In this document: piece after piece, positions 1-64,000 of the stretch | Position numbering within the stretch: position 1 is the first letter of the stretch | Layout of the letters: every line of letters starts with the position of its first letter | Virus record (IMG/VR): IMGVR_UViG_3300037722_001090 | Reading direction: 5' to 3' (one strand) | Length of the DNA: 64,000 nucleotides | Source of the DNA: a virus | Taxonomy: Duplodnaviria > Caudoviricetes | Notes under the pieces: model-generated | Database searches by the model: none | The model's input: the letters and a program-made list of their open reading frames with translations, nothing else | What the model was told of the DNA's origin: nothing | Translations under genes and position numbers: made by a program

Positions 1-4
1 AGTA

Positions 5-481
5 ATGCTTGGTGACAATCAAGTAACTAAAATTATTATCGATAAAACACAAGAAGAAATTGATTCTGAATTTACCAATTCACTTACAAGTGCAAAATCA
101 ATGGCATTAGATGAAATAGATCAAGCAGCATTTAATGTTGATTATAAGTATACTACTGTTGGTGGTCAGCAAGCATCTATATATGATATTAAGCCAGTTC
201 AAATTGCTGAATGGGAATCTGATCCTAACCCAGATATAAATGACATAAAATATGGCACCATCTGGGCAGAACTAGAACGAACTAAAGTTACTAATCCTGA
301 TGCAATAGTACAAGACGCTATTGATGGACTGAAAATGCTTATTTCTGCATGGCAGCAAAATCTAATAAAATATAGAGAATATTATAGATTAGTAGGGAAA
401 GCAAAGGTAGAAAATGCAATATCAATTATAGAAGTTGAAGCTGCTAAAACAGAAGCAGTAACTGGGCTAAGTAGCCTGTAA
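5..481 (+). CDS. Helical phage protein resembling a tail-fibre assembly chaperone C-terminal domain; possibly 5'-truncated by the window edge
   Basis: 158-aa ORF whose frame stays open to the window edge (in-frame GTA at 2-4). Its helical pattern is loosely like the C-terminal half of the fibre chaperone at 57443-58048. Confidence 0.35.
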   Translation: MLGDNQVTKIIIDKTQEEIDSEFTNSLTSAKSMALDEIDQAAFNVDYKYTTVGGQQASIYDIKPVQIAEWESDPNPDINDIKYGTIWAELERTKVTNPDAIVQDAIDGLKMLISAWQQNLIKYREYYRLVGKAKVENAISIIEVEAAKTEAVTGLSSL

Positions 482-490
482 GGAGGCAAT

Positions 491-700
491 ATGATGATTT
501 GGATGCCAACTGCAAAATTTCCAAGTCCAGAAAAAGTATTAAGCAATATTATATATGGATATAATGGAGAGTTTACTGGGATACTAAATATATCTACTCA
601 AAATATTGTACAAATATTAAACGCTGAAATATCAATTAAAAAAGATATCTCTAGTACACCACCATCGCCAAGTAATGGAGAAATAGATTATGTCAGTTGA
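491..700 (+). CDS. Small hypothetical virion-module protein
   Basis: 69-aa ORF with strong SD (AGGAGG) upstream; overlaps the start of the next gene. Confidence 0.5.
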   Translation: MMIWMPTAKFPSPEKVLSNIIYGYNGEFTGILNISTQNIVQILNAEISIKKDISSTPPSPSNGEIDYVS

Positions 701-1982
701 AATTAAATTTAACTTACCAGTACCAGAGCCAGGACAAGATGCTGCGTATAAAGTTGTATTATACCAGTCTAGTGATGGCAAAATTTGGGATATAAATTCG
801 ACTACAGAAGAAGTAATATCTAACCTTATTATAGGCCAAGATGGTAAATACATATGGGCTGTAAATACTCCACCAGTTGATGTATCAAAGTGGATACAAA
901 TTAAGACAGAGAATGCTCTTGGAGCAGAGAGTAATACAGGTATAGTATTCAGTCCTATTAGTTTGCCTACTAGTAACTTTGGAGCAATAAAGATTGATAA
1001 TGGTACAGCTAACTATAATGCAGGATCAGTTATTGAGTTGATGCTACAGCTAGACACAGATGATGCTATTATTGTAGGAGATACAATAGATGTACACATA
1101 AGAGATGTTTTTGATAATGAAATTGGATTTATTACAGCTAATAAAATTGGAGATAATCTATATATAGCTGAATATAAGATTCCTTCTAATTTATCTGATC
1201 TATACAATATTTTAAATTCTGATGAGTCAGAATATAATACATCTGCTTTCAGTATGAAAGATGTATGGATCTTTAAAGACGCTACTCAAATAGAATATCC
1301 TTTTTTTGTTTCTAGATCCGTACTAGAACAAGTAGTAAAGAATGATTCTTTATTTACTGTTATAATAGACAATCTAAATGATACAGGTATGTATCAGGAG
1401 ATATCATTTGCATCACAGATAAGCAAATTCTACGCTTCAGTAGATGATGTAATTGCAGTTTCACCTCAATCTATTGACACCTTAAATGTTTATAGTATTG
1501 CTAGAGAAATTATGTTAGTATCAGATTACGTTGATTTACACATGAAACCAGACAGAATTTACTATCAAGAAGCATTTGATAGTGCAGTAAGATGCTATGT
1601 AAGATATCAAGCTGCATTAAACTTACTGGGTGACGAAGCTAAGCTTACTAGTGAAACTAAACAACTAGATACGTTCCAGGTACAGCGTAGTTATGACATG
1701 AGGTCTTATTTAGGTGGAATTGAAGATAAGGCATATAAGTGTGCATTGATTATTTGGGCTGGTGGATTAGATACGCCATTTAAAACAAAGACATTTCAGA
1801 AAGGACTATACGATCCGAATAGACCTAATGTCTCAAGAGCAAACCTTGACATTACAGGTACAGAGCCTTGGGTTAATAGGACAACTAGATCTACGTTAAT
1901 TTCCGATGCATCAGGACAGACAGTTGAACTTCGCGGCATTAGAACGATAAGTATATCTAGAATAGATCGTACACTGCTATGA
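690..1982 (+). CDS. Putative head-tail adaptor/neck protein with N-terminal Ig-like beta domains
   Basis: 430 aa, GGAG SD. Beta-rich N-terminal part and a helical C-terminal ~170 aa (YASVDDV...AVRCYVRYQAALNLL...ETKQLDTFQVQRSY) typical of adaptor proteins; sits upstream of the head-closure and sheath genes. Confidence 0.5.
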   Translation: MSVEIKFNLPVPEPGQDAAYKVVLYQSSDGKIWDINSTTEEVISNLIIGQDGKYIWAVNTPPVDVSKWIQIKTENALGAESNTGIVFSPISLPTSNFGAIKIDNGTANYNAGSVIELMLQLDTDDAIIVGDTIDVHIRDVFDNEIGFITANKIGDNLYIAEYKIPSNLSDLYNILNSDESEYNTSAFSMKDVWIFKDATQIEYPFFVSRSVLEQVVKNDSLFTVIIDNLNDTGMYQEISFASQISKFYASVDDVIAVSPQSIDTLNVYSIAREIMLVSDYVDLHMKPDRIYYQEAFDSAVRCYVRYQAALNLLGDEAKLTSETKQLDTFQVQRSYDMRSYLGGIEDKAYKCALIIWAGGLDTPFKTKTFQKGLYDPNRPNVSRANLDITGTEPWVNRTTRSTLISDASGQTVELRGIRTISISRIDRTLL

Positions 1983-2440
1983 TAAATTTACAAAAAGAAA
2001 TGTCAATACTACTGAAAGAGATATGGAATACAGTAATAGTTAGAATAATGACTGATACCAAATGTTTTTGCTGGAGAATAAGATCTAATACTGCAGATCC
2101 AGAATGTCCTAATTGCGAAGGTTCTGGATACATATTCAATGAACACATAAGTAAATGTAAATTATTCTATGCACCTGCAAACTCGGTAGCACATGCACAG
2201 GATTTTGATTATGGTATTTCATATTCAAATACAAACGTACTATATTTTGAGGTTAGCGACATTAGCGAAAACATAAGGATAAATGACGAGGTATTCGAAG
2301 TTAAGACACATACTAACGGAACACTATATGACCCAATAATTAGGACTAAAAAATGGACAGTAATTGATCCATATAAATTTAGTCTTGATACTGGTAAGCG
2401 TGAGTTCGTTAAAGTATTTGCGAAGCCATCGATAGTCTAG
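1979..2440 (+). CDS. Putative neck/head-closure protein with Cys4 motif
   Basis: 153 aa with CFC-x9-CPNCEGSGY followed by a beta-barrel-like region; lies between adaptor and tail-completion genes; ATGA overlap with the previous stop. Confidence 0.55.
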   Translation: MINLQKEMSILLKEIWNTVIVRIMTDTKCFCWRIRSNTADPECPNCEGSGYIFNEHISKCKLFYAPANSVAHAQDFDYGISYSNTNVLYFEVSDISENIRINDEVFEVKTHTNGTLYDPIIRTKKWTVIDPYKFSLDTGKREFVKVFAKPSIV

Positions 2441-2451
2441 TTATTAACAAA
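2440..2451 (+). promoter_or_regulatory. Candidate late-promoter/operator motif GTTATTAACAAA
   Basis: Fills the short gap before the tail-completion/sheath genes; near-identical copy at 30171. Confidence 0.35.
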
Positions 2452-2456
2452 GTGAT

Positions 2457-3185
2457 ATGGGAACTTCTTTTTCAAAAAATATATTCGTTAAAATAGTAGA
2501 GAGTTTATCAATTCCATCTTTAGAGGGAAACAGTTTTCCCACAGAAGGAATCGTTACATCTCTAAATGAATTCTTGGACCTTATTAGTATTGCCAATAAT
2601 ATTTATTGTAATACATTTAAGATCCCTGATGCAGACAAGCTTGTATTCGCAGAGGATGTTCCTAGCGACTTAGTACACAAGCTGAATAATGGCACAACAT
2701 CACTAGACATAACAAGTGATACACTAAGAGACCTACGGATTGTTACATATACTGCTGACGAAAAACCAGCAGTTATATCTTCCAGAAAAACAAACGATTA
2801 TGACGGCATAAGAAGTATAAAGTGGAGATTAATTGACGAATATCCAGACCCTGACTATACTGGCTATACAATAGCTAGGTTAGGTAAAGATGTAGAAGTT
2901 GATATTTCATTTCATGTGTGGGGCACAAACTTCGAAGATATCCGCAAGAGAGGGGCACTCCTTAGGGATATTGTCGACACAAACGTTTGGTTCTTTAAAC
3001 ACAAAGGCCTTAGAGATATCATCTGGCGTGAAAGTCAAGAGACTAGATTGTGGGATGGTAAGAGTATAATGAAAGAAAAGATTGAAAGTTACCTGGTAAG
3101 ATATACGCAGGTAAAACTGGTTCGACAAAAAAACCTAGAGCAGATGGCAATTGAATTTGCACTAGAAGAACCTAAGAAAAACTAA
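2457..3185 (+). CDS. Putative tail completion/terminator protein
   Basis: 242 aa directly upstream of the sheath gene; alternating beta/alpha pattern (DVEVDISFHVWG...IRKRGALLRDIV) as in tail terminators. Confidence 0.5.
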   Translation: MGTSFSKNIFVKIVESLSIPSLEGNSFPTEGIVTSLNEFLDLISIANNIYCNTFKIPDADKLVFAEDVPSDLVHKLNNGTTSLDITSDTLRDLRIVTYTADEKPAVISSRKTNDYDGIRSIKWRLIDEYPDPDYTGYTIARLGKDVEVDISFHVWGTNFEDIRKRGALLRDIVDTNVWFFKHKGLRDIIWRESQETRLWDGKSIMKEKIESYLVRYTQVKLVRQKNLEQMAIEFALEEPKKN

Positions 3186-3199
3186 TGGAGGAATAACAC

Positions 3200-5935
3200 A
3201 TGTTTAATGTTGCACCTAGATACCTTTCTGGTATTTCTGTTTTCCTTGGTGATGATATCACCAAACGTGAAACTACCGGCGAACTTGTTGTCTTCCTTGG
3301 TCCAGCAAACAAGGGGCCTCAAACTCCTGTTGTCCTAAAGAGCATTGATAATCTAGTGCCTCTTTTTGGAGCAGGCAACCCTCTCGTAAAAGCTGGTCAC
3401 CAATTCATGGACGGATATGCAGATGCTGGCGCAAACAATCCTCTCCAACTCGTAGCAATGCGTGTTGGTGGTATTGCCGCTAAGCTTACTACTTCTTTCG
3501 GACTAGTAATTGAAACCGAGGACGCGTATGACGGCATTGAAAACGAATTCTACCTTTGGGTAGATGACACCTCAGATGAAACCTTTAATGTTAAGATCTG
3601 GGATAAAGATAGACTAATTGTATTCGATTATGCTGAAGCAGTTAGTACTGGACATGTTAAGGTAACTGTTCCTGCTGTAAAAGGTAGCACAGGCGCTATT
3701 TATGGCGACGATCTTGATAATGATCCAGGCACAGCAGGACTTCTGTTGCTACAGGCCAGAGATGCAGATTTTGCTAGTCCTGGTACTGGATCTACAGTAT
3801 TTGGTCTTGCCGCTTCACCTGCAGCTGGAGTTTCTACTCTAGTAGTTTCTAATGTAGTTGGTGCTGGTAATGTTAACTACGATGCAGATATGATGCTTTT
3901 CCCTCTTTCAGGCGGACGCATTAGAATCTATGGTAATATTGGAGCAATCGAGAAAGAAGAGTTTATTAATTATACCTCTGCTGTTGTTGATGTTGACCTT
4001 AAAACAGTTACATTTACTCTCGCTACTGCTACTTCTGTGGATTTCTCTGGAGTAATCAATACTAACATGAGCATCAAGCTTGTTAATAGTGTTGTAGTTT
4101 CTGGTGATTCTGAAATGGATCTTACCAAGCGTGAAATGTACGAGCGTTATCGTAATGCACTTCTAGAAGTTGAAACTTGGACCCCAGACTATCTGGTTCC
4201 TGGTGGAGCTTATTTTGATGACACTGAAACTTATGTTTCCAGTGAAACTGAAACAACCATCGCAAAAATTGCTCAGGCTACAAATGCTGCACTTACTGGT
4301 GCTCAGGGTCTTGGTGGTGGAGATTATGTTACAGTTGAAGGCGCTGCAACTTGGGGCCTAACTGGTACTTATCGTATCGACTCTGGACTACAGCTACCCG
4401 TTGGTACAGCAGGCGTACTAGAGAGAGTATCTCAGTACTTTAGATATAGCGGTATTACAAAAGTAACAGATCCACTAGTTCCTACTGCATACGATTATCG
4501 TCTAGAAACAATTTTCGACCAGTTCGAAGCTGAATCTAACTATATCGCTCTTAGCAATACACTTACTCTTAAAACTAAAACTGGTGGACTAGCTATCGAG
4601 AATATGCTTCCTCAGGGGTGGTTCCGCTTTGGAACTGCAGGAAATGCAACCCTTGGTTTCTATAAACTACAGGGTATTGTAGATGGAATTGCTACTCTAA
4701 AAATTCACGTACCTACGGACTTCGGTGCAAATATTGCTGTTGCAATTGAGCCTGACACTGATGGTATCGGAGCACTACCTATTGCAGGTGATGTGTTTGA
4801 AATGTCGTTCACTTCTTTTGATGACGCTGGAAGCTATGTATATGGTTACTGGACTGAATCACAGAATGTATATGACATTGGAGTTGGATACGTTAAAGAA
4901 ACTGATCAGGGTGATGCATTTACCTTTGAGTGGGCTGACCAGAAGAAAGCAGGATTCTATCTTGCACATTTTGGATATCTATTTGCTAACTTCTGTAACG
5001 AAGCAACAATTGGATATAACACTCCACTAACTGCAATGAACGTAAGACCTCCTTCTTCACTAGATAGAGCTGCAATCGTTCAGTGGATTGGTGAAAAACC
5101 TCTATTCAAGATGGTAGCTGGTGAGCCTACTGCTATCGAAAATGTATCAAAAAAAGGTGCAGGTCTTTTAGGAAATGCAGTTATGGCAGGCGGTATCGCT
5201 CCTTATAACCGTACATACCTAAATGATGCAGCAAACAATAAGTTTGTTGACCCAGCATACGGACTACTAATGACCAGTCAGGGATTTGTTGACGGAAACG
5301 AAATCAGAGACTCTTATGGTAAAGTAGTTGATCTTGGTAAGTTCATGTGCGTTGGTGCAGGTCTTCTGACTTTTGCACACAGAGCAAATGGCGTACCTTA
5401 CACAGATGCTTGCGGTATCTACTCACTTGGTATGCTAGCAGGTTCCCCTTACGAAGAAGGTATTTCCTTCAAGCAGGTTGGAACTAACTCTGGATCTACC
5501 GTTTCTGTAATTGTTAACCGTAAACTATACAACGATCTTGCTGGCGCTGGTTACATTGTAATTACTCGAGAAAAAGGTCTTGGATGGGTTATTAATAATG
5601 ATCACTCTGTAGCAAGAAAAGACAGCGGTTACCGCCTAATCTCTACTACTCGTATTGTTAAAACTGTTATCGAAGAGAAGCGTGGACACCTTATGCAGTT
5701 CATTGGTAAGCCAATTAACACTTACTATTATGAAGCTGCTAAGACTAAGCTTTCTGAGTCGTTTAAGAATGACGTATCAAGAGGCCTTCTGAATGGCTAC
5801 AGATTCAATCTGTCAGCTTCTAAGTCTGGTCAGGCGATTGGTAAGCTTTATCTGAGCGTGGTAATCAATCCACCACTAGAGTTAACCCAAGTAGATATCG
5901 ATACTGTTATCGATAGAAACTTAACTAATACCTAA
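3200..5935 (+). CDS. Contractile tail sheath protein with large insertion domains
   Basis: 911 aa. N-terminal sheath signature (VVFLGPANKGPQTPV...LFG...LVKA). C-terminal sheath domain (LYNDLAGAGYIVITREKGLGWVINND...ISTTRIVK...INPPLELTQVDIDTVI). Precedes the tube gene; GGAGG SD. Confidence 0.88.
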   Translation: MFNVAPRYLSGISVFLGDDITKRETTGELVVFLGPANKGPQTPVVLKSIDNLVPLFGAGNPLVKAGHQFMDGYADAGANNPLQLVAMRVGGIAAKLTTSFGLVIETEDAYDGIENEFYLWVDDTSDETFNVKIWDKDRLIVFDYAEAVSTGHVKVTVPAVKGSTGAIYGDDLDNDPGTAGLLLLQARDADFASPGTGSTVFGLAASPAAGVSTLVVSNVVGAGNVNYDADMMLFPLSGGRIRIYGNIGAIEKEEFINYTSAVVDVDLKTVTFTLATATSVDFSGVINTNMSIKLVNSVVVSGDSEMDLTKREMYERYRNALLEVETWTPDYLVPGGAYFDDTETYVSSETETTIAKIAQATNAALTGAQGLGGGDYVTVEGAATWGLTGTYRIDSGLQLPVGTAGVLERVSQYFRYSGITKVTDPLVPTAYDYRLETIFDQFEAESNYIALSNTLTLKTKTGGLAIENMLPQGWFRFGTAGNATLGFYKLQGIVDGIATLKIHVPTDFGANIAVAIEPDTDGIGALPIAGDVFEMSFTSFDDAGSYVYGYWTESQNVYDIGVGYVKETDQGDAFTFEWADQKKAGFYLAHFGYLFANFCNEATIGYNTPLTAMNVRPPSSLDRAAIVQWIGEKPLFKMVAGEPTAIENVSKKGAGLLGNAVMAGGIAPYNRTYLNDAANNKFVDPAYGLLMTSQGFVDGNEIRDSYGKVVDLGKFMCVGAGLLTFAHRANGVPYTDACGIYSLGMLAGSPYEEGISFKQVGTNSGSTVSVIVNRKLYNDLAGAGYIVITREKGLGWVINNDHSVARKDSGYRLISTTRIVKTVIEEKRGHLMQFIGKPINTYYYEAAKTKLSESFKNDVSRGLLNGYRFNLSASKSGQAIGKLYLSVVINPPLELTQVDIDTVIDRNLTNT

Positions 5936-5948
5936 TAAACATTGGAGC

Positions 5949-5968
5949 GGGAGGCCTTCGGGCCTCCC
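5949..5968 (+). other. Perfect GC-rich hairpin with cUUCGg tetraloop and no U-tract
   Basis: GGGAGGCC-TTCG-GGCCTCCC between the sheath stop and the tube SD. Confidence 0.8.
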
Positions 5969-5996
5969 TAACCAGAATCTTTACGGAGGATAAAAA

Positions 5997-6611
5997 ATGG
6001 AAAATAACAATGCTCTAACTAATGTCTTCTCTGGAGCTGATGTTGTGGTTATCTTTGGTAACAGCTATATCGGTGAAGCAATGTCGATTACAATCGGCGT
6101 TAATAGAGAAGCAGGCCCACTTTATGTAATGGGTCGCAAAGAGCCTATCGCTATCCCAAAAGGCAAGCGTGGTATTGGTGGATCCTTCATTCTTGCTCAG
6201 CTAGGATATGACGCTCTTCTGAAATACTATGAATCAATCATGGGTAGAAAACAGCCTATCTGGGTTCGTTCAGACGAATCGGTCCCCAATATTGGCACAA
6301 GACGTACTGATATTACCTCTTACGGCGCTGACAACGTAGCGCTTGCGGATGACGGAACTCTCACTTCGGTTGCAACTACAGACCTTTGGGAGCAGCTATA
6401 CACTCCTAACTATGTAGACCAAATGCCTCCATTTAACATGACTATTGTTGGTGTTAATGAGACGGGAGAGAAAATGGGATTCCGTATTTATGGAGTTACC
6501 ATCATCAATGAAGGTATGGCTATTTCAGTTGATGAACTTAACATGGAAAAACGTTACACGTTTATTGCTCAGTCAGTTTCAAGAATGCAAAAACTTGATA
6601 GCCCTGACTAA
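5997..6611 (+). CDS. Tail tube protein
   Basis: 204 aa immediately after the sheath. Pattern SGADVVVIFG...REAGPLYVMGRKEPIAIPKGKRGIGGSF...DQMPPFNMTIVGVNETG...YTFIAQ is typical of large-myophage tubes; GGAGG SD. Confidence 0.82.
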   Translation: MENNNALTNVFSGADVVVIFGNSYIGEAMSITIGVNREAGPLYVMGRKEPIAIPKGKRGIGGSFILAQLGYDALLKYYESIMGRKQPIWVRSDESVPNIGTRRTDITSYGADNVALADDGTLTSVATTDLWEQLYTPNYVDQMPPFNMTIVGVNETGEKMGFRIYGVTIINEGMAISVDELNMEKRYTFIAQSVSRMQKLDSPD

Positions 6612-6649
6612 GTAATATGGTGACCAGTTAAGTAGATGCACTATCTCTT

Positions 6650-6696
6650 AAGCCCGAGGTTGTACTAGAAATGGTGCGCTTCGGGCTTTTTTATTT
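6650..6696 (+). terminator. Rho-independent terminator after the tail tube gene
   Basis: AAGCCCGAGG-TTGTAC-TAGAAATG-GTGCG-CTTCGGGCTT stem-loop followed by TTTTATTT. Confidence 0.8.
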
Positions 6697-6723
6697 ATAC
6701 AACAAAGCTTAGGAGATTAAATA

Positions 6724-7983
6724 ATGGCAAAAATAAGTAATGATCCATCGGTAGGATATTATATTTCACATTCGCTAGGTGGAAGTGGTATTGAACAGTT
6801 ACCTAGCGTAACCGAATTAAATGCTAGACTTGTAGACCCAGTTACAGGCAAAACAGTAACTGATGCAATACAAGTATATGTAAGTGGACTTGAGCAGAAT
6901 AATGGTAAAGTATCAGACATTGCTCAGACTGCCGACTTTGTTATTGCTAGAGCTGAAGCTTATAATAATTTTGCAAATGGAGGGACAAACGAGGCAGCTG
7001 CTGGCATTAATAGCGCTGTAATAAATAAGCTTAATACTGTAACACCAATGAGTGGTACGCCATGGGATGGATCTAATCCAACAGGCAATTATCCTGGCAC
7101 AAAACAAGAAGCATTAGCAGAAAGCTCTATTGGTGAGTTTTGGAATGCACAAAAGAAAAGAGAAACTGTTGGTGGATATCAAGAGACTGTTGGTGGCTCA
7201 GATATGGCTGTTTTCTTTATGGCAGAAGTACCAAACGTAAGTGACTTAGCAGATGGTATATCTGTTGAGGATTGCAGAAAAGAGTTTATTATATTAGAGA
7301 TGGACAACGTGCTATCTTTACAGTATTCTATTATGAGAGGTGTATTCCCAGTAAGACAGCTTGGACATGAGAATCCAGTAGACTTTACAAGAGGTCCTAG
7401 AACAATGGCTGGATTTATGGCATGTTCAATTTTTGCTGAAGATGTACTTGGAAGATTAAGATCTAGGGTTCTTGAGAGTTTTGAAAAGCTATTCGGTAAC
7501 CTAAGAAAAATTAATACCTCTAACGAATCTACCTCTTACTTAGAGGACAACTCAGATAGTCCATATGCCTCAATAGAAACAGAAAGAGCACTAGCATCTA
7601 ACTTTAAAAACGTAAATGCCGAAAGAGATGCATATAGGCTGTATAGATACTATGATGCTGCACTTAAGTTTGATCAAGTAGAACTATTAGATCAACTGCC
7701 ATCGTTCCATTTACTTATTATTGGTGTTAATGAAACAGGTAAGCTAGTTAAGTTTATACTTAAAGGCGTACAGATTATGGAAGAAAACCAAGTACAAGGA
7801 ACTAGACGTCCAGACATAATGAATAAAATATCTTTTGTATGTAAAGATATTGTTCCAATGAGCAATGCAGGACCAAGTACAGCAATTACCTCTTCTATGG
7901 AAGGTGGTTCTATGAGCACTGAGTGGAAAATGAAAAGCTTTACAGCATCTCAAGCTTTAGGTAAAAGTCTAAGAAGGGAGTAA
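6724..7983 (+). CDS. Tail-tube-fold paralogue (probable tube initiator/baseplate-proximal tube protein)
   Basis: 419 aa. C-terminal half aligns by eye to the tube (GSDMAVFF, PVRQLGHENPVDFTRGPRTMAG, DQLPSFHLLIIGVNETG). Confidence 0.65.
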   Translation: MAKISNDPSVGYYISHSLGGSGIEQLPSVTELNARLVDPVTGKTVTDAIQVYVSGLEQNNGKVSDIAQTADFVIARAEAYNNFANGGTNEAAAGINSAVINKLNTVTPMSGTPWDGSNPTGNYPGTKQEALAESSIGEFWNAQKKRETVGGYQETVGGSDMAVFFMAEVPNVSDLADGISVEDCRKEFIILEMDNVLSLQYSIMRGVFPVRQLGHENPVDFTRGPRTMAGFMACSIFAEDVLGRLRSRVLESFEKLFGNLRKINTSNESTSYLEDNSDSPYASIETERALASNFKNVNAERDAYRLYRYYDAALKFDQVELLDQLPSFHLLIIGVNETGKLVKFILKGVQIMEENQVQGTRRPDIMNKISFVCKDIVPMSNAGPSTAITSSMEGGSMSTEWKMKSFTASQALGKSLRRE

Positions 7984-7987
7984 TATA

Positions 7988-9547
7988 ATGGCAACTAAAC
8001 ATAATACAAGCGGCTATTGGGAATCTAGATTTAAAGAATTTGATGAAGGTGGATACCTAAGTAATGGTGAGCTAGTAACTTACAAAAAGAAGAATGAGTA
8101 TGCACCAACATATGTGACTGCACCACAAGGGAAAGTATTCTTTAATGGAGTACTAATAGATGAGTGTTTTGATATTCAGTATCAGTATACAGAAACTAAA
8201 GAGCCTATATATGGATATAACTCCAAGCATTTTGATGCAATTATGGCAGGGGTAGTAGTTATACAAGGTGCATTTTCTATAAACTATAAGCATGATGCAT
8301 ACTTGCATGAAGCTTTGCATTATGCTAGTGGAGAATTAAACTATAACGGTAAGTCTTCTAGGCAGCAAGCAATTGATAAAAAAGAAGAAATGAGAAGAAG
8401 TCAAGATACCTATAGGGCTACATTATCTGGAATGAGAGACTTAAGGCTTCAGAAAAGAGAACTAGAAACTGAACTTAAGAATATAGACAAGAAAGTTCTA
8501 GATGCAGAAGCGATTGTAGTTACAAGAACCCAGAAGAAAGCAACATTTACTGGAAGCAATGGCTATTTAGTTAACCAAACAAAACAAGCAGAAGAAAAGT
8601 TTAGAGAGTTTTATTCTAAGCTAGAAATAGGCGAAGAACTAGAAATTAAAAAACAAATTGCTGATATAGAGAAAACTAAGAATATATTTGAAACAAAGCA
8701 AGGTAATACAGATAATCTACAATCACGAATAAAAACAGCATTAGATGAAGAGACAAGGTTTCTTGGTAATGCAAATAAAGAACTAGAAAAACTAAAAGAA
8801 ACATTATCTGAATATGAAACTATTATTCAGTCTTATGTTTCAAGAAAAGGATCTGGATCACTAATTGATAGGCTAACTCCTATGGAACAAATAGAGTTAG
8901 TAAAAACAAAAGAAACACTTATTCCTGCACAAATAGGGTTAATTGATTCACAAGAAGATAAAATAAGTAATCTTAATAAGCTTATATCTAAACTTACAAA
9001 GCAGTTATCAAAAGCACAATCTAAGGATAGAGACCTTAAAGAAGACTTTAATGATGATATCATTAATAAGCTTGATAATTACCCTAAAGCTAAAGAGTAT
9101 CTAACTCTTAGAGCTAATATTGATATCCTTAAGAAACAAGAATTTATTGTTTCCGGTAATATTGACGATGAAATACAGGAAGCAAGAAAAAGTCTAGATA
9201 CAATAAGGGCAGAAAAAGATAAGATATCAAAAGCTATATCAGATATTACAGCCATAGCAAGTGCTTCTCTTGAGAATGTTAAGAAAACAAAAGAATCTGT
9301 AGATGCAATAAATTCTGCTATTGCTAAAGACTATGAAATGGAAGATACTTACATCTCTAAATCATGGCAAAGGGCAGAAGATCATGAAGACTTTAATATT
9401 CTACTTGAGTATAATGGAAGTTATCATAAAGCTCTTATGCATTGTCAGCTAACTGGACACTCACATGCACTGGCTCATGACAGTGAAGGAAGACCAATTA
9501 GAGAAGTATATACATTTATAGCAAAAGAACTTAACTCTGATCACTAA
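7988..9547 (+). CDS. Tail-tube-fold paralogue with a long coiled-coil insertion
   Basis: 519 aa. Tube-like N-part (GKVFFNGVLIDECFDIQYQYTETKEPIYGYNSKHFD...IQGAFSINY) and C-part (DFNILLEY...PIREVYTFIAKEL) are separated by roughly 340 aa of K/E/L-rich heptad sequence. Confidence 0.55.
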   Translation: MATKHNTSGYWESRFKEFDEGGYLSNGELVTYKKKNEYAPTYVTAPQGKVFFNGVLIDECFDIQYQYTETKEPIYGYNSKHFDAIMAGVVVIQGAFSINYKHDAYLHEALHYASGELNYNGKSSRQQAIDKKEEMRRSQDTYRATLSGMRDLRLQKRELETELKNIDKKVLDAEAIVVTRTQKKATFTGSNGYLVNQTKQAEEKFREFYSKLEIGEELEIKKQIADIEKTKNIFETKQGNTDNLQSRIKTALDEETRFLGNANKELEKLKETLSEYETIIQSYVSRKGSGSLIDRLTPMEQIELVKTKETLIPAQIGLIDSQEDKISNLNKLISKLTKQLSKAQSKDRDLKEDFNDDIINKLDNYPKAKEYLTLRANIDILKKQEFIVSGNIDDEIQEARKSLDTIRAEKDKISKAISDITAIASASLENVKKTKESVDAINSAIAKDYEMEDTYISKSWQRAEDHEDFNILLEYNGSYHKALMHCQLTGHSHALAHDSEGRPIREVYTFIAKELNSDH

Positions 9548-9548
9548 C

Positions 9549-9577
9549 CTTATTAACAGTTATATAACACGAAAGGA
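9549..9577 (+). promoter_or_regulatory. Candidate promoter/operator: CTTATTAAC, palindrome GTTATATAAC and ACGAAAGGA
   Basis: Intergenic; resembles the motifs at 2440, 30171 and 54200 (TAACACGAA(A)GGA is shared with 54200-54217). Confidence 0.3.
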
Positions 9578-9584
9578 TTAAACA

Positions 9585-9998
9585 ATGGTAGAAATTAAAG
9601 ATACACCTACACAGGTAACTGAAAGCTCATTCTGGGACGAAATCGAATGGTCACAAGTAACGCATAATAAAATTGATAAGGGAGACTTCTTAAGAATAAA
9701 ATCTATTAATAGGAAGTTATATTCAACGTTTCTAGGCCCTGAATCAGGTACACAGTTTTATCTATATAAACCACTCTCTTGGGGCAAGTATAAGGAAATT
9801 AGATTAAAAGGATTAGATAAGGATACTACTCGTGAGTATATTATTAATTCATGTATTCTATGGCCTAACTTAGACCCTATTTCCGTTAGTAATCTCGATG
9901 CTGGGATTATGCTTACATTAACAAATCAAATCCTTACAGTTAGTAATTTCTTAAAAGACCCAGATAAAGCACTCGAACTCATACTAGAGATTGAATAA
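9585..9998 (+). CDS. Tail assembly chaperone 1
   Basis: 137 aa, just upstream of the tape-measure-like gene; pattern YKPLSWGKYKEI...NSCILWP...LDAGIMLTLTNQILTVSNF. Confidence 0.6.
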   Translation: MVEIKDTPTQVTESSFWDEIEWSQVTHNKIDKGDFLRIKSINRKLYSTFLGPESGTQFYLYKPLSWGKYKEIRLKGLDKDTTREYIINSCILWPNLDPISVSNLDAGIMLTLTNQILTVSNFLKDPDKALELILEIE

Positions 9999-10579
9999 TG
10001 GCAAAAAAATATAAAGTAAATGTTGCTGGACATGAAATCATATTTAGAGATATTTATGCTGAAGAGTCTGATAGGTTTATTTGGGCAATAAGGAAGAAAG
10101 ATCCTATAGCTGAAGAGTTAGTATTTAGAGAAATACTTCATGAATCATGTGATATAAATATTGATGAGTTACCAGCAGGAGTAATTCCCACTATAGTCTA
10201 TAGTGCTATTAAGCTTTCTGGTTACTTTCCAAAAGAATCAGACATTCCTAACATAATCGATAATGCAAGGAAATCAATACAGAATAATTTCTTCTCTATA
10301 TTCTATGCGACTATCATTAAGGCACAGCCTTCCTATAGGATAGATGAGTTGCAGAAAAAATCACTAGATGACCTACTTGCAATATATGCATTCAGTGAAA
10401 AGGTATTAGGTAAAGAAACTATTAATACTGATGAGATGCGCAAGACTCTTAAGAAAGAAAAAGAAAAAGAAAAAGGCGTTGCTAAGTCTGCAGGCGGACT
10501 AAGCAGTATTTCTACAGAAGAGCTTGAGTTAGTTAAGAGTATGATTAGTTCCGAAGAATTTAACTCAGAGATGTTTTAA
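9998..10579 (+). CDS. Tail assembly chaperone 2 (paralogue of chaperone 1 with C-terminal extension)
   Basis: 193 aa, TAATG-coupled at both ends. ELPAGVIPTIVYSAIKLSGYF matches chaperone 1; the extra helical C-domain is like the T part of G-T chaperones. Confidence 0.58.
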   Translation: MAKKYKVNVAGHEIIFRDIYAEESDRFIWAIRKKDPIAEELVFREILHESCDINIDELPAGVIPTIVYSAIKLSGYFPKESDIPNIIDNARKSIQNNFFSIFYATIIKAQPSYRIDELQKKSLDDLLAIYAFSEKVLGKETINTDEMRKTLKKEKEKEKGVAKSAGGLSSISTEELELVKSMISSEEFNSEMF

Positions 10580-13500
10580 TGACACAACCAATTAATCCAA
10601 ATCCATTTATATTAGCCATAGATACAGAAGTATCTGGATTACCTACTGACTTTTATGCAACCAGAAGACTTGGTGATCCTATTGATCTTAATATGGATAA
10701 AATCATGAAGTCATTTGGAGCTGTAGATATATTCCAGGTAGGTTTTATAGCTAATGGAAGTAGACAGCATATTGACGTAACAAACGCTAAGCTTGGCACA
10801 CAAGACAACTTATCTTTTGTTATGAAGAAAGATCACAGCTATGTAGGTCCGGATGGAAAGAAGGGTATATATAAGAAGGGTGGAACTGTAACTTCAACCC
10901 GCAACGGGATAACTGACTTTATACGAGGCAAGCACAGTAAGTTATCTTCAAAGCTAGCAGATAAATATGAGAGAGATGCTCTCCCTAGCTTACTTAAGAG
11001 AAGTATGCAAGAAACAGCTGTATTAGATAATGGATCTGTAATACAATCTATGCCTATGAAGCTTAGAAATAAGTCATATGAAGAGACTGCTAAGATTGCT
11101 AATGATAATGGGTTCTTTCATAAAAAAATTAATCAGGCTACTTTTATTTCTAAAAGAGATGACTCATTATATTCTATAATAGACAACCTTCTTGCACATG
11201 GATCAAAAAATTCACCAGCAGAATTTAGAGCTTGGAATCCACAATTTGATGCTAGTGTAATATTGGCTACATTACAAAAATCAGGACATAAAGACTTAGT
11301 AGATAAGTTTATTAATCAATATAAAACTGGTCTATTAAACATACAAGGTATAGAGGATAGTTGGCATAAAGTCTTATGGAAACTCATAAAAGAAAATCCA
11401 GATATTGCAACAACACCAAAAATAGGTATGCATCCAATAGCTGCAGCCGCTACTGGTCGTCCAGGTGCCACTGCAAACACATTTGAGGAGTTTAGACATT
11501 CAACATACAGTTGGAAACAAGACAAGCTAGCTAAGTGGTTCAACTTAAAGAACATTGATCATATTGCATCTACAGACATATTATCCTCTGTAACCTTTGA
11601 TGACATCATGCAAGGTGTAATTAAGAAAGCTGAAAGTGAATCTGGAATGACTTTTGCTCAGCTATTTGATAATCCAAATACTGGCGATTTATTTACCAGA
11701 GCACTTAATTCCAGTATGAACACTATGCATAATAATAACAATACTGGTACCGCAAGAAGACTATTAGGTGAAATAGCAGATGATGCAGCAGCAACACATA
11801 CATTTCATAGAAGAAACTTTGCTAGCTGGTTTGGGTCAGATATTACAACAAGAAGTAGAGCTAAGTGGAGTAAGTATCCTGGTATTATTGGTGCAGCATT
11901 AGTTATAGCTGGTGCTACTTTTTTTGGTAGAGGTGATGAGAAGGTAAGCATTAGTGATGGAAGCGTTGGTAAATCTGGTAAGAATTCTAAGATTGGCAGG
12001 GGCGTAACTGCAGATATGGACACTGATAGTCCGTATATTGGCACAGGCGTAGCTAAGGCAATGTTTGCAGGCATTGTTGTGCCTGGAATTACCATGGCTG
12101 CAGTAGGTTATGGTGCAGCACAAAGACATCCGATGTTAGGTTTCAATCCACAGAAACCAACTACATTTAAAGAGTTATATAAGCAAGGATTAAGTACTAT
12201 TAGATATGGTATTAAAACAGTAGAAGGACAATTCCCTTTAGCTAGGGTTTTTGGTATGGGTGCTATATCTGACTATGTACTAGGTAGTAGAAGCTATTGG
12301 GCAGATGCTGACGGCAATGGTATTGGAAGAACACTCTCTGGTAAAAAAAGACCAGGAAGATGGTTAGCGGCTGAAAGTTATCTAGACGATAAAGGCAAAG
12401 TAGTAAACAAAAATAAACTTATCATGACTGACCTTTTAAAAGATATACGTAAGGCTGATGAGGAATTATTTCATGCTATCGTAAATGGACTGGATCCTTC
12501 TGACATAGGTAAAGATGATGGAGGTAAAGTAGTTGTACGTAAGCAAGTTAGGTTTGCTAATACTACAGGAAGAAATACTATTGTTCAAGTAACTGAAGAC
12601 CATACTATCAATGGCATATATCATAAAGGTACACCATTTAGTAGAACAATTGCTATAGATGCAGCTCTTATGAAAATGAGAGATAGGCCACCTCAGTCTG
12701 CACGCCTAGCTAACAGAACGGTAGTTAATCCATCTAATGGAAAAGTATCACGCATACAAGGTCCGCATGTTACAAGCTCTATTGCACATGAGATAGCAGC
12801 TGGTCAGTTATATAAAAGCGGTAAATATGTAAAACCAGACTACAATGATTATATGAAAAGCTTAGACATGCCAGGATTTGCAAGCAGCAGTGAAATGGGC
12901 AATAAGGCATGGAGAGGTATGGAATTTGTACGTCACTTACTTGATCTAAATGCTAAAGGTGTTGGTGAAAAAAGTAACGTTTTCTATCCAGGCTTATCTC
13001 AAGAACTTGGTAGAGCAACTCATGTATTGTCTAATAGAACAGTTGGTGCATATGCTAAGGGTGCTGGAGATTATTTATTTGGTAATATGGACAAGTTCCT
13101 TGAAAGCCCTTTTGAGTTTTTAGGAGTTAATACTGAAAAGTTTACTGGATTTGCAAACAGACTGAAAGCCTCTAATTATATAACATCCAATATTGCAGGT
13201 AAAGTAATGTCTGCTATTGAAAGACCACATCTTGGTTTAGGATATGCTAGATATGGAAACCCTGCAAAGTACATGGGTGCATTTGCAGCTAAACGTGTAT
13301 TGCCAGCTATGATTGCATATAATGCATTCGGATTAGTAGATCACGCATTAGGTGCTGCAACTATGTCTCCAACTGGTCGTGGACCATTTACTGAGATTCC
13401 AATTAAGGCATTTGAAGCTGCGTCATTAGCTTATACAAAACTATCCGATATAACAGGACTAACTGACTGGGCTAAATGGCAAGATAGAGTAGCTCCTGGA

Positions 13501-16470
13501 TCTACAGGCATTGGTATTATGGCTCCTGCAGCAACAGCTACCGGTCTTTACTTTATGGGTGAAAAAATGTATCAGCATGGACCTGACTTTATCGGAGGTA
13601 CAATAGATAAAGCTGGCAGGAAAATGCTACAGCATCCACTTATGAGGGCTGCAGCTAGGCCTGAAGCGTACAAGGGCGCTTTAGCCCGAGGACCAGTTGA
13701 AAATCTATTGTCTTATGTTATTAAGAATCCAAAGAAAGGAATCTTTGGGTTAGCAATGCTACCATCAATTCCATTTCTACCCGGGTTCTTTGGTTCAGAT
13801 AAGAACTATGCTGAGAAGAAAGCTGAATATAAAGGAGAGAAAGAAGTTGCTATTCGTAAATATCGAGGATGGTTACTATCATCTTCTCCTTTTGAGGGCG
13901 GAAGAGTAAGATCATGGCGTAGACATTCACTAAATCTTATCGAAAGTGATTTTGAAAACAGAGGCGTTGTCTATCCTTCATTCACAGATCGCTTTATGCA
14001 TAATGCATCTCTTGGTATGTATAAACCTAATATACTAGAAGACTACCACGGAGATGCACAGCCCGTATATAAATCCTCTCCTTGGGGAACAAACGTACCT
14101 CTTGTTGGTCCAATTATAGCAGGAACAATTGGCAAGCTAATTGGAACCAAAACATATCACACACCAGGAGAGTATGCACCAAGAGAAGTTCAGGAGTATG
14201 CTGGTGACGGAGCAAACCATGATCAGGAATCTGGTCTATCTAGAAGTGTAGAGATGGGTACAGTCAAGAAGTTATTTGGTGATGATCAGAATAAAACTGG
14301 ATACATGATAGGACTACAGGATCCATCGTCACTTAATTCTTTAGCTTCTAGGTTTGCAGACAGCTTAGGAGACCTATCTGGTTTCCGTGGATTCTCACTA
14401 CAAACAACGTATGAAAAAATGGCAGGCAAGAACCTACCAGATAAATATACACCATATGCACAAGATAGTAGCCAAATGTATAGTCCAGCTGAACAGATGT
14501 GGCAATACAATCTTGGTGATATTACTGTAGTCGGTGGCGAGTTTATGCGTCGTATATTACAGAACTCAGAGAAAAAATGGGAAGTTAACGATATTCCCAA
14601 TGAGTTATTTGGTGTTAGCTGGATTCCTCAAGCCGATGACCAAAGAGGTACAACTAAAGACTTAACTCACGGGACTACCTTTAATAAAGTAGATATGGGT
14701 TGGCTATATGGATCTAGAAAAGGATGGGAATTCTTATATCCAGGAGAAGCAAAAGGAGACATGGAATCCTATAGTGCTCCTCTTAAAACAGAGATTCTTC
14801 AGCAACTAGCTCCTTATTCAGCTAAATTTAATGAAGCAGCTAAAGAGACATACGGTCAAGCTATAGGGGGTCAGTTAAGTCCAAAGCAAGAACAAAGATT
14901 CTATGAAACACTAGATCAAGTATCACAAGTAAAACAACAACTATATGCTACAGCTGGTGAGTATTCATTTGCACTTGATACAGAAGCAGAATCTGGTATT
15001 GTAGATACTGTACAAGATGATGGTTCTTTTAGTATGAAAGGTAAAAACTATAGGCTTGCAGGTGTATCTTTACATGAGGCAGATATAAGAGCTAGGCTTT
15101 TACAAAAGAACGAGTATAATAGTGCACAGGCGCTTGCAGATGATGTAGCATCAATCAGAGAAAGAACTGCTCAAATCATAAGTAAACACTTAGGTCCGGG
15201 CAGAGAGGTTAGTTTTAATAAGGCCACAGCTACTATGTTACCTTCCGAGACAGAGTCTGGTATAGAAGTTCAAATAGATAGCCTTACAGAGGAACTGTGG
15301 AGCGCTGGTGCACCTTTTGCGAACACTGGCAACCTTGCTTCCCATAATATAGCACAAGACAGAGATGGTATTATGAGCAGGGTATCGGCTGCATATTGGG
15401 ATGGGCTTACTGCTACTAACTCTTATTGGAATAAAAAGCTAATATCTAAACGTGACTACTTAGATAATTATACAACTAATCAGGTATATAATAGAGAAGT
15501 TAAACTTTGGACTAGACCTATAGAACATATTGTTAAGCCATTTCTAGCATCTACAGTTCATAATCTTACAGGCATAGATTTCATACCATCATTCACTAAA
15601 GAAAGAAGAGCTAATCAGCAATACTGGGATGTAGTAAAGTATATAAAATATAAAATGTTATCTGGCAGAGCTAAAGATGAAGGTGACATGGAATCGGCTG
15701 CTTTCTTTGAGTCTCAATGGAGAAGCACAATGATTGGTGCTGACCCTACAGATAGTAGTATGAAAGACGTACTTAATGCTCTTCCTGTAAATGAAAGACA
15801 ATATTTTAATAACTTTGCTAATGAACCGGATCCAGAAAAAAGAAAAGAGATCTTTGGGTATTTACCAGAACAAGCAAAGAGACTTTACTCTAGTATATGG
15901 ATGAGGAAAGCTGCAGCTGCATCTAATGACCAGCAACTACTTGCAAACTGGAGTAAGCTTCAAGAATCTGAAGGATGGGATTTATCTGAAGACGAAGAAG
16001 CTGAGTATGCTAATGAAACAGGTGGACGTGCCTCTAAGGCTGATTGGGCTAGAGCTAAGTATGTTCAGTCATATGCACAGAAAAGAAACCTTCCTGGAGC
16101 AGAATGGTCTGGATGGAATGAGAGCGTTGACATAAATAACGTTCAATTATTAGCATTACAAGAAGATGGAGAGAACGTACAAGATTACGGATTCTTCGAT
16201 AGTAATATAAGACAAGCAATTTATGATGATTACGCATATGCCGCCGCTACAAGCTACGAATCAATGTCTGTATCAGCTAATGTAATTATGGGCGATATAA
16301 CACCGATGCTAATGGAAGACTCTGTTATGTCTGCATATGCGACACCGACGTCATCTATGTCACCAATTAGAGAAGTAAATATAGAAACTAATGGCTTTGC
16401 AAGAATACTTGATAAGTTAAACAATTTTGGAAGTGAAATACTAGATGATTATTTTACGGACCCTTACTAA
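10579..16470 (+). CDS. Tape-measure-like giant virion protein with N-terminal DEDDh exonuclease-like domain
   Basis: 1963 aa directly after the chaperones; Ala/Gly-rich with several hydrophobic segments. N-terminal motifs LAIDTE (D15,E17), AWNPQFD (D224) and HIASTD (H328,D333). Confidence 0.7.
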   Translation: MTQPINPNPFILAIDTEVSGLPTDFYATRRLGDPIDLNMDKIMKSFGAVDIFQVGFIANGSRQHIDVTNAKLGTQDNLSFVMKKDHSYVGPDGKKGIYKKGGTVTSTRNGITDFIRGKHSKLSSKLADKYERDALPSLLKRSMQETAVLDNGSVIQSMPMKLRNKSYEETAKIANDNGFFHKKINQATFISKRDDSLYSIIDNLLAHGSKNSPAEFRAWNPQFDASVILATLQKSGHKDLVDKFINQYKTGLLNIQGIEDSWHKVLWKLIKENPDIATTPKIGMHPIAAAATGRPGATANTFEEFRHSTYSWKQDKLAKWFNLKNIDHIASTDILSSVTFDDIMQGVIKKAESESGMTFAQLFDNPNTGDLFTRALNSSMNTMHNNNNTGTARRLLGEIADDAAATHTFHRRNFASWFGSDITTRSRAKWSKYPGIIGAALVIAGATFFGRGDEKVSISDGSVGKSGKNSKIGRGVTADMDTDSPYIGTGVAKAMFAGIVVPGITMAAVGYGAAQRHPMLGFNPQKPTTFKELYKQGLSTIRYGIKTVEGQFPLARVFGMGAISDYVLGSRSYWADADGNGIGRTLSGKKRPGRWLAAESYLDDKGKVVNKNKLIMTDLLKDIRKADEELFHAIVNGLDPSDIGKDDGGKVVVRKQVRFANTTGRNTIVQVTEDHTINGIYHKGTPFSRTIAIDAALMKMRDRPPQSARLANRTVVNPSNGKVSRIQGPHVTSSIAHEIAAGQLYKSGKYVKPDYNDYMKSLDMPGFASSSEMGNKAWRGMEFVRHLLDLNAKGVGEKSNVFYPGLSQELGRATHVLSNRTVGAYAKGAGDYLFGNMDKFLESPFEFLGVNTEKFTGFANRLKASNYITSNIAGKVMSAIERPHLGLGYARYGNPAKYMGAFAAKRVLPAMIAYNAFGLVDHALGAATMSPTGRGPFTEIPIKAFEAASLAYTKLSDITGLTDWAKWQDRVAPGSTGIGIMAPAATATGLYFMGEKMYQHGPDFIGGTIDKAGRKMLQHPLMRAAARPEAYKGALARGPVENLLSYVIKNPKKGIFGLAMLPSIPFLPGFFGSDKNYAEKKAEYKGEKEVAIRKYRGWLLSSSPFEGGRVRSWRRHSLNLIESDFENRGVVYPSFTDRFMHNASLGMYKPNILEDYHGDAQPVYKSSPWGTNVPLVGPIIAGTIGKLIGTKTYHTPGEYAPREVQEYAGDGANHDQESGLSRSVEMGTVKKLFGDDQNKTGYMIGLQDPSSLNSLASRFADSLGDLSGFRGFSLQTTYEKMAGKNLPDKYTPYAQDSSQMYSPAEQMWQYNLGDITVVGGEFMRRILQNSEKKWEVNDIPNELFGVSWIPQADDQRGTTKDLTHGTTFNKVDMGWLYGSRKGWEFLYPGEAKGDMESYSAPLKTEILQQLAPYSAKFNEAAKETYGQAIGGQLSPKQEQRFYETLDQVSQVKQQLYATAGEYSFALDTEAESGIVDTVQDDGSFSMKGKNYRLAGVSLHEADIRARLLQKNEYNSAQALADDVASIRERTAQIISKHLGPGREVSFNKATATMLPSETESGIEVQIDSLTEELWSAGAPFANTGNLASHNIAQDRDGIMSRVSAAYWDGLTATNSYWNKKLISKRDYLDNYTTNQVYNREVKLWTRPIEHIVKPFLASTVHNLTGIDFIPSFTKERRANQQYWDVVKYIKYKMLSGRAKDEGDMESAAFFESQWRSTMIGADPTDSSMKDVLNALPVNERQYFNNFANEPDPEKRKEIFGYLPEQAKRLYSSIWMRKAAAASNDQQLLANWSKLQESEGWDLSEDEEAEYANETGGRASKADWARAKYVQSYAQKRNLPGAEWSGWNESVDINNVQLLALQEDGENVQDYGFFDSNIRQAIYDDYAYAAATSYESMSVSANVIMGDITPMLMEDSVMSAYATPTSSMSPIREVNIETNGFARILDKLNNFGSEILDDYFTDPY

Positions 16471-16483
16471 ACGGAGTTAACAA

Positions 16484-19400
16484 ATGGCAAACAATCCATA
16501 CTATGAAGAAAATAGCGGCTTTGGTAGTGTATTAAAAGGTGCATCTTTTGCTGGCGCAGCTGGTGCATCTTATATGGCATATAAGAACCCTGAAGCTACT
16601 ACCCGTGTATTTAATCGTGTAGTTAATTCTGTTGCACCACTAAAAGCACCTGAGCTTAATCCATATCAAAGCAACATAGTTAGTGCTAGAGAGGCAATCT
16701 TCAGTACTATGGAAGCCAGAAATATACGTAGAGTAGCTTTAGATAAAGATATGCAAGCAAGAGCTTTACAGACAATCGGTAATGTAAATAACTGGGGTAC
16801 TGTAAGTGCTGTAGGTGCTGGTATAAAAGGTGGCAAATCTGATTCATTTAAAAGCCTAACTGATATTCTAGACATAGAAGGTAATGAAATAGGGACAAAA
16901 ATACATAACGCACTAGAGAAGAGATTTAATTCTAAAATCGATGCTCCTAAATTTAGTGGAACAAGAGGAACCTGGAAGATAGCAGGAGAAGATTTGTCTA
17001 TTGATTTCTCTAAAAAAGGACTAGATTCAGGACTAGGAAATTCATGGTTCAAGCGCGTTGGAGAGTCTTATTATGCTTCACCTTATCAGTCTAAAATGGC
17101 TAATCGTGGCGGAGGGAAGCTTGGATATGATGTAATGAGTCCAAATGAATTTGTATTAAATGTGCTACAAGAAGAAAATGCTGGGAGTGGAAGACTGGCA
17201 TATGTAGAGAGTCCTACTAAGTTTAGGAACGCATATGAAAAGGTAATAGGAGAGAAAGTTACTGGACTAAGTGGACATGACGATGCTGTTAAGTATGCTG
17301 TTCAGCAAGTACGTAAAGAAATAGAGTTAGGATCTAATGCTAGTGTTAGCAATGTAAGAACTATGCAAAAGGCTTTAAAGAAAGTATTTAATACAGATAC
17401 TATGTTTGTAGAAACTGACCCAGTAAAGCTTGGCTTATTTGGCAGTGAAGTTCGCGTAGAAGAATATTCTAGATATATACTTGGTAATACAGAACCTGAA
17501 TTTAAAGGTGTAGGTTCAAACCGCGTAGGCAGAAACATGAATAGTCTTACAGGAGGAAGCGTAAACATAGAAGGTAATGCACTTAAAGTAGCATATAATA
17601 TTCCTCATGATGCAAGAACTGATAGTTCTTTAATTAGGATTGTTAATGGTAGTGGCGCTACGTTGAAAAGTAAAAATGCTACATTTATGCAAAAAATGAT
17701 GTCTCTGTTTGGTGGATATAGGCTTGGACAAGATCCTTCATCTGAATTTGCATGGGCTGTTAGACCTACTGTTCTTCCTGTTATTGCGGAAGGAGATAAG
17801 TCTATGAAGGGTGCTTTATGGGCAGATGATAATACCGTTATTAGAAAAAATGGCACTCAGGGTATTTCTATGGGAAAGGAATATTTCAGAGGAACAGGAA
17901 CAAAAAGAATTGAAGCACACAGACTTGAAACATTAAGGCATATGTCTTTTATTGACGACACTAAGATTACTGAAGCTGCTGCTTCAAGCTCAGATTATGT
18001 AAAGGGTAAAATATATTCTCAGCAAAATAAAGGCATTTATAATATGACAATGGCTCTTAACCCGTTTTCTGAAGAGTCTATTCAAGTAAGTTCAGGTATG
18101 AGTAAGCATATGAAAGTTCTTATTCCAAAAACAGCTACTGTGGACACAATTGCACTTAAAGGAGAAGAATCGTATAGGAGGTCGCTACTTACACTAATGG
18201 ATGCAAACGGTGTATTAGATAAGGAATCATTTACTATAAAAGAAATAATGGAAAGTAAAGCTTTATCAGAAAGAGTTAGTACTGGTCAATCCAAAATTAA
18301 GATAGGAAGAGGGACATATCTAGGCAGAAAGAACATAGGTATGGAAATATCTAATGCTGAAGACTTTTACTCTACATTTGAAAGAGACGGAGAGATTATT
18401 AAAGCAAAAGTAGATATGTATATAGACAGTACAGACTTTAATCAAATGGTCGAATCAAATCAAAGAATGATGGGTGAAGGACATAAGCATGCAGGAGGAG
18501 TTAAATATATAGCTAAGGCCATGGATGACCCTGCTAAAGTTGCACTTACTGGTATAAGAGCCCGTGGAGCTTATGCAGTTGGCGATGACGGATTACTTAA
18601 TAGTTTATATGCAAGTGCAGGACTAGGTAATAAGCAAGAAGCTACTATTTCTCTTGGTATGTTTAAAAAAACATTCCCTAAGATTTCTAATAACAGCCTT
18701 CTTCTTGGTAAAGATTCACCTGAACTATTACACTTTACACAATCTGCACTTGGATGGCAATCCTTACAAAGTAGCATGGATATAACATTAAGTAAAAATG
18801 CCGCTGATCATTTTGTCGGTAAATACGTAAATGATGCATCAAAAGTATTAGGCAATCAAGATTATTATACTGGAAGAGGTGCATCTAAAAAGTTTAGCTT
18901 TAGTAAGGCTATGCGAGATGGAGCAATATCTTTTACTCAAAGAACAGAATCAGATGCTGCATTTGCACAGCAATATCAAGACACTGTACAGGTGCTTGGT
19001 ACTGCGCGAAGAGAATGGGGTAATAATCGTAAAGTTGCACACATAGAAAGCTTCTCTACGACTAATGCTAAAGATGCTGCTAAAGTTATAGATAATCAAA
19101 TTGAAGCAATAGACAATATGGGCAAGCTTGCAAAAGGTGAATATGCTGTAAGGCTATTTAATAAACAGGTAGATGCAAAAGAGCTTGGAGAACAAGCCTT
19201 AGTTAGGACAAGAGTATCACAAGGTAGTAGTGCTGGTCTTGGATCGACAAAAGCACTCACAATGGGTATTCTTGGAGGACTTCAACCTCAGGAACAAAAC
19301 TGGCTAGCTCTTGGTGGTGAATTTAATAAGATGCGTATTTCATGGAGAGATATGTATCACTTTACAGACAAGGCAGATATACTAAGAGATATTTCAGTTA

Positions 19401-21973
19401 GAAGCTTAACAGATGCAGATACTAGCGCAACTATGATTAAGCTAATGAGTGACTCTGCTGTAGGGCATAATGTTACTTCTGCTGTTAATGCATTTGAGAA
19501 GAAATATGGTAAAATTCCAAAACTAAAAAAGACAGAAGAGATTTTGGAAATGATAGGTGGTGATGCCGCTATGGTTCCAGGTGCTATTAGAGATCCTGAA
19601 TTCTTAGCAACAAAAAGCTTCTTAGGTAATAAAAAGAATGAGTTCGGTTTTATGGTCGAAATGGGTGAGCGTAATGTTTATATTCCAGGTAGAGATGTTT
19701 GGAAAGGATATGCAACTGATGAGGGGATGGCTACATTTGATTCTTTATTTGCAGAAACTCATAACTTACTTTTGAATAAAGCTCTAGGATCGAACATACA
19801 TCAAGATAGAGATGAGTACCAAAATTGGGTTAAAAGAATAATCAATGAAACAGGAAGCTCAAAAGAAGGACTACAAAGAACAATTTCATTATCTATTGAC
19901 CATGCAGTTGCTGCAAAACATATAGAAGATCCATCGTTTATTCATAATAAAATTATGATTGGTGCTATGGAGAGCTGGAAAGGTAATGCAGACAAGAAGT
20001 TAATTCCTGGATATGTAGCAAAAGCAGAAGCTCTAGAAAATACATTTGGTAATATAGCTAAAATCGGAGAAAAAGATTTTAGTTCAAGTATTAAACAGCT
20101 TATAACTGACACTAAGACAATAGCTAGTAGCCCTGGAAGCAGACAGACAATGCAAGAGGTTCTTACCTCACAATATGGTGAAGATCATTTTCTACAAAAG
20201 TATGCAAATAGGATGAGTGCAAACATGGACAAGGAAGGTGTAGCCAGTCTTGTTAAGGATATTACAACGGATCATGTTGCTAGTAGTAAGCTACTTATGA
20301 GCAAAATAAAAGAATATGCATCAACAGGGAATGAGTCTTTATTTGGAGAGATAGACACGCTTGTAGGAGGTGCACATAAGATTTTTGCCGTTAGACATCC
20401 TACACTTTATACTGGATCTTATTCAGGATTAATAGCTCTTATTGATAGTCAAATTGAAGGAACACAAAAAATAGCAATAGCACACAGAGCTAGTAAAAAT
20501 ATGGCGTCGGACTGGGACGGAGATACAATTAACTATGTTGACCTTAGATCTAAACTGGGAAGACAAAAAGCATTGAATCTTATTAATACGGATCAGAAAA
20601 TTGCATATGGTGTAATGAGTTCTAAAGTGCAAGACAGAATGACTGGAATTTTAACTGGCAAAGGAACTAATGCTCCATCCGAGGCCCTTGCTTTTTTTAA
20701 CTCACTAGACTCCCCTGCAGCACTAAATACAGTAGCTAAAAATATTTTACATGATGCTCCTGGCTCAACAGCTATTTCATCGTATTTTACTAAAGCAATG
20801 ACCGGTCAATTTAATATCTCTGCAATGGAAACAAAAAACTATATAAGAGATTTATCTGATAGTAAAAACTTATCACAAGAGCATATGAAAGAGCTAGGTC
20901 ACTACTTTGGAGTAATGGCATCTAAGAACTCTGAGCAGGAAGTAATCTCAGCTAAGCATGCAGAGACATGGCTTAAGAATATGAACAAAAGTGAAAGTAA
21001 GATGAACTATCTTACTAATTTAATAGGCGCTCAATCTGGACAAGAACAAATAGCGGAGTCTATTAGAGAGCTTGGATCAGTACATCCTATTGCTCAGATG
21101 GCAGCAATGAACGCCAAAGGTAAAGATAATGAGAAGTTTGCTGGTATGGTTTCTGACTTTATGGATTTTAAGGTAGGATGGAAACAGCTTGAGCAGCCAA
21201 GATTCGAAACTATGTGGGAAGGACTAGGTCTTGAAAAATCTCATGGAGTTAATACCTCAGCAGCTTGGGACATGTACGACTCTTGGTTAAAAGAAGGTGA
21301 ACATATTTTTGGTAATAAAATGGAATCTTCTGTTGCCGCTGGTATATCAGAACTCAGCTATTTAGAAGTTACTAAGCAGGCAATGTTTGATAAGAGATCT
21401 TCTGCAAGTGAAAGTATAGAGGCCATGTTTAGCCGTGCATTAGAGTTTATGAAAATGAGCGATAATGATAGGGCTGGAGATGCTGCAATGGGCGTATTAG
21501 ATAAGCTCGGATATAGGAAAACAGCACTACAGATGCTCACTTTACATGAGCAACAATCAAATATGGCACAAGCAACTCGCAAGATAGCTGGCTTTGATAC
21601 AGTATCTAAAGCAGCACAGTGGATGGTAGAAAAACCTGTTAGATTAGCTGGAGCTGTAGGTATTGGCTTATTAGGCATGACTGCAATTAACCTACTAAGC
21701 GGAGATGGTGGCCTTGAAGATCCAAATGATTTACCTAGTGTTAGTAATCCGGCATTTACAGGCGGTGGTGGAAATGGTATGATGAATACACATGGAGTCC
21801 AGCCACACGTAGGCGTAAACGCTAATGTAAACTTATTAACAGACAGTAACGATAATCCACAAAGTGCACTTAGTTACATTTCTAATATGTTTGGCTATAG
21901 TCAGGGCAGCGTTGTATCTGTTATGCATGATGGTGAAAACCCATACAAAAAAGATATGATGTATTATAATTGA
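16484..21973 (+). CDS. Putative single-chain two-barrel (double-psi beta-barrel) DNA-dependent RNA polymerase, probably virion-packaged
   Basis: 1829 aa. Beta-like motifs MALNPFSEESIQVS (E530/E531) and GHKHAGGVKY (K668,K674). Beta'-like motifs FAVRHPTLY (R1304) and HRASKNMASDWDGDTIN (D1343,D1345,D1347). Possible trigger-loop EQEVISAKH (H1492). Confidence 0.8.
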   Translation: MANNPYYEENSGFGSVLKGASFAGAAGASYMAYKNPEATTRVFNRVVNSVAPLKAPELNPYQSNIVSAREAIFSTMEARNIRRVALDKDMQARALQTIGNVNNWGTVSAVGAGIKGGKSDSFKSLTDILDIEGNEIGTKIHNALEKRFNSKIDAPKFSGTRGTWKIAGEDLSIDFSKKGLDSGLGNSWFKRVGESYYASPYQSKMANRGGGKLGYDVMSPNEFVLNVLQEENAGSGRLAYVESPTKFRNAYEKVIGEKVTGLSGHDDAVKYAVQQVRKEIELGSNASVSNVRTMQKALKKVFNTDTMFVETDPVKLGLFGSEVRVEEYSRYILGNTEPEFKGVGSNRVGRNMNSLTGGSVNIEGNALKVAYNIPHDARTDSSLIRIVNGSGATLKSKNATFMQKMMSLFGGYRLGQDPSSEFAWAVRPTVLPVIAEGDKSMKGALWADDNTVIRKNGTQGISMGKEYFRGTGTKRIEAHRLETLRHMSFIDDTKITEAAASSSDYVKGKIYSQQNKGIYNMTMALNPFSEESIQVSSGMSKHMKVLIPKTATVDTIALKGEESYRRSLLTLMDANGVLDKESFTIKEIMESKALSERVSTGQSKIKIGRGTYLGRKNIGMEISNAEDFYSTFERDGEIIKAKVDMYIDSTDFNQMVESNQRMMGEGHKHAGGVKYIAKAMDDPAKVALTGIRARGAYAVGDDGLLNSLYASAGLGNKQEATISLGMFKKTFPKISNNSLLLGKDSPELLHFTQSALGWQSLQSSMDITLSKNAADHFVGKYVNDASKVLGNQDYYTGRGASKKFSFSKAMRDGAISFTQRTESDAAFAQQYQDTVQVLGTARREWGNNRKVAHIESFSTTNAKDAAKVIDNQIEAIDNMGKLAKGEYAVRLFNKQVDAKELGEQALVRTRVSQGSSAGLGSTKALTMGILGGLQPQEQNWLALGGEFNKMRISWRDMYHFTDKADILRDISVRSLTDADTSATMIKLMSDSAVGHNVTSAVNAFEKKYGKIPKLKKTEEILEMIGGDAAMVPGAIRDPEFLATKSFLGNKKNEFGFMVEMGERNVYIPGRDVWKGYATDEGMATFDSLFAETHNLLLNKALGSNIHQDRDEYQNWVKRIINETGSSKEGLQRTISLSIDHAVAAKHIEDPSFIHNKIMIGAMESWKGNADKKLIPGYVAKAEALENTFGNIAKIGEKDFSSSIKQLITDTKTIASSPGSRQTMQEVLTSQYGEDHFLQKYANRMSANMDKEGVASLVKDITTDHVASSKLLMSKIKEYASTGNESLFGEIDTLVGGAHKIFAVRHPTLYTGSYSGLIALIDSQIEGTQKIAIAHRASKNMASDWDGDTINYVDLRSKLGRQKALNLINTDQKIAYGVMSSKVQDRMTGILTGKGTNAPSEALAFFNSLDSPAALNTVAKNILHDAPGSTAISSYFTKAMTGQFNISAMETKNYIRDLSDSKNLSQEHMKELGHYFGVMASKNSEQEVISAKHAETWLKNMNKSESKMNYLTNLIGAQSGQEQIAESIRELGSVHPIAQMAAMNAKGKDNEKFAGMVSDFMDFKVGWKQLEQPRFETMWEGLGLEKSHGVNTSAAWDMYDSWLKEGEHIFGNKMESSVAAGISELSYLEVTKQAMFDKRSSASESIEAMFSRALEFMKMSDNDRAGDAAMGVLDKLGYRKTALQMLTLHEQQSNMAQATRKIAGFDTVSKAAQWMVEKPVRLAGAVGIGLLGMTAINLLSGDGGLEDPNDLPSVSNPAFTGGGGNGMMNTHGVQPHVGVNANVNLLTDSNDNPQSALSYISNMFGYSQGSVVSVMHDGENPYKKDMMYYN

Positions 21974-21980
21974 GGTAGAT

Positions 21981-24900
21981 ATGGCAATTTCTAATAAAGA
22001 GTTTATTGATGTGCTTAAAGCAGAAGGCTTATGGCCACCACAGGCAAATGCTGAAGCAGCATATGGAGCAGTTGAGTTTCCAGTAGGAAAACTTAAAATT
22101 GATGGAGATGCCTCTTTTACATCTATTTATGTAATGGACGGAGATACCATTGAGTTACATAAGCCCGGATATGTATTTAGTACAACAGGAGATCATGGCA
22201 CAGTACCCGCCGAAGGCATGGATGGCATGGCAACCTCTCTTCGTTATTATGGCTTAGATACAAAAGAGACAGCAAAAGAGGGCACAGGTAAAGCTGCAGA
22301 GCCATATGCTAATTGGCAAACTAGGGCAAACTTAGCCTTATTTAAATATGCAGAAAGAACAGGTAAAAATGTTGATGTTACTGGATACAATCAAGATGCT
22401 TACAAGAGAACAGTTGCTGCAATAAATATTGATGGTACGGATGTAGCTGATCTCTTTGTACGAAATGGTATATCTGCCGCAGGTACCGCCGCAGAAGCAG
22501 GCTTTGTACCTGAAGGGGGGATAACTGTTCGCTCACTGCAAGAATCAATGAATGAGGCAGCAACTAAAGGCTGGGGTCTATGGAATAAAAATCAAATTTA
22601 TGATGTCTTAAGAGATGTAAATAAAGAGACTGAATATCTTGATGGTTATATTAATGATCGATTTGGTAAAGCTAAAAGCATGACAGACGATACTGTTAAG
22701 CTTGGAGACGTATATCTTGATATACCTCCTACACACATAAGTATTAATCAGTTAAGAACATCATATTCTACACCACAATTTGGTGGCGAATCAAAGCCAA
22801 CATCTACAAGTACAGCGCGAACAACTATAAAGCTAAACCTTATTTTTAATGGTGAAGACTCAGTAAACGATGATTTTAAAAGAATCTATTGGCAGTTTAT
22901 CTATTGTCCAATTAACTTACTGTATTCAAAAGATATATACGAGAAGGTTGTTTCAGATAATCCTTATATAGCTAGGATGAATACTGCCACAATTAACACT
23001 GAAGAATCGTCTTCTTCTAAGTCATCTTCGTATTTTATCCCTGTAACTATGGATAGTTGGACCGTATATACTATTGAGGGTCATCCAGGGTCTATTGGAT
23101 GTACAATACAGCTATCTATCTTTAACTATTCTGCATACTTTGAAGGTGCAGGTAATGGCGTTGAATACTATACATATAGTGATAATCCAGGAAAGCATGG
23201 TAATGCAGTTAGATACACTAAGCACCTAGAAGAAGCTATTCACCCATATAACCAATATATCATGAAGCACCTCGGTAATAGCATTCAGCACTTTGATGCA
23301 TCAGATAGTCGCACTCTTATTTTTAAGGTTGAAGATAATAAATCTAGATTTGAAGGTAAACAAGAAGATATTAATGAGGATGTTTCAGATTTATCTGAAT
23401 ATCTAAAAGTTATACTTGAATCAGAAGTTGATGAATTAATGGTTAATGGTTCTGTAACTTTTCATAATAACTTTGCATGGTTACCAATTATAGGATATAC
23501 GCAACCAACAGCACAGTATATTGGTCCTGGTGAAACCAATATGTCACTAAGTATTAGAACTAAAAACAATAAAACCATATCAGGACTATTAGCAACATTT
23601 GGTGAAATGGTTCTTGATAGAACTAAACATACATACTATGATGATAGATACTTAGTGTCCAACTCGCTGTCTAGGCTATGTAAGGCTTCTGTTTGTTCAC
23701 TACGTAATATCTCAATTACAAACGTAGATCATCACCCAGGATGGTCCGATATTAATATTCAGCTCTCTAAGTCTTCCTATGCAGATCATCAGGATGAAGT
23801 AAACCCAGCTGCAGAATTTGATGAATATTTTGGACTACAAAGGTTGATTAAAGCTGCAAATGTAGATGAGGTTATGGAGGCTCTTGAAAGAGAACTTAAA
23901 CTAGCTGACATGACAGATATATCTCTTCCTGCAGAAGATGATTTGCTAGGACAAATGTGTATACTCTCTGGTATAATAAATGCACATTCATACATTAGTG
24001 ATGAAGCATACCTTGGGTACAATGAAATACTTTCTAATATACGTGCTTTTAAAGCAACTATTAATGATAAAGACATGAAAGAGCTTGGATTTTCTAAGCC
24101 TCTTATGGGAGACATAAAAAGTCTAGAGGTAAAAGGTACGGACATAATTGATCGTATGTTCATTCAGTCTCTACCTATATCTGTAAAATCTGACCCTAAA
24201 CAAATGAAAGCAATAGTTGATTTCGAAACATACTATAATGCTAAGAAAAAAGCAGGTGTTGTTAATGAATTTGATTCTTTTGAAAGCGCACTTAGAGGAG
24301 ATAATTCTAAAGAGGGTTTTGAATTAAGAGCAGAGATGATAGATAGGTATTTACCTCTTGATGAAATGATAGATATGACAGGTACTAAAAATAAAATAGT
24401 AGATGTAAATAAACACCTATTTAATGCCTGGGAAGAGTATTGGGGAGATAGACATACAGTAAGGTCGCTAAGCAGTGTATATATAAAAGATTTATTAGCT
24501 AGTGGTGTGGACACATCAGTATATGATGAAGAAATGGAAAATATAGTATATAGGATACTTAGATCCATATCTAATGAAGGCATGATGTTAAGTTACCAGA
24601 AGGCTTGGAATCCGCTAGCTCTTTCAATGGCTCGTGGTCATGCAATTGTTTTTAAGTTTACTGGTACAATATTAGAAGCACAAATAATTAAAGCAGCCCT
24701 TAGGGTTGGAGATGAGACATCATCTATAATTGGAGAGGCAGCTAGTTTTGGTACGCATGGATCTAAAGCAAGAAAGTTTTTTAGTTTACAAAACAATGTT
24801 AAATATCCATCTATTTCAGTAAAGTTAACTTGTCATAATAAGGATGTTGCATATAGTGAATATAGCACTAGTATGTCAGAGGCATCAAAAGAGGCATCAT

Positions 24901-27900
24901 GGTCTTTAGCTACTGCGTTTAGAGCTAAAAAAAGTAATGATGCTATATCTAGCTTTACGGGTAATGATAAGATTAACCAATCAGAAGTAAGTAAAGAGCT
25001 AGCTCTTTTGCGCGAGGATATGGAAGATGTTGCTTTTAGCAGAATACCTATGCCTCATGCAGCACATAGATACTTTCCTTTTATAGATCAGTATATTAAA
25101 CATAGCGAGCTTTTCTCTGCAAGCATGGGTGATTGGTTTAGAAATACAGCAGAAGACGATCCTTATTCATTTTTTGAAGAAGTAAGCGAAACTGTTGAAA
25201 ATTCAGTATCACCGCTCATGAACAATAAGGGGTGGACATCAACTTATCTTCAAAAAAGATATGGAAATACATATATAAACAAAATCAATGAAGATATTAA
25301 TGACCCATCTAAAATAATGGAAGCACTTTCTTTACCTGTATCATCGAAGGATTCAAGCGATAGAAATAAAGATGGATCACTTGCAAGACTTAAAGACGGT
25401 AAGATGGATACATCTATGCCTAAATTTAGTAAAGATATGGTAACAGACTTGCTTGGTAACTATAAGTATGATGAAGACATTGACAATAAGCCATATAGTG
25501 GAACTGTTCATTCAGGAGTATTTATTGCAGGATTCTATGATGGTGCAAAAGATGGTAAGAGAGCAAAAGATTTTAGACAAAATACATATGATACACATTC
25601 TATATGGCTTGATAGTGACGGTGCAATAAGCGGTCTTTATAATAAGCTAAATAGAAATCAATTAGTACCAAACGGAAACATGTTAGTAGAGGCTTCAGAA
25701 GCTCGCGAAACTAATGTTGCCTCAACATTAATTAATGGTGTAGGAAGAAGTTTAGCTGGTCCAATAGATACATCAGTTAAGTATGCTGGTGTATTTAAAT
25801 CAACATCACTTATAATGGCGCTTAATAAAAATCCTAAGATGTTCATGATAGAAACAGATAGGATACCTCCAGCACAATTTGCTCTTGGTCCAGATAGTGG
25901 ACTTAATATTGTTCAGGCTGATGAAAAAATATTGACTATGTTTGTTAGAGCTATTACATCTATACATAAAGGTGGCAGTGCTACAGATTATAAGAATATT
26001 GGATGGTCAGATCGTGCATCTAGACATTATGCTAAGGTTTTAGTTGCAGAAATTAAAACTAAATTAAGAGCAAGTGGATATTCAGACAGTTGTATTTACT
26101 ATGCTAAGCAATCAGAAGTTTCTGCTTTTGTAGCACAGAAAGAAGCTATATCATATGAGGAAGGTGCACCAGAAGAAATCTTTATGAGGGCACTAAGATT
26201 AAGAGCTGACAGTAATTTGCCTGTAGCTGACTTTGTTGATGATCATACAAAAAATATAGTTGCAAGACAATCTATGGCTTCATTAATGTCAACTACATGT
26301 TTAGAGAATGCTTTCCCTACTTATAAGCTATACATTATTGAAGAAGATACATCTGACATTAGGTATTTTTCACTAGACGATTATTATGATCTAAGAACAG
26401 CACAAGACTTAATGATTATAAAATCAAAAGATAATCCAGTACATATTCTAAAAGGTAGAATAATAGTAGATCCAAGATACATAACTGTTACAGATAAGGT
26501 AAAACAAAAAGTATCAAAATACAATGAAGATAGTGAACATGAACTAAATGAGCCATCATTACAGTTTATTGATACTAGGCTTGAAAACTACTTCAATAAA
26601 GGTTTTACACCTTTAAGAGAAGGTATGCGAGTTTGCGTTAAGCTTGGATATCATACTGATCCAAGAATGCTTGATACAATATTTATTGGTACTATTACTG
26701 GATTAAAAGGTAACATGACTTCTGGTGTATATGAACTTGAAGCAAAAGGTGATGGAAGAGAATTATTATCTCCTCCTAGTCCAGAGCTAAGGCCTAACGT
26801 AAGTGGTAAGAACTTTGCAGAGGTAATATCAAAGATACTTAGAACTAATCCAAGTATTATTCACTTTGGTAAAACATATGGATCTTTCATTGAAAAATTC
26901 TCTAGAGATCACTATACATTACTTGCAATAGCTAAGAATGGACTTCTGCAAGGAAGCTCAATGGCAGGTGGTGGACTAATGGGCACAATTGCAGTATCAT
27001 TGTCAATGGCATCTCCACAGAGAGCTATGTATAAGGTTGGAGCTAGAGTAATTGCTGGAATAGTAGGTATAGGTGCTGGTGGACTTATGGCTCAACTATA
27101 CAGCCCAGTACCATATAGTTTAATACAGAAAAGTAGAGATAAGTTTAAGCACGAAGCATTAGCGCAGTATAGTGGACATATATTCAAAGGGCTTTGGTTT
27201 TCAGAGGAGTTTAAAGCTGCAAACTTTTCACAAGCAAAAAAATGGATTCAAGGACATACATTCGATCCAGCAAAAGCGGCAAGAGAGGTTGCAGAGATAT
27301 CTTACAATACACTTAAGTATGGTAATGATCCTATTGATGACAATATATTAGCAGTTGATATTTGGCAAACAGGAATGACTCCATGGAAAACATTCAATAT
27401 GCCTGTTAATGGAGCAAGAACCGTATGGGACATTCTTGTAGATATAAAAAGAATGTATCCTAACTTTGCACTAGACATTAGGCCATATGGCAATAGATCA
27501 ACATTATTTATGGGGCCTTATGAGTCTGAAATGTGGAGAACAGATGACCCTCTACAGGCAATGGCTCCACAGTTATATCAAATGAGCAACGGAGCACCTT
27601 GGGCAGATGGACAGGCTTACGCTGAGCATACTAAGGCTGCTATTGAAAATATGGTTACTAGAGATCAGTTTCATAATGCTACTCCAAATACACGTAATAT
27701 AGCGCCTAGAGAGCCATTCCAAAGAACACACTTAGTGTCTTCCTTTAGCGATATAATTATGAATGGAGTTAGATCTACACCATATAGGGGATGGAACGAT
27801 GTAATAGTTTCTTACTCTAAAGATCCAGATGATGATGATTCGCCTCCAATTGTAAATCAAGTTGTTAATGCACAGCTAGATCCTAAAGCTAAAAGGACAA

Positions 27901-29396
27901 AGTATGTAAACCTTGACTGGACAAATGATAAGCAAATGGCTAATGCATATGCTTTAGGTTTCCTTAAAGAAGGTGTTGGTAAAATGTACGGAGGGACACT
28001 AAGCATTAGAGGTAACTCTAAAGTTGAACCACACGATAAAGTATATATTTGCGATTCAGTTAATAAAATGTTTGGATGGATAGAAGTAGAAACAGTAATA
28101 CATAAGCTAGACATGAATACTGGATTTACTACACATATTGTTCCAAACATGGTATGTTCAATTAATGATGATGCCTATACAACAACAAGTCAGTTGTTCC
28201 GTAAGAAAATGCTTGGCAGTGTAGCTAAATTAATTTTACATACAGCAGCCGCTTATCCTGCAGGTATTGCACTGACTGCCGTGTTAGCGCCAGTATTAGG
28301 CTCTGCCGCATTTATAGTCGGTATTGTACTTGGTACAGCTGCTCTTGGATATACTGTGTATCAATCAGCCAGTGCAATAAAAAGTAAAGCTGAAGCTATT
28401 ATGACCGAGGCTACAGCTAACGGACTTATAAAAGAAGAACAGGAGTATATTCAGCATAAGCTTCAAAACATACTAATGGTGTCTACTATGAAGTCATCTT
28501 TCGATTTGGGTATATTCTCACACTATGTATTGAAGTTTACTGGCGGACCAGGTAACATTAAAAGGAATGTTCTTGCATACACAACTAATACGGCAGAAAG
28601 AGCAGCGCTTATAGAAAAGGTTTCAGCGGGATCTAAGGCAAGGTTTGCAGTTGCAAGCAATTATATAGCTAAGCTCAGCAATAAAACTGGTGTTACCTCT
28701 ACATCAAAAATGAAGAAAATACTAGATGATGCAGCTAAAAAAATGGGAAGAGCTCCAATTAACTTTGACGACTACGAAGTAAAAATGGCTGCTGCTGTAA
28801 CACCAGAAGAAAGAGTTCTTCAAAGAAAGATGTTAGCTATAGAAATTGAAGATTTAGTTAAAGAAGCAGCTAATGATTTTTCTGACGATGTTAAGACTAA
28901 AATTACAAGCACAATAAACGATCCTGCTGCACTAGATAAACTAACAAACTCTTCAGTCATTGAACCTGAGATACCAAAAGCAGGAGATGGTAAGGTTAAT
29001 ACTAGAGCTGCCGCAGCTAAGCCATTTAAGCCAATAGCAACCAAAGCTAATCTAAAAATAGCAGCTGGTGGATTCTTAGCCTTCCTAGCACTTGGAGCCG
29101 AGTTATTACCTTTAGGTTTTGAAACTATTGCTATGAATGCAATGCTTAAGTCTAATGTAATATTTTGTTCACCATTAACACACAAGTCAAGTCAAATGAT
29201 GACTGGACTAGAAGGCTATATTAATCAGTCTTCTTATCTACACCTAGGAAGTATGATTATTCATGCTAAGGACTTTATGAATGATGCTATTGATTCTGTT
29301 AGGAATTGGGACCAGGTAGTACAAATAGGTGACTCTTCATATTCTAAACTTACAAATGTGTTCGGTAGATCAGTTGATGATCAGGGAGGTATGTAA
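21981..29396 (+). CDS. Giant baseplate hub-like protein with N-terminal staphylococcal-nuclease (SNase)-like domain
   Basis: 2471 aa. Residues ~45-201 contain VMDGDTIEL, LRYYGLDTKET, DAYKRTVAAI, LFVRNG and AATKGWGLW. The late region has a hub signature (MYGGTLSIRGNSKVEPHDKVYI...IEVETVIHKLD...GFTTHI). Followed by the spike gene. Confidence 0.72.
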   Translation: MAISNKEFIDVLKAEGLWPPQANAEAAYGAVEFPVGKLKIDGDASFTSIYVMDGDTIELHKPGYVFSTTGDHGTVPAEGMDGMATSLRYYGLDTKETAKEGTGKAAEPYANWQTRANLALFKYAERTGKNVDVTGYNQDAYKRTVAAINIDGTDVADLFVRNGISAAGTAAEAGFVPEGGITVRSLQESMNEAATKGWGLWNKNQIYDVLRDVNKETEYLDGYINDRFGKAKSMTDDTVKLGDVYLDIPPTHISINQLRTSYSTPQFGGESKPTSTSTARTTIKLNLIFNGEDSVNDDFKRIYWQFIYCPINLLYSKDIYEKVVSDNPYIARMNTATINTEESSSSKSSSYFIPVTMDSWTVYTIEGHPGSIGCTIQLSIFNYSAYFEGAGNGVEYYTYSDNPGKHGNAVRYTKHLEEAIHPYNQYIMKHLGNSIQHFDASDSRTLIFKVEDNKSRFEGKQEDINEDVSDLSEYLKVILESEVDELMVNGSVTFHNNFAWLPIIGYTQPTAQYIGPGETNMSLSIRTKNNKTISGLLATFGEMVLDRTKHTYYDDRYLVSNSLSRLCKASVCSLRNISITNVDHHPGWSDINIQLSKSSYADHQDEVNPAAEFDEYFGLQRLIKAANVDEVMEALERELKLADMTDISLPAEDDLLGQMCILSGIINAHSYISDEAYLGYNEILSNIRAFKATINDKDMKELGFSKPLMGDIKSLEVKGTDIIDRMFIQSLPISVKSDPKQMKAIVDFETYYNAKKKAGVVNEFDSFESALRGDNSKEGFELRAEMIDRYLPLDEMIDMTGTKNKIVDVNKHLFNAWEEYWGDRHTVRSLSSVYIKDLLASGVDTSVYDEEMENIVYRILRSISNEGMMLSYQKAWNPLALSMARGHAIVFKFTGTILEAQIIKAALRVGDETSSIIGEAASFGTHGSKARKFFSLQNNVKYPSISVKLTCHNKDVAYSEYSTSMSEASKEASWSLATAFRAKKSNDAISSFTGNDKINQSEVSKELALLREDMEDVAFSRIPMPHAAHRYFPFIDQYIKHSELFSASMGDWFRNTAEDDPYSFFEEVSETVENSVSPLMNNKGWTSTYLQKRYGNTYINKINEDINDPSKIMEALSLPVSSKDSSDRNKDGSLARLKDGKMDTSMPKFSKDMVTDLLGNYKYDEDIDNKPYSGTVHSGVFIAGFYDGAKDGKRAKDFRQNTYDTHSIWLDSDGAISGLYNKLNRNQLVPNGNMLVEASEARETNVASTLINGVGRSLAGPIDTSVKYAGVFKSTSLIMALNKNPKMFMIETDRIPPAQFALGPDSGLNIVQADEKILTMFVRAITSIHKGGSATDYKNIGWSDRASRHYAKVLVAEIKTKLRASGYSDSCIYYAKQSEVSAFVAQKEAISYEEGAPEEIFMRALRLRADSNLPVADFVDDHTKNIVARQSMASLMSTTCLENAFPTYKLYIIEEDTSDIRYFSLDDYYDLRTAQDLMIIKSKDNPVHILKGRIIVDPRYITVTDKVKQKVSKYNEDSEHELNEPSLQFIDTRLENYFNKGFTPLREGMRVCVKLGYHTDPRMLDTIFIGTITGLKGNMTSGVYELEAKGDGRELLSPPSPELRPNVSGKNFAEVISKILRTNPSIIHFGKTYGSFIEKFSRDHYTLLAIAKNGLLQGSSMAGGGLMGTIAVSLSMASPQRAMYKVGARVIAGIVGIGAGGLMAQLYSPVPYSLIQKSRDKFKHEALAQYSGHIFKGLWFSEEFKAANFSQAKKWIQGHTFDPAKAAREVAEISYNTLKYGNDPIDDNILAVDIWQTGMTPWKTFNMPVNGARTVWDILVDIKRMYPNFALDIRPYGNRSTLFMGPYESEMWRTDDPLQAMAPQLYQMSNGAPWADGQAYAEHTKAAIENMVTRDQFHNATPNTRNIAPREPFQRTHLVSSFSDIIMNGVRSTPYRGWNDVIVSYSKDPDDDDSPPIVNQVVNAQLDPKAKRTKYVNLDWTNDKQMANAYALGFLKEGVGKMYGGTLSIRGNSKVEPHDKVYICDSVNKMFGWIEVETVIHKLDMNTGFTTHIVPNMVCSINDDAYTTTSQLFRKKMLGSVAKLILHTAAAYPAGIALTAVLAPVLGSAAFIVGIVLGTAALGYTVYQSASAIKSKAEAIMTEATANGLIKEEQEYIQHKLQNILMVSTMKSSFDLGIFSHYVLKFTGGPGNIKRNVLAYTTNTAERAALIEKVSAGSKARFAVASNYIAKLSNKTGVTSTSKMKKILDDAAKKMGRAPINFDDYEVKMAAAVTPEERVLQRKMLAIEIEDLVKEAANDFSDDVKTKITSTINDPAALDKLTNSSVIEPEIPKAGDGKVNTRAAAAKPFKPIATKANLKIAAGGFLAFLALGAELLPLGFETIAMNAMLKSNVIFCSPLTHKSSQMMTGLEGYINQSSYLHLGSMIIHAKDFMNDAIDSVRNWDQVVQIGDSSYSKLTNVFGRSVDDQGGM

Positions 29397-29770
29397 TGAG
29401 TGACTTAAGAGATTTAGATAGTGGAGTAAATGAAGCTAAAGGAGATATCGGTAGGTGGCAAGGCATAAATAGTCAGGCCAGACAAGTCTCAATAGCAGAA
29501 GTAGTAAGTGAAGATACTTCAAAAAATATCTTTATTATCTACTTTAAGGATGATAAAGTTGAGGTTCCTGCAGTATTGTTGGGGAACCTCAACGGAATCA
29601 TTGGATCAGCTACTCCAGAGGTTGGAGAGTTAGTATTAGTGGTGCATAATGAAACATCAGATGCTATAATTATTGGACTATTGGATAAGCAAAGATCTAT
29701 TCCATGGGCAGATAACAGTAAGTCAAGTGCATATAATAAAAATGGCATTATAGGTGCAATGGGGAATTAA
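29396..29770 (+). CDS. Central spike N-terminal OB-fold protein (gp5/GpV-like)
   Basis: 124 aa right after the hub; SIAEVVSED...PEVGELVLVVH...AIIIGLL is the typical spike OB-fold pattern. Confidence 0.6.
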   Translation: MSDLRDLDSGVNEAKGDIGRWQGINSQARQVSIAEVVSEDTSKNIFIIYFKDDKVEVPAVLLGNLNGIIGSATPEVGELVLVVHNETSDAIIIGLLDKQRSIPWADNSKSSAYNKNGIIGAMGN

Positions 29771-29772
29771 TA

Positions 29773-30168
29773 ATGACAATTAAGAATACAGAACTCAGCA
29801 GCTTTGGCACACAAAACGACAAACAAGATCCTAGTCAAGCTCCTATGGTAAATCCGGATTTAGATGAAAGAAAGATATCAACACGCACTGGTAATGCACA
29901 AATTATTATTAAAGATAATATATTGCTATTATCAAATAGAGCTAATGGAATAATGATTAATGAAAGAGGAACAGTTGTATGTAATCCCTTACATATAGCA
30001 ACAGATCCATCTACTACTAGGATAAACTCATTCTGGGTAATTAATGACGAAATTATGACAGGATTACCATCAACAATTTATACACCAATGCCATTATTAA
30101 AATATAAACGTCCCGCAATAGCAGATCAGATTTCTGATTTAGCAAAAAAGCTTGCTGCAATAGGATAA
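29773..30168 (+). CDS. Putative spike-associated baseplate protein
   Basis: 131 aa with short beta-strand repeats (NAQIIIKDNILLLSNRANGIMINERGTVVC), between the spike OB-fold gene and the gp25-like gene. Confidence 0.4.
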   Translation: MTIKNTELSSFGTQNDKQDPSQAPMVNPDLDERKISTRTGNAQIIIKDNILLLSNRANGIMINERGTVVCNPLHIATDPSTTRINSFWVINDEIMTGLPSTIYTPMPLLKYKRPAIADQISDLAKKLAAIG

Positions 30169-30170
30169 GC

Positions 30171-30184
30171 GTTATTAACAAATA
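30171..30184 (+). promoter_or_regulatory. Candidate late-promoter/operator motif GTTATTAACAAATA
   Basis: In the short gap upstream of the baseplate wedge genes; matches 2440 and the minus-strand copy inside the intron. Confidence 0.35.
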
Positions 30185-30198
30185 GTCAGGAGTAAACA

Positions 30199-30600
30199 AT
30201 GCTAAGTATTTTAGATATGAAAACAGATAATTCTGATGATATCATTATTAATGGTGACATTGAATTTGAAAACGATACGCTTCTTTCTACAATAAAGACA
30301 GCTGAAAGGCGTATTACTGCTAGATATGATGATTTTCAACTGAGTAATATATCAGCTGGACTCGAGAGTCATGTATGGCATAGAATTAATGAGTCTACAA
30401 AATATGCGATCAGCGAAGACATAAAGCGTGCATTAACATTAAATGGACTTATTGGTTTAAATGAATATAAAACCATTCTTCTGGATGAACTTGCAGATGG
30501 TAGTATGCCTATTATCATTAAGTTCACATCACCATATATTTCATCAAACTACTCCTTTAGTACAATAGTAAATCAACAGAATCAGAGGTCTTATAATTAA
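30199..30600 (+). CDS. Baseplate wedge/sheath initiator (gp25-like)
   Basis: 133 aa; DMKTDNSDDIIINGDIEF...IKTAERRI...AISEDIKRAL pattern; directly upstream of the baseplate J-like gene; CAGGAG SD. Confidence 0.6.
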   Translation: MLSILDMKTDNSDDIIINGDIEFENDTLLSTIKTAERRITARYDDFQLSNISAGLESHVWHRINESTKYAISEDIKRALTLNGLIGLNEYKTILLDELADGSMPIIIKFTSPYISSNYSFSTIVNQQNQRSYN

Positions 30601-30601
30601 T

Positions 30602-31816
30602 ATGGCTACCTACAAAGATAAGCAAGACAGAATTTTAAAGGTTATGTCAGAGAGAGCTGGATTTTCTAGCCTAGTACCTGGCACAAAAGGCTATCAACTA
30701 GCAGAGGCGTTTGCATATGAACAAATGTTACAAGAGTCTGAAATTGAAGAGTTTACTAGAAAAAATAGTATCTTAACTGCTAAAAAGCAAGAGCTTGATG
30801 ATATTGGTGAGAATTTTTTTAACGTTAAGAGACTTGGAAATATTAAACCTTTTATTACGTCATCAATGAAAGCACTTAAGTTTTACGTTGATACAGCTCA
30901 GTCATTTGGCCAAATAAATGTCATAAAGCAGGCAGGCATTGAAATACCTCAAGACATTATAATCCCAGAAGGTGTAATTATAAGTGGCACAAAAGATGGT
31001 ATTGATTATAAGTTTAGAGTTTCAAAAACAACGATATTACCTAAAGATGATAATGTAGCATACGTGCAAGCAGAGTTAATGCAAGGTCCACTTGCACAGA
31101 TACCAGCGAACATATTAAAGATGCATAGTTTTACTAAATATACACAAGCAACAAGTAATATGCTTAAGGTTACAAATCCAGTTCCAGTTATGAATGGAAG
31201 GCAATCAGAGAGTGATGATAACTATAGGTTTAGAGTCTCTAATGCATTAAGTGCATTTCCAAGAACAAACACAACAGCTATACATCAATTACTAACTGAA
31301 CTTCCAGCTATATCTAACGTATATATAGAGCCATCATCTAATGGTGGTGGAACATTTACTGTATATGTACAAGGTACAACACCAATTACTGGGGATGAAA
31401 TAATCCGTGAAGCAGAGATGGTTCTTGAGCGAGTTATTAGTCCATGGATAGTATCTTATACTGTAGTTAAGCCAAGTTATATTGGTATTCAGGCATCTAT
31501 AGATATGGTTCTTAGAGATAGTTTTAACTCCAATATTACGTCTTTAATATCTCAAAAGGTAACTAATTATCTTGATAACTTTGATGGGGATACATTTTAT
31601 ATAAACTCCATATTAAGTCTTGTACAAGGGATGCATCAAGATATACTAGATGTATCATTTAACTATGTTAGGGTTTATTCTGGGTCAGAAGATATAAGAT
31701 CTTATGAGGAATTAGACTTTACCGTAAATCCAAACCCCATAATTAGCATTAGTATTAAAGAGAAGTTAATTTCAGAGCCTATCTCTAATCCAATTACATT
31801 AACTATAACGGTTTAA
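30602..31816 (+). CDS. Baseplate J-like wedge protein
   Basis: 404 aa with ELDDIGENFFNVKR, VTNPVPVMNGRQSESDDNYRFRV and GGGTFTVYV baseplate-J motifs. Confidence 0.82.
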   Translation: MATYKDKQDRILKVMSERAGFSSLVPGTKGYQLAEAFAYEQMLQESEIEEFTRKNSILTAKKQELDDIGENFFNVKRLGNIKPFITSSMKALKFYVDTAQSFGQINVIKQAGIEIPQDIIIPEGVIISGTKDGIDYKFRVSKTTILPKDDNVAYVQAELMQGPLAQIPANILKMHSFTKYTQATSNMLKVTNPVPVMNGRQSESDDNYRFRVSNALSAFPRTNTTAIHQLLTELPAISNVYIEPSSNGGGTFTVYVQGTTPITGDEIIREAEMVLERVISPWIVSYTVVKPSYIGIQASIDMVLRDSFNSNITSLISQKVTNYLDNFDGDTFYINSILSLVQGMHQDILDVSFNYVRVYSGSEDIRSYEELDFTVNPNPIISISIKEKLISEPISNPITLTITV

Positions 31817-31818
31817 AT

Positions 31819-34242
31819 ATGCTACAATATTCTATACAGGCAATTACAACTAAAAACATAGCACAATTTAAGTATGGTTTATATTCAGCGATGAGTGTTA
31901 ATATGCTAAAATATAATCATGATAGTTCCGCTATGATTAGGCTGTTAAGTTGCTTTACAGATACGTCTAATGAGGTACTTGAAGATCTTAACTATCAGTT
32001 TAGGTTAAACTTAAAGGCACTTGAGTTTATTAATATTGACAGGCTATGTGGCTATTTAATTTCATCTATACCTAACTTCTCTCTAGATAATCCAGAAGAC
32101 AGATTACTTTCAGGATATTCAAGGTACACAGATAAGTGGTATATACTTGGTAGTATAGACAAGAAAAGTGACTTTATTAGACATTCACTTCCAGTCGACT
32201 CTTTCTTTAGTTCTATGACTATAACTAAAAATACAACAAGGGTTATTGCTTATCCATATGCTAAAGAGCCGGTTGGCTTAAGTGTACAAAATAGCGCAGT
32301 TACCATTCGCCCTATATCTGGATTTAATTTACTTTCACGAGAAAATCAATATCCATTATCAATAACACTTTTTGGTATAGATATGTATGGTGAAGATATT
32401 GAAGAAGAGATATTTATTCAAGCAACTATCGATTATGTATCAGAAAAGGCATTTAGTAAAATTGAATATGTCATGCTTAAGAATTCTAAGTACGCTGTTA
32501 ATATAGATATCTATCCGTATATAAATGGAGAAATTGTTTTATGGGATAAGACGTTTATTGATAGAGAAGAGCTAGATGAACACAGCACTATACTTACTGT
32601 TGATACATTAAAGCAAAAACTTAACTTCAATACATTAAGAGAAAATAAAGGTGAGTATCCATATAGTTACGATATCAGTAAGACTGTAGATTTAGAGGTT
32701 GGGAACGATGAACTATCTATAGCACATTTTATTGATATTAATAATAGACTCCTATATCTATCAACAGAAAAAGAGACATCTGAACAAATAGAAATTCCAC
32801 AATATGAGCTAGATGATAATTTCGAACGAACAGGAGTGACGGATGCATATGAATATGGTTTATGGTATGGATACACTCCAGGTAGTCACCTATTAGAAGG
32901 CGGCAAAGTAAGACTTCATATGGAAGATCTTATGTCTACATATGAAATACAAGAATTATACTATGAGTGGCAGGCGGACCTTTCGTTTGAAATGAACTAT
33001 GCATTTGGCCCTGGAATTGGTAATGTAAATAGCTGGGTAAGAGTTATTGCTGGAACTACATATTTTATATGGTTTAATCTAAATAATGATGGGTCTATAG
33101 TAGCAAGAATTGAAAATGAATCTAGCGTTGAGACTCTAGACTTATCTCAATTTATAGATACACAAATGGGCACATTAAAGTTCTCTTTAGTGTACGGCAT
33201 TAGAGATGATGGCACTACAGGCCTGCAAGAGTATATGAAATGTATTTCTGAAGATGGTCTTACTGAAACATCAGAGTATATTAAAGGTAGTGCTCCTTTC
33301 TGGAAACAACCTGTACAACTTCGTGCCTGGTGGGATAGTATGAACTTCCAGGATGTAAAAATTCCAGGACAATATGATACAGTCATAAATATAAGTAATT
33401 TCAAGTATAATATACATCCAGCATCTTATGTTATGATAGCAGGATCTGGACCAGAGCCATGGTCGTTATATAATACACTAGATACAGTGGAGGATAATCT
33501 TTATTGTTATCCACTTATCGTACCTACTATACATGACAATACCTTAGATGCACGTAAGACAGCAAGCCAGTCTATAAAGATTGAATATATAGAAGACTCA
33601 GTTAATGAGCAGTTTATATTTTATGTATTTCCAACATCGAAGACATTGGATGTAGAGTTTTTAAACATACTAATAAATGATACAATATATGAACAGGATA
33701 TCTATTTAGATTTAATTAGAGAAAATATTGAAACTAACAGATTTATAATACCTTTTTCAGAATTATTTATAGATAGTGATAAGGCTATTGTAGAATTTAA
33801 AACATTCGGTAAAACACAAACTGTTCAACCAATATTAGTACACAGAACAAAGCTTTCTCCTTTATGGAAAAAAGACATAACTACATATGACCTAATGTTT
33901 AAGACAGCACCAGACATAACTGAAGAGTATGTATCACCAACTATTAATAGCAGTAGAATTCCTTACCTACCAATGGGAGCGTTTGGATGGGGTAAAGAAG
34001 GATATGGTGGTACTATAAACTGGAATAATGAAACAGGCATTGCAGAAGATGGTGTATTTGGTTATGGTGGATTTAAGAAACCTAATCCAAGTAAATTATT
34101 TAAGTTATCTAACGTAGGTAATGTAATGTTAGATGGATCAAGAATTGTTAATGTATTCAATAGTTTCTTTTATGATGACACAGATGATATGATAATTACA
34201 TCAGATACAATTACGCATATAACTTCTATTCCAGCATTATAA
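31819..34242 (+). CDS. Baseplate/tail structural protein
   Basis: 807 aa, beta-rich, in the baseplate operon; no enzymatic motif seen. Confidence 0.5.
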   Translation: MLQYSIQAITTKNIAQFKYGLYSAMSVNMLKYNHDSSAMIRLLSCFTDTSNEVLEDLNYQFRLNLKALEFINIDRLCGYLISSIPNFSLDNPEDRLLSGYSRYTDKWYILGSIDKKSDFIRHSLPVDSFFSSMTITKNTTRVIAYPYAKEPVGLSVQNSAVTIRPISGFNLLSRENQYPLSITLFGIDMYGEDIEEEIFIQATIDYVSEKAFSKIEYVMLKNSKYAVNIDIYPYINGEIVLWDKTFIDREELDEHSTILTVDTLKQKLNFNTLRENKGEYPYSYDISKTVDLEVGNDELSIAHFIDINNRLLYLSTEKETSEQIEIPQYELDDNFERTGVTDAYEYGLWYGYTPGSHLLEGGKVRLHMEDLMSTYEIQELYYEWQADLSFEMNYAFGPGIGNVNSWVRVIAGTTYFIWFNLNNDGSIVARIENESSVETLDLSQFIDTQMGTLKFSLVYGIRDDGTTGLQEYMKCISEDGLTETSEYIKGSAPFWKQPVQLRAWWDSMNFQDVKIPGQYDTVINISNFKYNIHPASYVMIAGSGPEPWSLYNTLDTVEDNLYCYPLIVPTIHDNTLDARKTASQSIKIEYIEDSVNEQFIFYVFPTSKTLDVEFLNILINDTIYEQDIYLDLIRENIETNRFIIPFSELFIDSDKAIVEFKTFGKTQTVQPILVHRTKLSPLWKKDITTYDLMFKTAPDITEEYVSPTINSSRIPYLPMGAFGWGKEGYGGTINWNNETGIAEDGVFGYGGFKKPNPSKLFKLSNVGNVMLDGSRIVNVFNSFFYDDTDDMIITSDTITHITSIPAL

Positions 34243-34271
34243 TAGTAAGAAATATAAAATAAGGACAATAT

Positions 34272-35063
34272 ATGGATTTCGGAATTTGGAACCACCTTGA
34301 CGAAATGGGGCTTTATTTAAATATAAGTAGGCTTGAATATGAAACTGATGAGGACTTTTATACTAGAATTAAAAAGTTTAGTAAGTGGAAATTCAAGACA
34401 GACTATTATACTCTCGCTCATTCTGTACCGTTACAGTTAGGTTTAGATACTGTAAATATGCTTGAGATAACTACAGTTAATGGTAAGAGATTTGTATGTG
34501 ATATAAATTGGGAATATTTTACACTTGAAAGCTTTAATGATGATGGATCATCATCAGAATATATTCGTATATATATAAATACACATGCTACTACTGTGCA
34601 AAAAGTCCTTGATATTATCAATACGTCTTCTATTGATTTCCAGTATATAATTTATAATAGTTCTTTTAATAGATATCCATTTAAAAATATCATTAGAAAT
34701 ACAAATACATTTATGTATAAAGATTATATTTCTAATAAAGCATCAAACCTTTCAAATAAAAATATCATTAAGAAAACTTTAAGATCTAATAACAATAGTG
34801 TAATTAACAGAGAGGTAAGCTCTCTTCTTGATTTAAAGAAAAAGGGCGACTATTTTGTAGATTATGAAAATGGATATATAGAAACATATAGTATTATAGA
34901 TGGACCAATTGATATTTCCTATCAATATTATACTCCTAGATTTATTCTAGAATATACAGATGTCAATCTTATTCCAGTAAACGTTATAGCCAAATACGGC
35001 ATCACAGATGACCTTATTGACATGATACCATTTATCTTAGCAAACCAGACATGGGGTGCATAA
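34272..35063 (+). CDS. Baseplate wedge protein (P2 gpI-like N-terminus)
   Basis: 263 aa starting WNHLDEMGLYLNISRLEYETDEDFYTRI, matching the LD..G...R...E.D..Y..RI wedge motif. Confidence 0.55.
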   Translation: MDFGIWNHLDEMGLYLNISRLEYETDEDFYTRIKKFSKWKFKTDYYTLAHSVPLQLGLDTVNMLEITTVNGKRFVCDINWEYFTLESFNDDGSSSEYIRIYINTHATTVQKVLDIINTSSIDFQYIIYNSSFNRYPFKNIIRNTNTFMYKDYISNKASNLSNKNIIKKTLRSNNNSVINREVSSLLDLKKKGDYFVDYENGYIETYSIIDGPIDISYQYYTPRFILEYTDVNLIPVNVIAKYGITDDLIDMIPFILANQTWGA

Positions 35064-35064
35064 T

Positions 35065-35694
35065 ATGCCTAATGTACAATCTTACAAAGTAAACTGTGCA
35101 GATATACTAGACTCAAATGTTGTAAATATATACAACCTAGGGCCTACATTATTATTTGCTATGGACATATTTATATACTCAAGAGTACAAACATCTATTA
35201 ACTGGATATTGTCTCCCAATACAGATGGTAGTCCCAAAATACAATTTAGAGTTGATGATAGTCAAACTTTCGATATTATGACTGGTTCTGAGGGAGAATC
35301 TTTTTCTAATCCAATTTCTTATTCTAGAAATACGAACATAGGACCAAATATTAAAAAGATCCCAACACACAATAAAGACTATCAAACAGACGTATCTTTT
35401 ATTGGTGGGGGTATGAATAGCTCTGCTGGATCTAACTGGTCATATAGGTTTCCTATTACAAATACGGAAAACGATATATCTTTACAGCTTCATAATCCAG
35501 GCCTAAATAATGACTTCTTAAAGCTAGAGATTTTAATATCTCCATCTACTGATTTTACGCTATTGAATAACTACATGAAAGATGTTACTATTACTGTAGC
35601 ACCATCACTCTTTAAAGGTCTCAAGTATTCATATTTAGACTATGACTCTGAACCAGAAACTCCAACAGCTATTTTAGAAGGTATAAGGTATTAA
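35065..35694 (+). CDS. Hypothetical structural protein
   Basis: Beta-rich ORF in the baseplate operon; ATG at 35065 follows a GGGGTG SD, shortening the called ORF by 3 codons. Confidence 0.45.
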   Translation: MPNVQSYKVNCADILDSNVVNIYNLGPTLLFAMDIFIYSRVQTSINWILSPNTDGSPKIQFRVDDSQTFDIMTGSEGESFSNPISYSRNTNIGPNIKKIPTHNKDYQTDVSFIGGGMNSSAGSNWSYRFPITNTENDISLQLHNPGLNNDFLKLEILISPSTDFTLLNNYMKDVTITVAPSLFKGLKYSYLDYDSEPETPTAILEGIRY

Positions 35695-35695
35695 T

Positions 35696-37903
35696 ATGTC
35701 AAGTAATGTTAGCGCAGGACTAGATGTTCTAAGAAGAGGTGTCTTAGCTGTAATATTGCAGAATACACCAGTTAAGTTTACAGGCATTAAAGAGTCGCTA
35801 GATAAATATATAAATAATGGTAGTCCTGTATTTAGAAGCCTGCTTCATTTAATGAACTTTAATGTGAATACACTATACTCATCACAAGTTAGCGCATCAT
35901 ATCTATTGTCATACATGGATTTCTATTCTATATATGCACTGATGTATTCTAATTATATTCCTGTTTTTCAAAATCTTAAGAACATATCAAAAAACAAATA
36001 TACATATATTTATAATCTATATAAAGATCTTAATGGGCTAGTAAAAGAGAAGCAAGTATCACAGGATTATCTTTCTGTTATGTACAGTAACTTTCTATTT
36101 CCTAGTAATATAGATGTCGCTAATTCTGGCATGATTAATCGTAGCAATAAATCATCAAAGGCACTTAGTTATAATGGTGTATGTACATTACCAATTAAAA
36201 GCATTAAGAGAATTCTTCCTTCCTCTATTACTTTTTTTAGTAATGATGGTACAGTAAATGTAAGCAAAAGCATAACTGGAGCAGATTATTTTTCATATGA
36301 AATTTTAAGAAAACAAAACAATAAAGTTGGTATCGTAAGATCAGATGGAGTCAAAAAAGCTAGTGATATAGTTGGTGGCATACCAGATGTTAAAGGTACT
36401 ATCTTTGGATATTTTGCTGATTTGATTTACGTTGAAGTAACCAACATAAATAAAGATGAAAGTGCTAATATAGTATCAGTAGAAATTAAGTGTTCTACAA
36501 ACGGAAATGATTGGTCTGATCCATATGATGTAAATATAAATATTCCTACAAAAATTATTATTGAAGATAATATTGAATTAGGACTAGAGATAAACTTTTT
36601 CGAAGGCATGTCTATATCGATAAGCAATAGATGGAAAATAGAAGTCAGTAATGTACAGATAACAGATCCGCAATTAGCAGTCACTATAGGTTTTGATATA
36701 TTAGAGCCAGTTTCTCATATTAAGTATATGGACACAAGCTCATATAGGTTAAATATAATTTCTAGTTCTATTGATAGAAACAGGTTTAGTTCAGAGAACT
36801 CTGATGCAACTGTATTTGATGGTAGAATTGGACATGTTATTGTATGCCAAGGTGAAATAAATAAATATAAAACCATACTAGAACAAAGTGATTGTGACAT
36901 TAAATCAAAAGATGGAGAATTATTCTTTAAATATGATTTTAAATTAGCTAACATAGAAGGCTTTATTTCTAAATACGAGAGACATGGATCAGGAGTGTTT
37001 AATCCTGTAAAAGCTGAAAAGATTAGTACTGTATCTGTTAATGCAAACTGTCTTATTCCTGATTACTCACCAATAAACATAGAGTATGATGAAACTATAG
37101 AAGACCAAGCAAGTAAAATTAGAGTACCTAAGTCCGAGTCAATCTTTAATATCATAGCAGAAACAAATATAAGCAAGGTTATAATTCCTATACTACCAAC
37201 AAATACTATAACTAGTATTAAGTATCTTGGAAACAAAGAAACAAACACCATAGTTAATGTAAGTAATGAGCTTATCTTGCTAGCTAAGAAAAATGATAGA
37301 GTAATAATTAAAGAGGCTATTGACCCAGGTAATGGCGGTACATATGCATTTAATGGTTACGTTTGGGTTAAGATATCAGAAGATGAACGACAAGACATTG
37401 CTCTTATTTTTGAAAATGTAGTTCCTGATAAAATTGACCACAATGAATCATTTGGTAATATTGAATATGCACCAGCTAAATATACACCAAGATTTCCAGT
37501 TGATGAGACATATGATATTAAATCAGGACGACACATACTCGCATTTAGTTCAGAGAAAATGATTGAGTCTGCATCGGATTATATTAATAGTACTAATACA
37601 TTAACTATATCTGAATATTTCATGAAAGATACTCATTCTATATATTATGCTGTAAGTATAAATGGTATTACAGATATTTTAGATATCGTACCAAACGATA
37701 AATGGATCCAGGCAGCAAGTGACATTTACTATACATATTATATGGATGAAAACCAAAATGTTCACTTAGCATTAAGATCTAAAAACTCCGAAGGAATATT
37801 AATGCCCTTTACTGGTCAGATTAGCGGCCAAGTAGAGATGTCATCTATAGATGACGAGTACATTACTCCAATGTTGTTTGAATATACTTTAGGGATAATT
37901 TAA
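35696..37903 (+). CDS. Baseplate/tail structural protein
   Basis: 735 aa; helical N-terminus followed by beta-rich domains; tightly coupled to its neighbours. Confidence 0.5.
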   Translation: MSSNVSAGLDVLRRGVLAVILQNTPVKFTGIKESLDKYINNGSPVFRSLLHLMNFNVNTLYSSQVSASYLLSYMDFYSIYALMYSNYIPVFQNLKNISKNKYTYIYNLYKDLNGLVKEKQVSQDYLSVMYSNFLFPSNIDVANSGMINRSNKSSKALSYNGVCTLPIKSIKRILPSSITFFSNDGTVNVSKSITGADYFSYEILRKQNNKVGIVRSDGVKKASDIVGGIPDVKGTIFGYFADLIYVEVTNINKDESANIVSVEIKCSTNGNDWSDPYDVNINIPTKIIIEDNIELGLEINFFEGMSISISNRWKIEVSNVQITDPQLAVTIGFDILEPVSHIKYMDTSSYRLNIISSSIDRNRFSSENSDATVFDGRIGHVIVCQGEINKYKTILEQSDCDIKSKDGELFFKYDFKLANIEGFISKYERHGSGVFNPVKAEKISTVSVNANCLIPDYSPINIEYDETIEDQASKIRVPKSESIFNIIAETNISKVIIPILPTNTITSIKYLGNKETNTIVNVSNELILLAKKNDRVIIKEAIDPGNGGTYAFNGYVWVKISEDERQDIALIFENVVPDKIDHNESFGNIEYAPAKYTPRFPVDETYDIKSGRHILAFSSEKMIESASDYINSTNTLTISEYFMKDTHSIYYAVSINGITDILDIVPNDKWIQAASDIYYTYYMDENQNVHLALRSKNSEGILMPFTGQISGQVEMSSIDDEYITPMLFEYTLGII

Positions 37904-37904
37904 T

Positions 37905-40226
37905 ATGGCAAAGCAAGGAAGCATTATCTATAAGGACGAATTAGAGCAAGGCTTTAATTTAATCCAAAGCATAAGTGATACACTTTATTCAGACATAGTA
38001 TCTGGATTTAATAATAGCAATATTCTATATAGTATGTCATCTATACTTGAAGATATTGTTCTTGATAAGTATCTAGCATTATTCAATACTGCAAAGGCAA
38101 TAAATATCAGTAATGTATTGAGGAACAATGTTATTATAGAATCATTTACATCTAGAGATTTCTATGACTTAGATTTTCCTGTAGACAAACAACTTAACCT
38201 AGATACGCAAAATGGAGATTTAATATTACCGATTAAGTCAACTAGAAATCTAAAGGTTTCTAGCATTATTGTTAATATAGAAAGTAATGGCAAGTTCGGC
38301 AATTCACTAGAGGGTGGTAAGAATAGTGATGTAAATGTAATCTTAAATAATGGGTCTAGCGAAATGCTAGAATATGAATTAATTACTAACTCTTGGAAAT
38401 CACCTACTCTATATTTTGCAGCAACATTAAAGCTTACAAGTGAAGAGATCGCCAATGGTTTATATATTAAAACATATGCTGAAGATGGAACACTTTATCC
38501 TAAGATTGACAAGGTAACAGTTTCTTTAGACGGAGAAACATGGACAGATCTTCCTTCTGTTATAGATATAAATAAAGCAGATTACTTTATTAGATTTAAG
38601 GCAAAGAAGATTAGATTTGTTAAGATTATTCTTTCTCAAACTACATACTATAAAGCTACTACTCCTTTTGGAATTAAGAACAGATACCTTATTGGCCTTA
38701 GAGAAGTTTCAGTAAAACAAACAACCTATGAAGAAAAAGGCGAGTATGTATCAAAACCATTTTCAAGTGGTAAGGTAATTAATGGTATTATATTTAATTC
38801 ACTAGAAGAGTCAAATTTAGATATTAGTTATTTTACTAGTGCCGACAATGGATCAAGATGGGTTCGTATAACACCAAAACAGTTGTTAGTATTAAACAAT
38901 ATAGACTTTGGCTTAAATGGCAATATAGATATTAACTCAATAAGAATAAGAGTTCTTATGCACAGAACATTACTACCTAATTCAAAGACAACTATTGACC
39001 AAATGAATGTTAATTCAGCAAGTACATATATTCTTAAAAACAAACCTATAAGTGCAGATTCAGTACAGGCATGGATTGGTGGACATATTACTTGTGGTGA
39101 TGGTGTAGAGTATGAAATTAACACTAGAGATACAAGTGTGGTAGATAAAGAAATTTTAGATCAAGCAAAATGTATACTTGATAAAAAAGTTAATTATGCA
39201 GCTATTTTAAAATATGTACCATGGTACCTAAATATAGAGAATGATATTATTTTAAAAATGAACGGAATAACAATTAAGAATGATAGATTAATATGGAATA
39301 TTATAAGTCATCCAAATCCGTCGCACTCAATATTAGTTATTAACCAAGATGCATTTCTAAGCGGTAGTGTACCAACAGCACAAGTAAGTATTATTTTTAA
39401 GCCTTTTTGGCATGACAATAGAACATTTAAGACACAGACAATTAAATTGCAGCCCACTAAGCCCGCATTAGTTCCATCTAAAGAGGGTATTAATGTTATC
39501 GCAATGCAATACTCTGATATTGCCGTTACTAGTGCATCAAATCAACTAGCATTTGACGGACTAGCTGAAACTTCAGTTACTTTAGAAGGTAAGACTGATA
39601 TTGATAGCCTTAGTTGCTGGCTAATTGAAACAGGACAAATTGATAAGGCAGTATGTCCAAAGCAGTATATTTTAACTCCACACGATAATGACAGCAATGA
39701 TTGGTCGCTCAATCCTTCAGCATGGGTGTTTGAGGGCTCCGTAAATGGCACTAGCTGGGTTTTAATAGATAAGCAAGACATTGGCCTTACTCAGTGGACA
39801 AATAAGCCTAAGGCGTTTAAATTAGATAACGATTGTTATTTTAAGTTCTTTAGATTTAGATTTACAGAAAACTCAACATCATATAATGATACAACCTTTC
39901 AGATTGCAAATATCTCAATTTTTGAAGGTATTCCTCTACAGCTTAAGAAAGCAGACTTTGATGTTATTGATAGGTGGACAATTGAAATTAAAAAAGATAG
40001 CTATAGTCCACGATGGGACTATTTAGTTGAATACGCACCTTGTGCTGATATAAGTAGGTATTTACCAGATACAATTAGTGGTAACTCAATACCAATGCTA
40101 GGGTTACCTCAGCCACCATTAACATGTAAGTTAAGTTTTACGTATAAGTATCAAGATTTAGATTCAAAAGAGGGTGAAGAATATTATACACCTAACTGCA
40201 AAGAGTATAGGATTGAAATGATATGA
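37905..40226 (+). CDS. Baseplate structural protein with discoidin/F5-8-type carbohydrate-binding-like domains
   Basis: 773 aa; segments VTVSLDGETWTDL...FKAKKIRFVKIIL and PSAWVFEGSVNGTSWVLID...YFKFFRFRFTEN...QIANISIF are typical F5/8 beta-sandwich patterns. Confidence 0.55.
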   Translation: MAKQGSIIYKDELEQGFNLIQSISDTLYSDIVSGFNNSNILYSMSSILEDIVLDKYLALFNTAKAINISNVLRNNVIIESFTSRDFYDLDFPVDKQLNLDTQNGDLILPIKSTRNLKVSSIIVNIESNGKFGNSLEGGKNSDVNVILNNGSSEMLEYELITNSWKSPTLYFAATLKLTSEEIANGLYIKTYAEDGTLYPKIDKVTVSLDGETWTDLPSVIDINKADYFIRFKAKKIRFVKIILSQTTYYKATTPFGIKNRYLIGLREVSVKQTTYEEKGEYVSKPFSSGKVINGIIFNSLEESNLDISYFTSADNGSRWVRITPKQLLVLNNIDFGLNGNIDINSIRIRVLMHRTLLPNSKTTIDQMNVNSASTYILKNKPISADSVQAWIGGHITCGDGVEYEINTRDTSVVDKEILDQAKCILDKKVNYAAILKYVPWYLNIENDIILKMNGITIKNDRLIWNIISHPNPSHSILVINQDAFLSGSVPTAQVSIIFKPFWHDNRTFKTQTIKLQPTKPALVPSKEGINVIAMQYSDIAVTSASNQLAFDGLAETSVTLEGKTDIDSLSCWLIETGQIDKAVCPKQYILTPHDNDSNDWSLNPSAWVFEGSVNGTSWVLIDKQDIGLTQWTNKPKAFKLDNDCYFKFFRFRFTENSTSYNDTTFQIANISIFEGIPLQLKKADFDVIDRWTIEIKKDSYSPRWDYLVEYAPCADISRYLPDTISGNSIPMLGLPQPPLTCKLSFTYKYQDLDSKEGEEYYTPNCKEYRIEMI

Positions 40227-42376
40227 GAGAAATAATTCTTAGACAAATCATTGAAGATAAGTTTAGAAGAGGTATTAAGTCACAAAGTGCTTGCCCTAGG
40301 TTTGTAGATATTTACAACTCAGCATTAACAGCATTAGCTGAAGTAACTGATACAAGTAAAATACCAGGAATTACATTTAAATCTAGAACATCAGCATCAA
40401 CTTACAATACGTCAATAGAAACAATTAAGTCTTGGTTTTCTATTGCAAGTGGTGCAATGAGAGAGATGGTTAGTGACTATGAAAAACTATCTAATGACTA
40501 TAATGACATATCTACTAGAATTTTTAATGAAACAAATGAGTTTAAAAATACAATTAATAGTATAATGAATTACTCTTGTATTTATTGCTCACCTAACTAT
40601 TCTAATCAAACAGATAGTTCTGTAGCAGGGAAAATTGGTAATTATATTACATTGCCATTTTATATTAGAACTACAGAAATGTATAATGGTGGTGCAGCAT
40701 TTAATGTATTTTCTTCAGGTACAATTATTTTCTCAAACACAGATAGAATAACTTCTGTTCCTCTAGTAGAGCCGTTATCGTTAAAAGTAATCTCTAGCAA
40801 TAATATTGGTCAAACGACAATAAATATAACAGTTAATAAAACAACTGCAAATATGATCTATTTTAGATTTATGAATGATATAATAAAATGCAAATTAATT
40901 TTATTCAAAGACAAAGTAAAAGTATATGAGAAAGTATCTAATAACGGAGAAGTTTTAGCAAATTTCTATCCTCAAGAATTTGACTATATTTCTATTCTTG
41001 TTGATTACAATAATGTAAATACAGATAAGCCATTCCCTATATATCTAGATGCGTTTGAAATATTTAATAAGATTCAGTTTTCTAAATCAGGTAATTTTGA
41101 ATCTAAACCATACTTTTTAAATAAATCATCATCTATTGATAATATTGGTCTTACATATAATAGTTCTGGTGATTCTAATGCGACAACTACTACTAATCTT
41201 ATTTCTATTTCAAGCAAAGCAGATGGATTAGTTTATAATAAAGTAGAAGATAATGATACTATAGATGTATCATCATATAAATTTAGACATGCAACTAATT
41301 TTACTGGACTATCAGACCCATACTCAGTTAGAGTAATAGGGGACAGAAGCTTCTTTGAGTTAAGTATAGACGAGCTAGATAATGATTTATGGAATATGAA
41401 CTTTGAGCATGCTGTTGTTTTCCATGGAATAAACTCTGACTTTTCAGAAGATAACGAGGCGGGTACTGGATATTATGGTCAGCCATATGAGAACTGGACA
41501 AAGACTGGTGTTTATTGGAGATCAATGATTTTTGTCACAGATGATGAGGCTTGGATTGATATTGGAAAATCTACATGCTTAATAAACGGCACTACTCGTA
41601 CAGGTAAGTTCAAAATGCCTAAAGGTATATCTATGATAGATGTACATGAAAAAGATATAGATTTTAATTTAGGTAAACAAGTTATAAATGATCTTTCTAG
41701 AAAAGATGACATATTAAGCGATCCTTTATATCCATTTAATTTCGCATATATGTTTTCTGGATTACCAGAATATGACTCAAATGGAGATAAGGAAGGTAAG
41801 CTTCTTAGGCAATTTAATGTAACTGGTGTAACTACATTATTTTTAAATGAACCATTTATACCTATGTCACTAGACGTTCTTGATGTCAATCAAGTAGAGC
41901 CATATAGGTTGCAATTGACAGCTGGTGTTTCAACACCAGGAACATATAGTATAGAACCTTATTCTGGAAAGATTAAGATTTATCCAGCAATAGATGGTCC
42001 TACAAATATCCAAGTTTACTATAGACGGGCATCATTTTTTAGAAGACCAGTTGGCGTTATGTTTAATCGGTTATTAACATTTATGCCGATCAAAGCTCTA
42101 ATTGGAATGCAGGGCGTAACGGAAGATCAAGCGAACTATAAATATGTATTTGATAATGAATCTTTTTTTACCTTAGATGGAAGTACACAGTCTAGAAAAC
42201 TACTACTACAAGATGTATCAAGTACTGATAGTTTTACAGGAAATAAAATACAACATTCACAGGTTATATATAATAGAACGGATGAGAATTTTTACGTTTC
42301 AGCTAAAATTGAAATGGAAACTATTAATAGATATATGTCTCCTATAGTAAGAGATATTTATATCTCGGTAGGATAA
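40223..42376 (+). CDS. Baseplate/tail structural protein
   Basis: 717 aa; helical N-terminus and beta-rich body like the two preceding genes; ATGA overlap. Confidence 0.5.
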   Translation: MREIILRQIIEDKFRRGIKSQSACPRFVDIYNSALTALAEVTDTSKIPGITFKSRTSASTYNTSIETIKSWFSIASGAMREMVSDYEKLSNDYNDISTRIFNETNEFKNTINSIMNYSCIYCSPNYSNQTDSSVAGKIGNYITLPFYIRTTEMYNGGAAFNVFSSGTIIFSNTDRITSVPLVEPLSLKVISSNNIGQTTINITVNKTTANMIYFRFMNDIIKCKLILFKDKVKVYEKVSNNGEVLANFYPQEFDYISILVDYNNVNTDKPFPIYLDAFEIFNKIQFSKSGNFESKPYFLNKSSSIDNIGLTYNSSGDSNATTTTNLISISSKADGLVYNKVEDNDTIDVSSYKFRHATNFTGLSDPYSVRVIGDRSFFELSIDELDNDLWNMNFEHAVVFHGINSDFSEDNEAGTGYYGQPYENWTKTGVYWRSMIFVTDDEAWIDIGKSTCLINGTTRTGKFKMPKGISMIDVHEKDIDFNLGKQVINDLSRKDDILSDPLYPFNFAYMFSGLPEYDSNGDKEGKLLRQFNVTGVTTLFLNEPFIPMSLDVLDVNQVEPYRLQLTAGVSTPGTYSIEPYSGKIKIYPAIDGPTNIQVYYRRASFFRRPVGVMFNRLLTFMPIKALIGMQGVTEDQANYKYVFDNESFFTLDGSTQSRKLLLQDVSSTDSFTGNKIQHSQVIYNRTDENFYVSAKIEMETINRYMSPIVRDIYISVG

Positions 42377-42378
42377 TT

Positions 42379-42657
42379 ATGAATAACGATTATTATGTAG
42401 AGCAAGACTTTAACTTGGATGCACAGTTAATTCAACCAAGTATTAAGACACAGGTACTTAATGGTATAAAACAAAGAATTACAGATCAATATTTAAGTAC
42501 TGAAAACAAAGATATATTAGCTGTATTAGATGCGCAGACACAGATAATAGAAGATGCATATAAGATAGATATGTATAAGTTCCAATTCAAGCTATTAATT
42601 AACATCTTAAATAAAGAGCTTGATAATATAAAAACAATCCTACTATATGAAATGTAA
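42379..42657 (+). CDS. Small helical hypothetical protein
   Basis: 92-aa ORF coupled to both neighbours. Confidence 0.45.
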   Translation: MNNDYYVEQDFNLDAQLIQPSIKTQVLNGIKQRITDQYLSTENKDILAVLDAQTQIIEDAYKIDMYKFQFKLLINILNKELDNIKTILLYEM

Positions 42658-43513
42658 TAAAATGATACAGGAATTACTAGAAGATCTATTTAAAAAAACA
42701 TCTAAACCGCAAAAAGAACATAAGGACCGATTCTATCCAACACAATCATCAGTCTCAGTAAGTCACAAGTCTTATAAGAAAGTAGAAGGTAAGTGCTTAA
42801 GGGCAGCTTATTATAATTGTATTGCTGCAGACTCAGAAGATACATTTAGTCTAAATAAAGAAATTATATTTGAGCTAGGTGATTATGTTGAGAAGATGGT
42901 GCTAGACAAGCTTGATCGTAAAGGGGTACTCGTAAGTAGAGATACGAAGTTCGAGATTAGCACATATAAAATAAGCGGTAAGTTAGATGCTATTATTTTA
43001 GATAGTAATGGCAAAAAAGTTGGCGTTGAAATTAAAAGCATTGGTGGTAATAATAAATATGCAACAAATGCAATCTATGGAAGTCAATGGAATTTACCAG
43101 AACCTAAATGGCAGAACTTATTTCAAACCTTAGTATACTGTTATGCCTTTCGAGATGAGATAGATAGATTTATATTATTTTATATCAGAAGAGATACAGG
43201 TGAAATTAAGGAATTTGAAATTTCTATACTGCCAAAAAAAGGCAAGCTATATCCTGTAATAGACGGTAAGATTGAAGAGAGATATACAGTAAACGATATA
43301 TTAGATAGATACACTATTCTTAATAGATATATAGAGAAAAAAGAAACCCCTCCTAGAGAATTCCAGCATACATACAAAAAAGAACTTATTGATACTTACG
43401 TAAAATTTGGTATAATGTCTAAGTACCAAGCAGATAAATATAAAGAAATACCCTTTGGTGACTTTGAATGCAGATTCTGTAGCTATTCAAAACGCTGCCT
43501 AATTGATAAGTGA
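42647..43513 (+). CDS. Cas4-like PD-(D/E)xK nuclease with 4 conserved Cys (probable Fe-S cluster)
   Basis: 288 aa: C50 in KCLRAAYY, ISGKLDAII, VEIKS, QTLVY, and C-terminal C275-x2-C278-x5-C284. Confidence 0.75.
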   Translation: MKCNKMIQELLEDLFKKTSKPQKEHKDRFYPTQSSVSVSHKSYKKVEGKCLRAAYYNCIAADSEDTFSLNKEIIFELGDYVEKMVLDKLDRKGVLVSRDTKFEISTYKISGKLDAIILDSNGKKVGVEIKSIGGNNKYATNAIYGSQWNLPEPKWQNLFQTLVYCYAFRDEIDRFILFYIRRDTGEIKEFEISILPKKGKLYPVIDGKIEERYTVNDILDRYTILNRYIEKKETPPREFQHTYKKELIDTYVKFGIMSKYQADKYKEIPFGDFECRFCSYSKRCLIDK

Positions 43514-43520
43514 GGATAGT

Positions 43521-44669
43521 ATGTCTAGTTTAATAACCAAAAAAAACGCAACTGATACTTATAAATACTTTTATCCAGAAATAAGCTCTCTAGGTATTCC
43601 AGATCCTAATCCTAGGGCTGCTGTAATTAAAGATAATTATATGTTTTTATATTATGGAAAGATCCCCCGTGTTACAGATGGAGTAATATCTAAGCTTGCA
43701 AAAATAAATCTTAATACAAATGAGGTTGAAACAGTTGTATTTACATATAACGCAGCAGGATCAAGCGTACAATATAGTGTCCCTCTTGGTATCTTAAATG
43801 TTGATATGCCAGCTAGCAATAGAGCTATTCTTTGGAATGGTAATACATTAGTAACACTAATTAGAACTATGCAGCCATTTGATGGTGTTACTTTAGTTAA
43901 ACTAGACTTAAGCTCTAATACAATTACACTTAGGGCATTAACAGGTATGGCTTCAGACTCATATATATTAGATCTTACTATTGATGGCAATAATCTTTAT
44001 GTTATAAGTAAGGCTGGAAGTATAGAGGAGTCTTATAATAAGGTACATAAAATTGACTTAAATAGTAATACGGCAGATGGATGTGCAACGTCTGGATATA
44101 CAATTAACTCTCTCCTTAGAGGTAACAATGCCATACATTTTCATAATGGATTATTATATATGTTTGGTGGCAGGTACTATGATAGTATTGAATCTATAGT
44201 ATTGGATGCTTCTAGTAAATACTTTTCAATTAATGTGCTTGATCTTTCAGATCCTGACTGCATAAATACACATAACATAATCTCTCAAATAGCTATCCCT
44301 GTAACCATTAATAATATACCGGTAATATTTAATGGAGTGCAAGTACATATTCCTTATAATCCAAATGTATTTACATTTAATTTAGAAGATGGTAGTTTAT
44401 ATAAAAACGCATCAACAGAAATAATGTACGGTAATATTAGCGCATTAAATGGTACAGAAATTATTTTCTTAGACTTTACATCAGGAACAATAATTAGATC
44501 AGCAGAGCCATCATCTATACATCTAGTTGCATATGGAACAATACAGTTCTATGATGGAGTAGAAAGTAATAGTAGTACAAAGAAAACGTACTATACGAGA
44601 TCGATTAATAAAATAACAGATAAAGAATATATAACTAAATTTATATTAAACGATACAGGAGGGATTTAA
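43521..44669 (+). CDS. Kelch-like beta-propeller protein
   Basis: Repeated blade-like strands (DNYMFLYYG, DGNNLYVIS, HNGLLYMFGGR); ATG at 43521 follows a GAGG SD. Confidence 0.5.
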   Translation: MSSLITKKNATDTYKYFYPEISSLGIPDPNPRAAVIKDNYMFLYYGKIPRVTDGVISKLAKINLNTNEVETVVFTYNAAGSSVQYSVPLGILNVDMPASNRAILWNGNTLVTLIRTMQPFDGVTLVKLDLSSNTITLRALTGMASDSYILDLTIDGNNLYVISKAGSIEESYNKVHKIDLNSNTADGCATSGYTINSLLRGNNAIHFHNGLLYMFGGRYYDSIESIVLDASSKYFSINVLDLSDPDCINTHNIISQIAIPVTINNIPVIFNGVQVHIPYNPNVFTFNLEDGSLYKNASTEIMYGNISALNGTEIIFLDFTSGTIIRSAEPSSIHLVAYGTIQFYDGVESNSSTKKTYYTRSINKITDKEYITKFILNDTGGI

Positions 44670-44696
44670 CTACAAAGTAGTTATTTAATATTTAAT

Positions 44697-47186
44697 ATGA
44701 GATTTGACTTAGAGTTTAATATAGTTTCACAGCTTAGCGCAGCAGGACTTTCTGAGCTTGCTGAAATATTTTATGGTGAAGATGGAAATAAACTTACTCC
44801 AACTCAATGGGATACAGTAACGCTTATAGATAAGGCAAATAGATCTAGTAATGCTATAGATACGTCTAGATATACTGGATTAGTTAATGTACCTAGCTGG
44901 CTATATTCTTCAGGAGTATTACTGGATAATGATCTTACATTAAGCAGGTTAGTTGCACGCAATAATATGATCGTGCCATTATTTACTACCGGATCCGTAT
45001 TTTTTAATAAATATGAATTTAAATGGTCAAATAATACTATTAGAAAACAATTTACTTTTGATAGAAACTTAAATTTATATGCTTGTAAAGTTGATGCAGA
45101 TATAAATAAAGAAAGTATTCAAGCATTTACTTTGAGATTTAAATATCCTGGATATGTAGCATATGAAAAAATATGGAAGCATGTTGAATTTATTAATGAT
45201 ACTAACAAGACGCTAAAAGAAAATTTAGATATAACGTTTACTAACAGTAAAGAAGACTATAAGCTTACTATGGCTATGTATGGGGAAGATACATATGTTT
45301 TTCTTAGTGGTAAGATGATTTCAGTTGATAAGCTACAGATAGGTACAGCATATGCTAATAAGGGTAATATTATGGCAATTGGAGAGTATCCTATAAGCCA
45401 AGACGGTATTGTTATTGATTCATATAATTCATTACAAGGTGAATATAAATTCTTCTCTAGTACAATGGTATTTAAGAATATTACATCTTCTGATATTGAT
45501 ATAAAAATTAGCTATGAGATTACACCGATACTTACATATAATCAATTGAGTAGGACTAACACTAGTGATGATATTATTTATGCAAGTGCTAATATTATAC
45601 CAAGTGCAATTGGATTTAAAAACGGTATAATTGCAATTCACAATACAGGATCAGCCGGCGGCACTATAACTACAGACCAAGGAAATAATATAATTATTCC
45701 AACTGAACTAGAGTTAATAGTTGATAAGTCAACTACATCTGTATTAGACTCAGTAAAAGCAACAGCAAAATTGCTTGGTATAGATGGTATGCCAGTTAAA
45801 GATGCTAAGATAAGGTTTAAAATAAACTCAACAAGCGATGATGTTAAGTTTTTAGAGTCTGGATCTTCATCTTATAGTACGTTCACAGGGATAGATGGTC
45901 ACTGTACAGCAAATGCATTTATTGATAGATCAAGATTTGGTTGGTATTTACAAAAAGAATGGATAAATGGCAATAAAATTAATGTTCCTTTCGATATTAA
46001 GACATCAAGAGAAGATGAGATTTATTTATATTTTATTACATCAGATGATCCAATATTAGGTAAATTATTTAATAGAGATATAGAAACACCACTCACAGAA
46101 TATTATTCAACAGAAACATCCATTGAAGGGTACGAGGTTAGTGGAAGAAAAGTTGCATATGTAAAAATGCACAATAGAAACAATGGCGGTTCCAATGTTA
46201 TTTACAGTGCATTCGTAAAACCTAAGTCGGTTATTAGAGATCAGTCATTTGGTTTTATCTTTAAAGATCTTTATATCAAAAATAGCTCACAGGCAATAAG
46301 CAGTTTTCTATCTGACTTACCTCAATATGTTAGTATTAATTCACTTACTCCATCAGTAAGCTATACAGCGAGTAGCCTAGGATATGCAGAAGGAATACTC
46401 CCTAATAATATTTTGAGTTTTTATAGTGCAAATACAACAGACGGTACTATCATTGAATTTAATGAGTCTATCCCAGCATATGATAATATCGTAGGTTATT
46501 GGTTAATAACAGGTAGCTCTTCTGACGTTACGATTAGTGCAGTATTTGAGGACCGTAATAGTTTTATTACATTAAGGTCTAATGATGTGTCTATTTCTAC
46601 AACAAACTACATTAAGTCTGAATATGAGTTTATACTTACAGATTCAGATGTAAGCAATCAAAATACAGCCTTATCTGCATTTGGATATTATACAGTATCA
46701 GAATACTTAGAAAACCCATACAAGCAAAGTGCATGCACATATACTTGTACATACTGCAATCCAATCCTTAAGAAGTGTACATTTTCAAATAACACATACG
46801 ATGCTTTCTATAAGAATGATGGATTATCTGGAATTTGCATAAAACCTGCACAAAATAATACATTAGAATTGGATGAAAGATGTCCTATTACGACAGCTAA
46901 GTTTTTGTCAGATATAGATGGTAATTTACTTTTTGAACAAGAATTAGTTAATGGAACACTTAGAGATATCTGGAAATGGACAAACGTAAATAGTTACATG
47001 CAATATAATGGTAAGGAACCACACATAGCTTTTTGGGATGAGAGTGGAGACATAACAGATCAGTCAGCATGGGATTTATTAGTAACAAACGATATGATTA
47101 TTCCACTTTACAAAAACAACACAAACTATGATCCAACTGCATGGGGATTTATTAACCCGTTTATTATGCATGCTGAGAGAGCATAA
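44697..47186 (+). CDS. Tail structural protein with Ig-like (Big_1-type) domain and Cys-rich C-terminus
   Basis: 829 aa; LDSVKATAKLLGIDGMPVKDAKIRFKI...TGIDGHCTANAF is Ig-like; CTYTCTYC...C...C...CP near the C-terminus. Confidence 0.5.
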   Translation: MRFDLEFNIVSQLSAAGLSELAEIFYGEDGNKLTPTQWDTVTLIDKANRSSNAIDTSRYTGLVNVPSWLYSSGVLLDNDLTLSRLVARNNMIVPLFTTGSVFFNKYEFKWSNNTIRKQFTFDRNLNLYACKVDADINKESIQAFTLRFKYPGYVAYEKIWKHVEFINDTNKTLKENLDITFTNSKEDYKLTMAMYGEDTYVFLSGKMISVDKLQIGTAYANKGNIMAIGEYPISQDGIVIDSYNSLQGEYKFFSSTMVFKNITSSDIDIKISYEITPILTYNQLSRTNTSDDIIYASANIIPSAIGFKNGIIAIHNTGSAGGTITTDQGNNIIIPTELELIVDKSTTSVLDSVKATAKLLGIDGMPVKDAKIRFKINSTSDDVKFLESGSSSYSTFTGIDGHCTANAFIDRSRFGWYLQKEWINGNKINVPFDIKTSREDEIYLYFITSDDPILGKLFNRDIETPLTEYYSTETSIEGYEVSGRKVAYVKMHNRNNGGSNVIYSAFVKPKSVIRDQSFGFIFKDLYIKNSSQAISSFLSDLPQYVSINSLTPSVSYTASSLGYAEGILPNNILSFYSANTTDGTIIEFNESIPAYDNIVGYWLITGSSSDVTISAVFEDRNSFITLRSNDVSISTTNYIKSEYEFILTDSDVSNQNTALSAFGYYTVSEYLENPYKQSACTYTCTYCNPILKKCTFSNNTYDAFYKNDGLSGICIKPAQNNTLELDERCPITTAKFLSDIDGNLLFEQELVNGTLRDIWKWTNVNSYMQYNGKEPHIAFWDESGDITDQSAWDLLVTNDMIIPLYKNNTNYDPTAWGFINPFIMHAERA

Positions 47187-47195
47187 GGAGATTCA

Positions 47196-48533
47196 ATGCA
47201 AAACACTCAATTATTCCAAAAGATGCTGCCTGTTAAAATTAACTTCTATCAGGGCGAATCACCATCACCATCTAAGTTAAATGGTATCTTTAATTATATA
47301 CAGGCTTCATATTATATTGCCGAGTCATATCTAGGTAACGGTATTGACTATGAATTTACACCAGGGAATCTTACTAGCAGAAAAATGATGCATAATATTG
47401 CAGGTGCCATTGGTAAGATGGGTGATATTTATAAGCCTATTAATAAACTTGGAAGCTTAGAGCATATTCACAGATGCTATGGTGCAGTAAACCAAGGCAA
47501 TACTGCAACGGACGGACTACACAATGCTCATACTATATATGTGCCAGGTACAAACGGATATCTAGATGAGTACCTGCAGATTGATGAGGAGATTAATATT
47601 CCTATTAGCGTGCAAGTTGAATCTAATGATAGCTACTCTTTAATAATTAACTTTAAAGGGCAAGGAGCACTTACAGTTAATAATGGACTGAGCAACTCAT
47701 TAAATGTATGTGATGATGGTATTGGTGGAAGTGCTATTTATCCTACAAGTAAAATAATTACAATTGTAGGTGGATCTTATATAGATTTTATAAAAATTAC
47801 ACCAGTTTCAAACTTTAACATACTAAGCATATCACTGCTATCTAATAGTGAATCACATGCCTATCAGACACTATGTTTTAATGTTGCAGCTAGTATGCCT
47901 CTTAATCAAGAAAAATACTGGACAGTTAAGTCTCCATGCTCAAGGGCATATACTCAATCAACAAATGAGCTATGTGACAAAGCAACTTGCCAGTTTTGCA
48001 TAGGGAATACATATGATATTTATTTACAAGATGGAGCATTAGCAGATGATGCTAGATATGGAATACCTATTTGTGGTGGAGACTTTGAAACACTATTGCC
48101 ATCAGAATTAATCCCTAAAGACAATGCAGTAAGTACAGTAGCATATACAGCTTATAATCCAGCAGGTAGCGTTAAGACTTATTCTGTACAGTCATCCTTA
48201 TTAATGACTAGTAGATATTTTATGTCTAAATATAGTCCATTTGCAGCATATGATCCAAATATATATGGAGTAGGAGATCCTATTGCTAAAAACGAAACAG
48301 TTATTTATGATAGTGGCGCTTTAAAAAGCCCTATTCTTCTTGACGTAGTTATTTTCGCATCTGGCAGACCTGATATAGTTTATTTATCTGATGTTAAAAA
48401 TGAAATAATTGCACCTACAAATACTAGGTTTTTTGTGACTGGAGGGTCTTATAGTATAGCACAAATGCTAAGAGACATTCTCCTATATCTATCAAACCAA
48501 CAAAAACCAATGACAGCAGTTTATTCTGACTAA
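47196..48533 (+). CDS. Tail structural protein with internal Cys cluster
   Basis: 445 aa; N-terminus FYQGESPSPSKLNGIFNYIQ typical of phage tail proteins; PCSR...LCDKATCQFCIG...PICGG. Confidence 0.45.
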   Translation: MQNTQLFQKMLPVKINFYQGESPSPSKLNGIFNYIQASYYIAESYLGNGIDYEFTPGNLTSRKMMHNIAGAIGKMGDIYKPINKLGSLEHIHRCYGAVNQGNTATDGLHNAHTIYVPGTNGYLDEYLQIDEEINIPISVQVESNDSYSLIINFKGQGALTVNNGLSNSLNVCDDGIGGSAIYPTSKIITIVGGSYIDFIKITPVSNFNILSISLLSNSESHAYQTLCFNVAASMPLNQEKYWTVKSPCSRAYTQSTNELCDKATCQFCIGNTYDIYLQDGALADDARYGIPICGGDFETLLPSELIPKDNAVSTVAYTAYNPAGSVKTYSVQSSLLMTSRYFMSKYSPFAAYDPNIYGVGDPIAKNETVIYDSGALKSPILLDVVIFASGRPDIVYLSDVKNEIIAPTNTRFFVTGGSYSIAQMLRDILLYLSNQQKPMTAVYSD

Positions 48534-48542
48534 GGTGTTAAT

Positions 48543-50195
48543 ATGAGATTCGATTTAGAAATACCAAGCACATATGTTGATCTTACATATATTTCAGAAG
48601 GCAATAAGCTTCCATCAGCTGCAATCCCTTTATATTATATGGATATTAACTATAAGACAAAGATCCCAAAAGACTTTCTTACAATCAATGAGGACGTAGT
48701 AGAGGATCCTACTAGTGAGCTTATTTTTGAGGAAGCAGCAGGACCATCTTTTGGTATACGAGGAAACAGGTTTATCATTACAAATGTAGCAAAATATTCA
48801 TCAATATATAATACTAAAGTTCCATTATTTTATAAGTTCATACTAAATGAAAGAGTAAGTGAATTCTCTATTAAGATAATAGATTACCTAGGAAATCAAT
48901 TAGATAGGGATGAGTATATTGTAGAAGAAGCTGCAACAAGAACGGTTATTTATATTAATGACTATGATAAGTTGCTTTTTGTAGAATATATATCTAGCAA
49001 TAAGTCTGTTAAGAAAATCATAAGCCTGCAAAGAATATTTGAAGAAATAACATGGGATGATATCGTAAGAAACCCTAATGAAATACCTAGATATAAATAT
49101 CTGGTATCTGATGACGGCATGCTTCAGACATCACATAATAGCACTTTATATGTTAAATATGAGCATGACATTCATTTGCTTCAGACACCAGTAGCTAACA
49201 TAGAGGATAGTTGGTATATTGGACTTAAGAATACGTCATTTAAAGTACTTAATGAAGATAGTGGTATTACATATAACTATGAGATACCAGAGTTTTATAT
49301 TCAAAACCCACTAGCACAACACAGGCTTGAGGAGATAAAAGATAAGAAGTGCATTATTATCTATGAAGATATTATTAAGTTACAATCTGTTCCTGCAGAA
49401 AATGCGCTAGATAAAATAAGATTAGTTGTTAAGGACTACTTTACTAATGAAATTAAATACGCATTTACTACAAACCAAGAATTGAATGGTGCACAATATG
49501 AGGGTGTATATTTTTCGTTAGTAAAAGATTTTAACAATGAAGGATATGTACAATTACCAATTAAATTAAGTCCAAACGATACTGTAAGTGCATCATATCT
49601 TGTAAAAAATGATTATTATAAATTTAGATTTTTGAACTTTAACTCATCTGAAGTAGGACAAGATTGCTACTTTGCAATCTATATGAAACCAAATCCTCAA
49701 GAAGTTGAATTGGCCGTCTTTTATGCTGTAATTGGTAAGAAAGAAAATCAAGATATTGATGCTGCAACTTGGAGACAAGGAAGACGGTTTGGTACAATAG
49801 AAGAGTATAAGAATTTTATTAAAGAGAATAATGCATATCATGTTGCAACAATAGGGATATCAACAAGCACTGAGCTTAATATTTCTAACTTTACAGATAT
49901 AAGATCTATTGGTGGAGAGATTATCAATAAAGAATCAGCATGCAGAATAACTGCAGATGTATTCTATGATGACTTAATTAAAGGCAACTTAAGCATTCCA
50001 ACATCAGATTCTGTTATAGCAAATATATCAGCTAGTAAACTAATTGCAAATAAGATTGCGAATATAGATACTAATACATTGCAAACAGATAATCATACTA
50101 AACAATTTATAGAAAACGCAAGAGAAGTAATAGACAAAAACTTAGATGCTACAACAAAGTCTATTATAGAGATTAACGTTAAAGGAGCAGTATAA
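48543..50195 (+). CDS. Tail structural protein
   Basis: 550 aa, beta-rich; begins MRFDLE like the gene at 44697. Confidence 0.45.
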   Translation: MRFDLEIPSTYVDLTYISEGNKLPSAAIPLYYMDINYKTKIPKDFLTINEDVVEDPTSELIFEEAAGPSFGIRGNRFIITNVAKYSSIYNTKVPLFYKFILNERVSEFSIKIIDYLGNQLDRDEYIVEEAATRTVIYINDYDKLLFVEYISSNKSVKKIISLQRIFEEITWDDIVRNPNEIPRYKYLVSDDGMLQTSHNSTLYVKYEHDIHLLQTPVANIEDSWYIGLKNTSFKVLNEDSGITYNYEIPEFYIQNPLAQHRLEEIKDKKCIIIYEDIIKLQSVPAENALDKIRLVVKDYFTNEIKYAFTTNQELNGAQYEGVYFSLVKDFNNEGYVQLPIKLSPNDTVSASYLVKNDYYKFRFLNFNSSEVGQDCYFAIYMKPNPQEVELAVFYAVIGKKENQDIDAATWRQGRRFGTIEEYKNFIKENNAYHVATIGISTSTELNISNFTDIRSIGGEIINKESACRITADVFYDDLIKGNLSIPTSDSVIANISASKLIANKIANIDTNTLQTDNHTKQFIENAREVIDKNLDATTKSIIEINVKGAV

Positions 50196-51517
50196 TGTCA
50201 AGAGCATCGAAAGTTTACTACTTAAGTGTAAGGCCAACGGGAGATATTACTGCCGATATAAATACGCAAATTGGTGAACTACCACAAAGCGGTGATATTG
50301 CAGTTGATATATCAACAAATACTATTGGTGGAATCACTACAGATATTACCAATCATTTAAATAATGGAGAAGTATATCAGTTTGATAGTGCTTACTGGAA
50401 TATTCTAACAAACAGAGAGACAGCATGGACTGATCAGAATATCATCTCTAATGTTACCAAGGTAAGATCTGCGCATACTGGTGAGATAAGAAACTTTATT
50501 AATTTTATACAAAGAACACATGCCAGAAGATATGGTGAGACTTGGTATAACAAACATAATATGTCTGCAGCTATTTTATATTGGGGTAGTAATACTGATT
50601 TTGCTAGGATTTATATGGCAAATTATGGTGCTGACATGGACTATCTCACTATAGAATGCGGAGATGATTCAACAGATAAGATCAAATTTGTAAATAGAAT
50701 ATCATCTACTAGTAATACTATACAAAACATATTTGATATTAGTCCTGGTGGATTAACATCTTATGTGCCTGTAATTTTTAATGAAAACTTAATTATTAGT
50801 AAAGATCTATTTGTAATACTCGAGGCTGAATTCAGTAATAATGTACATATGTTGTCAGACTTAGATGTTGACGGAACATTAAATATAGATACGGCACTGG
50901 TTTCTAATGGCACATCTACGCTAAATGGAATAGTAACATTAGGAGATGTCCTTTATCCAAAAACTGGACAAACTAAGGGAATTAAATTTACTGGAGTTAC
51001 AAGAATTTGTGAAGGTGCTACAGCCCTTGAAATAGCAAGTGCTAATCAAATAAATCTTATTGCACAAGATAATGATAGCGTTAAGATTAATGATAATAAA
51101 ATAATGCATACTGGAAATGGTGGACATGGATCTGGATTTGATGCAGATAAACTAGATGGTCATGAATGGAGCGAAATTGTAACAGCACTTGAACCAGTTG
51201 GAACAAGTAATATTATTTTTGAAAAAGTAAATGGTAGTAGCATTTTGGACTTTGATTTACCTCCTGGCACATGGTTTATAAATGCAGAGTCTGGATTTTT
51301 ACAATCTGCATTTGGAGGGGGCTGGCTTAAGATTGACGGCGTAACAGTAGATACGCAGCCTAATATGGGACAAGACCTTCCAGGTGTATCTTGGTTACAA
51401 TTAAACGGAACAGCGATCCTAGAAGGAGGGCGTACAATAACTATTCAGTTATTTCCAACCCATGTCTGGGGAGCTGGTACAATGAGAGTCAGTGCATTCG
51501 CAATTAAAGTAGCATAA
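50195..51517 (+). CDS. Tail fibre-like protein
   Basis: 440 aa with the fibre motif IMHTGNGGHGSGFDADKLDGHEWSEI and a C-terminal beta-sandwich. Confidence 0.65.
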   Translation: MSRASKVYYLSVRPTGDITADINTQIGELPQSGDIAVDISTNTIGGITTDITNHLNNGEVYQFDSAYWNILTNRETAWTDQNIISNVTKVRSAHTGEIRNFINFIQRTHARRYGETWYNKHNMSAAILYWGSNTDFARIYMANYGADMDYLTIECGDDSTDKIKFVNRISSTSNTIQNIFDISPGGLTSYVPVIFNENLIISKDLFVILEAEFSNNVHMLSDLDVDGTLNIDTALVSNGTSTLNGIVTLGDVLYPKTGQTKGIKFTGVTRICEGATALEIASANQINLIAQDNDSVKINDNKIMHTGNGGHGSGFDADKLDGHEWSEIVTALEPVGTSNIIFEKVNGSSILDFDLPPGTWFINAESGFLQSAFGGGWLKIDGVTVDTQPNMGQDLPGVSWLQLNGTAILEGGRTITIQLFPTHVWGAGTMRVSAFAIKVA

Positions 51518-51529
51518 TAGGAGAATATA

Positions 51530-53359
51530 ATGTCTAGCTTAACACAAAACTTTGGATTAAACATTCCTGATCGCGGAGAGCTTCCTGGCACATGGGATAC
51601 GCTTGTTAATGCAAACTGGATTTTGCTTGATACACTAATAAAAGATGCTTACTTTAATAGATCTTCAGTAGATGAACCAGTAGATGCATCTGTAGGTTTA
51701 ACTTGGTACGATATCTCGCTATTACTATTAAAAGTACGAGCACCTTCAGGATGGGTTAATGTTGTTGCTCATACGCATGATGGTACAATAGTAGGTGTGC
51801 CTAAAATTAATTTAGCTACAGACATACTGGATGATATAGCATATAAGTTACCAGGACATCTTGTAAGCACTCTTAATCTTGATGCTGACCTAATAGATGG
51901 TAAGCACTTATCTGAGTTAGCTACAGAGCTTGCAGGAGCTGGACTATCAGCAGTAGCAGGTAAAATAATAATGCCAGATATATCGGCTCTAGTTACACTT
52001 ATTGGAGCTGGGTCATCAGTAAGTCTTACTAAAGTTACAGTCGATAAGAGTGGTAAGATTATTAATGGATCTACCCCAAACACATTATTTGGAGCTGGTA
52101 TCACAGATGCATATACTAAAACTGAATCAGGCTTAAATTTTGCGCTTAAAAAAGGCGAAATACTTAAGATGTTCCAAGTAAAAGATCCGGTTGATGGAGC
52201 TACAGATCCTGATATACTAGATACAACAAAATGTGCAATTAGTAGATTTTTTGCAGACAATAAATACGCACAACTTGGTCATACTCATTCAACAGTCGAC
52301 TATACTAATGTTTTTCATCCAAAAAATGGATCAGAAACAGAGTTATTAGTTGCAAAAATGCCAGACTCAGATTCATCACTATTCGACAATTATTTGATTT
52401 CAAGAATATATGCTGATAGTAGATATTTAAGATCTGTTCCAAGTAATACTTATTTATCTTTATCTGGCGGAACAATGACTGGTGAGCTTGAGCTTTCTAG
52501 TGCTATTGCTCCGATTAGTGATTCAGGTGCAACATCTAAAGCATACGTGATCTCGCATGTACTTAATAAGATAGCTGAGCTTACAGCACCTAAAGCAGGT
52601 GATGAGGCACAATCATTTTTAATTGCAAAGGCTCCAATATCGCCAGATCCAAACTGGGAAAAATATGCACTTAATAAACTAAGGGCAGATGAAATATATT
52701 CACAACTTGAACATACACATGCAAATTATGTAACATCGGCAGATTTATACGCAGAAGTAAGTACTCAGGTTTCAGGAATTATAGATACACTAACGGCATC
52801 TTCATGGTCAATACTAGCTGCATTAGATCTTATTTATGACATTCCTTTACCGGGAACTATTAATGATACGCTTATTACAGTTAATTCTATTGATCTTGGT
52901 GTACTAGTATCTGATATTCCAGCATCTGGATATTTAAAAGTTACAGGACATACAACATTATACTCTTATGTTTATAGTGATCCTACAGGAGCACCAGGAG
53001 CTTTAACTTTAACACCTGGACTAGAAGCATCAATAATTGGAGGAGAAGATGCAACTATTTATAATGCTGCTGGTGATACAATAATTACAAAAAATAGCTA
53101 TGACGTTAATTCTGGCAGTGAGTATTTTATAGATACAACCAATGATATAATTAATTTAACACTACCTATAACTCCTGTACTTGGAGATACGGTAGAGTTT
53201 GTGGATGTAGCAGGATTATTTGAAACAAACAACTTAACTATTCTTAGAAACGATGAAAAAATAATGGGACTAGCAGAAGACATGATTGTAAGTACAAATA
53301 ATACTTCATTAAAGCTAGTATATTCTAATACAGTATATGGATGGAGGATTGTAAGATGA
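51530..53359 (+). CDS. Tail fibre protein with internal repeats
   Basis: 609 aa; LDADLIDGKH, HTH metal-site motifs, YLSLSGGTMTG, and a C-terminal domain (YFIDTT...LTLPITPVLGDTVEFVDVAG...GWRI) of the kind seen in T4-like long fibre proteins. Confidence 0.7.
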   Translation: MSSLTQNFGLNIPDRGELPGTWDTLVNANWILLDTLIKDAYFNRSSVDEPVDASVGLTWYDISLLLLKVRAPSGWVNVVAHTHDGTIVGVPKINLATDILDDIAYKLPGHLVSTLNLDADLIDGKHLSELATELAGAGLSAVAGKIIMPDISALVTLIGAGSSVSLTKVTVDKSGKIINGSTPNTLFGAGITDAYTKTESGLNFALKKGEILKMFQVKDPVDGATDPDILDTTKCAISRFFADNKYAQLGHTHSTVDYTNVFHPKNGSETELLVAKMPDSDSSLFDNYLISRIYADSRYLRSVPSNTYLSLSGGTMTGELELSSAIAPISDSGATSKAYVISHVLNKIAELTAPKAGDEAQSFLIAKAPISPDPNWEKYALNKLRADEIYSQLEHTHANYVTSADLYAEVSTQVSGIIDTLTASSWSILAALDLIYDIPLPGTINDTLITVNSIDLGVLVSDIPASGYLKVTGHTTLYSYVYSDPTGAPGALTLTPGLEASIIGGEDATIYNAAGDTIITKNSYDVNSGSEYFIDTTNDIINLTLPITPVLGDTVEFVDVAGLFETNNLTILRNDEKIMGLAEDMIVSTNNTSLKLVYSNTVYGWRIVR

Positions 53360-53736
53360 GTAACTTAAATGATTTTATGCCTAAGGTAGATACATTATTA
53401 GATTATAGTGAAACTGGTATTAATATTGGGGTACTTAGTAGTAGTTACACGTTAGATCTTAGCATAGCCAACTACTTTGAGGGGACTACAGGGGCAGTTA
53501 ATGCTGTATTCACATTACCAGATGCACCTACATATCCGGATGCGCGTAGCTTTACTGTAGTAGTTAAGCAGGGAGCAACCCCTCGACTGGTTACTTTCTC
53601 AGGAGGTGGTGGGATCAAGTGGCTTAGTGGCACTATTGATGCAAAGGCTACAGCAGCAAAGATCACTCTCTGGACATTCTTCTATAGCTGGACTGCCGGA
53701 GCATGGGTGAGTACTGGCGCTATCCAGGAGCCTTGA
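53356..53736 (+). CDS. Small fibre-associated beta-sandwich protein
   Basis: ATG at 53356 after a GGAGG SD, in ATGA overlap with the fibre stop; YTLDLSIANYF...SFTVVVKQGATPRLVTF...IKW...ITLWTF; GC-elevated. Confidence 0.5.
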   Translation: MSNLNDFMPKVDTLLDYSETGINIGVLSSSYTLDLSIANYFEGTTGAVNAVFTLPDAPTYPDARSFTVVVKQGATPRLVTFSGGGGIKWLSGTIDAKATAAKITLWTFFYSWTAGAWVSTGAIQEP

Positions 53737-53737
53737 T

Positions 53738-54073
53738 ATGTTAGCGCATAGGGTTTTGATGGCGTCGGGTGGTGTTATTCTTCTCTCTGTGTCACTTACT
53801 TTTTCTTCTAATGATCCTTCAGCTTACGCATGGGTAAAAATAAACGGGGTTAGTGTATCAGTAGGCAGCCACTTCGTATCAGTAGGTGATCAAATTACAG
53901 CTGCGGTATACTCGTCTGATTCTTATGACTGGTTAGATATAAGCTTAGGCTCTAACCTAGGTTCATTTTCTCATCTATCTTCAGGGGGGCCTGCAACCCT
54001 TAGTTCCCCTATAATGACTGTCACTGCTGGTATGACAAATATATGGGCAACAGCCTCAGTTGAAGGAGAATAA
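53738..54073 (+). CDS. Small putative receptor-binding/adhesin-like protein
   Basis: 111 aa, Ser/Gly-rich beta protein starting MLAHRVLMASGG; last gene of the fibre cluster; GC-elevated. Confidence 0.4.
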   Translation: MLAHRVLMASGGVILLSVSLTFSSNDPSAYAWVKINGVSVSVGSHFVSVGDQITAAVYSSDSYDWLDISLGSNLGSFSHLSSGGPATLSSPIMTVTAGMTNIWATASVEGE

Positions 54074-54152
54074 ATGAAAAATCAAAGTCCACATTTTCTA
54101 CAGCTCTAAACTCCTCTGGCTCTCCCTTTATAGTGGAGTAATTATATTCATA

Positions 54153-54179
54153 CATTAGACTTATAAGTTATTTCTAATG
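54153..54179. other. Intergenic inverted repeat upstream of the lysis cassette
   Basis: CATTAGA ... TCTAATG arms enclosing the palindrome CTTATAAG, in the largest intergenic gap of the + strand region. Confidence 0.4.
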
Positions 54180-54199
54180 CTTAAACACTAAAATACTAA

Positions 54200-54217
54200 G
54201 TTAATAACACGAAGGAG
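54200..54217 (+). promoter_or_regulatory. Candidate promoter/operator GTTAATAAC plus SD upstream of the lysis cassette
   Basis: Reverse-complement version of the GTTATTAAC motif, followed by ACGAAGGAG. Confidence 0.33.
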
Positions 54218-54226
54218 AATATACAA

Positions 54227-54451
54227 ATGAATGATGCATTTAGTATTAAAAGTATATTTAGCTCAAAAACAATATGGGGCATCATAATTGCAGGGATTGG
54301 TAGACTTACAAACACTAATCTAGACATGGATGATGCGACATTACAACAGTTTGCACAGTTTGCAAGTGTAGCAGTTGAGATTGGGGGCGCAGTCTTAGCT
54401 ATCTATGGACGTATTGTAGCAAAAGACAAATTAACTTTAAAAGGAACGTAA
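54227..54451 (+). CDS. Putative holin
   Basis: 74 aa with two hydrophobic segments (SKTIWGIIIAGIG; SVAVEIGGAVLAIYGR) and a basic C-terminus; first gene of the cassette containing the CHAP lysin. Confidence 0.5.
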   Translation: MNDAFSIKSIFSSKTIWGIIIAGIGRLTNTNLDMDDATLQQFAQFASVAVEIGGAVLAIYGRIVAKDKLTLKGT

Positions 54452-54452
54452 C

Positions 54453-55091
54453 ATGCCAATAAATGAATTTCAAGAACTTGACGAACGCCTTCGCGAAGTA
54501 GAGCGTGTTACTGCTAGCATTACATCTACAATTAATAATGTTAGTACTGATATTTCTGAACTTAAAAATATGTTTAGAAGCTTTTTAGCGGAGAGTACGA
54601 AAATTGCAACTATAGAAGAAAAGATTCGTAACATAGACAGAATTGATAAGAAAGTACAAGATCTAGACTCTAAACAAACACAATTAACATCAACATTTAT
54701 CGCTATTCAAGCTGAGCACAGTATGTGTCAGCTATCTAAAGGTAGATCGGAGGATGTATTGAGAGAGCTTGGAACAAGGTTTGGATTAACAGAAACTCGT
54801 ACTCAGGCACAATTAGCGCAAATCCAGGCAGACTTAACTTCACTTAAGCAAAATACTGGTAGAGTTGATAAGATGTTTTGGAACTGGGGCAATAAGCTAG
54901 GATTCTTATTTATTACAGGAATGCTATACTTATTTCTAACTAATGCAAATGAAGTTAAAAGTGTACTTAGTGGTCAAAACCCTATAATAAAAGTTGGCGA
55001 AAAAGCAGTATTGCACTTTAATGAAGGAAATAATAATAGTGAAGAAGTGGAGCAAGAAGATGAAACTAAAACTAAAGAGCCTAGGAGATAA
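54453..55091 (+). CDS. Coiled-coil protein with C-terminal transmembrane helix (holin/antiholin-associated)
   Basis: 212 aa; long heptad repeats followed by LGFLFITGMLYLFL. Confidence 0.5.
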   Translation: MPINEFQELDERLREVERVTASITSTINNVSTDISELKNMFRSFLAESTKIATIEEKIRNIDRIDKKVQDLDSKQTQLTSTFIAIQAEHSMCQLSKGRSEDVLRELGTRFGLTETRTQAQLAQIQADLTSLKQNTGRVDKMFWNWGNKLGFLFITGMLYLFLTNANEVKSVLSGQNPIIKVGEKAVLHFNEGNNNSEEVEQEDETKTKEPRR

Positions 55092-55356
55092 TACATTTAA
55101 TTTTATTTACCTAGCAGTATCAATAGCGCTTGTTTATCTTTCATTTACATATGAAATTAACTACTTACAAATTATCTCAATTGCCTTAGTGAAGGTTGGC
55201 ATATTTACACTTACTAGTACTTGGATGATTAGGTTTCTTAATGGATTAGATTGTAATATTTATAAAGAAATATTTGAGGAACATAATACAGCAGCATCTA
55301 TATTGGTCGCGGGACTATTAATTGGACTAGCGATTGTTATTGCTGTAGCAGTTTAA
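55060..55356 (+). CDS. DUF350-like three-TM membrane protein
   Basis: ATG at 55060 after a GGAG SD gives 98 aa; C-terminal IYKEIFEEHNTAASILVAGLLIGLAIVIAVAV resembles the DUF350 signature. Confidence 0.55.
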   Translation: MKLKLKSLGDNTFNFIYLAVSIALVYLSFTYEINYLQIISIALVKVGIFTLTSTWMIRFLNGLDCNIYKEIFEEHNTAASILVAGLLIGLAIVIAVAV

Positions 55357-55366
55357 AGAGACTTGA

Positions 55367-56005
55367 ATGAAAAATCTAATTATTACAATAATGTTACTCC
55401 TGTTAACTACAGGAGTATCATTAGCCTCAGATATTGACTGTAATATCTGCCACTCTGAGAAACCATTGCAGTATAATGCCGTACACACTGCATTAACTTA
55501 TGAAGGATTAACAGAGCTGACAAATAAGAATGACGGTATTGAGATAACTAGATGGCTTAAAAATGTAGGACTAAATGGAGGATACCCATATTGTGCGGCC
55601 TTCATGTATAGTATGTATATGGAGTCTCAACAGTTTCTATCAATCAAAACAACTCTTCCGCTTAAGTCAGCACGCGTGTCTACAATATATTATCACGCAA
55701 AGAAAAATCCGTTTAAATACAAAGTTTTTACACCAAATCAAGTATTCCTAGAAATAGAAACTTTAGAAGTTGGAGATATACCAATTTGGACTAGGAGTGC
55801 TGATGATATCGAAAACTTTAACGGACATACTGGATTAATAATAGAACAGATAAGTAATGAGAAGTTTAAGTCAATTGAAGCTAATACTAGATCAGACTCT
55901 AAAGGTGATCAAGGTGAAGGCGGTGGTATTTTCATTAAAACAAGAAGCGTAAGAGATTTAAGCTTTAAGCTTAAGGGATTTATAAGATTAAGAGAGAATA
56001 AATAA
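55367..56005 (+). CDS. CHAP-family Cys-His amidase/peptidase (candidate endolysin) with Sec signal peptide
   Basis: 212 aa; signal peptide MKNLIITIMLLLLTTGVSLA; PYCAAF (catalytic Cys), GHTGLI (His), SIEANT and LKGFIR CHAP motifs. Confidence 0.75.
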   Translation: MKNLIITIMLLLLTTGVSLASDIDCNICHSEKPLQYNAVHTALTYEGLTELTNKNDGIEITRWLKNVGLNGGYPYCAAFMYSMYMESQQFLSIKTTLPLKSARVSTIYYHAKKNPFKYKVFTPNQVFLEIETLEVGDIPIWTRSADDIENFNGHTGLIIEQISNEKFKSIEANTRSDSKGDQGEGGGIFIKTRSVRDLSFKLKGFIRLRENK

Positions 56006-56006
56006 T

Positions 56007-57434
56007 ATGTTTATAAATCTTGACGGAGAAACCATTAATGCAGAAGCAATAAGATCATATGAAGCTAGTGAAAATAAAACACTAGTTAGTTTTGATAATA
56101 ATGAGCATAAGATATTTAATGTTGATATTAATTCATTTACAGCATTATTGTCTATGGATGCAAACTGGCTTATATTTATTTTATGTAACAATCAATATAT
56201 TTCATTAAATCACATTAAATCAATTAAGGATATAGACTTAAGTACTTCTATAATTGAATACACCGATGGATCTTTTAAGAAAATAGATATAAATAGTCAG
56301 CAAATTAAAGACAGTTATGTCCCTACAGCTCTCTCACCAACCAATATAATAGAAGACGCCACTCATAGATTTACAAATGATGAATCAATCATACTTGCCG
56401 AAACTGCATACGCGCATAGTCAATCTGAGCATTCACCTATAATAACTACAGTTCAGATGTCAGAATGGGATACTGGATATCAACATTCTGGAGCTACACA
56501 TGCCCCAGTCGATGCAAATAACTATACATTGCCATTAGGTGATGTTGTTGCTGGTGGAATTAAAACTGGTGGCGATATTACAATGACCAATGGTATTGCA
56601 GTTGTTAATTCTTTAGATGGAAAACTTGTATCACTTATTGGTACAGAAAACACAGTACCTATAAGAGATGAATATGGCAATCTAGAGGCTAGGTTATTTA
56701 AGTGCAATATTGGTGCATGGAATATGGCAGCATCACATTATTTTTTTGAATCTAGTGATCCTCTTGAGGCAGGATTTATAGCGAAAAAACCACTAGCAGA
56801 TGTAAGAACAGAAATAGTTACAAAAGAAGCAGTAGAAATAAGCCTTACTGGTGATATTAACTCACATAGTCACAGTAGCTACTTAGAGGCAAATAAAGCG
56901 GCAATAGAGGCTATACTTACAGGTCTAATCAATAGTCATTCACATACATATGAAAGCATACCTCCTGGAGCAGTTGAATTTTTTGCTATGAGTACTCCTC
57001 CAAGTGGATGGCTTAAATGTAATGGCGCATTATTAAGTAGAACTGTCTATGCTGATCTGTTTGCAAAAATCGGAACAGCATTTGGTGCAGGAAACGGATA
57101 TTCGACATTTAGTATACCAGATCTTAGAGGGGAATTCTTAAGAGCGCTAGATGACGGCAAAGGAGTAGATGTAGGAAGGGTTCTTGGCTCAACACAAGCA
57201 GATGCTATTAGGGATATAAGCGGACAGTTACTTGGAATTGGTGGACAGCCTCAAGGAAACCCATCTGCAAATGGAGTTTTTCTAGAAACACTACAGTATA
57301 ACGGAGGAGGCGCTGGTGGTGGTGGGCAGCTATATAATACAAGTAATTTTTCTTTTGATGCCAGTAGAGTTGTTCCAACAGCCTCAGAAAACCGACCACG
57401 AAATATTGCACTTTTGGCATGCATTAAATATTAG
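56007..57434 (+). CDS. Tail fibre protein with phage tail-collar domain
   Basis: 475 aa; IPPGAVEFFAMSTPPSGWLKCNGALLSRTVYADLFAKIG...PDLRGEFLR and terminal ENRPRNIALLACIKY; HSH repeats. Confidence 0.85.
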   Translation: MFINLDGETINAEAIRSYEASENKTLVSFDNNEHKIFNVDINSFTALLSMDANWLIFILCNNQYISLNHIKSIKDIDLSTSIIEYTDGSFKKIDINSQQIKDSYVPTALSPTNIIEDATHRFTNDESIILAETAYAHSQSEHSPIITTVQMSEWDTGYQHSGATHAPVDANNYTLPLGDVVAGGIKTGGDITMTNGIAVVNSLDGKLVSLIGTENTVPIRDEYGNLEARLFKCNIGAWNMAASHYFFESSDPLEAGFIAKKPLADVRTEIVTKEAVEISLTGDINSHSHSSYLEANKAAIEAILTGLINSHSHTYESIPPGAVEFFAMSTPPSGWLKCNGALLSRTVYADLFAKIGTAFGAGNGYSTFSIPDLRGEFLRALDDGKGVDVGRVLGSTQADAIRDISGQLLGIGGQPQGNPSANGVFLETLQYNGGGAGGGGQLYNTSNFSFDASRVVPTASENRPRNIALLACIKY

Positions 57435-57442
57435 GACTAATT

Positions 57443-58048
57443 ATGATTATCTATAACTTTGACGCAATTACATATGAATATACTAACGAAGGACTAGCAG
57501 ACCTAAATCCACTAGAGCCAGGAGAATGGCTTATTCCTGCATATGCAACAGTAGTCACTCCACCAACAGTGGATATAAATGAAATACCTATATGGAATGA
57601 CAATAGCTGGATAATTGCACCAGACTTCAGAGGACAACCTATTTGGAATAAAATAACATTGGAACAATCAGTAGTTAAAATAATAGGTCCTATTTCAAGT
57701 GAATATACATTAATTGAACCTCCTAATTATAATTCTAAATGGGACATAAATACGTGGGTTATCGATATACTGGTACAAGAAGAAAACATAAAGAAAGAAC
57801 TTATAAGTAGTGTATCTCGACATCTTGATCAGATAGCTCAATCAAGAAATTATGATAATATACTTTCACTTTGTACATATGCAACAAGTACAAACCCTAT
57901 TTTTGCACTAGAAGGACAGGCAGGTATTCAGTGGAGAGATGAGGTTTGGACATACTGCTATCAGGTGTTATATGATTGTAGTAATGGATTAAGAGCAATT
58001 CCTACATCAAGTGAATTAATAAGTGAATTACCAGTAATTTCATGGTAG
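57443..58048 (+). CDS. Tail fibre assembly chaperone
   Basis: 201 aa after the collar-domain fibre; IYNFDAITYEY...WLIPAYATVVTPP...W..APDFRGQPIW is the typical chaperone motif. Confidence 0.8.
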   Translation: MIIYNFDAITYEYTNEGLADLNPLEPGEWLIPAYATVVTPPTVDINEIPIWNDNSWIIAPDFRGQPIWNKITLEQSVVKIIGPISSEYTLIEPPNYNSKWDINTWVIDILVQEENIKKELISSVSRHLDQIAQSRNYDNILSLCTYATSTNPIFALEGQAGIQWRDEVWTYCYQVLYDCSNGLRAIPTSSELISELPVISW

Positions 58049-58067
58049 CAATATTGGAGGAATTATT

Positions 58068-58493
58068 ATGAAGCTCGCATTCTATAAATCAAAATATGGT
58101 AACTGGGCAGACAAGGGAATTGATTGGTGGACTGGTGGACACGGATATTCTCATTGCGAAATTGTCTTTTCAGACGGTATGTCTTTTTCTGCATCACAGA
58201 GAGATAACATTACTAGGTTTAAAGATATTACTTATAATGAAAAATGGGATTTAGTTGAATTAGATATTGATGAGATGACAGAAAACATCATTAGAGCAAA
58301 GGCAGAGGGGCTACAAGGCAAGAAGTATGATTGGATAGGGATAGTATTGCATCAGGGTATATTTAAGGGCTTATATCTTAACTTCATGCAATCAGATGGG
58401 AAATGGTGGTGCTCAGAGATTTGTTCTTATTTACTATGGGAAGGTAACTTCAGAGTAGACCCAAATACACTAGCAATTAGACATGGACTATAA
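58068..58493 (+). CDS. Permuted papain-like (NlpC/P60, YaeF/YiiX-type) thiol hydrolase
   Basis: 141 aa; His precedes Cys: YSHCEIVF...GKKYDW...KWWCSEIC. Confidence 0.7.
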   Translation: MKLAFYKSKYGNWADKGIDWWTGGHGYSHCEIVFSDGMSFSASQRDNITRFKDITYNEKWDLVELDIDEMTENIIRAKAEGLQGKKYDWIGIVLHQGIFKGLYLNFMQSDGKWWCSEICSYLLWEGNFRVDPNTLAIRHGL

Positions 58494-58510
58494 GTTTCCA
58501 TTAAAGAAAT

Positions 58511-58547
58511 AAAAAAGGGACAGGAGATTATTCTCCCGCCCCTTTTT
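58511..58547. terminator. Bidirectional terminator at the convergence of the + and - transcription blocks
   Basis: AAAAAAGGG-ACAGGAGA-TTAT-TCTCC-CG-CCCC-TTTTT; A-tract on the left and T-tract on the right; the o-spanin stop lies in the loop. Confidence 0.7.
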
Positions 58548-58875
58548 CTTTTTCGTCCGCAAGTAAGTTGATCTCTTGAATAGTTTGCTGGTTTAGCACA
58601 CCCCATTTAATCATCTTAACTGTATTTCTTTGTATTGCCTTAACGTCTGATTCCAAGATACCACCTACGATACCCGGTGTACTGAGAGGGTAGATAGTGA
58701 CAGATTCGAGTGGTTCTAGAGGTACGATAGGGTATACTTTGTATGTTGGTGGTACGTATATTACTTTTGGTGCTGAAGGATTAAGTTCAGAATCCGATGG
58801 CTTCTTTAGGCACCCCACTTGGGATAACGATATAAGGCTCAACAATAACACCATCCATGATAGGGATCTTAGCAT
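58528..58875 (-). CDS. Putative outer-membrane spanin (o-spanin, Rz1-like lipoprotein)
   Basis: 115 aa; hydrophobic leader ending SQVG-C22 (lipobox-like, non-canonical Q at -3); Pro-rich mature part; GGAGA SD; overlaps the 3' end of the i-spanin. Confidence 0.7.
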   Translation of the reverse strand: MLRSLSWMVLLLSLISLSQVGCLKKPSDSELNPSAPKVIYVPPTYKVYPIVPLEPLESVTIYPLSTPGIVGGILESDVKAIQRNTVKMIKWGVLNQQTIQEINLLADEKEKGAGE

Positions 58876-59215
58876 TGTTTATTTTCTCCAACATTTCATT
58901 ATATTTTTTCTGGACTATGTCTGTATTTTTTTGAAGGTTCTTATATAGTTGCATATATCTATTAAGATCCTTTTCTCTTTTTTCATTAGCATTATTTAGT
59001 AAGAAGATAGAATCATCTCTGTCTTTTATGCTAATATTTTTGTGCTGTATAGTTGCTTCAAGATTTGTAATTTGTGATTGCAGTGTATCTTTTGAATCTT
59101 TAAGTGACTGATATCGCATACCAAACCCAATAAGCGCACTTACAAGACCAGCTATTACAATACCAACTGCAATAATTTTCCAATTCCTAAGCAGGAACAG
59201 TGCTATTCCGCCCAT
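58787..59215 (-). CDS. Putative inner-membrane spanin (i-spanin, Rz-like)
   Basis: 142 aa; N-terminal TM helix (WKIIAVGIVIAGLVSALIGFG) then coiled coil; AGGAGA SD; overlaps the lipoprotein gene. Confidence 0.72.
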   Translation of the reverse strand: MGGIALFLLRNWKIIAVGIVIAGLVSALIGFGMRYQSLKDSKDTLQSQITNLEATIQHKNISIKDRDDSIFLLNNANEKREKDLNRYMQLYKNLQKNTDIVQKKYNEMLEKINNAKIPIMDGVIVEPYIVIPSGVPKEAIGF

Positions 59216-59230
59216 TATTATCTCCTAAAT

Positions 59231-59258
59231 AAGGGGAGCAGTCGCCCACTCCCCTTTT
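59231..59258. terminator. Stem-loop terminator-like element between nrdJ and the i-spanin
   Basis: AAGGGGAG ... CTCCCCTT arms; short TTATTT tail on the - strand and TTTT tail on the + strand. Confidence 0.6.
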
Positions 59259-59263
59259 ATTAT

Positions 59264-62041
59264 TTAACGCAATTCACAATTTCCACCACTACAAGCAAAT
59301 TCCTGACTACCTTTAGTAGTATCTTGATGCTCATAATTAGTTAACTCGTTAAAGTCAATTTTTGGAAATAGCTTAGCAAGCCTATCATATTCAGTGTCAT
59401 CAATTTCTTCATAAGGAGCAAGAGGGTAAGTGCCACCATCGTGAGGCAGGAAGCTTAAGCCGCCTACACTGTCCCAGTTTTGATATACCCATCCACCAAC
59501 AGTTAGCCACTCATGTTCTTTTACATAGATGGTAACACTCGGGTTATGGTCACACCAGGCATCCTTAAACATCTTCCAGTATTCTAATTGCTGAATTGCA
59601 TTGCGATCATTACGTTCAATAGATCCAGTCTTTGGTCCACTTACAGGAAAGTCAAATACCATAGTACTATAACTCTCTAAAGACTGACCAACTTCCGGGT
59701 TCCACTGTACCCCTCTGTCGACTAGAAACTGAGCAATAGGATCATCAGCAGTTACTCTAACTCTCCTAATGTAATTTTGGCTATGTCTAGGATGTAAACC
59801 TGAAGCACAGTTAACAAGCTGACTAACCGTTCCTGACGGTTTACAAAAGTTCAGCCTCAGTCGTTACTTGAGACTCGTTTTAGTCGATAATAATGTGTTT
59901 TACTAATGCCATATTTTTGTTTAGCTTCCTTAAAAGAAAGCTTAATTATCTCATCTTGAGAATAAGTATTTTGTGAGTCCCAATATTTCCTGGATACATC
60001 AGAGAATAATTTCTTATTATCATCAGTATGACTCATTCCAAGAGCAGGCTTTCTGCCTTTTCTCTTTTCCTTTAACTTATTTTTCCAAGATTCAATATTA
60101 ATAACATTAAATCCACCTTCACCACCATCGGCTAGATTAAGAATTTTATGATTAGATTTTCTTGCTAATTTAATAGCTCTAATTTCAGCATCACAACATT
60201 CATTATGTGTATCAAATTCATCTTTAAGACAAATAATAAAATTATCTAATCCATACTTTCTCATACAGTCATACAGTGCAGTTTTCTTTTTAGATCTTGC
60301 TGCACTCTTATGACTATTAAGTCTATAGGATAACTTATTCTTAGTCATTCCTATATAATATGAATCTGTTTTATCTGATACTATATAATAAAGTTTGTAC
60401 ATTCTCAACCTCACTGCCCTAGCTTTCACTAAGGATCGGACTATATCATCATCCATTTCTGGATGTCCTGAGCTTCCACATCACTCGATGCGTACTCCCA
60501 CCTACGGGATAGTCTCTGAACCTTATTTGTTAATAACCATTATAGTTCCATATGGTTTAAGTAATTAACAAATCTTGGCTGCTGATTGGCATATCTTTTT
60601 AGACTTAGCTTTCCAGCAATTCACAGGATTTTCAATTATGCATTACTGCATAATGGCGCTAAACATTAACGCAGGTTATAGCTTTAGGTCTATTGATACC
60701 GAGCGCATCTGCAAGACTATTACTAGTAAGACGCGTAACTGCTTTAATTTGAACTAACCAACTATAAGCTACTTCATCCTGATTTTGTAGTATAGGATGA
60801 TCACACGTACCAGTTAAGCTAACTCCAAGTAACCGCTCTTCTTCACAATTATCTTTCCATACTTTTCTCAAGAATCCGAAATCAGTAAGAGTAGACTGCA
60901 AGACACCAAGTGTAGTAGCATGGATAGCCTTAGCCATAAGAGATTCAAGAGTATCATCAGCACGTACAATTATCTCTGAAAGGTTACAGAACTGATTAGG
61001 TCTTAGAATAATCTCACCACATGGATTTACACCATATGAGACATTAGGATCACGACCAAGAGAAGCAGCTGTCTTTTGTAGTCCTTCACGATTAACAATT
61101 CCTCGCTCACCATTACCGGACTTCATAAGTGACATCCACTCTTCCATAAAGATAATCATATCAGGCTTCTCAGTATATGCTACTGAGTTATTAGATAATG
61201 CACGATGAGGTTGTAGAATCCAGAATTCACCATCTTTAGCGCCACGCATTCTCATATCAGAAAGATTAGAAAGACTAATACCAGCACTACGACGAACACC
61301 ACCAACCACAACACAGTTAGCAATCATGCAGCAGATATCATGACATTCAATAGATGTAAGCTTGCGCCCACTTGCTTGCTTAAAGATACGTGTTGTAAAC
61401 TTCAGTAAATCAATAAGAGGTTCAGGCCCACTAGCACGACCACCAAAAGTCTTAAGTCGTGAACCCTTCTTACGGATTTTACTTGTATCAACAGCCGGTA
61501 TAATTCCTTCATAAAGAGCTGAAATAAACTTACGATATCCTTCAGCCCAACCAAGCTTACTGTCAGCAAATACAATTGGGTTAAAAACATCAGAGTCTAA
61601 TACCCTAGACGCATCAAAAAATCCATCAGGAATTTCTGGCAACTTACTTACATTTTGACGCTCAACACTAAAGCCTGCACCAGTACCATTCATAAGAATA
61701 TACAAGATTTCACTAAAGGCACGAGGATCATCAATAGATGTAAATGCACAGTTATATCCAGCAATATGCTCTCTAGCAAGTGCAGGGCCAGCAGCCCACA
61801 ATGCACGCATAGAAGGCATAACTTCAAATTTAACTACGGCACGAGTGGCAGACATTAATTGACTACGGATATTAGTTTTTACTTCTGGGGCAAGACTCAT
61901 TTCTTCAATATGGTTAATAAAGAAGTCACTATATCTCTGTACAGACTCAGACCAATTCTCTCTGCGAGACTCTTTTTCTAGCCATCGGCTATATGTTCTT
62001 TTATAAATAAACTCTTCATACGTACTTGGGAATACTGACAT
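59264..62041 (-). CDS. nrdJ: Class II (adenosylcobalamin-dependent) ribonucleotide reductase, split by a group I intron: exon 1 62041-60669, exon 2 59843-59264 (~650 aa spliced)
   Basis: YEEFIYKRTYSRW, MPSMRALW, YNCAF, GTGAGFSVE, SGPEPL, GGVRRSAGISL, NPCGEI, QFCNLSE; the splice restores AITCV-KPSGTVSQL; C-terminal ACSGGNCE. ATG at 62041 follows a GAGGTG SD. Confidence 0.93.
59844..60668 (-). mobile_element. Self-splicing group I intron (825 nt, phage IA2-like) in nrdJ
   Basis: 5' exon ends in U and the intron ends in G. P1 GCGU/GCGC, P10 GUUUA/UAAAC, P2 ATTATGCA-GTAA-TGCATAAT. Core elements P AATTGCTGGAAA, Q AATCAGCAGCC, R GTTCAGAGACTA, S GATGATATAGTCC. P3 TCCTG/CAGGA, P8 CATCC/GGATG, P9 CCTTAG-TGAAAG-CTAGGG. 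Confidence 0.92.
59857..60402 (-). CDS. Intron-encoded GIY-YIG homing endonuclease
   Basis: ATG at 60402 after a GAGG SD (181 aa); KLYYIV...YYIGMT...RLNSH...AEIRAI...ILNLADGGEG catalytic module plus a basic NUMOD-like C-terminus; lies 3' of the intron core in the P9 region. Confidence 0.88.
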   Translation of the reverse strand: MYKLYYIVSDKTDSYYIGMTKNKLSYRLNSHKSAARSKKKTALYDCMRKYGLDNFIICLKDEFDTHNECCDAEIRAIKLARKSNHKILNLADGGEGGFNVINIESWKNKLKEKRKGRKPALGMSHTDDNKKLFSDVSRKYWDSQNTYSQDEIIKLSFKEAKQKYGISKTHYYRLKRVSSND

Positions 62042-62053
62042 TCTACACCTCAA

Positions 62054-62332
62054 TTACTCAGATACAGTACTTGTAGACACTGCAACTGGTACACTTTCAT
62101 AACAAACTTCTTCAATAATTTCAGCTAGCTCACGATCTACAATCTCAAACTGTGCCTGATCCTTCAAGAAGTCTTTATAGTCCTTAAGAGCTTTTTTAAT
62201 GCTCTGTTTATCTTTACCGTGGTTTTGTGCAAATATTTCTGTAGCTTCTTTAATTTCAGCAGCAATAGCTTTCTTTGCAACTTCTTTAGCAATTACTTCA
62301 TCTGCAAATCCAATAAATTCTTGTTTAGTCAT
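62054..62332 (-). CDS. Small helical protein, GapR/DsbA-like dsDNA-binding protein candidate
   Basis: ATG at 62332 after a CAGGAG SD (92 aa); EVIAKEVAKKAIAAEIKEATEIFAQNHGKDKQSIKKALK pattern. Confidence 0.5.
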   Translation of the reverse strand: MTKQEFIGFADEVIAKEVAKKAIAAEIKEATEIFAQNHGKDKQSIKKALKDYKDFLKDQAQFEIVDRELAEIIEEVCYESVPVAVSTSTVSE

Positions 62333-62333
62333 A

Positions 62334-62810
62334 TTATTTAACTCCTGATTCGCCAAAGCCTGTTGTTGCACGTTCTGATTCTGGCAGAACATCAACGGTT
62401 TCAAACTCAGCTGTAGAATATTTCGTAAACACAAATTGTGCAATACGATCATTAGGTTCAATTCTGAAAGATTTTTTACTCATATTAATTAGAATAACAC
62501 CGACCTCTCCACGGTATCCACTATCCACTGTACCTGGTGAATTAAGAACGGTCACTCCATGCTTTAGGCATGTTCCACTTCTTGGACGAACCTGACACTC
62601 AAACCCCAGTGGGATTGCAAAATGTAAACCAGTAGGACATAGCCAGATTTCTCCAGGCGACATAATCTTAGGTTCTTCAATATAGGCACGCACATCCATG
62701 CCTGCATCACCAGGTTTAGTATACACTGGAAGATCTGGACCAGCAAATAGCTTACCATTACGATCTGTATAAGCTCTATCTAGTACTTGTACTTTAATAT
62801 TTTCTGACAT
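62334..62810 (-). CDS. dut: Trimeric dUTPase
   Basis: ATG at 62810 after a GGAG SD; motifs GDAGMDV, VRPRSG, GTVDSGYRGEV, RIAQF and RATTGFGESG. Confidence 0.93.
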   Translation of the reverse strand: MSENIKVQVLDRAYTDRNGKLFAGPDLPVYTKPGDAGMDVRAYIEEPKIMSPGEIWLCPTGLHFAIPLGFECQVRPRSGTCLKHGVTVLNSPGTVDSGYRGEVGVILINMSKKSFRIEPNDRIAQFVFTKYSTAEFETVDVLPESERATTGFGESGVK

Positions 62811-62827
62811 ATAAACTCCATTAGGGC

Positions 62828-62855
62828 ACAAAAGGGGCCCGAAGGCCCCCTTTGT
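62828..62855 (-). terminator. Rho-independent terminator with UUCG loop
   Basis: The minus strand reads ACAAAGGGGGCC-TTCG-GGCCCC-TTTTGT; the single mismatch becomes a G-U pair only on the minus strand. Confidence 0.75.
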
Positions 62856-62876
62856 ATATTCAAATTTTGAACTGAA

Positions 62877-63143
62877 TTAAGCTTCAGTAGTCTCTACAGG
62901 TTCTTCTACTGCTGATTCTGCTGCAACTTTTTCCATAACCTCAGCAGTAATCTTAAAGATCTCCTGATTAAGGTCATCCATTTCCTTAGTAAGCTCATCA
63001 TGAGTAGTCATACCCTTGTCAAGCATTAGTTTAGTAATAGAATTTGTCTGCAGATAAATAACATATAGCTGATTTTCAAGAGCTGCTACGCGCTGTTCAA
63101 TTGTTAGTTCTGGTGCTACTGCACCTGGTACATTTTGTTCCAT
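62877..63143 (-). CDS. Small acidic coiled-coil hypothetical protein
   Basis: 88 aa with a GGAG SD; LTIEQRVAALENQL. Confidence 0.55.
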   Translation of the reverse strand: MEQNVPGAVAPELTIEQRVAALENQLYVIYLQTNSITKLMLDKGMTTHDELTKEMDDLNQEIFKITAEVMEKVAAESAVEEPVETTEA

Positions 63144-63144
63144 T

Positions 63145-63969
63145 TTAATCTCCTTCGTTAGCGATTAGTTCGCATTTATAAATAATGTCGTTAATTCTTT
63201 CATCTAGTTCTTCACTAGTTTCAAACCTTAATATACTAAGAATTTGTTTTTTTGTCAAGCCCATAATATCATAAAGATAAATTAAATATTTTTCATATGG
63301 ACTTAAACACTTCCAAATATCATCTTTTCTAGCCAATACAGATATATCATCAGCATCATATAGTGATAAAATAAGAGAGTCTTCATATTTAAGATTCTCT
63401 TTAGAGAAACTCATTCTATCAAGGACTTCATCAACTTGTTCATCTGGATCATTAAAGTTAATTGGTATATCTACTGCATTAGCCATACCTGCATCACGTG
63501 ATGTCTTTAAAACTAAGTCATGAATTTTAAATCTAGCGATTAACTGTATATAATAAATACAGTCACAGTCGCCTATTACATCCATGGACTTAATAGTTTT
63601 TATAAGTATCTCTACAGTTTGACTATAAATCTCTTCATAATCATATTTTCTCATTACCCATCTAACTCTAGCAATAGCCTTGTAATATGTCTCATGAGTA
63701 ACTTTAGCAGCTCTTTCTTCTGGAGTTAAAAACATACCAAGGAATTTTGCCATAAAAGGATTTATATGGATTTGCTGGTGTTTATTACCAGGAGAAAGCA
63801 TAATTGTAAATGAATTTACTATCCCCTCAAGATTCTTTAAAACCTCAAGAAGATCATTGTTATCATTAGTTTTTTTATACTTTTTAACTAAATCAGTAAC
63901 AACACTATATTCATTTTTTTCACGCTTCTTACTTCGTTTTCGGTTCGATGCTACGTTTGTTAGTTCCAT
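63145..63969 (-). CDS. Sigma70-family-like phage transcription factor
   Basis: 274 aa; region-2-like helices (DLVKKYKK...YDYEEIYSQTVEILIKTIK...YIQLIARFKIHD) and a region-4-like HTH (LSPYEKYLIYLYDIMGLTKKQILSIL). Confidence 0.6.
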   Translation of the reverse strand: MELTNVASNRKRSKKREKNEYSVVTDLVKKYKKTNDNNDLLEVLKNLEGIVNSFTIMLSPGNKHQQIHINPFMAKFLGMFLTPEERAAKVTHETYYKAIARVRWVMRKYDYEEIYSQTVEILIKTIKSMDVIGDCDCIYYIQLIARFKIHDLVLKTSRDAGMANAVDIPINFNDPDEQVDEVLDRMSFSKENLKYEDSLILSLYDADDISVLARKDDIWKCLSPYEKYLIYLYDIMGLTKKQILSILRFETSEELDERINDIIYKCELIANEGD

Positions 63970-64000
63970 TAGGTATCTTTTTAGTTACAAGCTTTCTACC

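What the first reader, a model, noticed from the sequence alone, without database searches (positions are those of the whole stretch)
10579..11600. DEDDh 3'-5' exonuclease domain fused to the N-terminus of the tape-measure-like protein
Seen: all DnaQ-family motifs appear in order with catalytic residues intact: ExoI ILAID-T-E (D15,E17), ExoII AWNPQFD (D224) and ExoIII HIASTD (H328,D333). Established: tape-measure proteins are ejected during infection, and their known enzymatic add-ons are mostly peptidoglycan hydrolases. Inference: an exonuclease delivered into the cell with the genome, for example to trim DNA/RNA ends, degrade defence signalling oligonucleotides, or proofread for the neighbouring RNAP.
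Basis: partly seen in the sequence, partly recalled or inferred. Interest (0 to 1): 0.8.

Follow-up and report, generated by a model that had tools for sequence, protein, structure and literature searches.

The report
Exonuclease domain on phage tail-internal protein
A large uncultured contractile-tailed phage carries an intact DNA/RNA end-trimming enzyme (DnaQ-type 3'-5' exonuclease) at the front of a giant virion tail protein, next to a probable injected RNA polymerase. The phage therefore probably delivers a nuclease into the cell at the start of infection, a cargo I did not find described for such tail proteins.

Summary
Residues 1-~360 of the 1,963-aa ORF (10579-16470, +) fold as a DnaQ-like DEDDh 3'-5' exonuclease (AF2 pLDDT 86.5). 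All 50 listed matches (Z 7.3-11.3) in an all-against-PDB structural search are DEDD-fold exonuclease domains or their inactive homologues; Pol III epsilon gives Z 10.7. D15, E17, N220, H328 and D333 are invariant in 45 relatives, and D224 is D or E. Pfam, PHROGs and PDB sequence searches find nothing, so the domain is unannotated. It carries a ~125-aa insert.

The carrier is only partly as described. It is the homologue of Bacillus phage 0305phi8-36 gp145, a virion protein by mass spectrometry, not of the gene annotated there as tape measure (gp146). Its body models as a globular multidomain protein, not an extended helix. gp145, Acinetobacter phage vB_AbaM_ME3 (ME3) gp035 and other distant relatives lack the domain, so it is an N-terminal add-on placed before the hydrophobic segments.

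The next gene is a two-barrel RNA-polymerase-like giant, and the hub after it starts with a staphylococcal-nuclease domain.

Delivery into the cell and the substrate are inferred, not shown. This scan has already noted DEDDh exonucleases fused directly to tail-module RNA polymerases in other jumbo phages. I saw the same motif pattern in Bacillus phage vB_BceM_WH1 (WH1) gp095.

The parts
10579..16470 (+). 1,963-aa ORF (P0001). Layout: exonuclease domain, helical linker, hydrophobic segments, gp145-family body, SNase-like OB-fold domain, conserved C-terminal region.
   Evidence: Colinear BLASTP to 0305phi8-36 gp145 (E 4e-9 to 2e-4) and to WH1 gp096 (E 1e-12). About 50 relatives.
10579..11646 (+). 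DnaQ-like DEDDh 3'-5' exonuclease domain (aa 1-~356, to the end of the ExoIII helix).
   Evidence: AF2 pLDDT 86.5. VIA Z 10-11 to S. aureus DinG N-domain, Pol III epsilon, ExoI and RNase T. Atlas RNase_T clusters. BFVD DEDDh exonucleases.
10621..10629 (+). ExoI motif, D15-T-E17, on strand beta1.
   Evidence: 45/45 conserved. hhalign places it on DnaQ LDTETTG.
10783..11166 (+). Lineage-specific insert of about 125 aa (aa ~69-196) between beta3 and helix A. It contains a beta-hairpin, three helices and a small sheet, and is poorly conserved.
   Evidence: Secondary structure of the model. Few conserved columns in alignment A1. The distant relative P0052 has a shorter exonuclease domain.
11236..11250 (+). 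ExoII motif, N220-P-Q-F-D224, at the start of the helix after beta4.
   Evidence: N 45/45; D 36/45 and E 9/45. Aligned to RNase T AHNANFD and to DnaQ 8h18 YNIHFD.
11560..11577 (+). ExoIII motif, H328-x4-D333 (the 'h' type).
   Evidence: 45/45 each. It lies at the start of helix 330-355.
11647..11868 (+). Helical linker (aa ~357-430) between the exonuclease domain and the hydrophobic segments.
   Evidence: helices 359-429.
11875..12105 (+). Two Gly/Ala-rich hydrophobic segments (aa 433-450 and 487-509), candidate membrane-inserting helices.
   Evidence: Sequence and hydropathy. In relatives without the exonuclease, the first such segment lies near the N-terminus (gp145 aa 33-51, P0050 aa 54-72).
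14977..15369 (+). SNase-like / Tudor-SN-type OB-fold domain inside the same protein (aa ~1467-1597). No Pfam SNase match; whether it keeps the catalytic residues was not examined.
   Evidence: VIA Z 8.4 (2wac), 8.3 (3bdl), 7.4 (staphylococcal nuclease 1sta). Foldseek prob 0.82-0.87 to SNase. No Pfam hit.
9585..10579 (+). Two small ORFs (137 and 193 aa) in the position of the 0305phi8-36 gp143/gp144 split tail chaperone.
   Evidence: Synteny with 0305phi8-36, ME3 and WH1. No family hit.
16484..21973 (+). Neighbouring 1,829-aa two-barrel RNA-polymerase-like giant (RHPTLY...DWDGD) in the slot of the annotated tape measure. It starts 13 nt after the stop of P0001 and has a GGAG upstream.
   Evidence: Homologues with DxDGD follow the exonuclease-bearing gene in L002, L011 and L012.
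21981..29396 (+). 2,471-aa baseplate-hub-like giant with an N-terminal staphylococcal-nuclease domain (aa 87-202).
   Evidence: PF00565, 26.1 bits (cut-off 21). tblastn to ME3 and WH1 hub/peptidase proteins.

Best explanation
The first ~360 residues of the 1,963-aa protein are a catalytically competent DnaQ-like DEDDh 3'-5' exonuclease (two-metal hydrolysis from a free 3'-OH end) with a ~125-aa lineage-specific insert. The domain is an evolutionary add-on to the N-terminus of a gp145-family virion tail protein, placed just before that protein's hydrophobic segments.

Inferred steps:
- The protein is packed in or at the tail lumen together with the next two giants, an RNA-polymerase-like protein and a nuclease-bearing hub.
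- It is expelled when the sheath contracts.
- Its hydrophobic segments insert into the cytoplasmic membrane at the DNA entry site, leaving the exonuclease on the cytoplasmic side.
- There it acts on 3' ends at the entry point, most likely in concert with the co-delivered RNA polymerase. It could trim RNA 3' ends, or resect the 3' strand of the entering genome end to expose template.

Shown: fold, catalytic residues under selection, homology of the carrier to a mass-spectrometry-verified virion protein, and conserved gene order. Inferred: virion location in this phage, ejection, topology, substrate, and the link to the polymerase.

My odds by layer: genuine active-type DEDDh exonuclease about 0.9; virion-borne and delivered at infection about 0.6; works with the polymerase about 0.35.
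For: Fold:
- AF2 pLDDT 86.5, pTM 0.86.
- All 50 listed PDB matches (Z 7.3-11.3) have the DEDD exonuclease fold. Pol III epsilon: Z 10.7, rmsd 3.1 A over 161 of 174 residues.
- Atlas RNase_T clusters, TM 0.61-0.75 by target.

Selection:
- D15, E17, N220, H328 and D333 are invariant in 45 proteins, and D224 is D or E.
- The exonuclease region is 19-45% identical to relatives, against 31-56% for the body.

Add-on:
- gp145, ME3 gp035, WH1 gp096, P0050 and others lack the domain and start near their hydrophobic segment.
- An exhaustive phmmer search found no stand-alone homologue.

Virion link:
- 0305phi8-36 gp145 was identified in virions by mass spectrometry (record note).
- The gene sits between the tail chaperone pair and the hub, as in 0305phi8-36, ME3 and WH1.

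Polymerase link:
- An RNA-polymerase-like gene with DxDGD directly follows the exonuclease-bearing gene here and in L002, L011 and L012.
- In WH1 the gene in that slot, gp095, carries DEDDh-type motifs and an RYP...ADHDGD motif in one polypeptide (motif level only).

Precedent: P23-45 gp96 keeps a folded N-terminal enzyme (a virion RNA polymerase) on a full-length tape measure protein in virions (PMC10770324).
Against: - There is no experimental or proteomic evidence for this phage. The virion evidence comes from a homologue that shares only short colinear segments (E 4e-9).
- Relatives without the exonuclease (P0050/L007, ME3) still have the RNA-polymerase-like neighbour, so the polymerase does not need the exonuclease.
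- The distant exonuclease-bearing P0052 is followed by small genes, not by a giant.
- The WH1 gp095 exonuclease motifs are not detectably homologous to this domain beyond the motifs (hhalign probability 0.6%), and no Pfam family supports them.
- A folded ~45-kDa domain should not fit a tail-tube lumen, so where it sits in the virion is unexplained.
- Substrate (DNA or RNA) cannot be read from the fold: the nearest structures include both DNases and RNases.
Confidence: 0.5

Rival explanations
1. Delivered attack or counter-defence nuclease that works independently of the RNA polymerase. It would degrade host or competitor nucleic acids with free 3' ends soon after injection: host DNA nicks and ends, mRNA, plasmid or prophage DNA, retron msDNA, guide RNAs, or linear oligonucleotide messengers. 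It would be part of a three-enzyme payload together with the SNase on the hub.
For: - Three consecutive giants each carry a nucleic-acid enzyme: DEDDh, an RNA-polymerase-like motif and SNase PF00565.
- P0001 also holds an SNase-like OB fold.
- The exonuclease region evolves faster than the body, as effector domains often do.
- The exonuclease occurs in P0052 without an adjacent giant gene.
- Phage DEDDh enzymes that degrade host DNA exist; T4 DexA (8kel) is among the structural matches.
Against: - Only a few copies per virion, tethered by hydrophobic segments at one membrane site, are poorly placed for bulk degradation.
- DEDD chemistry cannot open cyclic signals such as cGAMP or cyclic oligoadenylates (established mechanism, own knowledge).
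- No target-recognition domain was identified.
Confidence: 0.25
2. Handler of the phage's own genome end. The domain grips or trims the 3' end of the leading DNA terminus. In the virion it would hold the DNA end at the top of the tail; at entry it would pilot the end through the channel, shield it from RecBCD-type nucleases, or create a single-stranded end for recombination between terminal repeats.
For: - The domain is N-terminal. In tape-measure-type proteins the N-terminus is the head-proximal end, where the packaged DNA end sits (own knowledge of lambda and 80alpha tails).
- It lies next to the hydrophobic segments expected to line the entry channel.
- The related phage 0305phi8-36 has long terminal repeats that hold non-structural genes (PMC2147016).
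Against: - The carrier is not shown to be a tape measure.
- An invariant general-base histidine points to catalysis rather than mere binding.
- The genome ends of this phage are unknown, because the record is a 52%-complete fragment.
Confidence: 0.15
3. Surface enzyme rather than injected enzyme. Together with the hub's SNase it would digest extracellular DNA in biofilm or capsule at the tail tip before or during penetration.
For: - The SNase domain on the hub N-terminus occupies the place where 0305phi8-36 gp147 has a transglycosylase (PMC2147016).
- Staphylococcal nuclease is a secreted, Ca-dependent enzyme (own knowledge).
Against: - DEDDh enzymes are typically intracellular and Mg/Mn-dependent.
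- The domain is on the protein upstream of the hub and precedes membrane-type segments.
- An exonuclease alone is a poor tool against long duplex extracellular DNA.
Confidence: 0.07
4. Not a working enzyme in infection. It would be either a structural or assembly domain that merely keeps the fold, or an epsilon-like replication proofreader that happens to be encoded here.
For: - Many DEDD folds are non-catalytic. Exuperantia, ESRP1 and Maelstrom-type domains appear in the match list.
- No DNA polymerase gene was found in the 108-kb fragment to compare with.
Against: - All five catalytic positions are conserved in 45 lineages while almost nothing else is. Pseudo-exonucleases lose these residues.
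- The domain is covalently joined to a tail-module protein, is translationally coupled to tail chaperone genes, and never occurs as a free protein.
Confidence: 0.05

Closest known systems
DnaQ-like DEDDh 3'-5' exonucleases (E. coli Pol III epsilon 1j53, RNase T 3ngy, Exonuclease I 1fxx, S. aureus DinG N-domain 9ii8, CBASS Cap18 7t2s, Cas2-DEDDh 8fyc)
   Same: Same RNase H-like fold (Z 8.8-11.3). ExoI D-x-E, ExoII N-x3-D and ExoIII H-x4-D occur in the same order and on the same secondary-structure elements.
   Different: - Not detected by Pfam RNase_T or any sequence search.
- Has a ~125-aa insert between beta3 and helix A, so ExoI and ExoII are 207 residues apart.
- Never free-standing: always the N-terminus of a ~2,000-aa (one ~1,650-aa) tail-module protein.
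Thermus phage P23-45 gp96, a tape measure protein with an N-terminal virion RNA polymerase (Chaban et al. 2024, PMC10770324)
   Same: A nucleic-acid enzyme sits at the N-terminus of a giant tail-module protein that also has membrane-type segments. There the enzyme was shown to stay on the full-length protein in virions and is proposed to act at the entry pore.
   Different: - The enzyme here is an exonuclease, not a polymerase.
- The phage is contractile-tailed.
- The carrier is gp145-like and models as globular, not as a demonstrated length ruler.
- The RNA-polymerase-like protein is a separate downstream gene.
Bacillus phage 0305phi8-36 gp145 (virion structural protein), with WH1 gp096 and ME3 gp035
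   Same: Homologous body and C-terminal region, colinear. Same gene position between the split tail chaperone and the giant gene that precedes the hub.
   Different: These proteins lack the exonuclease domain and begin close to the hydrophobic segment.
Tape measure proteins with embedded peptidoglycan hydrolase domains (e.g. T5 Pb2, mycobacteriophage TM4 Tmp; own knowledge)
   Same: An enzymatic add-on on a tail-internal protein that leaves the virion at infection.
   Different: Those enzymes act on the cell wall and the carriers are bona fide length rulers. Here the enzyme acts on nucleic-acid 3' ends and the carrier's ruler role is not supported.
Coronavirus nsp14 ExoN, a DEDDh exonuclease that works with a viral RNA polymerase (own knowledge), and phage T4 DexA (8kel)
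   Same: They show that viruses use DEDDh enzymes either to assist a viral polymerase or to degrade host DNA. These are the two leading functional readings here.
   Different: There is no specific sequence or structural affinity beyond the common fold. Neither is a virion tail component.

Membership tests
DnaQ-like DEDD(h) 3'-5' exonuclease superfamily | RNase H-like alpha/beta fold with a five-stranded sheet | tested here: met
   AF2 model with pLDDT 86.5. All 50 listed PDB matches (Z 7.3-11.3) have the DEDD exonuclease fold. Atlas TM 0.61-0.75 by target to RNase_T clusters.
DnaQ-like DEDD(h) 3'-5' exonuclease superfamily | ExoI D-x-E, ExoII (N)-x3-D and ExoIII H-x4-D, with all four acidic residues and the histidine present | tested here: met
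   D15, E17, N220, D224, H328 and D333 are present. They are invariant in 45 relatives, except D224, which is D or E. They align in register with DnaQ and RNase T motifs.
DnaQ-like DEDD(h) 3'-5' exonuclease superfamily | The five residues converge on one two-metal site in 3-D | tested here: inconclusive
The residues sit on the canonical elements (beta1, start of the helix after beta4, start of the last core helix). The end points of the alignment to epsilon are in register with D12/E14 and H162/D167.
DnaQ-like DEDD(h) 3'-5' exonuclease superfamily | Metal-dependent 3'-5' exonuclease activity | not testable with these tools
   Needs a biochemical assay.
Pfam RNase_T (PF00929) | Score above the gathering cut-off of the family HMM | tested here: not met
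   No hit even at E <= 10 for aa 1-360 or 1-420, for any of the 19 aligned members at E <= 1, or in a six-frame scan of the 108-kb record. This shows sequence divergence, not a different fold.
Phage tape measure protein | Gene placed after the tail chaperone pair and before the hub | tested here: met
   It directly follows the chaperone-position ORFs. However, a second giant gene lies between it and the hub. In the P0052 contig the homologue is the only giant after the small chaperone-sized genes, with no giant gene directly following it.
Phage tape measure protein | Match to a TMP sequence family (Pfam PhageMin_Tail, TMP_2/3, Tape_meas_lam_C; PHROG TMP families) | tested here: not met
   No Pfam family at E <= 1 and no PHROG at E <= 0.01 for the whole protein.
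Phage tape measure protein | Mostly extended alpha-helical or coiled-coil body whose length sets tail length | tested here: not met
   aa 431-1600 model as a compact mixed alpha/beta multidomain body (pLDDT 74.6, pTM 0.64) with several beta-sheet domains. The tail length of this phage is unknown. In 0305phi8-36 the ruler role was assigned to the next gene (PMC2147016).
Phage tape measure protein | Hydrophobic, membrane-type segments | tested here: met
   aa 433-450, 487-509 and 1054-1072.
0305phi8-36 gp145-type virion protein family | Colinear sequence similarity of body and C-terminus, plus the same gene position | tested here: met
   Four colinear BLASTP segments to gp145 (E 4e-9 to 2e-4). 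Three to WH1 gp096 (E 1e-12 to 1e-9). tblastn to ME3 gp035 (E 1e-8). Synteny.
0305phi8-36 gp145-type virion protein family | Presence in purified virions | not testable with these tools
   Known only for 0305phi8-36 gp145 (mass-spectrometry note in the record) and from the annotated 'virion structural protein' labels in WH1 and ME3.

The most novel reading that the evidence does not exclude
The exonuclease is the dedicated partner of the tail-delivered two-barrel polymerase. The pair would form a polymerase-plus-3'-5'-exonuclease machine assembled at the DNA entry pore, analogous to nsp12/nsp14 in coronaviruses or PolD DP2/DP1 in archaea. It would proofread or rescue the first transcripts, or strip one strand of the entering genome end so that a factor-less polymerase can start without promoter melting. 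The recurrent joining of DEDDh domains to tail-module polymerases in other jumbo phages would then reflect a general, undescribed requirement of injected cellular-type RNA polymerases.
Probability: 0.15. Interest if true: 0.85.

Novelty: new variant of a known kind. Interest (0 to 1): 0.62.

Why it matters
Known enzymatic cargo of phage tail-internal proteins is almost entirely cell-wall hydrolases, with one recently described RNA polymerase. An intact exonuclease, conserved in about 45 diverged jumbo-phage lineages and invisible to Pfam and PHROGs, adds a nucleic-acid-degrading activity to what a contractile tail may deliver.

Its constant placement next to a probable injected RNA polymerase and a nuclease-bearing hub points to a coordinated enzyme payload at the moment of DNA entry. 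That stage of infection is poorly understood, particularly for jumbo phages.

The hypothesis is directly testable: assay the 1-430 fragment, and mutate D15/E17 in any cultured relative. The domain also gives annotators a new signature, since these ~2,000-aa proteins are currently all labelled 'hypothetical'.

Tried and rejected
- **crAss-like phage:** my first guess from the three giant ORFs. Rejected: tail sheath and Baseplate_J hits show a contractile-tailed phage of the 0305phi8-36/ME3 type.
- **Sequence searches of aa 1-420:** Pfam, PHROGs, PDB phmmer and tblastn against 50,697 phage records found nothing. A profile of 19 relatives against the PDB gave only a sub-threshold DnaQ hit at ExoII (E 0.3).
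- **hhalign of the family profile against single E. coli DnaQ and RNase T sequences:** aligned only the motifs, at low probability. I used these for register, not as evidence of homology.
- **Foldseek against the PDB:** only marginal E-values (2e-3) to T4/RB69 polymerase N-terminal plus exonuclease regions. The exhaustive VIA search was the informative one.
- **Stand-alone ancestor of the domain:** none found by exhaustive phmmer over 1.84 billion representatives.
- **Specific relationship to the exonuclease-type motifs of WH1 gp095:** not supported (hhalign probability 0.6%; no Pfam hit).
- **Homologues of the neighbouring polymerase-like protein:** the word-index search returned only itself and tblastn against phages returned nothing. 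I took homologues from neighbouring genes on relatives' contigs instead.
- **ESM Atlas feature search of the body:** no usable hit.
- **Structure search of the body model:** only the SNase-like domain matched. Other parts were barely tested because the model is 1,170 residues long.
- **DNA polymerase genes in the record (to weigh a replication role):** none in the 108-kb, 52%-complete fragment, so uninformative.
- **No complex prediction was run,** because I do not claim a physical interaction.
Full report
**What is there.** The window belongs to a 107,910-bp viral record estimated to be 52% complete, so the genome is about 200 kb. The finding lies at the start of a 1,963-codon ORF (10579-16470, +). 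Its ATG overlaps the stop of the upstream gene as TAATG.
- FILAIDTEVSG, with D15 and E17
- FRAWNPQFD, with N220 and D224
- DHIASTD, with H328 and D333

**Is it an exonuclease?** Sequence methods see nothing. Pfam, PHROGs, phmmer against PDB sequences and tblastn against 50,697 phage records all come back empty for residues 1-420. A six-frame scan of the whole record with RNase_T (PF00929) is also empty.

An exhaustive phmmer search of 1.84 billion representatives found 18 relatives. Sixteen are 1,940-2,114 aa long; the other two, of 555 and 859 aa, look like fragments. A search with the conserved core (aa 1040-1460) raised the family to about 50 clusters.

In an alignment of 19 N-terminal regions, eight columns are invariant: M1, D15, E17, N220, G236, L269, H328 and D333. 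Over 45 full-length members aligned to the family HMM:
- D15, E17, N220, H328 and D333 are 45/45.
- D224 is D in 36 and E in 9.
- Only W219, E259 and L269 also reach 90%.

So the DEDDh pentad, plus the ExoII asparagine, is what selection preserves. Meanwhile the domain as a whole has drifted to 19-45% identity.

An AF2 model built on this alignment is confident (pLDDT 86.5, pTM 0.86). An alignment of the model against 48,161 PDB representatives gave a top-50 list made up entirely of DEDD-fold exonuclease domains, including a few inactive homologues of the fold:

| Match | Z |
|---|---|
| S. aureus DinG N-domain | 11.3 |
| Pol III epsilon (rmsd 3.1 A over 161 of 174 residues) | 10.7 |
| Exonuclease I | 10.6 |
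| RNase T | 10.2 |
| Cap18 | 9.6 |
| Cas2-DEDDh | 8.8 |
| T4 DexA | 7.8 |

The ESM Atlas search returned RNase_T clusters with TM 0.61-0.75 by target. BFVD returned viral DEDDh exonucleases. Foldseek against the PDB was marginal.

The catalytic residues sit on the canonical elements: ExoI on beta1, ExoII at the start of the helix after beta4, and ExoIII at the start of the last core helix. The end points of the epsilon alignment (model 10..346 to chain 7..180) are in register with epsilon D12/E14 and H162/D167. Motif-level hhalign and HMM alignments agree.

I could not read coordinates, so I did not measure the site geometry directly.

One unusual feature is an insert of about 125 residues (aa ~69-196: a beta-hairpin, three helices and a small sheet) between beta3 and helix A. 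It is poorly conserved. The distant relative P0052 has a shorter version of the domain (hhalign 90.8%, E 1.2e-6).

**What is the carrier?** The phage is contractile-tailed: a sheath at 3200-5935 and Baseplate_J at 30602-31816. Gene order matches the 0305phi8-36 / ME3 / WH1 group:
1. sheath
2. tube and tube paralogue(s)
3. two small chaperone-position genes
4. giant 1
5. giant 2
6. hub giant

Giant 1 here is homologous to giant 1 in those phages:
- four colinear BLASTP segments to 0305phi8-36 gp145 (E 4e-9 to 2e-4)
- three to WH1 gp096 (E 1e-12 to 1e-9)
- a tblastn match to ME3 gp035 (E 1e-8)

gp145 was found in virions by mass spectrometry (record note). [quoted passage not shown]

No TMP family matches P0001. 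Its residues 431-1600 model as a compact mixed alpha/beta multidomain body (pLDDT 74.6, pTM 0.64), not an extended helix. The only recognisable piece is an SNase-like / Tudor-SN-type OB fold at aa ~1467-1597 (Z 8.4 and 7.4).

'Tape-measure-like' is therefore supported only by position and by hydrophobic Gly/Ala segments (aa 433-450 and 487-509). One point does favour a ruler role: in the contig of the distant relative P0052, the gp145-type gene follows the small chaperone-sized genes and only small genes directly follow it, so no second giant sits beside it. I leave the ruler question open and describe the carrier as a gp145-family tail-internal virion protein.

**The exonuclease is an add-on.** gp145, ME3 gp035, WH1 gp096, P0050/51 and P0053-57 have no such domain. 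Where I examined the N-terminus (gp145, P0050, and by eye WH1 gp096 and ME3 gp035), the protein starts close to its first hydrophobic segment. In every full-length member with at least 39% core identity, and in P0052, the domain sits in front of that segment. No free-standing homologue exists in the searched universe.

**Neighbourhood.** Thirteen nucleotides after the stop, behind a GGAG, starts a 1,829-aa ORF. It carries ...VRHPTLYTGSYSG...ASDWDGDT.... hhalign places this in register with the E. coli beta' segment RAPTLHRLG...NADFDGDQ (thin profile, motif-level evidence).

Homologues of this ORF, with DHDGD, DFDGD or DYDGD, directly follow the exonuclease-bearing gene in three other contigs spanning the family. 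An earlier follow-up in this scan (e1-5409414) reports that it confirmed this ORF as a single-chain beta-beta' RNA polymerase. I tested that only to the extent stated here.

The third giant begins with a staphylococcal-nuclease domain above Pfam's cut-off (26.1 bits against 21). It also matches hub/peptidase proteins of ME3 and WH1.

**Link to the polymerase.** Earlier scan notes describe DEDDh exonucleases fused directly to tail-module two-barrel polymerases in other jumbo phages. I followed this lead in an annotated genome. Bacillus phage WH1 gp095 (2,515 aa, giant 2, annotated 'virion structural protein') has:
- FFDIEN, GQNINTYD and HMALQD at aa ~108-370
- RYP...ADHDGD at aa 1996
- a weak RNA_pol_Rpb1_2 hit (E 0.09)

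This is motif-level evidence only. Pfam finds no RNase_T, and the tools do not allow folding of that protein.

The WH1 motifs are not specifically related to the domain studied here (hhalign probability 0.6%). If the WH1 domain is real, the two architectures would then be independent recruitments of a DEDDh enzyme to the same payload: on giant 1 here and on giant 2 in WH1.

Against an obligatory partnership:
- Relatives without the exonuclease keep the polymerase-like gene (L007: RHP...GDYDAD; ME3 gp036: REP...GDHDQD).
- P0052 has the exonuclease but no adjacent giant gene.

**Mechanism.**
- *Shown:* a DEDDh fold with its active-site residues under purifying selection, fused upstream of the hydrophobic segments of a homologue of a verified virion tail-module protein, in a conserved three-giant block.
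- *Established knowledge:* DEDD enzymes remove nucleotides from a free 3'-OH by two-metal catalysis. Tail-internal proteins with membrane segments leave the virion and are thought to line the entry channel. P23-45 gp96 shows that a large N-terminal enzyme can remain on such a protein in virions (PMC10770324).
- *Inferred:* the protein is expelled on contraction, its hydrophobic segments insert into the cytoplasmic membrane, and the exonuclease acts on 3' ends at the entry site.

I rank the possible roles in this order:
1. Cooperation with the co-delivered polymerase (RNA 3'-end trimming, or 3'-strand resection of the incoming end).
2. Attack on host or competitor nucleic acids.
3. Handling or protection of the phage's own leading DNA end.
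4. Extracellular DNA digestion.
5. A non-catalytic or replication role.

Degradation of cyclic immune signals is unlikely, because those molecules have no free 3' end. A folded ~45-kDa domain would not fit a tube lumen, so its place in the virion is an open problem.

**Novelty.** Full-text searches found no description of a DnaQ-type exonuclease on a tail-internal or tape-measure protein. The searches combined 'tape measure protein' with 'exonuclease domain' or 'nuclease domain', polyvalent proteins with exonuclease, virion/DEDDh/ejection, and two-barrel virion RNA polymerase with exonuclease. The polyvalent-protein survey (PMC5512222) has no hit for 'DnaQ', and 'exonuclease' occurs only once, in its reference list. 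The jumbo-phage survey (PMC7824862) mentions an exonuclease domain only in the context of DNA polymerases.

The enzyme class and the idea of enzymatic cargo on tail-internal proteins are both known. I therefore rate this a new variant of a known kind, not categorically new. It also repeats a theme this scan has already met on other DNA.

Noticed in passing
window 16484-21973 (+): 1,829-aa ORF in the tape-measure slot. It has a beta'-type R-H-P-T-L-Y ... D-W-D-G-D motif (aa ~1300-1347), in register with E. coli rpoC NADFDGD. Homologues with DxDGD follow the exonuclease-bearing gene in L002, L011 and L012. It has hydrophobic Gly/Ala segments at both ends.
   Followed up: partly
window 22239-22586 (+), within ORF 21981-29396: The N-terminus of the 2,471-aa hub-like giant holds a staphylococcal-nuclease domain (PF00565, 26.1 bits, cut-off 21). 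0305phi8-36 gp147 has a transglycosylase in that place. The C-terminal third matches hub/peptidase proteins of ME3 and WH1 and PHROG 'endolysin'.
   Followed up: partly
window 14977-15369 (+), aa ~1467-1597 of the same ORF as the finding: SNase-like / Tudor-SN-type OB-fold domain (VIA Z 8.4, 8.3 and 7.4; Foldseek prob 0.82-0.87 to staphylococcal nuclease). No Pfam SNase hit, so it may be non-catalytic.
   Followed up: partly
relatives P0053, P0054, P0004, P0042 (proteins; L008:1675-7758 for P0053): Several family members are interrupted by selfish elements: inteins with LAGLIDADG/PT-HINT (P0053, P0054) and DUF559/MTES_1575 'very-short-patch-repair endonuclease'-type inserts (P0004, P0042).
   Followed up: no
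L009:10593-18140 (-), Bacillus phage vB_BceM_WH1 gp095: The 2,515-aa 'virion structural protein' in the tape-measure slot shows DEDDh-type motifs (FFDIEN, GQNINTYD, HMALQD, aa ~108-370) and RYP...ADHDGD at aa 1996. This looks like an exonuclease-polymerase fusion in a cultured, annotated phage. It is unrelated by BLAST to 0305phi8-36 ORF146.
   Followed up: partly
L003:18173-22984 (+), Acinetobacter phage ME3 gp036; L004:19996-27609 (+), 0305phi8-36 ORF146: ME3 gp036 ('hypothetical protein', giant 2) has REPAQG...GGDHDQD at aa 1217, a possible two-barrel polymerase motif. 0305phi8-36 ORF146 (annotated 'hypothetical tape measure') has no DxDxD motif at all. The occupant of this slot therefore differs between related phages.
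   Followed up: no
window 9585-9998 and 9998-10579 (+): Two small overlapping-boundary ORFs (137 and 193 aa) in the position of the split, non-frameshifted G/GT-like chaperone described for 0305phi8-36 gp143/gp144. No family hit.
   Followed up: no
protein P0025 (cluster member named by NCBI): A partial family member is binned in a 'Tenuifilaceae bacterium' MAG (Bacteroidota). This is a weak hint at the host range of the clade, or a mis-binned phage contig.
   Followed up: no

Follow-up and report, generated by a model that had tools for sequence, protein, structure and literature searches.

A putative single-chain RNA polymerase in the tape-measure slot of an uncultured jumbo myovirus of the Bacillus phage 0305phi8-36 lineage

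The window, a stretch of 64,000 nucleotides (IMG/VR record IMGVR_UViG_3300037722_001090), is part of the genome of an uncultured jumbo myovirus in the lineage of Bacillus phage 0305phi8-36. Three giant genes, all on the plus strand, lie within it at 10579-29396. A sequence-only reading had described them as coupled, and both coordinates and product lengths (1963, 1829 and 2471 aa) proved exact: the start of gene 1 overlaps the stop of the gene before it, intervals of 13 and 7 nt separate the three genes, and the next ORF starts at 29396. Neither terminators nor promoters are in excess within the block, where terminator-like sites stand at chance level (10 against 10.0 expected). The hydrophobic Gly/Ala segments noticed earlier were recovered in all three proteins by a Kyte-Doolittle scan. 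The features of the region are as follows.

3200..5935, plus strand: tail sheath, 911 aa (phrog_16991 tail sheath, E 4e-19; blastp to ME3 gp029 and 0305phi8-36 gp139 sheath)
5997-6611, plus strand: tail tube (blastp to 0305phi8-36 gp140, tail tube, E 3e-23)
6724-7983, plus strand: tube paralogue (blastp to 0305phi8-36 gp141, tube paralogue)
9585..10579, plus strand: two small genes, 137 and 193 aa, at the tail-chaperonin position (137-aa product against ME3 gp033 'putative tail chaperonin', E 1e-9)
10579..16470, plus strand: gene 1 (P0001, 1963 aa), ORF; DEDDh exonuclease, then transmembrane helix, then gp145-like virion-protein body
10600..11628, plus strand: DnaQ-like DEDDh 3'-5' exonuclease domain, residues ~8-350 (catalytic residues, predicted fold)
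12046..12120, plus strand: gene 1 hydrophobic helix, residues 490-514 (Kyte-Doolittle scan)
13096..16467, plus strand: gene 1 body, residues ~840-1963, highly conserved (homology to 0305phi8-36 gp145 and ME3 gp035)
16484..21973, plus strand: gene 2 (P0002, 1829 aa), ORF; predicted single-chain two-barrel RNA polymerase in the tape-measure slot
18281..21193, plus strand: gene 2 polymerase core used for fold prediction, residues 600-1570 (AF2 pLDDT 76, pTM 0.67)
18536..18712, plus strand: candidate first (beta-like) barrel, residues 685-743 (K685, R694 and K743 invariant in 26 sequences)
20393..20524, plus strand: catalytic (beta-prime-like) barrel, residues 1304-1347, R-x-P-x-(I/L)-Y-x-x-S ... 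(N)ADxDGD (R1304, P1306, D1343, D1345, G1346 and D1347 invariant)
20711..20863, plus strand: bridge-helix-like 51-residue helix, residues ~1410-1460 (model helix 811-861; T1436, K1437 and G1441 invariant)
21638..21970, plus strand: C-terminal hydrophobic helix (residues 1719-1740) and most conserved ~90-aa tail (family alignment)
21981..29396, plus strand: gene 3 (P0003, 2471 aa), ORF; enlarged baseplate hub protein with N-terminal SNase
22239..22586, plus strand: staphylococcal-nuclease (SNase) domain, residues 87-202 (PF00565)
26268..28280, plus strand: gp27/gpD/Mu gp44-type hub core, residues ~1430-2100 (blastp, PHROG, Atlas)
27036..29132, plus strand: gene 3 hydrophobic segments, residues 1686-1708, 2084-2128 and 2358-2384 (Kyte-Doolittle scan)
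29396..31816, plus strand: downstream baseplate region, ORFs of 124, 131 and 133 aa and gpJ/gp6-like wedge protein
30602-31816, plus strand: gpJ/gp6-like wedge protein (phrog_6 baseplate wedge, E 4e-23; blastp to 0305phi8-36 gp151, P2 gpJ-like, 8e-11)

The block follows the tail chaperonin genes, as the sequence-only reading had placed it; it lies 3' of the sheath, tube and chaperonin-position genes and 5' of the gpJ-like wedge gene, and the order from sheath to wedge is colinear with that of 0305phi8-36 and ME3. The PHROG label 'major head protein' on phrog_9206 (tube genes) is a mislabel inherited from the 0305phi8-36 tube records. A gene pair of ~135 and ~195 aa also stands 5' of the triplet in contigs L005, L007, L009, L010 and L015; in 0305phi8-36 the chaperonin likewise takes a two-gene form, orf143/144 (PMC2147016). 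Blastp in the downstream baseplate genes also matched ME3 gp039 and gp040. The 124-aa ORF at 29396-29770, earlier called a spike, holds the position of 0305phi8-36 gp148 (P2 gpV-like), with no similarity detected between the two. A search for syntenic triplets, which had been proposed as a check, found them in five other contigs, whose RNA polymerases are only 20-40% identical to the gene 2 product.

The three giant genes are, by sequence or position, the usual gp145-gp146-gp147 tail-interior/hub set of the 0305phi8-36 lineage, in which gp146 is the presumed tape measure and gp147 a hyperplastic gp27-type hub (PMC2147016). In the clade of the window phage, each gene of the triplet bears a nucleic-acid enzyme domain. 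The idea of a special payload inserted into the tail genes was therefore abandoned: genes 1 and 3 are homologous to, and gene 2 is the positional match for, the ordinary tail triplet, whose enzyme domains are exchangeable. The hubs of BtI1, ME3 and the Moorella phage bear an SNase, the middle gene of the Moorella phage has RNase_T, and such swaps on tail proteins of the lineage have been described, for example the peptidoglycan hydrolases of 0305phi8-36 (Hardies 2007, PMC2147016).

Homologues of gene 1 measure 1951-2002 aa and are syntenic in the five other contigs. The DEDDh exonuclease proposed for this gene was borne out by residues and fold alike. Exo I D15 and E17, Exo II W219 and N220, and Exo III H328, A330 and D333 are invariant in six homologues, while Exo II D224 is replaced by E in one of the six. 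With the AF2 model of the domain (pLDDT 70), VIA returned the DinG exonuclease (Z 11.5; 174 aa, 3.2 A), ExoI (10.9) and Pol III epsilon (10.8), all of the best 50 rows being DEDD 3'-5' exonucleases; the best Foldseek match was the T4 gp43 exonuclease fragment. Pfam gave no match to the domain, RNase_T included. Fold and Exo I/II/III residues, with the Exo III His, are those of the DnaQ/RNase T type (Pol III epsilon, ExoI, DinG N-terminal domain, TREX1), from which the domain differs by a ~200-aa insert separating Exo I from Exo II and by being joined to a membrane helix and to a virion-protein body of 1400 aa. The site of the helix is occupied in five of the six homologues. Since a corresponding helix already lies at residues ~31-51 in 0305phi8-36 gp145, which lacks the DEDDh domain, and in the Moorella homologue, the exonuclease is best seen as an N-terminal addition. 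The body matched ME3 gp035 (E 5e-14), Moorella CDS0026 (4e-10) and 0305phi8-36 gp145 (4e-8) by blastp, and Pfam, PHROG and Atlas gave no lead to its function; according to the 0305phi8-36 record, mass spectrometry detected both gp145 and gp146 in virions.

Gene 3 has homologues 3' of the RNA polymerase gene in L007, L009, L010 and L015 (2483, 2979, >2646 and >1529 aa, respectively). Its SNase domain, also predicted earlier, scored 26.1 bits in the whole protein and 29.7 bits in residues 1-260 against PF00565 (cut-off 21 bits; match to residue 202 or 203). P0003, L015 and L007 retain the full signature DGDT ... R..G.DTxE ... KR, but it is degraded in L009, L010 and L006, and SNase as a conserved 'host-takeover' function was rejected on that account. 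The hub core matched ME3 gp037 'baseplate hub' (6e-14, 3e-12), the Moorella homologue (9e-14) and 0305phi8-36 gp147 (7e-9) by blastp, as well as phrog_20474 and phrog_8809, and its Atlas features reached 0.94-0.95 to GpP/Gp44-like hub clusters. Two to three hydrophobic segments occur in each homologue, at varying places. The gp147 protein belongs to the T4 gp27 hub family (PMC2147016), and nuclease-bearing hubs have been known in the lineage since 2007, when an N-terminal SNase was reported in the BtI1 prophage hub (Hardies et al. 2007, PMC2147016).

The gene 2 family comprises 45 clusters, most members having 1700-1850 aa, and in every contig long enough to show both neighbours the gene is flanked by gp145 and gp147 homologues. 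Across 26 full-length relatives of 18-40% identity, 24 columns are invariant, including R1304, P1306, D1343, D1345, G1346, D1347, K685, R694 and K743, and the catalytic-loop consensus is NADxDGD. The family profile found beta-prime subunits as its best PDB matches, with the alignments lying on the catalytic barrel; this block aligned with phiKZ gp55 (E 0.005) and with the beta-prime subunits of bacteria and AR9. With the modelled core, RNA polymerase beta-prime chains made up all of the top 50 Foldseek matches, the TM-scores of 0.07-0.32 being low because the match covers only part of the model. VIA placed RNA polymerase largest subunits at ranks 1-12 (Z 8-9), with lower scores for QDE-1 (7.4), P74-26 gp62 (6.2) and P23-45 gp96 (5.1); these single-chain two-barrel enzymes align over both barrels, from model residues ~80 to ~890. 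This agrees with the two-barrel polymerase proposed at the outset, and the model is that of an intact single-chain enzyme with NADxDGD and a beta-prime-like predicted fold.

Residues 685-743 form a beta-strand part of the model where the alignments to single-chain enzymes start; these ranges and the invariant basic residues make the segment a candidate for the first barrel. By analogy to beta-prime, the long helix at ~1410-1460 would be bridge-helix-like, and the flexible 'EQxxISSKH' segment that follows (Q1485, K1491; model 881-892, low pLDDT) is a possible trigger loop. Of 26 relatives, 25 retain the hydrophobic helix that lies ~100 aa from the C-terminus, and column identity in the family peaks over the last 130 aa. 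Similarity of the gene 2 product to 0305phi8-36 gp146, ME3 gp036 and Moorella CDS0027 was found neither by blastp nor by full-length HMM, and gp146 also lacks a DxDxD motif; a Gly/Ala-rich helix does lie at a similar distance from the C-terminus in both gp146 and ME3 gp036. Of the host-takeover machine postulated from the three motif sets, the domains themselves are real and the polymerase and DEDDh residues are kept (D224 aside), whereas the SNase signature is degraded in half of six homologues.

Likenesses to 0305phi8-36 extend beyond the colinear tail module and the homology of genes 1 and 3 to gp145 and gp147: both phages have large proteins with enzyme domains grafted onto conserved structural cores, and 0305phi8-36 encodes a separate, non-structural two-barrel RNA polymerase, orf99 (PMC2147016). 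The genome record of the window phage likewise contains P0049, with the motif 'GRNPVV...GDVDGD', on the opposite strand among small early genes, a motif-based candidate for a second, early RNA polymerase; no relation to P0002 was found by hhalign.

In P23-45 (as in P74-26, G20c and TSP4), gp96 is a virion two-barrel RNA polymerase fused to the tape measure and paired with non-virion gp64 (Chaban et al. 2024, PMC10770324), and it transcribes pre-early genes, including that for gp64 (PMC10770324). P0002 and P0049 may form a similar virion/non-virion pair by analogy of layout. Shared features are a single-chain two-barrel enzyme encoded at the tape-measure position, hydrophobic or membrane segments on the same polypeptide, a second early two-barrel enzyme (here the candidate P0049), and recognition of both in sequence mainly through the DxDGD loop. 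However, P23-45 is a siphovirus and the window phage has a contractile tail; no sequence similarity to gp96 was detected, whose structural score lies below those of beta-prime chains; the polymerase is N-terminal in the 5002-aa gp96 and mid-protein in gene 2, where the metallopeptidase domain was not found; and the tail proteins beside the window polymerase bear DEDDh and SNase modules.

The crAss-like and N4-like phages are podoviruses that package the polymerase in the capsid, and the N4 vRNAP is of the T7-like class, unrelated to two-barrel enzymes. They too have very large virion-carried polymerases, ejected for early gene transcription as the window phage may do, and no sequence relation of these to gene 2 was detected. 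In crAss-like phi14:2, gp66 is a single-chain two-barrel enzyme within a giant protein (cited in PMC10770324). The multisubunit polymerases of phiKZ-like and AR9-like jumbo myoviruses (PDB 7ogp, 7s00), which bring their own virion and non-virion enzymes (PMC7598289), matched the catalytic barrel best, by profile and by structure alike; they consist of 4-5 subunits encoded outside the tail module, whereas in gene 2 both barrels apparently lie on one chain, between tail genes.

We consider it reasonably likely that the gene 2 polymerase is built into the tail and ejected into the cell to transcribe the first-entering phage genes. Gene position is what points to its presence in the virion, and from the comparisons above we infer ejection, polymerase activity and a two-polymerase cascade. 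The enzyme would be produced late in infection and incorporated in the tail interior or hub region; sheath contraction would expel it into the cell envelope, where the hydrophobic helix may hold it at the site of DNA entry. So anchored, it would transcribe the genes that enter first, and as in Thermus phage P23-45 these would include the one for a second, early enzyme. With roughly half of its length in a globular polymerase core, the protein is ill suited to act as a ruler of tail length or to pass along the tube lumen; it would need to be unfolded or placed at the hub. The DEDDh domain of the gp145-like protein and the hub SNase would be accessory modules riding on the same delivered scaffolds, and their targets could be host nucleic acid, defence signals or extracellular DNA.

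A non-virion enzyme, active in the producing cell as a product of the late tail operon, for example a late or very-late transcriptase, is unlikely. The lack of similarity to gp146, confirmed in virions by mass spectrometry, and the availability of P0049 for phage transcription would suit it, but gene 2 lies between two virion-protein homologues with gaps of 7-13 nt and no internal signals, its position is conserved in relatives down to 20% identity, and the conserved helix and C-terminal tail are unexpected in a soluble transcriptase. A late-made enzyme would also be most useful if carried to the next cell, as are the late-made virion polymerases of N4, crAss-like phages, phiKZ and P23-45 (PMC10770324, PMC7598289). 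Tail delivery with a main job other than gene expression, such as a motor pulling in the ~200-kb genome, a maker of replication primers or an RNA-dependent polymerase, appears quite unlikely: two-barrel enzymes do include RNA-dependent polymerases such as QDE-1, DNA translocation coupled to transcription has been proposed for gp96 (Chaban et al., PMC10770324) and membrane anchoring through the C-terminal helix would be in keeping with a fixed motor, but the best structural and profile matches are DNA-dependent beta-prime subunits. It is very improbable that the fold is catalytically dead and was exapted for a structural role in a tape-measure or plug protein. Decayed enzyme domains are frequent in phage tail proteins, and half of the homologues of the neighbouring SNase no longer have the catalytic residues, but the Asp triad, R-x-P and the first-barrel basic and bridge-helix residues of gene 2 are invariant amid 18-40% identity, which argues for selection on catalysis.

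For the nucleases, it is possible, if somewhat doubtful, that the hub SNase, and perhaps the DEDDh enzyme, act outside the cytoplasm, clearing extracellular or envelope nucleic acid on the way to the membrane, and degrade no host DNA after injection. SNase-type enzymes are typically secreted and calcium-dependent, which fits such a role, as does the position of the SNase at the hub N-terminus with an activity dispensable in half of the clade. In 0305phi8-36 gp147 the same positions hold peptidoglycan hydrolases instead, and hub end-domains of the lineage interchange with cell-wall hydrolases at what is thought to be the tail-lysozyme position (PMC2147016). No substrate or location signal can be read in the sequence, however, and the DEDDh domain lies on a different protein, N-terminal to a membrane-type helix, with a conserved active site (metal-site D224 to E in one homologue) that suggests a more essential role.

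A tail-borne virion RNA polymerase is already established for siphovirus P23-45 (PMC10770324), and no description of a tail-locus polymerase in a contractile-tailed phage was found in the literature searched. The window phage probably injects its own transcription enzyme through its tail, a strategy described in the literature found for only one, unrelated phage, P23-45. If this is true, a contractile-tailed giant phage would deliver a complete cell-type RNA polymerase from the tape-measure slot, beside two nuclease-bearing tail proteins.

Bases 5160-69159 of an IMG/VR viral record (107.9 kb), read on the reverse strand, make up the window, and as this record was rated 52% complete by CheckV, the genome should be roughly 200 kb long. 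The three giant open reading frames proposed by the sequence-only reading were found exactly where it had placed them:

10579-16470, + strand: gene 1 (P0001), 1963 aa
16484-21973, + strand: gene 2 (P0002), 1829 aa
21981-29396, + strand: gene 3 (P0003), 2471 aa

The start of gene 1 overlaps the preceding gene, gaps of 13 and 7 nt separate the members of the triplet, and the last base of gene 3 is the first base of the next gene. Terminator-like and promoter-like sites within the block showed no excess over chance. Upstream, genes for terminase, portal and major capsid protein are followed by those for the sheath, the tube and its paralogue, and by two small genes in the chaperonin position; downstream are small baseplate genes, then a gpJ/gp6-like wedge gene. 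A gene-by-gene blastp map of the window onto the Bacillus jumbo myophage 0305phi8-36 and Acinetobacter phage ME3 was colinear (gp136, gp138, sheath, tube, tube paralogue, gp142, chaperonin, gp145, the gp146 slot, gp147, small baseplate genes, gpJ-like gene), and the two flanking giants are homologous to gp145 and gp147. The block is thus the usual gp145/gp146/gp147-type triplet of the 0305phi8-36 lineage. Both gp145 and gp146 are marked in the 0305phi8-36 record (NC_009760) as virion proteins detected by mass spectrometry, and gp146 is the presumed tape measure, chiefly because its length correlates with tail length (PMC2147016). An origin of the triplet as a horizontally inserted cargo island was rejected, since the module is colinear with those of 0305phi8-36 and ME3 and the composition profile along the window shows no break.

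Further features of the window are:

5997-7983: tube and tube paralogue, matching phrog_9206, labelled 'major head protein'
42647-43513: Cas4/RecB-like exonuclease, 288 aa (phrog_1706, E 7e-20; phrog_1990)
58528-63969: strand and skew switch, with gene orientation and GC skew reversing sign at ~58.5 kb

The phrog_9206 label is misleading, as the 0305phi8-36 record itself annotates a tail tube and tube paralogue. The Cas4/RecB-like gene directly follows the baseplate and fibre genes, paralleling the RecB gene gp190 of 0305phi8-36, and the switch at ~58.5 kb shows where the long structural operon, which runs rightward, ends.

A search for syntenic triplets, as the sequence-only reading had advised, recovered the same arrangement in five metagenomic contigs (genes of ~135 aa, ~195 aa, ~1970 aa, an RNAP of ~1800 aa, and 2450-2980 aa, in this order), where identity of the RNAP to P0002 falls as low as 20%. 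The 18.8-kb block as a whole had no megablast match in 50,697 phage records.

Gene 2 very probably encodes a two-barrel RNA polymerase, the identity first suggested for it by its motifs and now backed by catalytic residues invariant in 26 sequences and by a predicted fold resembling the RNAP beta-prime subunit. Searches with P0002 gave nothing significant in Pfam or PHROGs, nothing useful by phmmer against the PDB, no tblastn match among the 50,697 phage records, and no related locus among viral contigs. An exhaustive search of 1.84 billion representatives defined a family of 45 clusters, mostly of 1700-1850 aa. Conservation was assessed on 26 full-length members, 18-40% identical to P0002, whose alignment has 24 invariant columns. 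In the catalytic block, R1304, P1306, D1343, D1345, G1346 and D1347 are invariant within the consensus R-x-P-x-I-Y-x-x-S ... NADxDGD, so that a DxDxD metal loop follows a beta-prime-type R-x-P, as expected of the two-barrel superfamily. T1436, K1437, G1441, Q1485 and K1491 are also invariant, as are K685, R694 and K743 upstream. When the core profile was compared with the PDB, six of the seven best matches were beta-prime subunits (phiKZ gp55, E 0.005, together with bacterial and AR9 chains), and all beta-prime alignments fell on the R-x-P ... DxDGD block.

An AlphaFold model of P0002 residues 600-1570 (pLDDT 76, pTM 0.67) led to the same family. The best 50 Foldseek matches were all beta-prime chains, and in the structural alignment search VIA ranks 1-12 were RNAP largest subunits of phage, bacterial, archaeal, eukaryotic and large DNA virus origin, with Z of 8-9. 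Single-chain two-barrel enzymes scored lower (QDE-1, Z 7.4; P74-26 gp62, 6.2; P23-45 gp96, 5.1), and their alignments run from model residue ~80 to ~890, spanning both predicted barrels. Single-chain enzymes, RDR2 included, begin to align at model residue ~80, whereas chains of beta-prime only begin at residue 395 or beyond; beta-prime and Rpb1 alignments reach model residue ~885-891. A 51-residue helix after the catalytic barrel (model 811-861, protein ~1410-1460), the predicted bridge helix, contains the invariant T1436, K1437 and G1441. Within the polymerase assignment, the first barrel is the weakest part: its candidate residues K685, R694 and K743 lie within a beta-strand region of the model. 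To judge from its conserved residues, the polymerase is apparently active.

P0002 occupies the gp146 slot of the colinear module. The corresponding middle genes of two other phages are:

L011:15173-19984 (NC_041884.1 33172-37983): gp036 of Acinetobacter phage vB_AbaM_ME3, annotated 'hypothetical protein', middle gene of the tail triplet
L012:15513-19442: CDS0027 of Moorella phage MTATph1, middle gene of the triplet, with a Pfam RNase_T (DEDDh) domain at residues 962-1065 (24.2 bits, cut-off 24)

No meaningful full-length match of P0002 to gp146, ME3 gp036 or Moorella CDS0027 was obtained by blastp or HMM; HMMs built from the P0002 family, whether full-length or C-terminal, gave insignificant alignments only, family-wide blastp gave noise, and the family profile A2 found no match in the complete 0305phi8-36, ME3 and MTATph1 records. 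The only features common to P0002 and the gp146-slot proteins are position and Gly/Ala-rich hydrophobic segments near both ends, one of them a helix ~110 aa from the C-terminus. The C-terminal hydrophobic helix of P0002 is conserved, and a Pfam search of this protein revealed neither a metallopeptidase nor any other domain. In the Moorella phage, CDS0027 and the hub gene are separated by an inserted transposase gene.

The ME3 gp036 family has nine members, with identities down to 20%, and its invariants are R-E-P-A-Q-G..S-S ... D1217-x-D1219-x-D1221 followed by 'ENLLKSSH', the counterpart of which in the P0002 family is 'EQxxISSKH'. The sole hhalign match between the two families falls exactly on the catalytic block and is weak (E 0.0014, probability 18%), and no RNAP match to ME3 gp036 was found by phmmer, Pfam or its family profile A7 against the PDB. 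Motif invariance and this one weak alignment make up the case that ME3 gp036 may be a divergent RNAP in the tape-measure slot of a cultured phage, which is a lead and not a proof.

The DEDDh exonuclease noticed in gene 1 was borne out, at the N-terminus, by conserved residues and a DnaQ-like predicted fold. In the six homologues compared, with identities of 18-45% over this region, the Exo I residues D15 and E17 and the Exo III residues H328 and D333 are invariant; in Exo II, W219 and N220 are invariant, and D224 is present in five of the six and replaced by E in the sixth. With the fold model (pLDDT 70), all 50 VIA matches were DEDD exonucleases, 34 chains having Z of at least 8; the best was S. 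aureus DinG (Z 11.5 over 174 aa, rmsd 3.2 A), followed by ExoI, Pol III epsilon, RNase T and TREX1. Exonuclease domains of family-B polymerases were the top Foldseek matches to the N-terminus. Neither P0001 nor its residues 1-450 matched Pfam RNase_T (PF00929) at E up to 1, a profile of the exonuclease region (A4) recovered no exonuclease from the PDB by sequence, phmmer of P0001 against the PDB gave nothing useful, and PHROGs and Pfam gave nothing significant. Residues and predicted fold thus identify the domain as a divergent DEDDh member. It is followed by a hydrophobic helix (residues 490-514) and a very conserved body of ~1100 aa, homologous to 0305phi8-36 gp145, ME3 gp035 and Moorella CDS0026; an Atlas search with this body returned no usable match. 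In the three cultured homologues the hydrophobic helix stands at the start of the protein and there is no exonuclease, so the exonuclease is an N-terminal addition in the clade of the window.

For the staphylococcal nuclease (SNase) motif reported in gene 3, the domain itself is significant in Pfam, but its catalytic motif is conserved in only half of the homologues. PF00565 covers residues 87-202, scoring 26.1 bits with the full protein and 29.7 bits when residues 1-260 are searched alone (cut-off 21). The catalytic and calcium-binding signature is intact in P0003 and in the homologues of L015 and L007, and degraded in those of L009, L010 and L006, which indicates that nuclease activity is optional in the clade; the copy in the window, with its intact signature, may be active. 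For residues ~1430-2100, sequence matches were found to 0305phi8-36 gp147, to ME3 gp037 ('baseplate hub') and to its Moorella counterpart, and by language-model features (Atlas) this region resembles Mu gp44/GpP-type hub clusters (0.94-0.95); phmmer of P0003 against the PDB gave nothing useful. gp147 was described as a hyperplastic member of the T4 gp27/P2 gpD hub family with exchangeable N- and C-terminal enzyme domains, its BtI1 homologue having an N-terminal staphylococcal nuclease (Hardies et al., PMC2147016). SNase-like modules also occur inside the ME3 and Moorella hubs. Across the lineage the same scaffolds carry exchangeable enzymes, the RNase_T domain of the Moorella middle gene being a further example.

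A second candidate polymerase is encoded by the same record (G000:C1) outside the window, on the strand opposite to the structural module and among tiny early genes. The features of this region (L004, a stretch of the record) are:

G000:C1 ~95826-99449 (L004:6927-10550:+), + strand of the record: P0049, second candidate two-barrel RNAP, 1207 aa, identified by motif
L004:4690-6940 (G000:C1 ~93.6-95.8 kb): run of mini transcription units
L004:7272-10100, - strand: antisense open frame of 942 aa overlapping the P0049 gene, no PHROG match

P0049 was recognized by its context and the motif 'GRNPVVGDGNF...GDVDGD'. Its tblastn search against cultured phages gave no match, and since hhalign of profile A2 against P0049 detected no relation, paralogy of the two polymerases is not claimed. 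0305phi8-36 likewise has a non-structural RdRP/YonO-like RNAP, orf99 (PMC2147016). In each mini unit a GC hairpin with a T-run is followed by TTATTAGG and, 10-20 nt ahead of the ribosome-binding site, by an 'ATG(C/T)A(C/T)ATATA'-like box; a related version lies directly upstream of the P0049 gene. The box could be a promoter for a phage polymerase; its use as a genome-wide polymerase-specific promoter found no support, the box being confined to ~1.3 kb and not enriched genome-wide. The 942-aa antisense frame is most likely a chance shadow ORF.

Known solutions for polymerase delivery include the capsid-packaged RNAPs of N4, crAss-like and phiKZ-like phages. Another is the single tail-tape-fused RNAP of a Thermus siphovirus (PMC10770324). 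The nearest working model is this phage, P23-45, whose virion RNAP is thought to sit at the envelope pore and to transcribe pre-early genes as DNA enters, among them the gene for the non-virion RNAP (PMC10770324). P0002 is not a member of the gp96 family, since P23-45 gp96 (PDB 8h2n) was not recovered with P0002 by phmmer or by profile search of the PDB, and its VIA Z of only 5.1 (rank 50) lies below those of beta-prime subunits and QDE-1. P0002 may nevertheless work like gp96.

By analogy with P23-45 and from gene position, P0002 would be incorporated inside the tail or in the hub region, be expelled on contraction and initiate phage transcription at the membrane, where its conserved C-terminal helix would hold it; the two nucleases would be carried along on the adjacent delivered proteins, and P0002 and P0049 may form a two-polymerase cascade. 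That such enzymes are injected had been proposed from the sequence. The analysis shows the enzyme domains, their conservation, the synteny, and the homology of both flanking genes to virion and hub proteins; that P0002 is in the virion, is ejected, is active and takes part in a cascade is inferred. A more elaborate version, an 'entry factory', is tentative and, taken as a whole, rather unlikely. In this scheme all three giants would leave the tail together when the sheath contracts and would assemble, by way of their conserved hydrophobic helices, into a conduit through the envelope, their enzyme domains lying on the cytoplasmic side. From its membrane anchor the RNAP would transcribe the leading end of the ~200-kb genome and help to pull it in, and the DEDDh exonuclease, which is strictly conserved, would act on nucleic acid where the genome enters. 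ME3 and its relatives would work in this way too, with a polymerase that has diverged further (DxDQD).

A tail-tape-fused virion RNAP (PMC10770324) and SNase-bearing hubs in the 0305phi8-36 lineage (PMC2147016) were already known. Three elements appear to be undescribed, namely a contractile-tailed phage with a two-barrel RNAP in its tape-measure slot, the P0002 polymerase family itself, and the fusion of a DEDDh domain to gp145-like proteins; a literature search found no account of any of them, and a jumbo-phage survey gives only the YonO-like RNAP for 0305phi8-36.

These findings bear on the question of how very large phages begin their programme in a hostile cell. If the proposal is correct, tail delivery of a transcription enzyme would not be a one-off, a family of compact beta/beta-prime-like single-chain polymerases with ~45 sequence clusters would be added to those known, and a physical puzzle would arise as to how a folded, globular core of ~100 kDa passes through or fits a contractile tail. 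With a possible counterpart in ME3, a cultured phage, the idea becomes open to bench testing, and entries annotated as 'hypothetical protein' or 'tape measure' in the 0305phi8-36 lineage may hide polymerases and nucleases. Should the more elaborate entry scheme also hold, tail-borne transcription would be a widespread, unrecognised feature of 0305phi8-36-like jumbo myoviruses.

Follow-up and report, generated by a model that had tools for sequence, protein, structure and literature searches.

The N-terminal domain of a 2,471-aa protein of the baseplate hub family, encoded by an uncultured jumbo myovirus from sediment, was confirmed as a staphylococcal nuclease (SNase, or thermonuclease) domain, and its intact active site predicts that it is most likely a catalytically competent member of that enzyme family. 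The protein, P0001, is encoded at positions 21981 to 29396 (+ strand) of the window, i.e., the whole 64,000-nucleotide stretch of DNA that was analysed. Comparison with the homologous hubs fits a module that is old in the family and was passed on mostly by vertical inheritance, rather than a recent one-off fusion.

Identification of the SNase domain

P0001 was delimited from the ORF list and its translation, and both its giant homologues and a gene order matched in the relative P0003 agreed with this assignment. The start codon is the ATG at 21981, with the sequence GAGG seven bases 5' of it, and no signal peptide was found at the N terminus. From the N to the C terminus, the protein consists of the SNase domain, a conserved domain A, a variable region, the hub-type domain, and a hydrophobic C-terminal region.

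The SNase domain, an OB-fold identified by Pfam, the family profile, and AF2/Foldseek, spans residues 31 to 213 (22071 to 22619, + strand) as defined by the family HMM envelope; the initial annotation had placed it at 22113 to 22583 (residues 45 to 201), which lies within the domain and falls slightly short of its full extent. The Pfam check proposed in that annotation returned scores of 26 to 30 bits, above the gathering cutoff of 21: PF00565 matched residues 87 to 203 with 29.7 bits (E = 9.6e-7) when residues 1 to 260 were the query and with 26.1 bits when the whole protein was used. Searched in six frames, the contig of the phage matched PF00565 at 31.3 bits, and the family HMM found no second SNase match across the contig beyond this N-terminal domain. 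A profile of 18 SNase sequences matched residues 9 to 145 of Staphylococcus aureus nuclease in the PDB (E = 8e-30). The structural model used was an alignment-based AF2 model of residues 28 to 215, with a pLDDT of 84.3 and a pTM of 0.81, a single-sequence fold of residues 1 to 260 having given a pLDDT of only 34. In a Foldseek search of the PDB, all 50 matches listed, of 300 at E values of ≤0.001, were staphylococcal nuclease; their target TM scores ranged from 0.66 to 0.73, and the best match had an E value of 4.8e-8, a probability of 1.00, and a target TM score of 0.73. The assignment is thus far beyond chance.

The four thermonuclease motifs listed in the initial annotation were all recovered in frame within the ORF, namely, MDGDT (residues 52 to 56), LRYYGLDTKET (87 to 97), DAYKRTVA (139 to 146), and ATKGWGLW (194 to 201). 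In the profile alignment, D53-G-D55-T56 (22137 to 22148, + strand; the D53 codon occupies 22137 to 22139) falls on D19-G-D21-T22 of S. aureus nuclease, DGDT on DGDT. The stretch R88-YYGL-D93-T94-K-E96 (22242 to 22268, + strand) aligns with FRLLLVDTPET of the same enzyme and supplies the counterparts of R35, D40, T41, and E43, and R143 (22407 to 22409, + strand), within a DAYKR that matches DKYGR, corresponds to the catalytic R87 in the S. aureus nuclease alignments. In S. aureus nuclease, we take D21, D40, and T41 to be the Ca2+ ligands, R35 the phosphate-binding arginine, and E43 the general-base glutamate. The ligand columns D21, D40, and T41, together with D19, are filled in P0001 by D55, D93, T94, and D53, respectively, and the nucleotide-binding residues R88, R143, and Y141 are also kept. 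The earlier claim of an intact domain was therefore borne out for the predicted fold as well as for the Ca2+ and catalytic residues. In the alignment A3 (18 sequences; mean column identity, 24%), the only invariant columns were those of D53, D55, R88, E96, and R143, with D93 nearly invariant. The DGDT strand is separated from the R88 strand by a 25-residue loop (residues 62 to 86; 22164 to 22238, + strand) that is gapped in most relatives (A1 and A3) and is by these alignments a lineage-specific insertion; its residues 73 to 80 (46 to 53 of the model) had pLDDT values of <50 in the AF2 model.

Hub family membership and gene neighbourhood

By sequence comparison, P0001 belongs to the family of giant baseplate hub proteins that includes gp147 of phage 0305phi8-36 and ME3_37, of which 33 other homologues (1.5 to 3.2 kaa) were collected. 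An HMM comparison has placed gp147 in the T4 gp27 family (PMC2147016). A hub-type domain, putatively of the gp27/gpD/Mu gp44 kind, was located at residues 1440 to 2110 (26298 to 28310, + strand) by A2, blastp, tblastn, and Atlas. The nuclease had been described as sitting at the N terminus of the baseplate hub; it does occupy the true N terminus of a hub-family ORF, but the hub-type domain does not adjoin it and starts about 1,400 residues downstream. This domain is the best-conserved part of the family, with a mean identity of 37% in A2 (32 sequences). P0001 matched ME3_37, a “baseplate hub protein” whose annotation names the 0305phi8-36 hub as its homologue, in two blastp blocks (E = 1.6e-12 and 3.4e-14) and WH1 gp094 with an E value of 1.6e-23; the proteins matched include others annotated as hub or virion structural proteins. 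By tblastn, the hub-type domain matched four cultured jumbo phages, and matches to the hub subdomains of the family were found in the hub genes of ME3, WH1, Edson, KLEB27-3, and MTATph1. A Pfam search with residues 1440 to 2110 returned no match even at E values of ≤1, and the hub profile found only one weak match in the PDB, between its C-terminal motif and ORF56 of the phage K type (9euf_E; E = 0.018). The Atlas feature search scored the domain at 0.94 to GpP-like and Gp44-like hub clusters, which is taken as a lead.

Conserved domain A (residues 236 to 640; 22686 to 23900, + strand), defined by blastp blocks and a match to PHROG 20474 (E = 4.5e-9), was found in nearly all family members. 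In Atlas, where recognition stayed under the threshold, its features scored 0.85 to 0.90 to the tail-tube-initiator, Dit_like, and DNA_circ_N clusters, a lead that domain A is possibly tube-initiator or Dit-like. Three hydrophobic segments (Kyte-Doolittle, 19-residue window, threshold of 1.5) were found at residues 1686 to 1708, within the hub domain (27036 to 27104), at residues 2084 to 2128 (28230 to 28364), and at residues 2358 to 2384 (29052 to 29132), all on the + strand.

P0001 lies in a contractile-tail module in which a sheath gene (3200 to 5935) and giant genes (10579 to 21973) precede it and three small ORFs and a Baseplate_J gene follow. The latter, a Baseplate J-like wedge gene that lies 1.2 kb past the end of P0001 (30602 to 31816, + strand), matched Pfam Baseplate_J (E = 1.3e-14) and PHROG 6, baseplate wedge (E = 4e-23). 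Together with P0001, the giant genes make three in a row (1963, 1829, and 2471 aa), at the place expected for tape measure and hub, and the middle protein (1829 aa) contains an RNA-polymerase-like DWDGD (DxDGD) motif. The gene order of the locus was matched on the P0003 contig and in ME3, WH1, and KLEB27-3. The phage genome is AT-rich, with a GC content of 36%.

Conservation of the SNase module among hub relatives

An N-terminal SNase domain is, by sequence, the common state in the hub family of P0001. The full catalytic set was kept in 16 of the 21 N-terminal domains of metagenomic relatives, and also in a C-terminal SNase copy in P0033. Four relatives (P0007, P0008, P0011, and P0012) have a homologous N-terminal domain in which catalytic residues are lost or replaced, so that the fold may also have a structural role; the D40 position is occupied by I in P0018 and by Q or N in the versions from hubs of Bacillus and Moorella phages. 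The ~250-aa N termini of the P0013-type subclade were considered as divergent SNase domains and rejected (hhalign probability, 0.2%); they had no match in Pfam or Atlas.

Mean identity was 22% among the SNase domains versus 47% among the hub domains, and the divergence of the two was correlated (Mantel r = 0.81; permutation p = 0.0002), which fits long co-inheritance of SNase and hub. On the same correlation, recent, independent acquisition was rejected for the N-terminal copies. That the module has changed its place in the polypeptide is shown by ME3, where the copy is internal, and by P0033, where it is C-terminal.

Searches with the SNase region returned few matches, so that the domain must be regarded as very divergent. 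A word-indexed homologue search found only P0001 among giant proteins and none among proteins of 105 to 335 aa, and an exhaustive phmmer search yielded only 12 matches. When the locus or the SNase domain was compared with 50,697 phage records, neither megablast nor tblastn gave a match, and a search of viral contigs for related loci found none. The source phage itself was seen again in sediment and soil metagenomes from at least five studies; the sequencing runs listed for it included none of RNA.

Coexistence with wall hydrolases

The initial annotation suggested that the SNase stands in the place of a lysozyme. This was not borne out among the relatives: those with an intact N-terminal SNase usually also bear a C-terminal SLT, glucosaminidase, or tail-lysozyme domain, and the wall-hydrolase domains found across the relatives were SLT, glucosaminidase, Phage_lysozyme2, and NlpC/P60 or M23. 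Replacement of a wall hydrolase by the SNase was rejected because relatives carry both, and the usual coexistence indicates an added module, not a substitute. What appears unusual in P0001 and its closest relative, P0003, is the absence of any detectable wall hydrolase: Pfam finds only the SNase in P0001, and the C-terminal hydrolase domains of 16 relatives, used as queries, found nothing comparable in the 107.9-kb contig.

Proposed function and competing explanations

Characterised SNase-family enzymes are secreted or surface bound, and their requirement for Ca2+ is far above the free Ca2+ of the bacterial cytoplasm. With about even confidence, we propose that P0001 carries a competent SNase tethered to the hub, an old vertical module that would serve as a Ca2+-gated nuclease acting outside the cytoplasm; from the domain and its context we infer presence in the virion, activity, Ca2+ gating, a place of action, and a substrate. 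P0001 would be assembled into the tail tip while still in the cytoplasm, where Ca2+ is low and an SNase site with intact Ca2+ ligands would be essentially silent, so that no immunity protein would be needed. The site would become active only with free Ca2+, as available extracellularly or in the zone of the cell wall and periplasm; the hub would reach that zone together with the wall hydrolases borne by relatives on the same polypeptide. Cutting of DNA or RNA there would be nonspecific, and the likeliest substrate would be DNA, extracellular or of the matrix, that stands between the phage and the surface of its sediment and soil hosts. Attack at the envelope is supported by ME3, in which an intact SNase stands beside a Peptidase_M23 domain, and by the C-terminal wall hydrolases that accompany the SNase in relatives. 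The AT-rich genome of the phage would itself be endangered by a nonspecific nuclease beside the channel through which DNA leaves, which speaks against this outside-cell model.

The run of three giant genes at the tape-measure and hub position, the gene order conserved in a relative and in ME3, and the three strongly hydrophobic hub segments, which are compatible with membrane insertion during ejection, would suit a hub that crosses the envelope on ejection, along with the other giant proteins of the tail module, and whose SNase acts on host DNA or RNA in the cytoplasm, for host shutoff, nucleotide salvage, or destruction of competing elements. The polymerase-like motif in the neighbouring giant gene likewise fits a delivered payload and would favour action inside the cell. 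However, all Ca2+ ligands are kept, and from what is known of the SNase family almost no activity would be expected of such a site at the free Ca2+ of the cytoplasm; in relatives the SNase shares its polypeptide with peptidoglycan hydrolases, and in ME3 it adjoins M23, which points to the wall or periplasm; and a nonspecific nuclease alongside an unprotected AT-rich genome would be self-destructive. An injected effector of this kind is rather unlikely. A combined form, in which the SNase is one arm of a tail-delivered payload that is ejected with the RNA-polymerase-like giant protein of the gene immediately upstream and acts past the outer envelope (either on DNA of competing phages or plasmids as it enters the periplasm or on nucleic acids of the host within the cytoplasm), is judged distinctly improbable.

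A tethered SNase might not serve mainly as an enzyme. OB-folds, of which SNase is one, are common as structural parts of tail spikes, the N-terminal OB-fold of T4 gp5 being an example, and the domain might be an assembly, plug, or nucleic-acid- or Ca2+-binding module in which catalysis is vestigial or irrelevant. The four relatives that keep the domain with replaced catalytic residues, and the substitutions at the D40 position, are in line with such a role, but at 22% mean identity only the catalytic and Ca2+ residues are invariant (in 16 of 21 hubs and in ME3), which is not expected of a purely structural domain; we regard the explanation as unlikely. Very improbable indeed is a phosphodiesterase that acts as a depolymerase on phosphodiester-linked, teichoic-acid-like wall or capsule polymers beside the wall hydrolases. 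Wall-degrading domains do co-occur on the same protein, and some relatives infect Gram-positive hosts, but the module is present in hubs of phages of Acinetobacter (Gram negative) as well as Bacillus and Moorella (Gram positive) and in Bacteroidota-binned contigs, so that a universal substrate such as nucleic acid fits better. Moreover, the nucleotide-binding residues are kept, and we know of no SNase-family enzyme that acts on wall or capsule polymers.

To our knowledge, the enzymes borne at phage tail tips are, with few exceptions, hydrolases of the wall or capsule. A conserved and, from its sequence, apparently active nonspecific nuclease on a jumbo-phage hub lineage whose hosts extend from Bacillus and Moorella to Acinetobacter, and which includes uncultured sediment phages, points to an unstudied step of infection that could be the clearing of extracellular DNA or the delivery of a nuclease. 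The intact copy in ME3, which is cultured and tractable, opens the question to direct test. A nuclease active on virions would be of interest for phage use against DNA-rich biofilms; if the payload reading were true, the hub family would represent a new class of nuclease effectors that are injected and have a Ca2+ safety switch of their own.

Comparison with known systems

The fusion of an SNase to a hub is not unique to P0001; it was described in 2007 and is auto-annotated in databases. What the alignments add is that the catalytic site appears to be the one strictly conserved feature across the family and that the SNase module appears to coevolve with the hub. A search of the published literature found no experimental work on a thermonuclease or SNase in connection with a baseplate, hub, virion, or jumbo phage. 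The description of 2007 was that of a staphylococcal-nuclease domain, of “obscure” function, in the BtI1 homologue of the gp147 hub (Hardies et al. 2007; PMC2147016). The giant “hyperplastic” hub of BtI1, which is of the T4 gp27 type, bears its SNase at the N terminus as P0001 does, and the two belong to the same wider family through ME3_37; unlike P0001, BtI1 is a prophage-like element of Bacillus thuringiensis israelensis, from another host phylum, with only distant sequence similarity, whereas P0001, encoded by an uncultured phage from sediment, has no detectable wall hydrolase.

Among cultured phages, ME3_37 of Acinetobacter phage vB_AbaM_ME3 (“baseplate hub protein” or “peptidase”; 2,329 aa) has hub subdomains homologous to those of P0001 and the same position, after two giant genes and before wedge genes. 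Its Pfam SNase match (53 bits) keeps the equivalents of D19, D21, R35, D40, T41, E43, and R87, but it is internal (residues 1126 to 1241), 60 residues before the Peptidase_M23 domain, whereas the SNase of P0001 is at the extreme N terminus. With S. aureus nuclease A (thermonuclease, Nuc; e.g., PDB 1SNC and 1EY0), the P0001 domain shares the fold (Foldseek E = 5e-8; target TM, ~0.7) and the catalytic constellation, at ~20% identity and with the 25-residue loop added and K84 replaced by A140. The S. aureus enzyme is secreted and has 149 residues, whereas the P0001 domain lacks a signal peptide and is tethered to a structural protein of 2,471 residues. With T4 gp27-gp5 (lysozyme) and the tail-associated muralytic enzyme ORF56 of phage K (PDB 9euf, chain E), P0001 would share an enzyme domain mounted centrally on a contractile tail, at its hub or spike; the T4 gp5 lysozyme and phage K ORF56 cut peptidoglycan, whereas P0001 bears a domain of a nuclease family.

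Genomic context of the P0001 gene

The window comes from a 107.9-kb viral contig in IMG/VR (CheckV completeness estimate, 52%; GC content, 36%), itself a portion of the genome of a jumbo phage with a contractile tail. The phage genes included a tail sheath gene (3200-5935), a major-head-like gene (6724-7983), and a Baseplate_J wedge gene (30602-31816), and near-identical DNA turned up in metagenomes that at least five studies had obtained from sediment and soil. The ORF encoding P0001, the 2,471-aa protein under study (21981-29396, plus strand), begins with an ATG that has GAGG upstream and lies a few bases past the stop codon of the giant ORF before it; therefore, the nuclease-like stretch is the true N terminus of P0001. 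No signal peptide was found on this N terminus.

The ORF directly upstream (16484-21973, plus strand; 1,829 aa) gave no match in a Pfam search. At residue 1343 it has a DxDGD motif (ASDWDGDT) resembling that of beta-prime, and it has a single hydrophobic segment, at residues 1719 to 1740. A further giant ORF (10579-16470, plus strand; 1,963 aa) had no Pfam or PHROG match at the thresholds used, and a scan of it and the rest of the 107.9-kb contig with the SNase family HMM revealed no additional SNase-like domain. Three small plus-strand ORFs of 124, 131, and 133 aa, all lacking Pfam matches, fill the interval between the hub and Baseplate_J genes (29396-30600), and from their position, spike, tip, or gp25-like proteins should be among them. 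The third was the only one with any PHROG match, a weak one to a family of unknown function. On the contig of P0003, the closest relative of P0001, the hub gene is likewise trailed by a trio of small ORFs of like sizes (125, 147, and 126 aa).

Identity and active site of the nuclease domain

The initial annotation had placed an apparently intact SNase domain at 22113-22583, which corresponds to P0001 residues 45 to 201, and all four motifs that it quoted are in frame in P0001. Pfam SNase (PF00565) matched residues 87 to 203 with 26.1 bits for the whole protein and 29.7 bits for residues 1 to 260, above the gathering cutoff of 21. A single-sequence comparison with PDB chains was weak (E = 0.03), pairing R88..D93-T94-x-E96 with R35..D40-T41-x-E43 and DAYKR with DKYGR. 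An 18-sequence alignment of hub N termini and six stand-alone SNases yielded a profile that matched residues 9 to 145 of Staphylococcus aureus nuclease with an E value of 8e-30. In the AlphaFold2 model built from this alignment (mean pLDDT, 84.3; pTM, 0.81), the sole oddity was a 25-residue low-confidence loop (residues 62 to 86) inserted after the DGDT strand. Of 300 Foldseek PDB matches at E ≤ 0.001, the 50 listed were all staphylococcal nuclease (best E, 4.8e-8; target TM up to 0.73), and the best match in a viral structure library was an SNase-like domain in a 1,342-residue protein of an uncultured tailed phage. The N-terminal domain of P0001 thus almost certainly belongs to the SNase family.

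Mean column identity in the alignment was 24%, and the only invariant columns were D53, D55, R88, E96, and R143 (P0001 numbering); the D93 column was >90% conserved. These six residues align to D19, D21, R35, E43, R87, and D40 of S. aureus nuclease, respectively, positions that in this enzyme serve as Ca2+ ligands or make up the catalytic Arg/Glu/Arg set. P0001 also retains T94 (T41) and Y141 (Y85). The domain was correctly described as apparently intact, since the alignment to S. aureus nuclease showed all catalytic and Ca2+ residues to be retained.

Assignment to the hub family

A search with P0001 residues 1500 to 2200 retrieved 33 other giant proteins of 1.5 to 3.2 kaa; the contigs encoding them reached 218 kb in length. 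The family shares three conserved blocks, namely, residues 236 to 640, residues ~1410 to 2110, and the hydrophobic C-terminal part. The 1440-2110 block is homologous to cultured jumbo-phage genes whose annotations read baseplate hub, virion structural protein, or endolysin, namely, ME3_37 of Acinetobacter phage ME3 and genes of Bacillus phages WH1, Edson, and KLEB27-3 and Moorella phage MTATph1. Public annotation makes ME3_37 a homolog of the 0305phi8-36 hub protein, gp147, which was placed in the T4 gp27/P2 gpD family by HMM comparison (Hardies et al. 2007, PMC2147016). In addition, a protein-language-model feature search placed the block among Mu gp44/GpP-like hub clusters (0.94), and one weak match came from a profile search of the PDB, with the conserved C-terminal motif of the block aligning to ORF56, a hub-like protein of a staphylococcal myovirus (E = 0.018). 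Because Pfam did not recognize the 1440-2110 block, the tentative gp27-type assignment rests on homology to annotated hubs, synteny, and the literature. The label "baseplate hub" in the initial annotation is apt as regards homology, but the hub domain lies ~1,400 residues from the nuclease.

Nuclease and wall hydrolase modules among relatives

Most of the full-length relatives proved to have an SNase-type N-terminal domain when scanned with the family HMM, and P0003, P0005, P0009, P0019, and P0036 scored above the Pfam SNase cutoff. The whole catalytic set was kept in 16 of the 21 N-terminal domains examined; one Ca2+ ligand was substituted in P0018, and the domains of P0007, P0008, P0011, and P0012 were degenerate. 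Pairwise identities of the SNase and hub domains were correlated (Mantel r = 0.81, P = 0.0002), with mean identities of 22% and 47%, respectively, so that the SNase is diverging much faster. This pattern agrees with a long history of joint inheritance in which selection has centered on the active site.

In P0033, a distant metagenomic hub homolog of 2,705 aa from outside the window, an intact SNase is at the extreme C terminus rather than the N terminus. This protein also has a PF08924 glycoside-hydrolase-like domain and, as read by eye, a putative intein (Hint plus a homing-endonuclease-like insert) starting near CLSKTKGW. A subclade comprising P0013, P0014 to P0017, P0023 to P0025, and P0030 to P0032 has a different N-terminal module of ~250 aa, which had no Pfam or Atlas match and was rejected as an SNase relative (hhalign probability, 0.2%); it may be another cassette in the SNase slot.

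A hub-borne peptidoglycan hydrolase is carried by nearly all relatives, and where the SNase is intact, the C terminus usually bears an SLT, glucosaminidase-like, or tail-lysozyme domain as well; the SNase is therefore an additional module, and a role as a stand-in for a wall hydrolase was ruled out. P0001 and P0003 lack a detectable C-terminal wall hydrolase domain, and the hydrolase domains of 16 relatives, used as queries, found no match elsewhere in the 107.9-kb contig, which covers only around half of the genome. The hydrolase of the P0001 phage may be encoded in the missing half or may be too divergent to detect.

Possible mode of action

Family membership, an intact site, conservation, and hub context are established here for the P0001 SNase; the initial interpretation holds for family, site, and context but not for the nuclease as a replacement for lysozyme, since relatives have both. 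Enzymes of the SNase family require Ca2+ at concentrations much higher than those of the cytoplasm, and the characterized members work outside the cell. Because of this Ca2+ need, an SNase-bearing structural protein could be synthesized safely in the cytoplasm, and the P0001 SNase would be switched on only outside it. Together with the wall-acting partners on the polypeptides of relatives, the Ca2+ need favors the cell surface or the wall/periplasmic zone as the site of a virion-tethered, Ca2+-gated nuclease, for which the most plausible substrate would be extracellular DNA of the sediment matrix. We give this proposal, taken whole, a roughly even chance.

An injected effector acting in the host cytoplasm, to which the neighboring RNA-polymerase-like giant gene with its DWDGD motif and the hydrophobic segments lend support, is unlikely given the same Ca2+ need. 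The existence of degenerate copies supports a mainly structural OB-fold, a role that we consider slightly less probable still. A phosphodiesterase retargeted to wall polymers is highly improbable, as the module occurs in phages of Gram-negative and Gram-positive hosts alike.

Comparison with cultured phages

Among cultured phages, ME3_37 has an SNase domain (Pfam, 53 bits; residues 1126 to 1241) with every catalytic residue present and a Peptidase_M23 domain (1301 to 1401) directly downstream, and its public annotation ("baseplate hub protein" or "peptidase") does not mention the SNase. WH1 gp094 scored 25.9 bits with Pfam SNase, and the KLEB27-3 and MTATph1 proteins, in which Q or N occupies the position of D40, were matched by the family HMM. 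Proteins of this kind already carry the pipeline-assigned database label "endonuclease YncB (thermonuclease family)" or "thermonuclease family protein." The finding in P0001 sharpens the question of hub-SNase function, and ME3 would be a system in which to answer it. The BtI1 hub homolog likewise has an N-terminal staphylococcal nuclease domain, the utility of which was called obscure (Hardies et al. 2007, PMC2147016), and P0001, judged by its sequence, is a well-preserved newcomer to the already known SNase-bearing hubs of 0305phi8-36-like jumbo phages.
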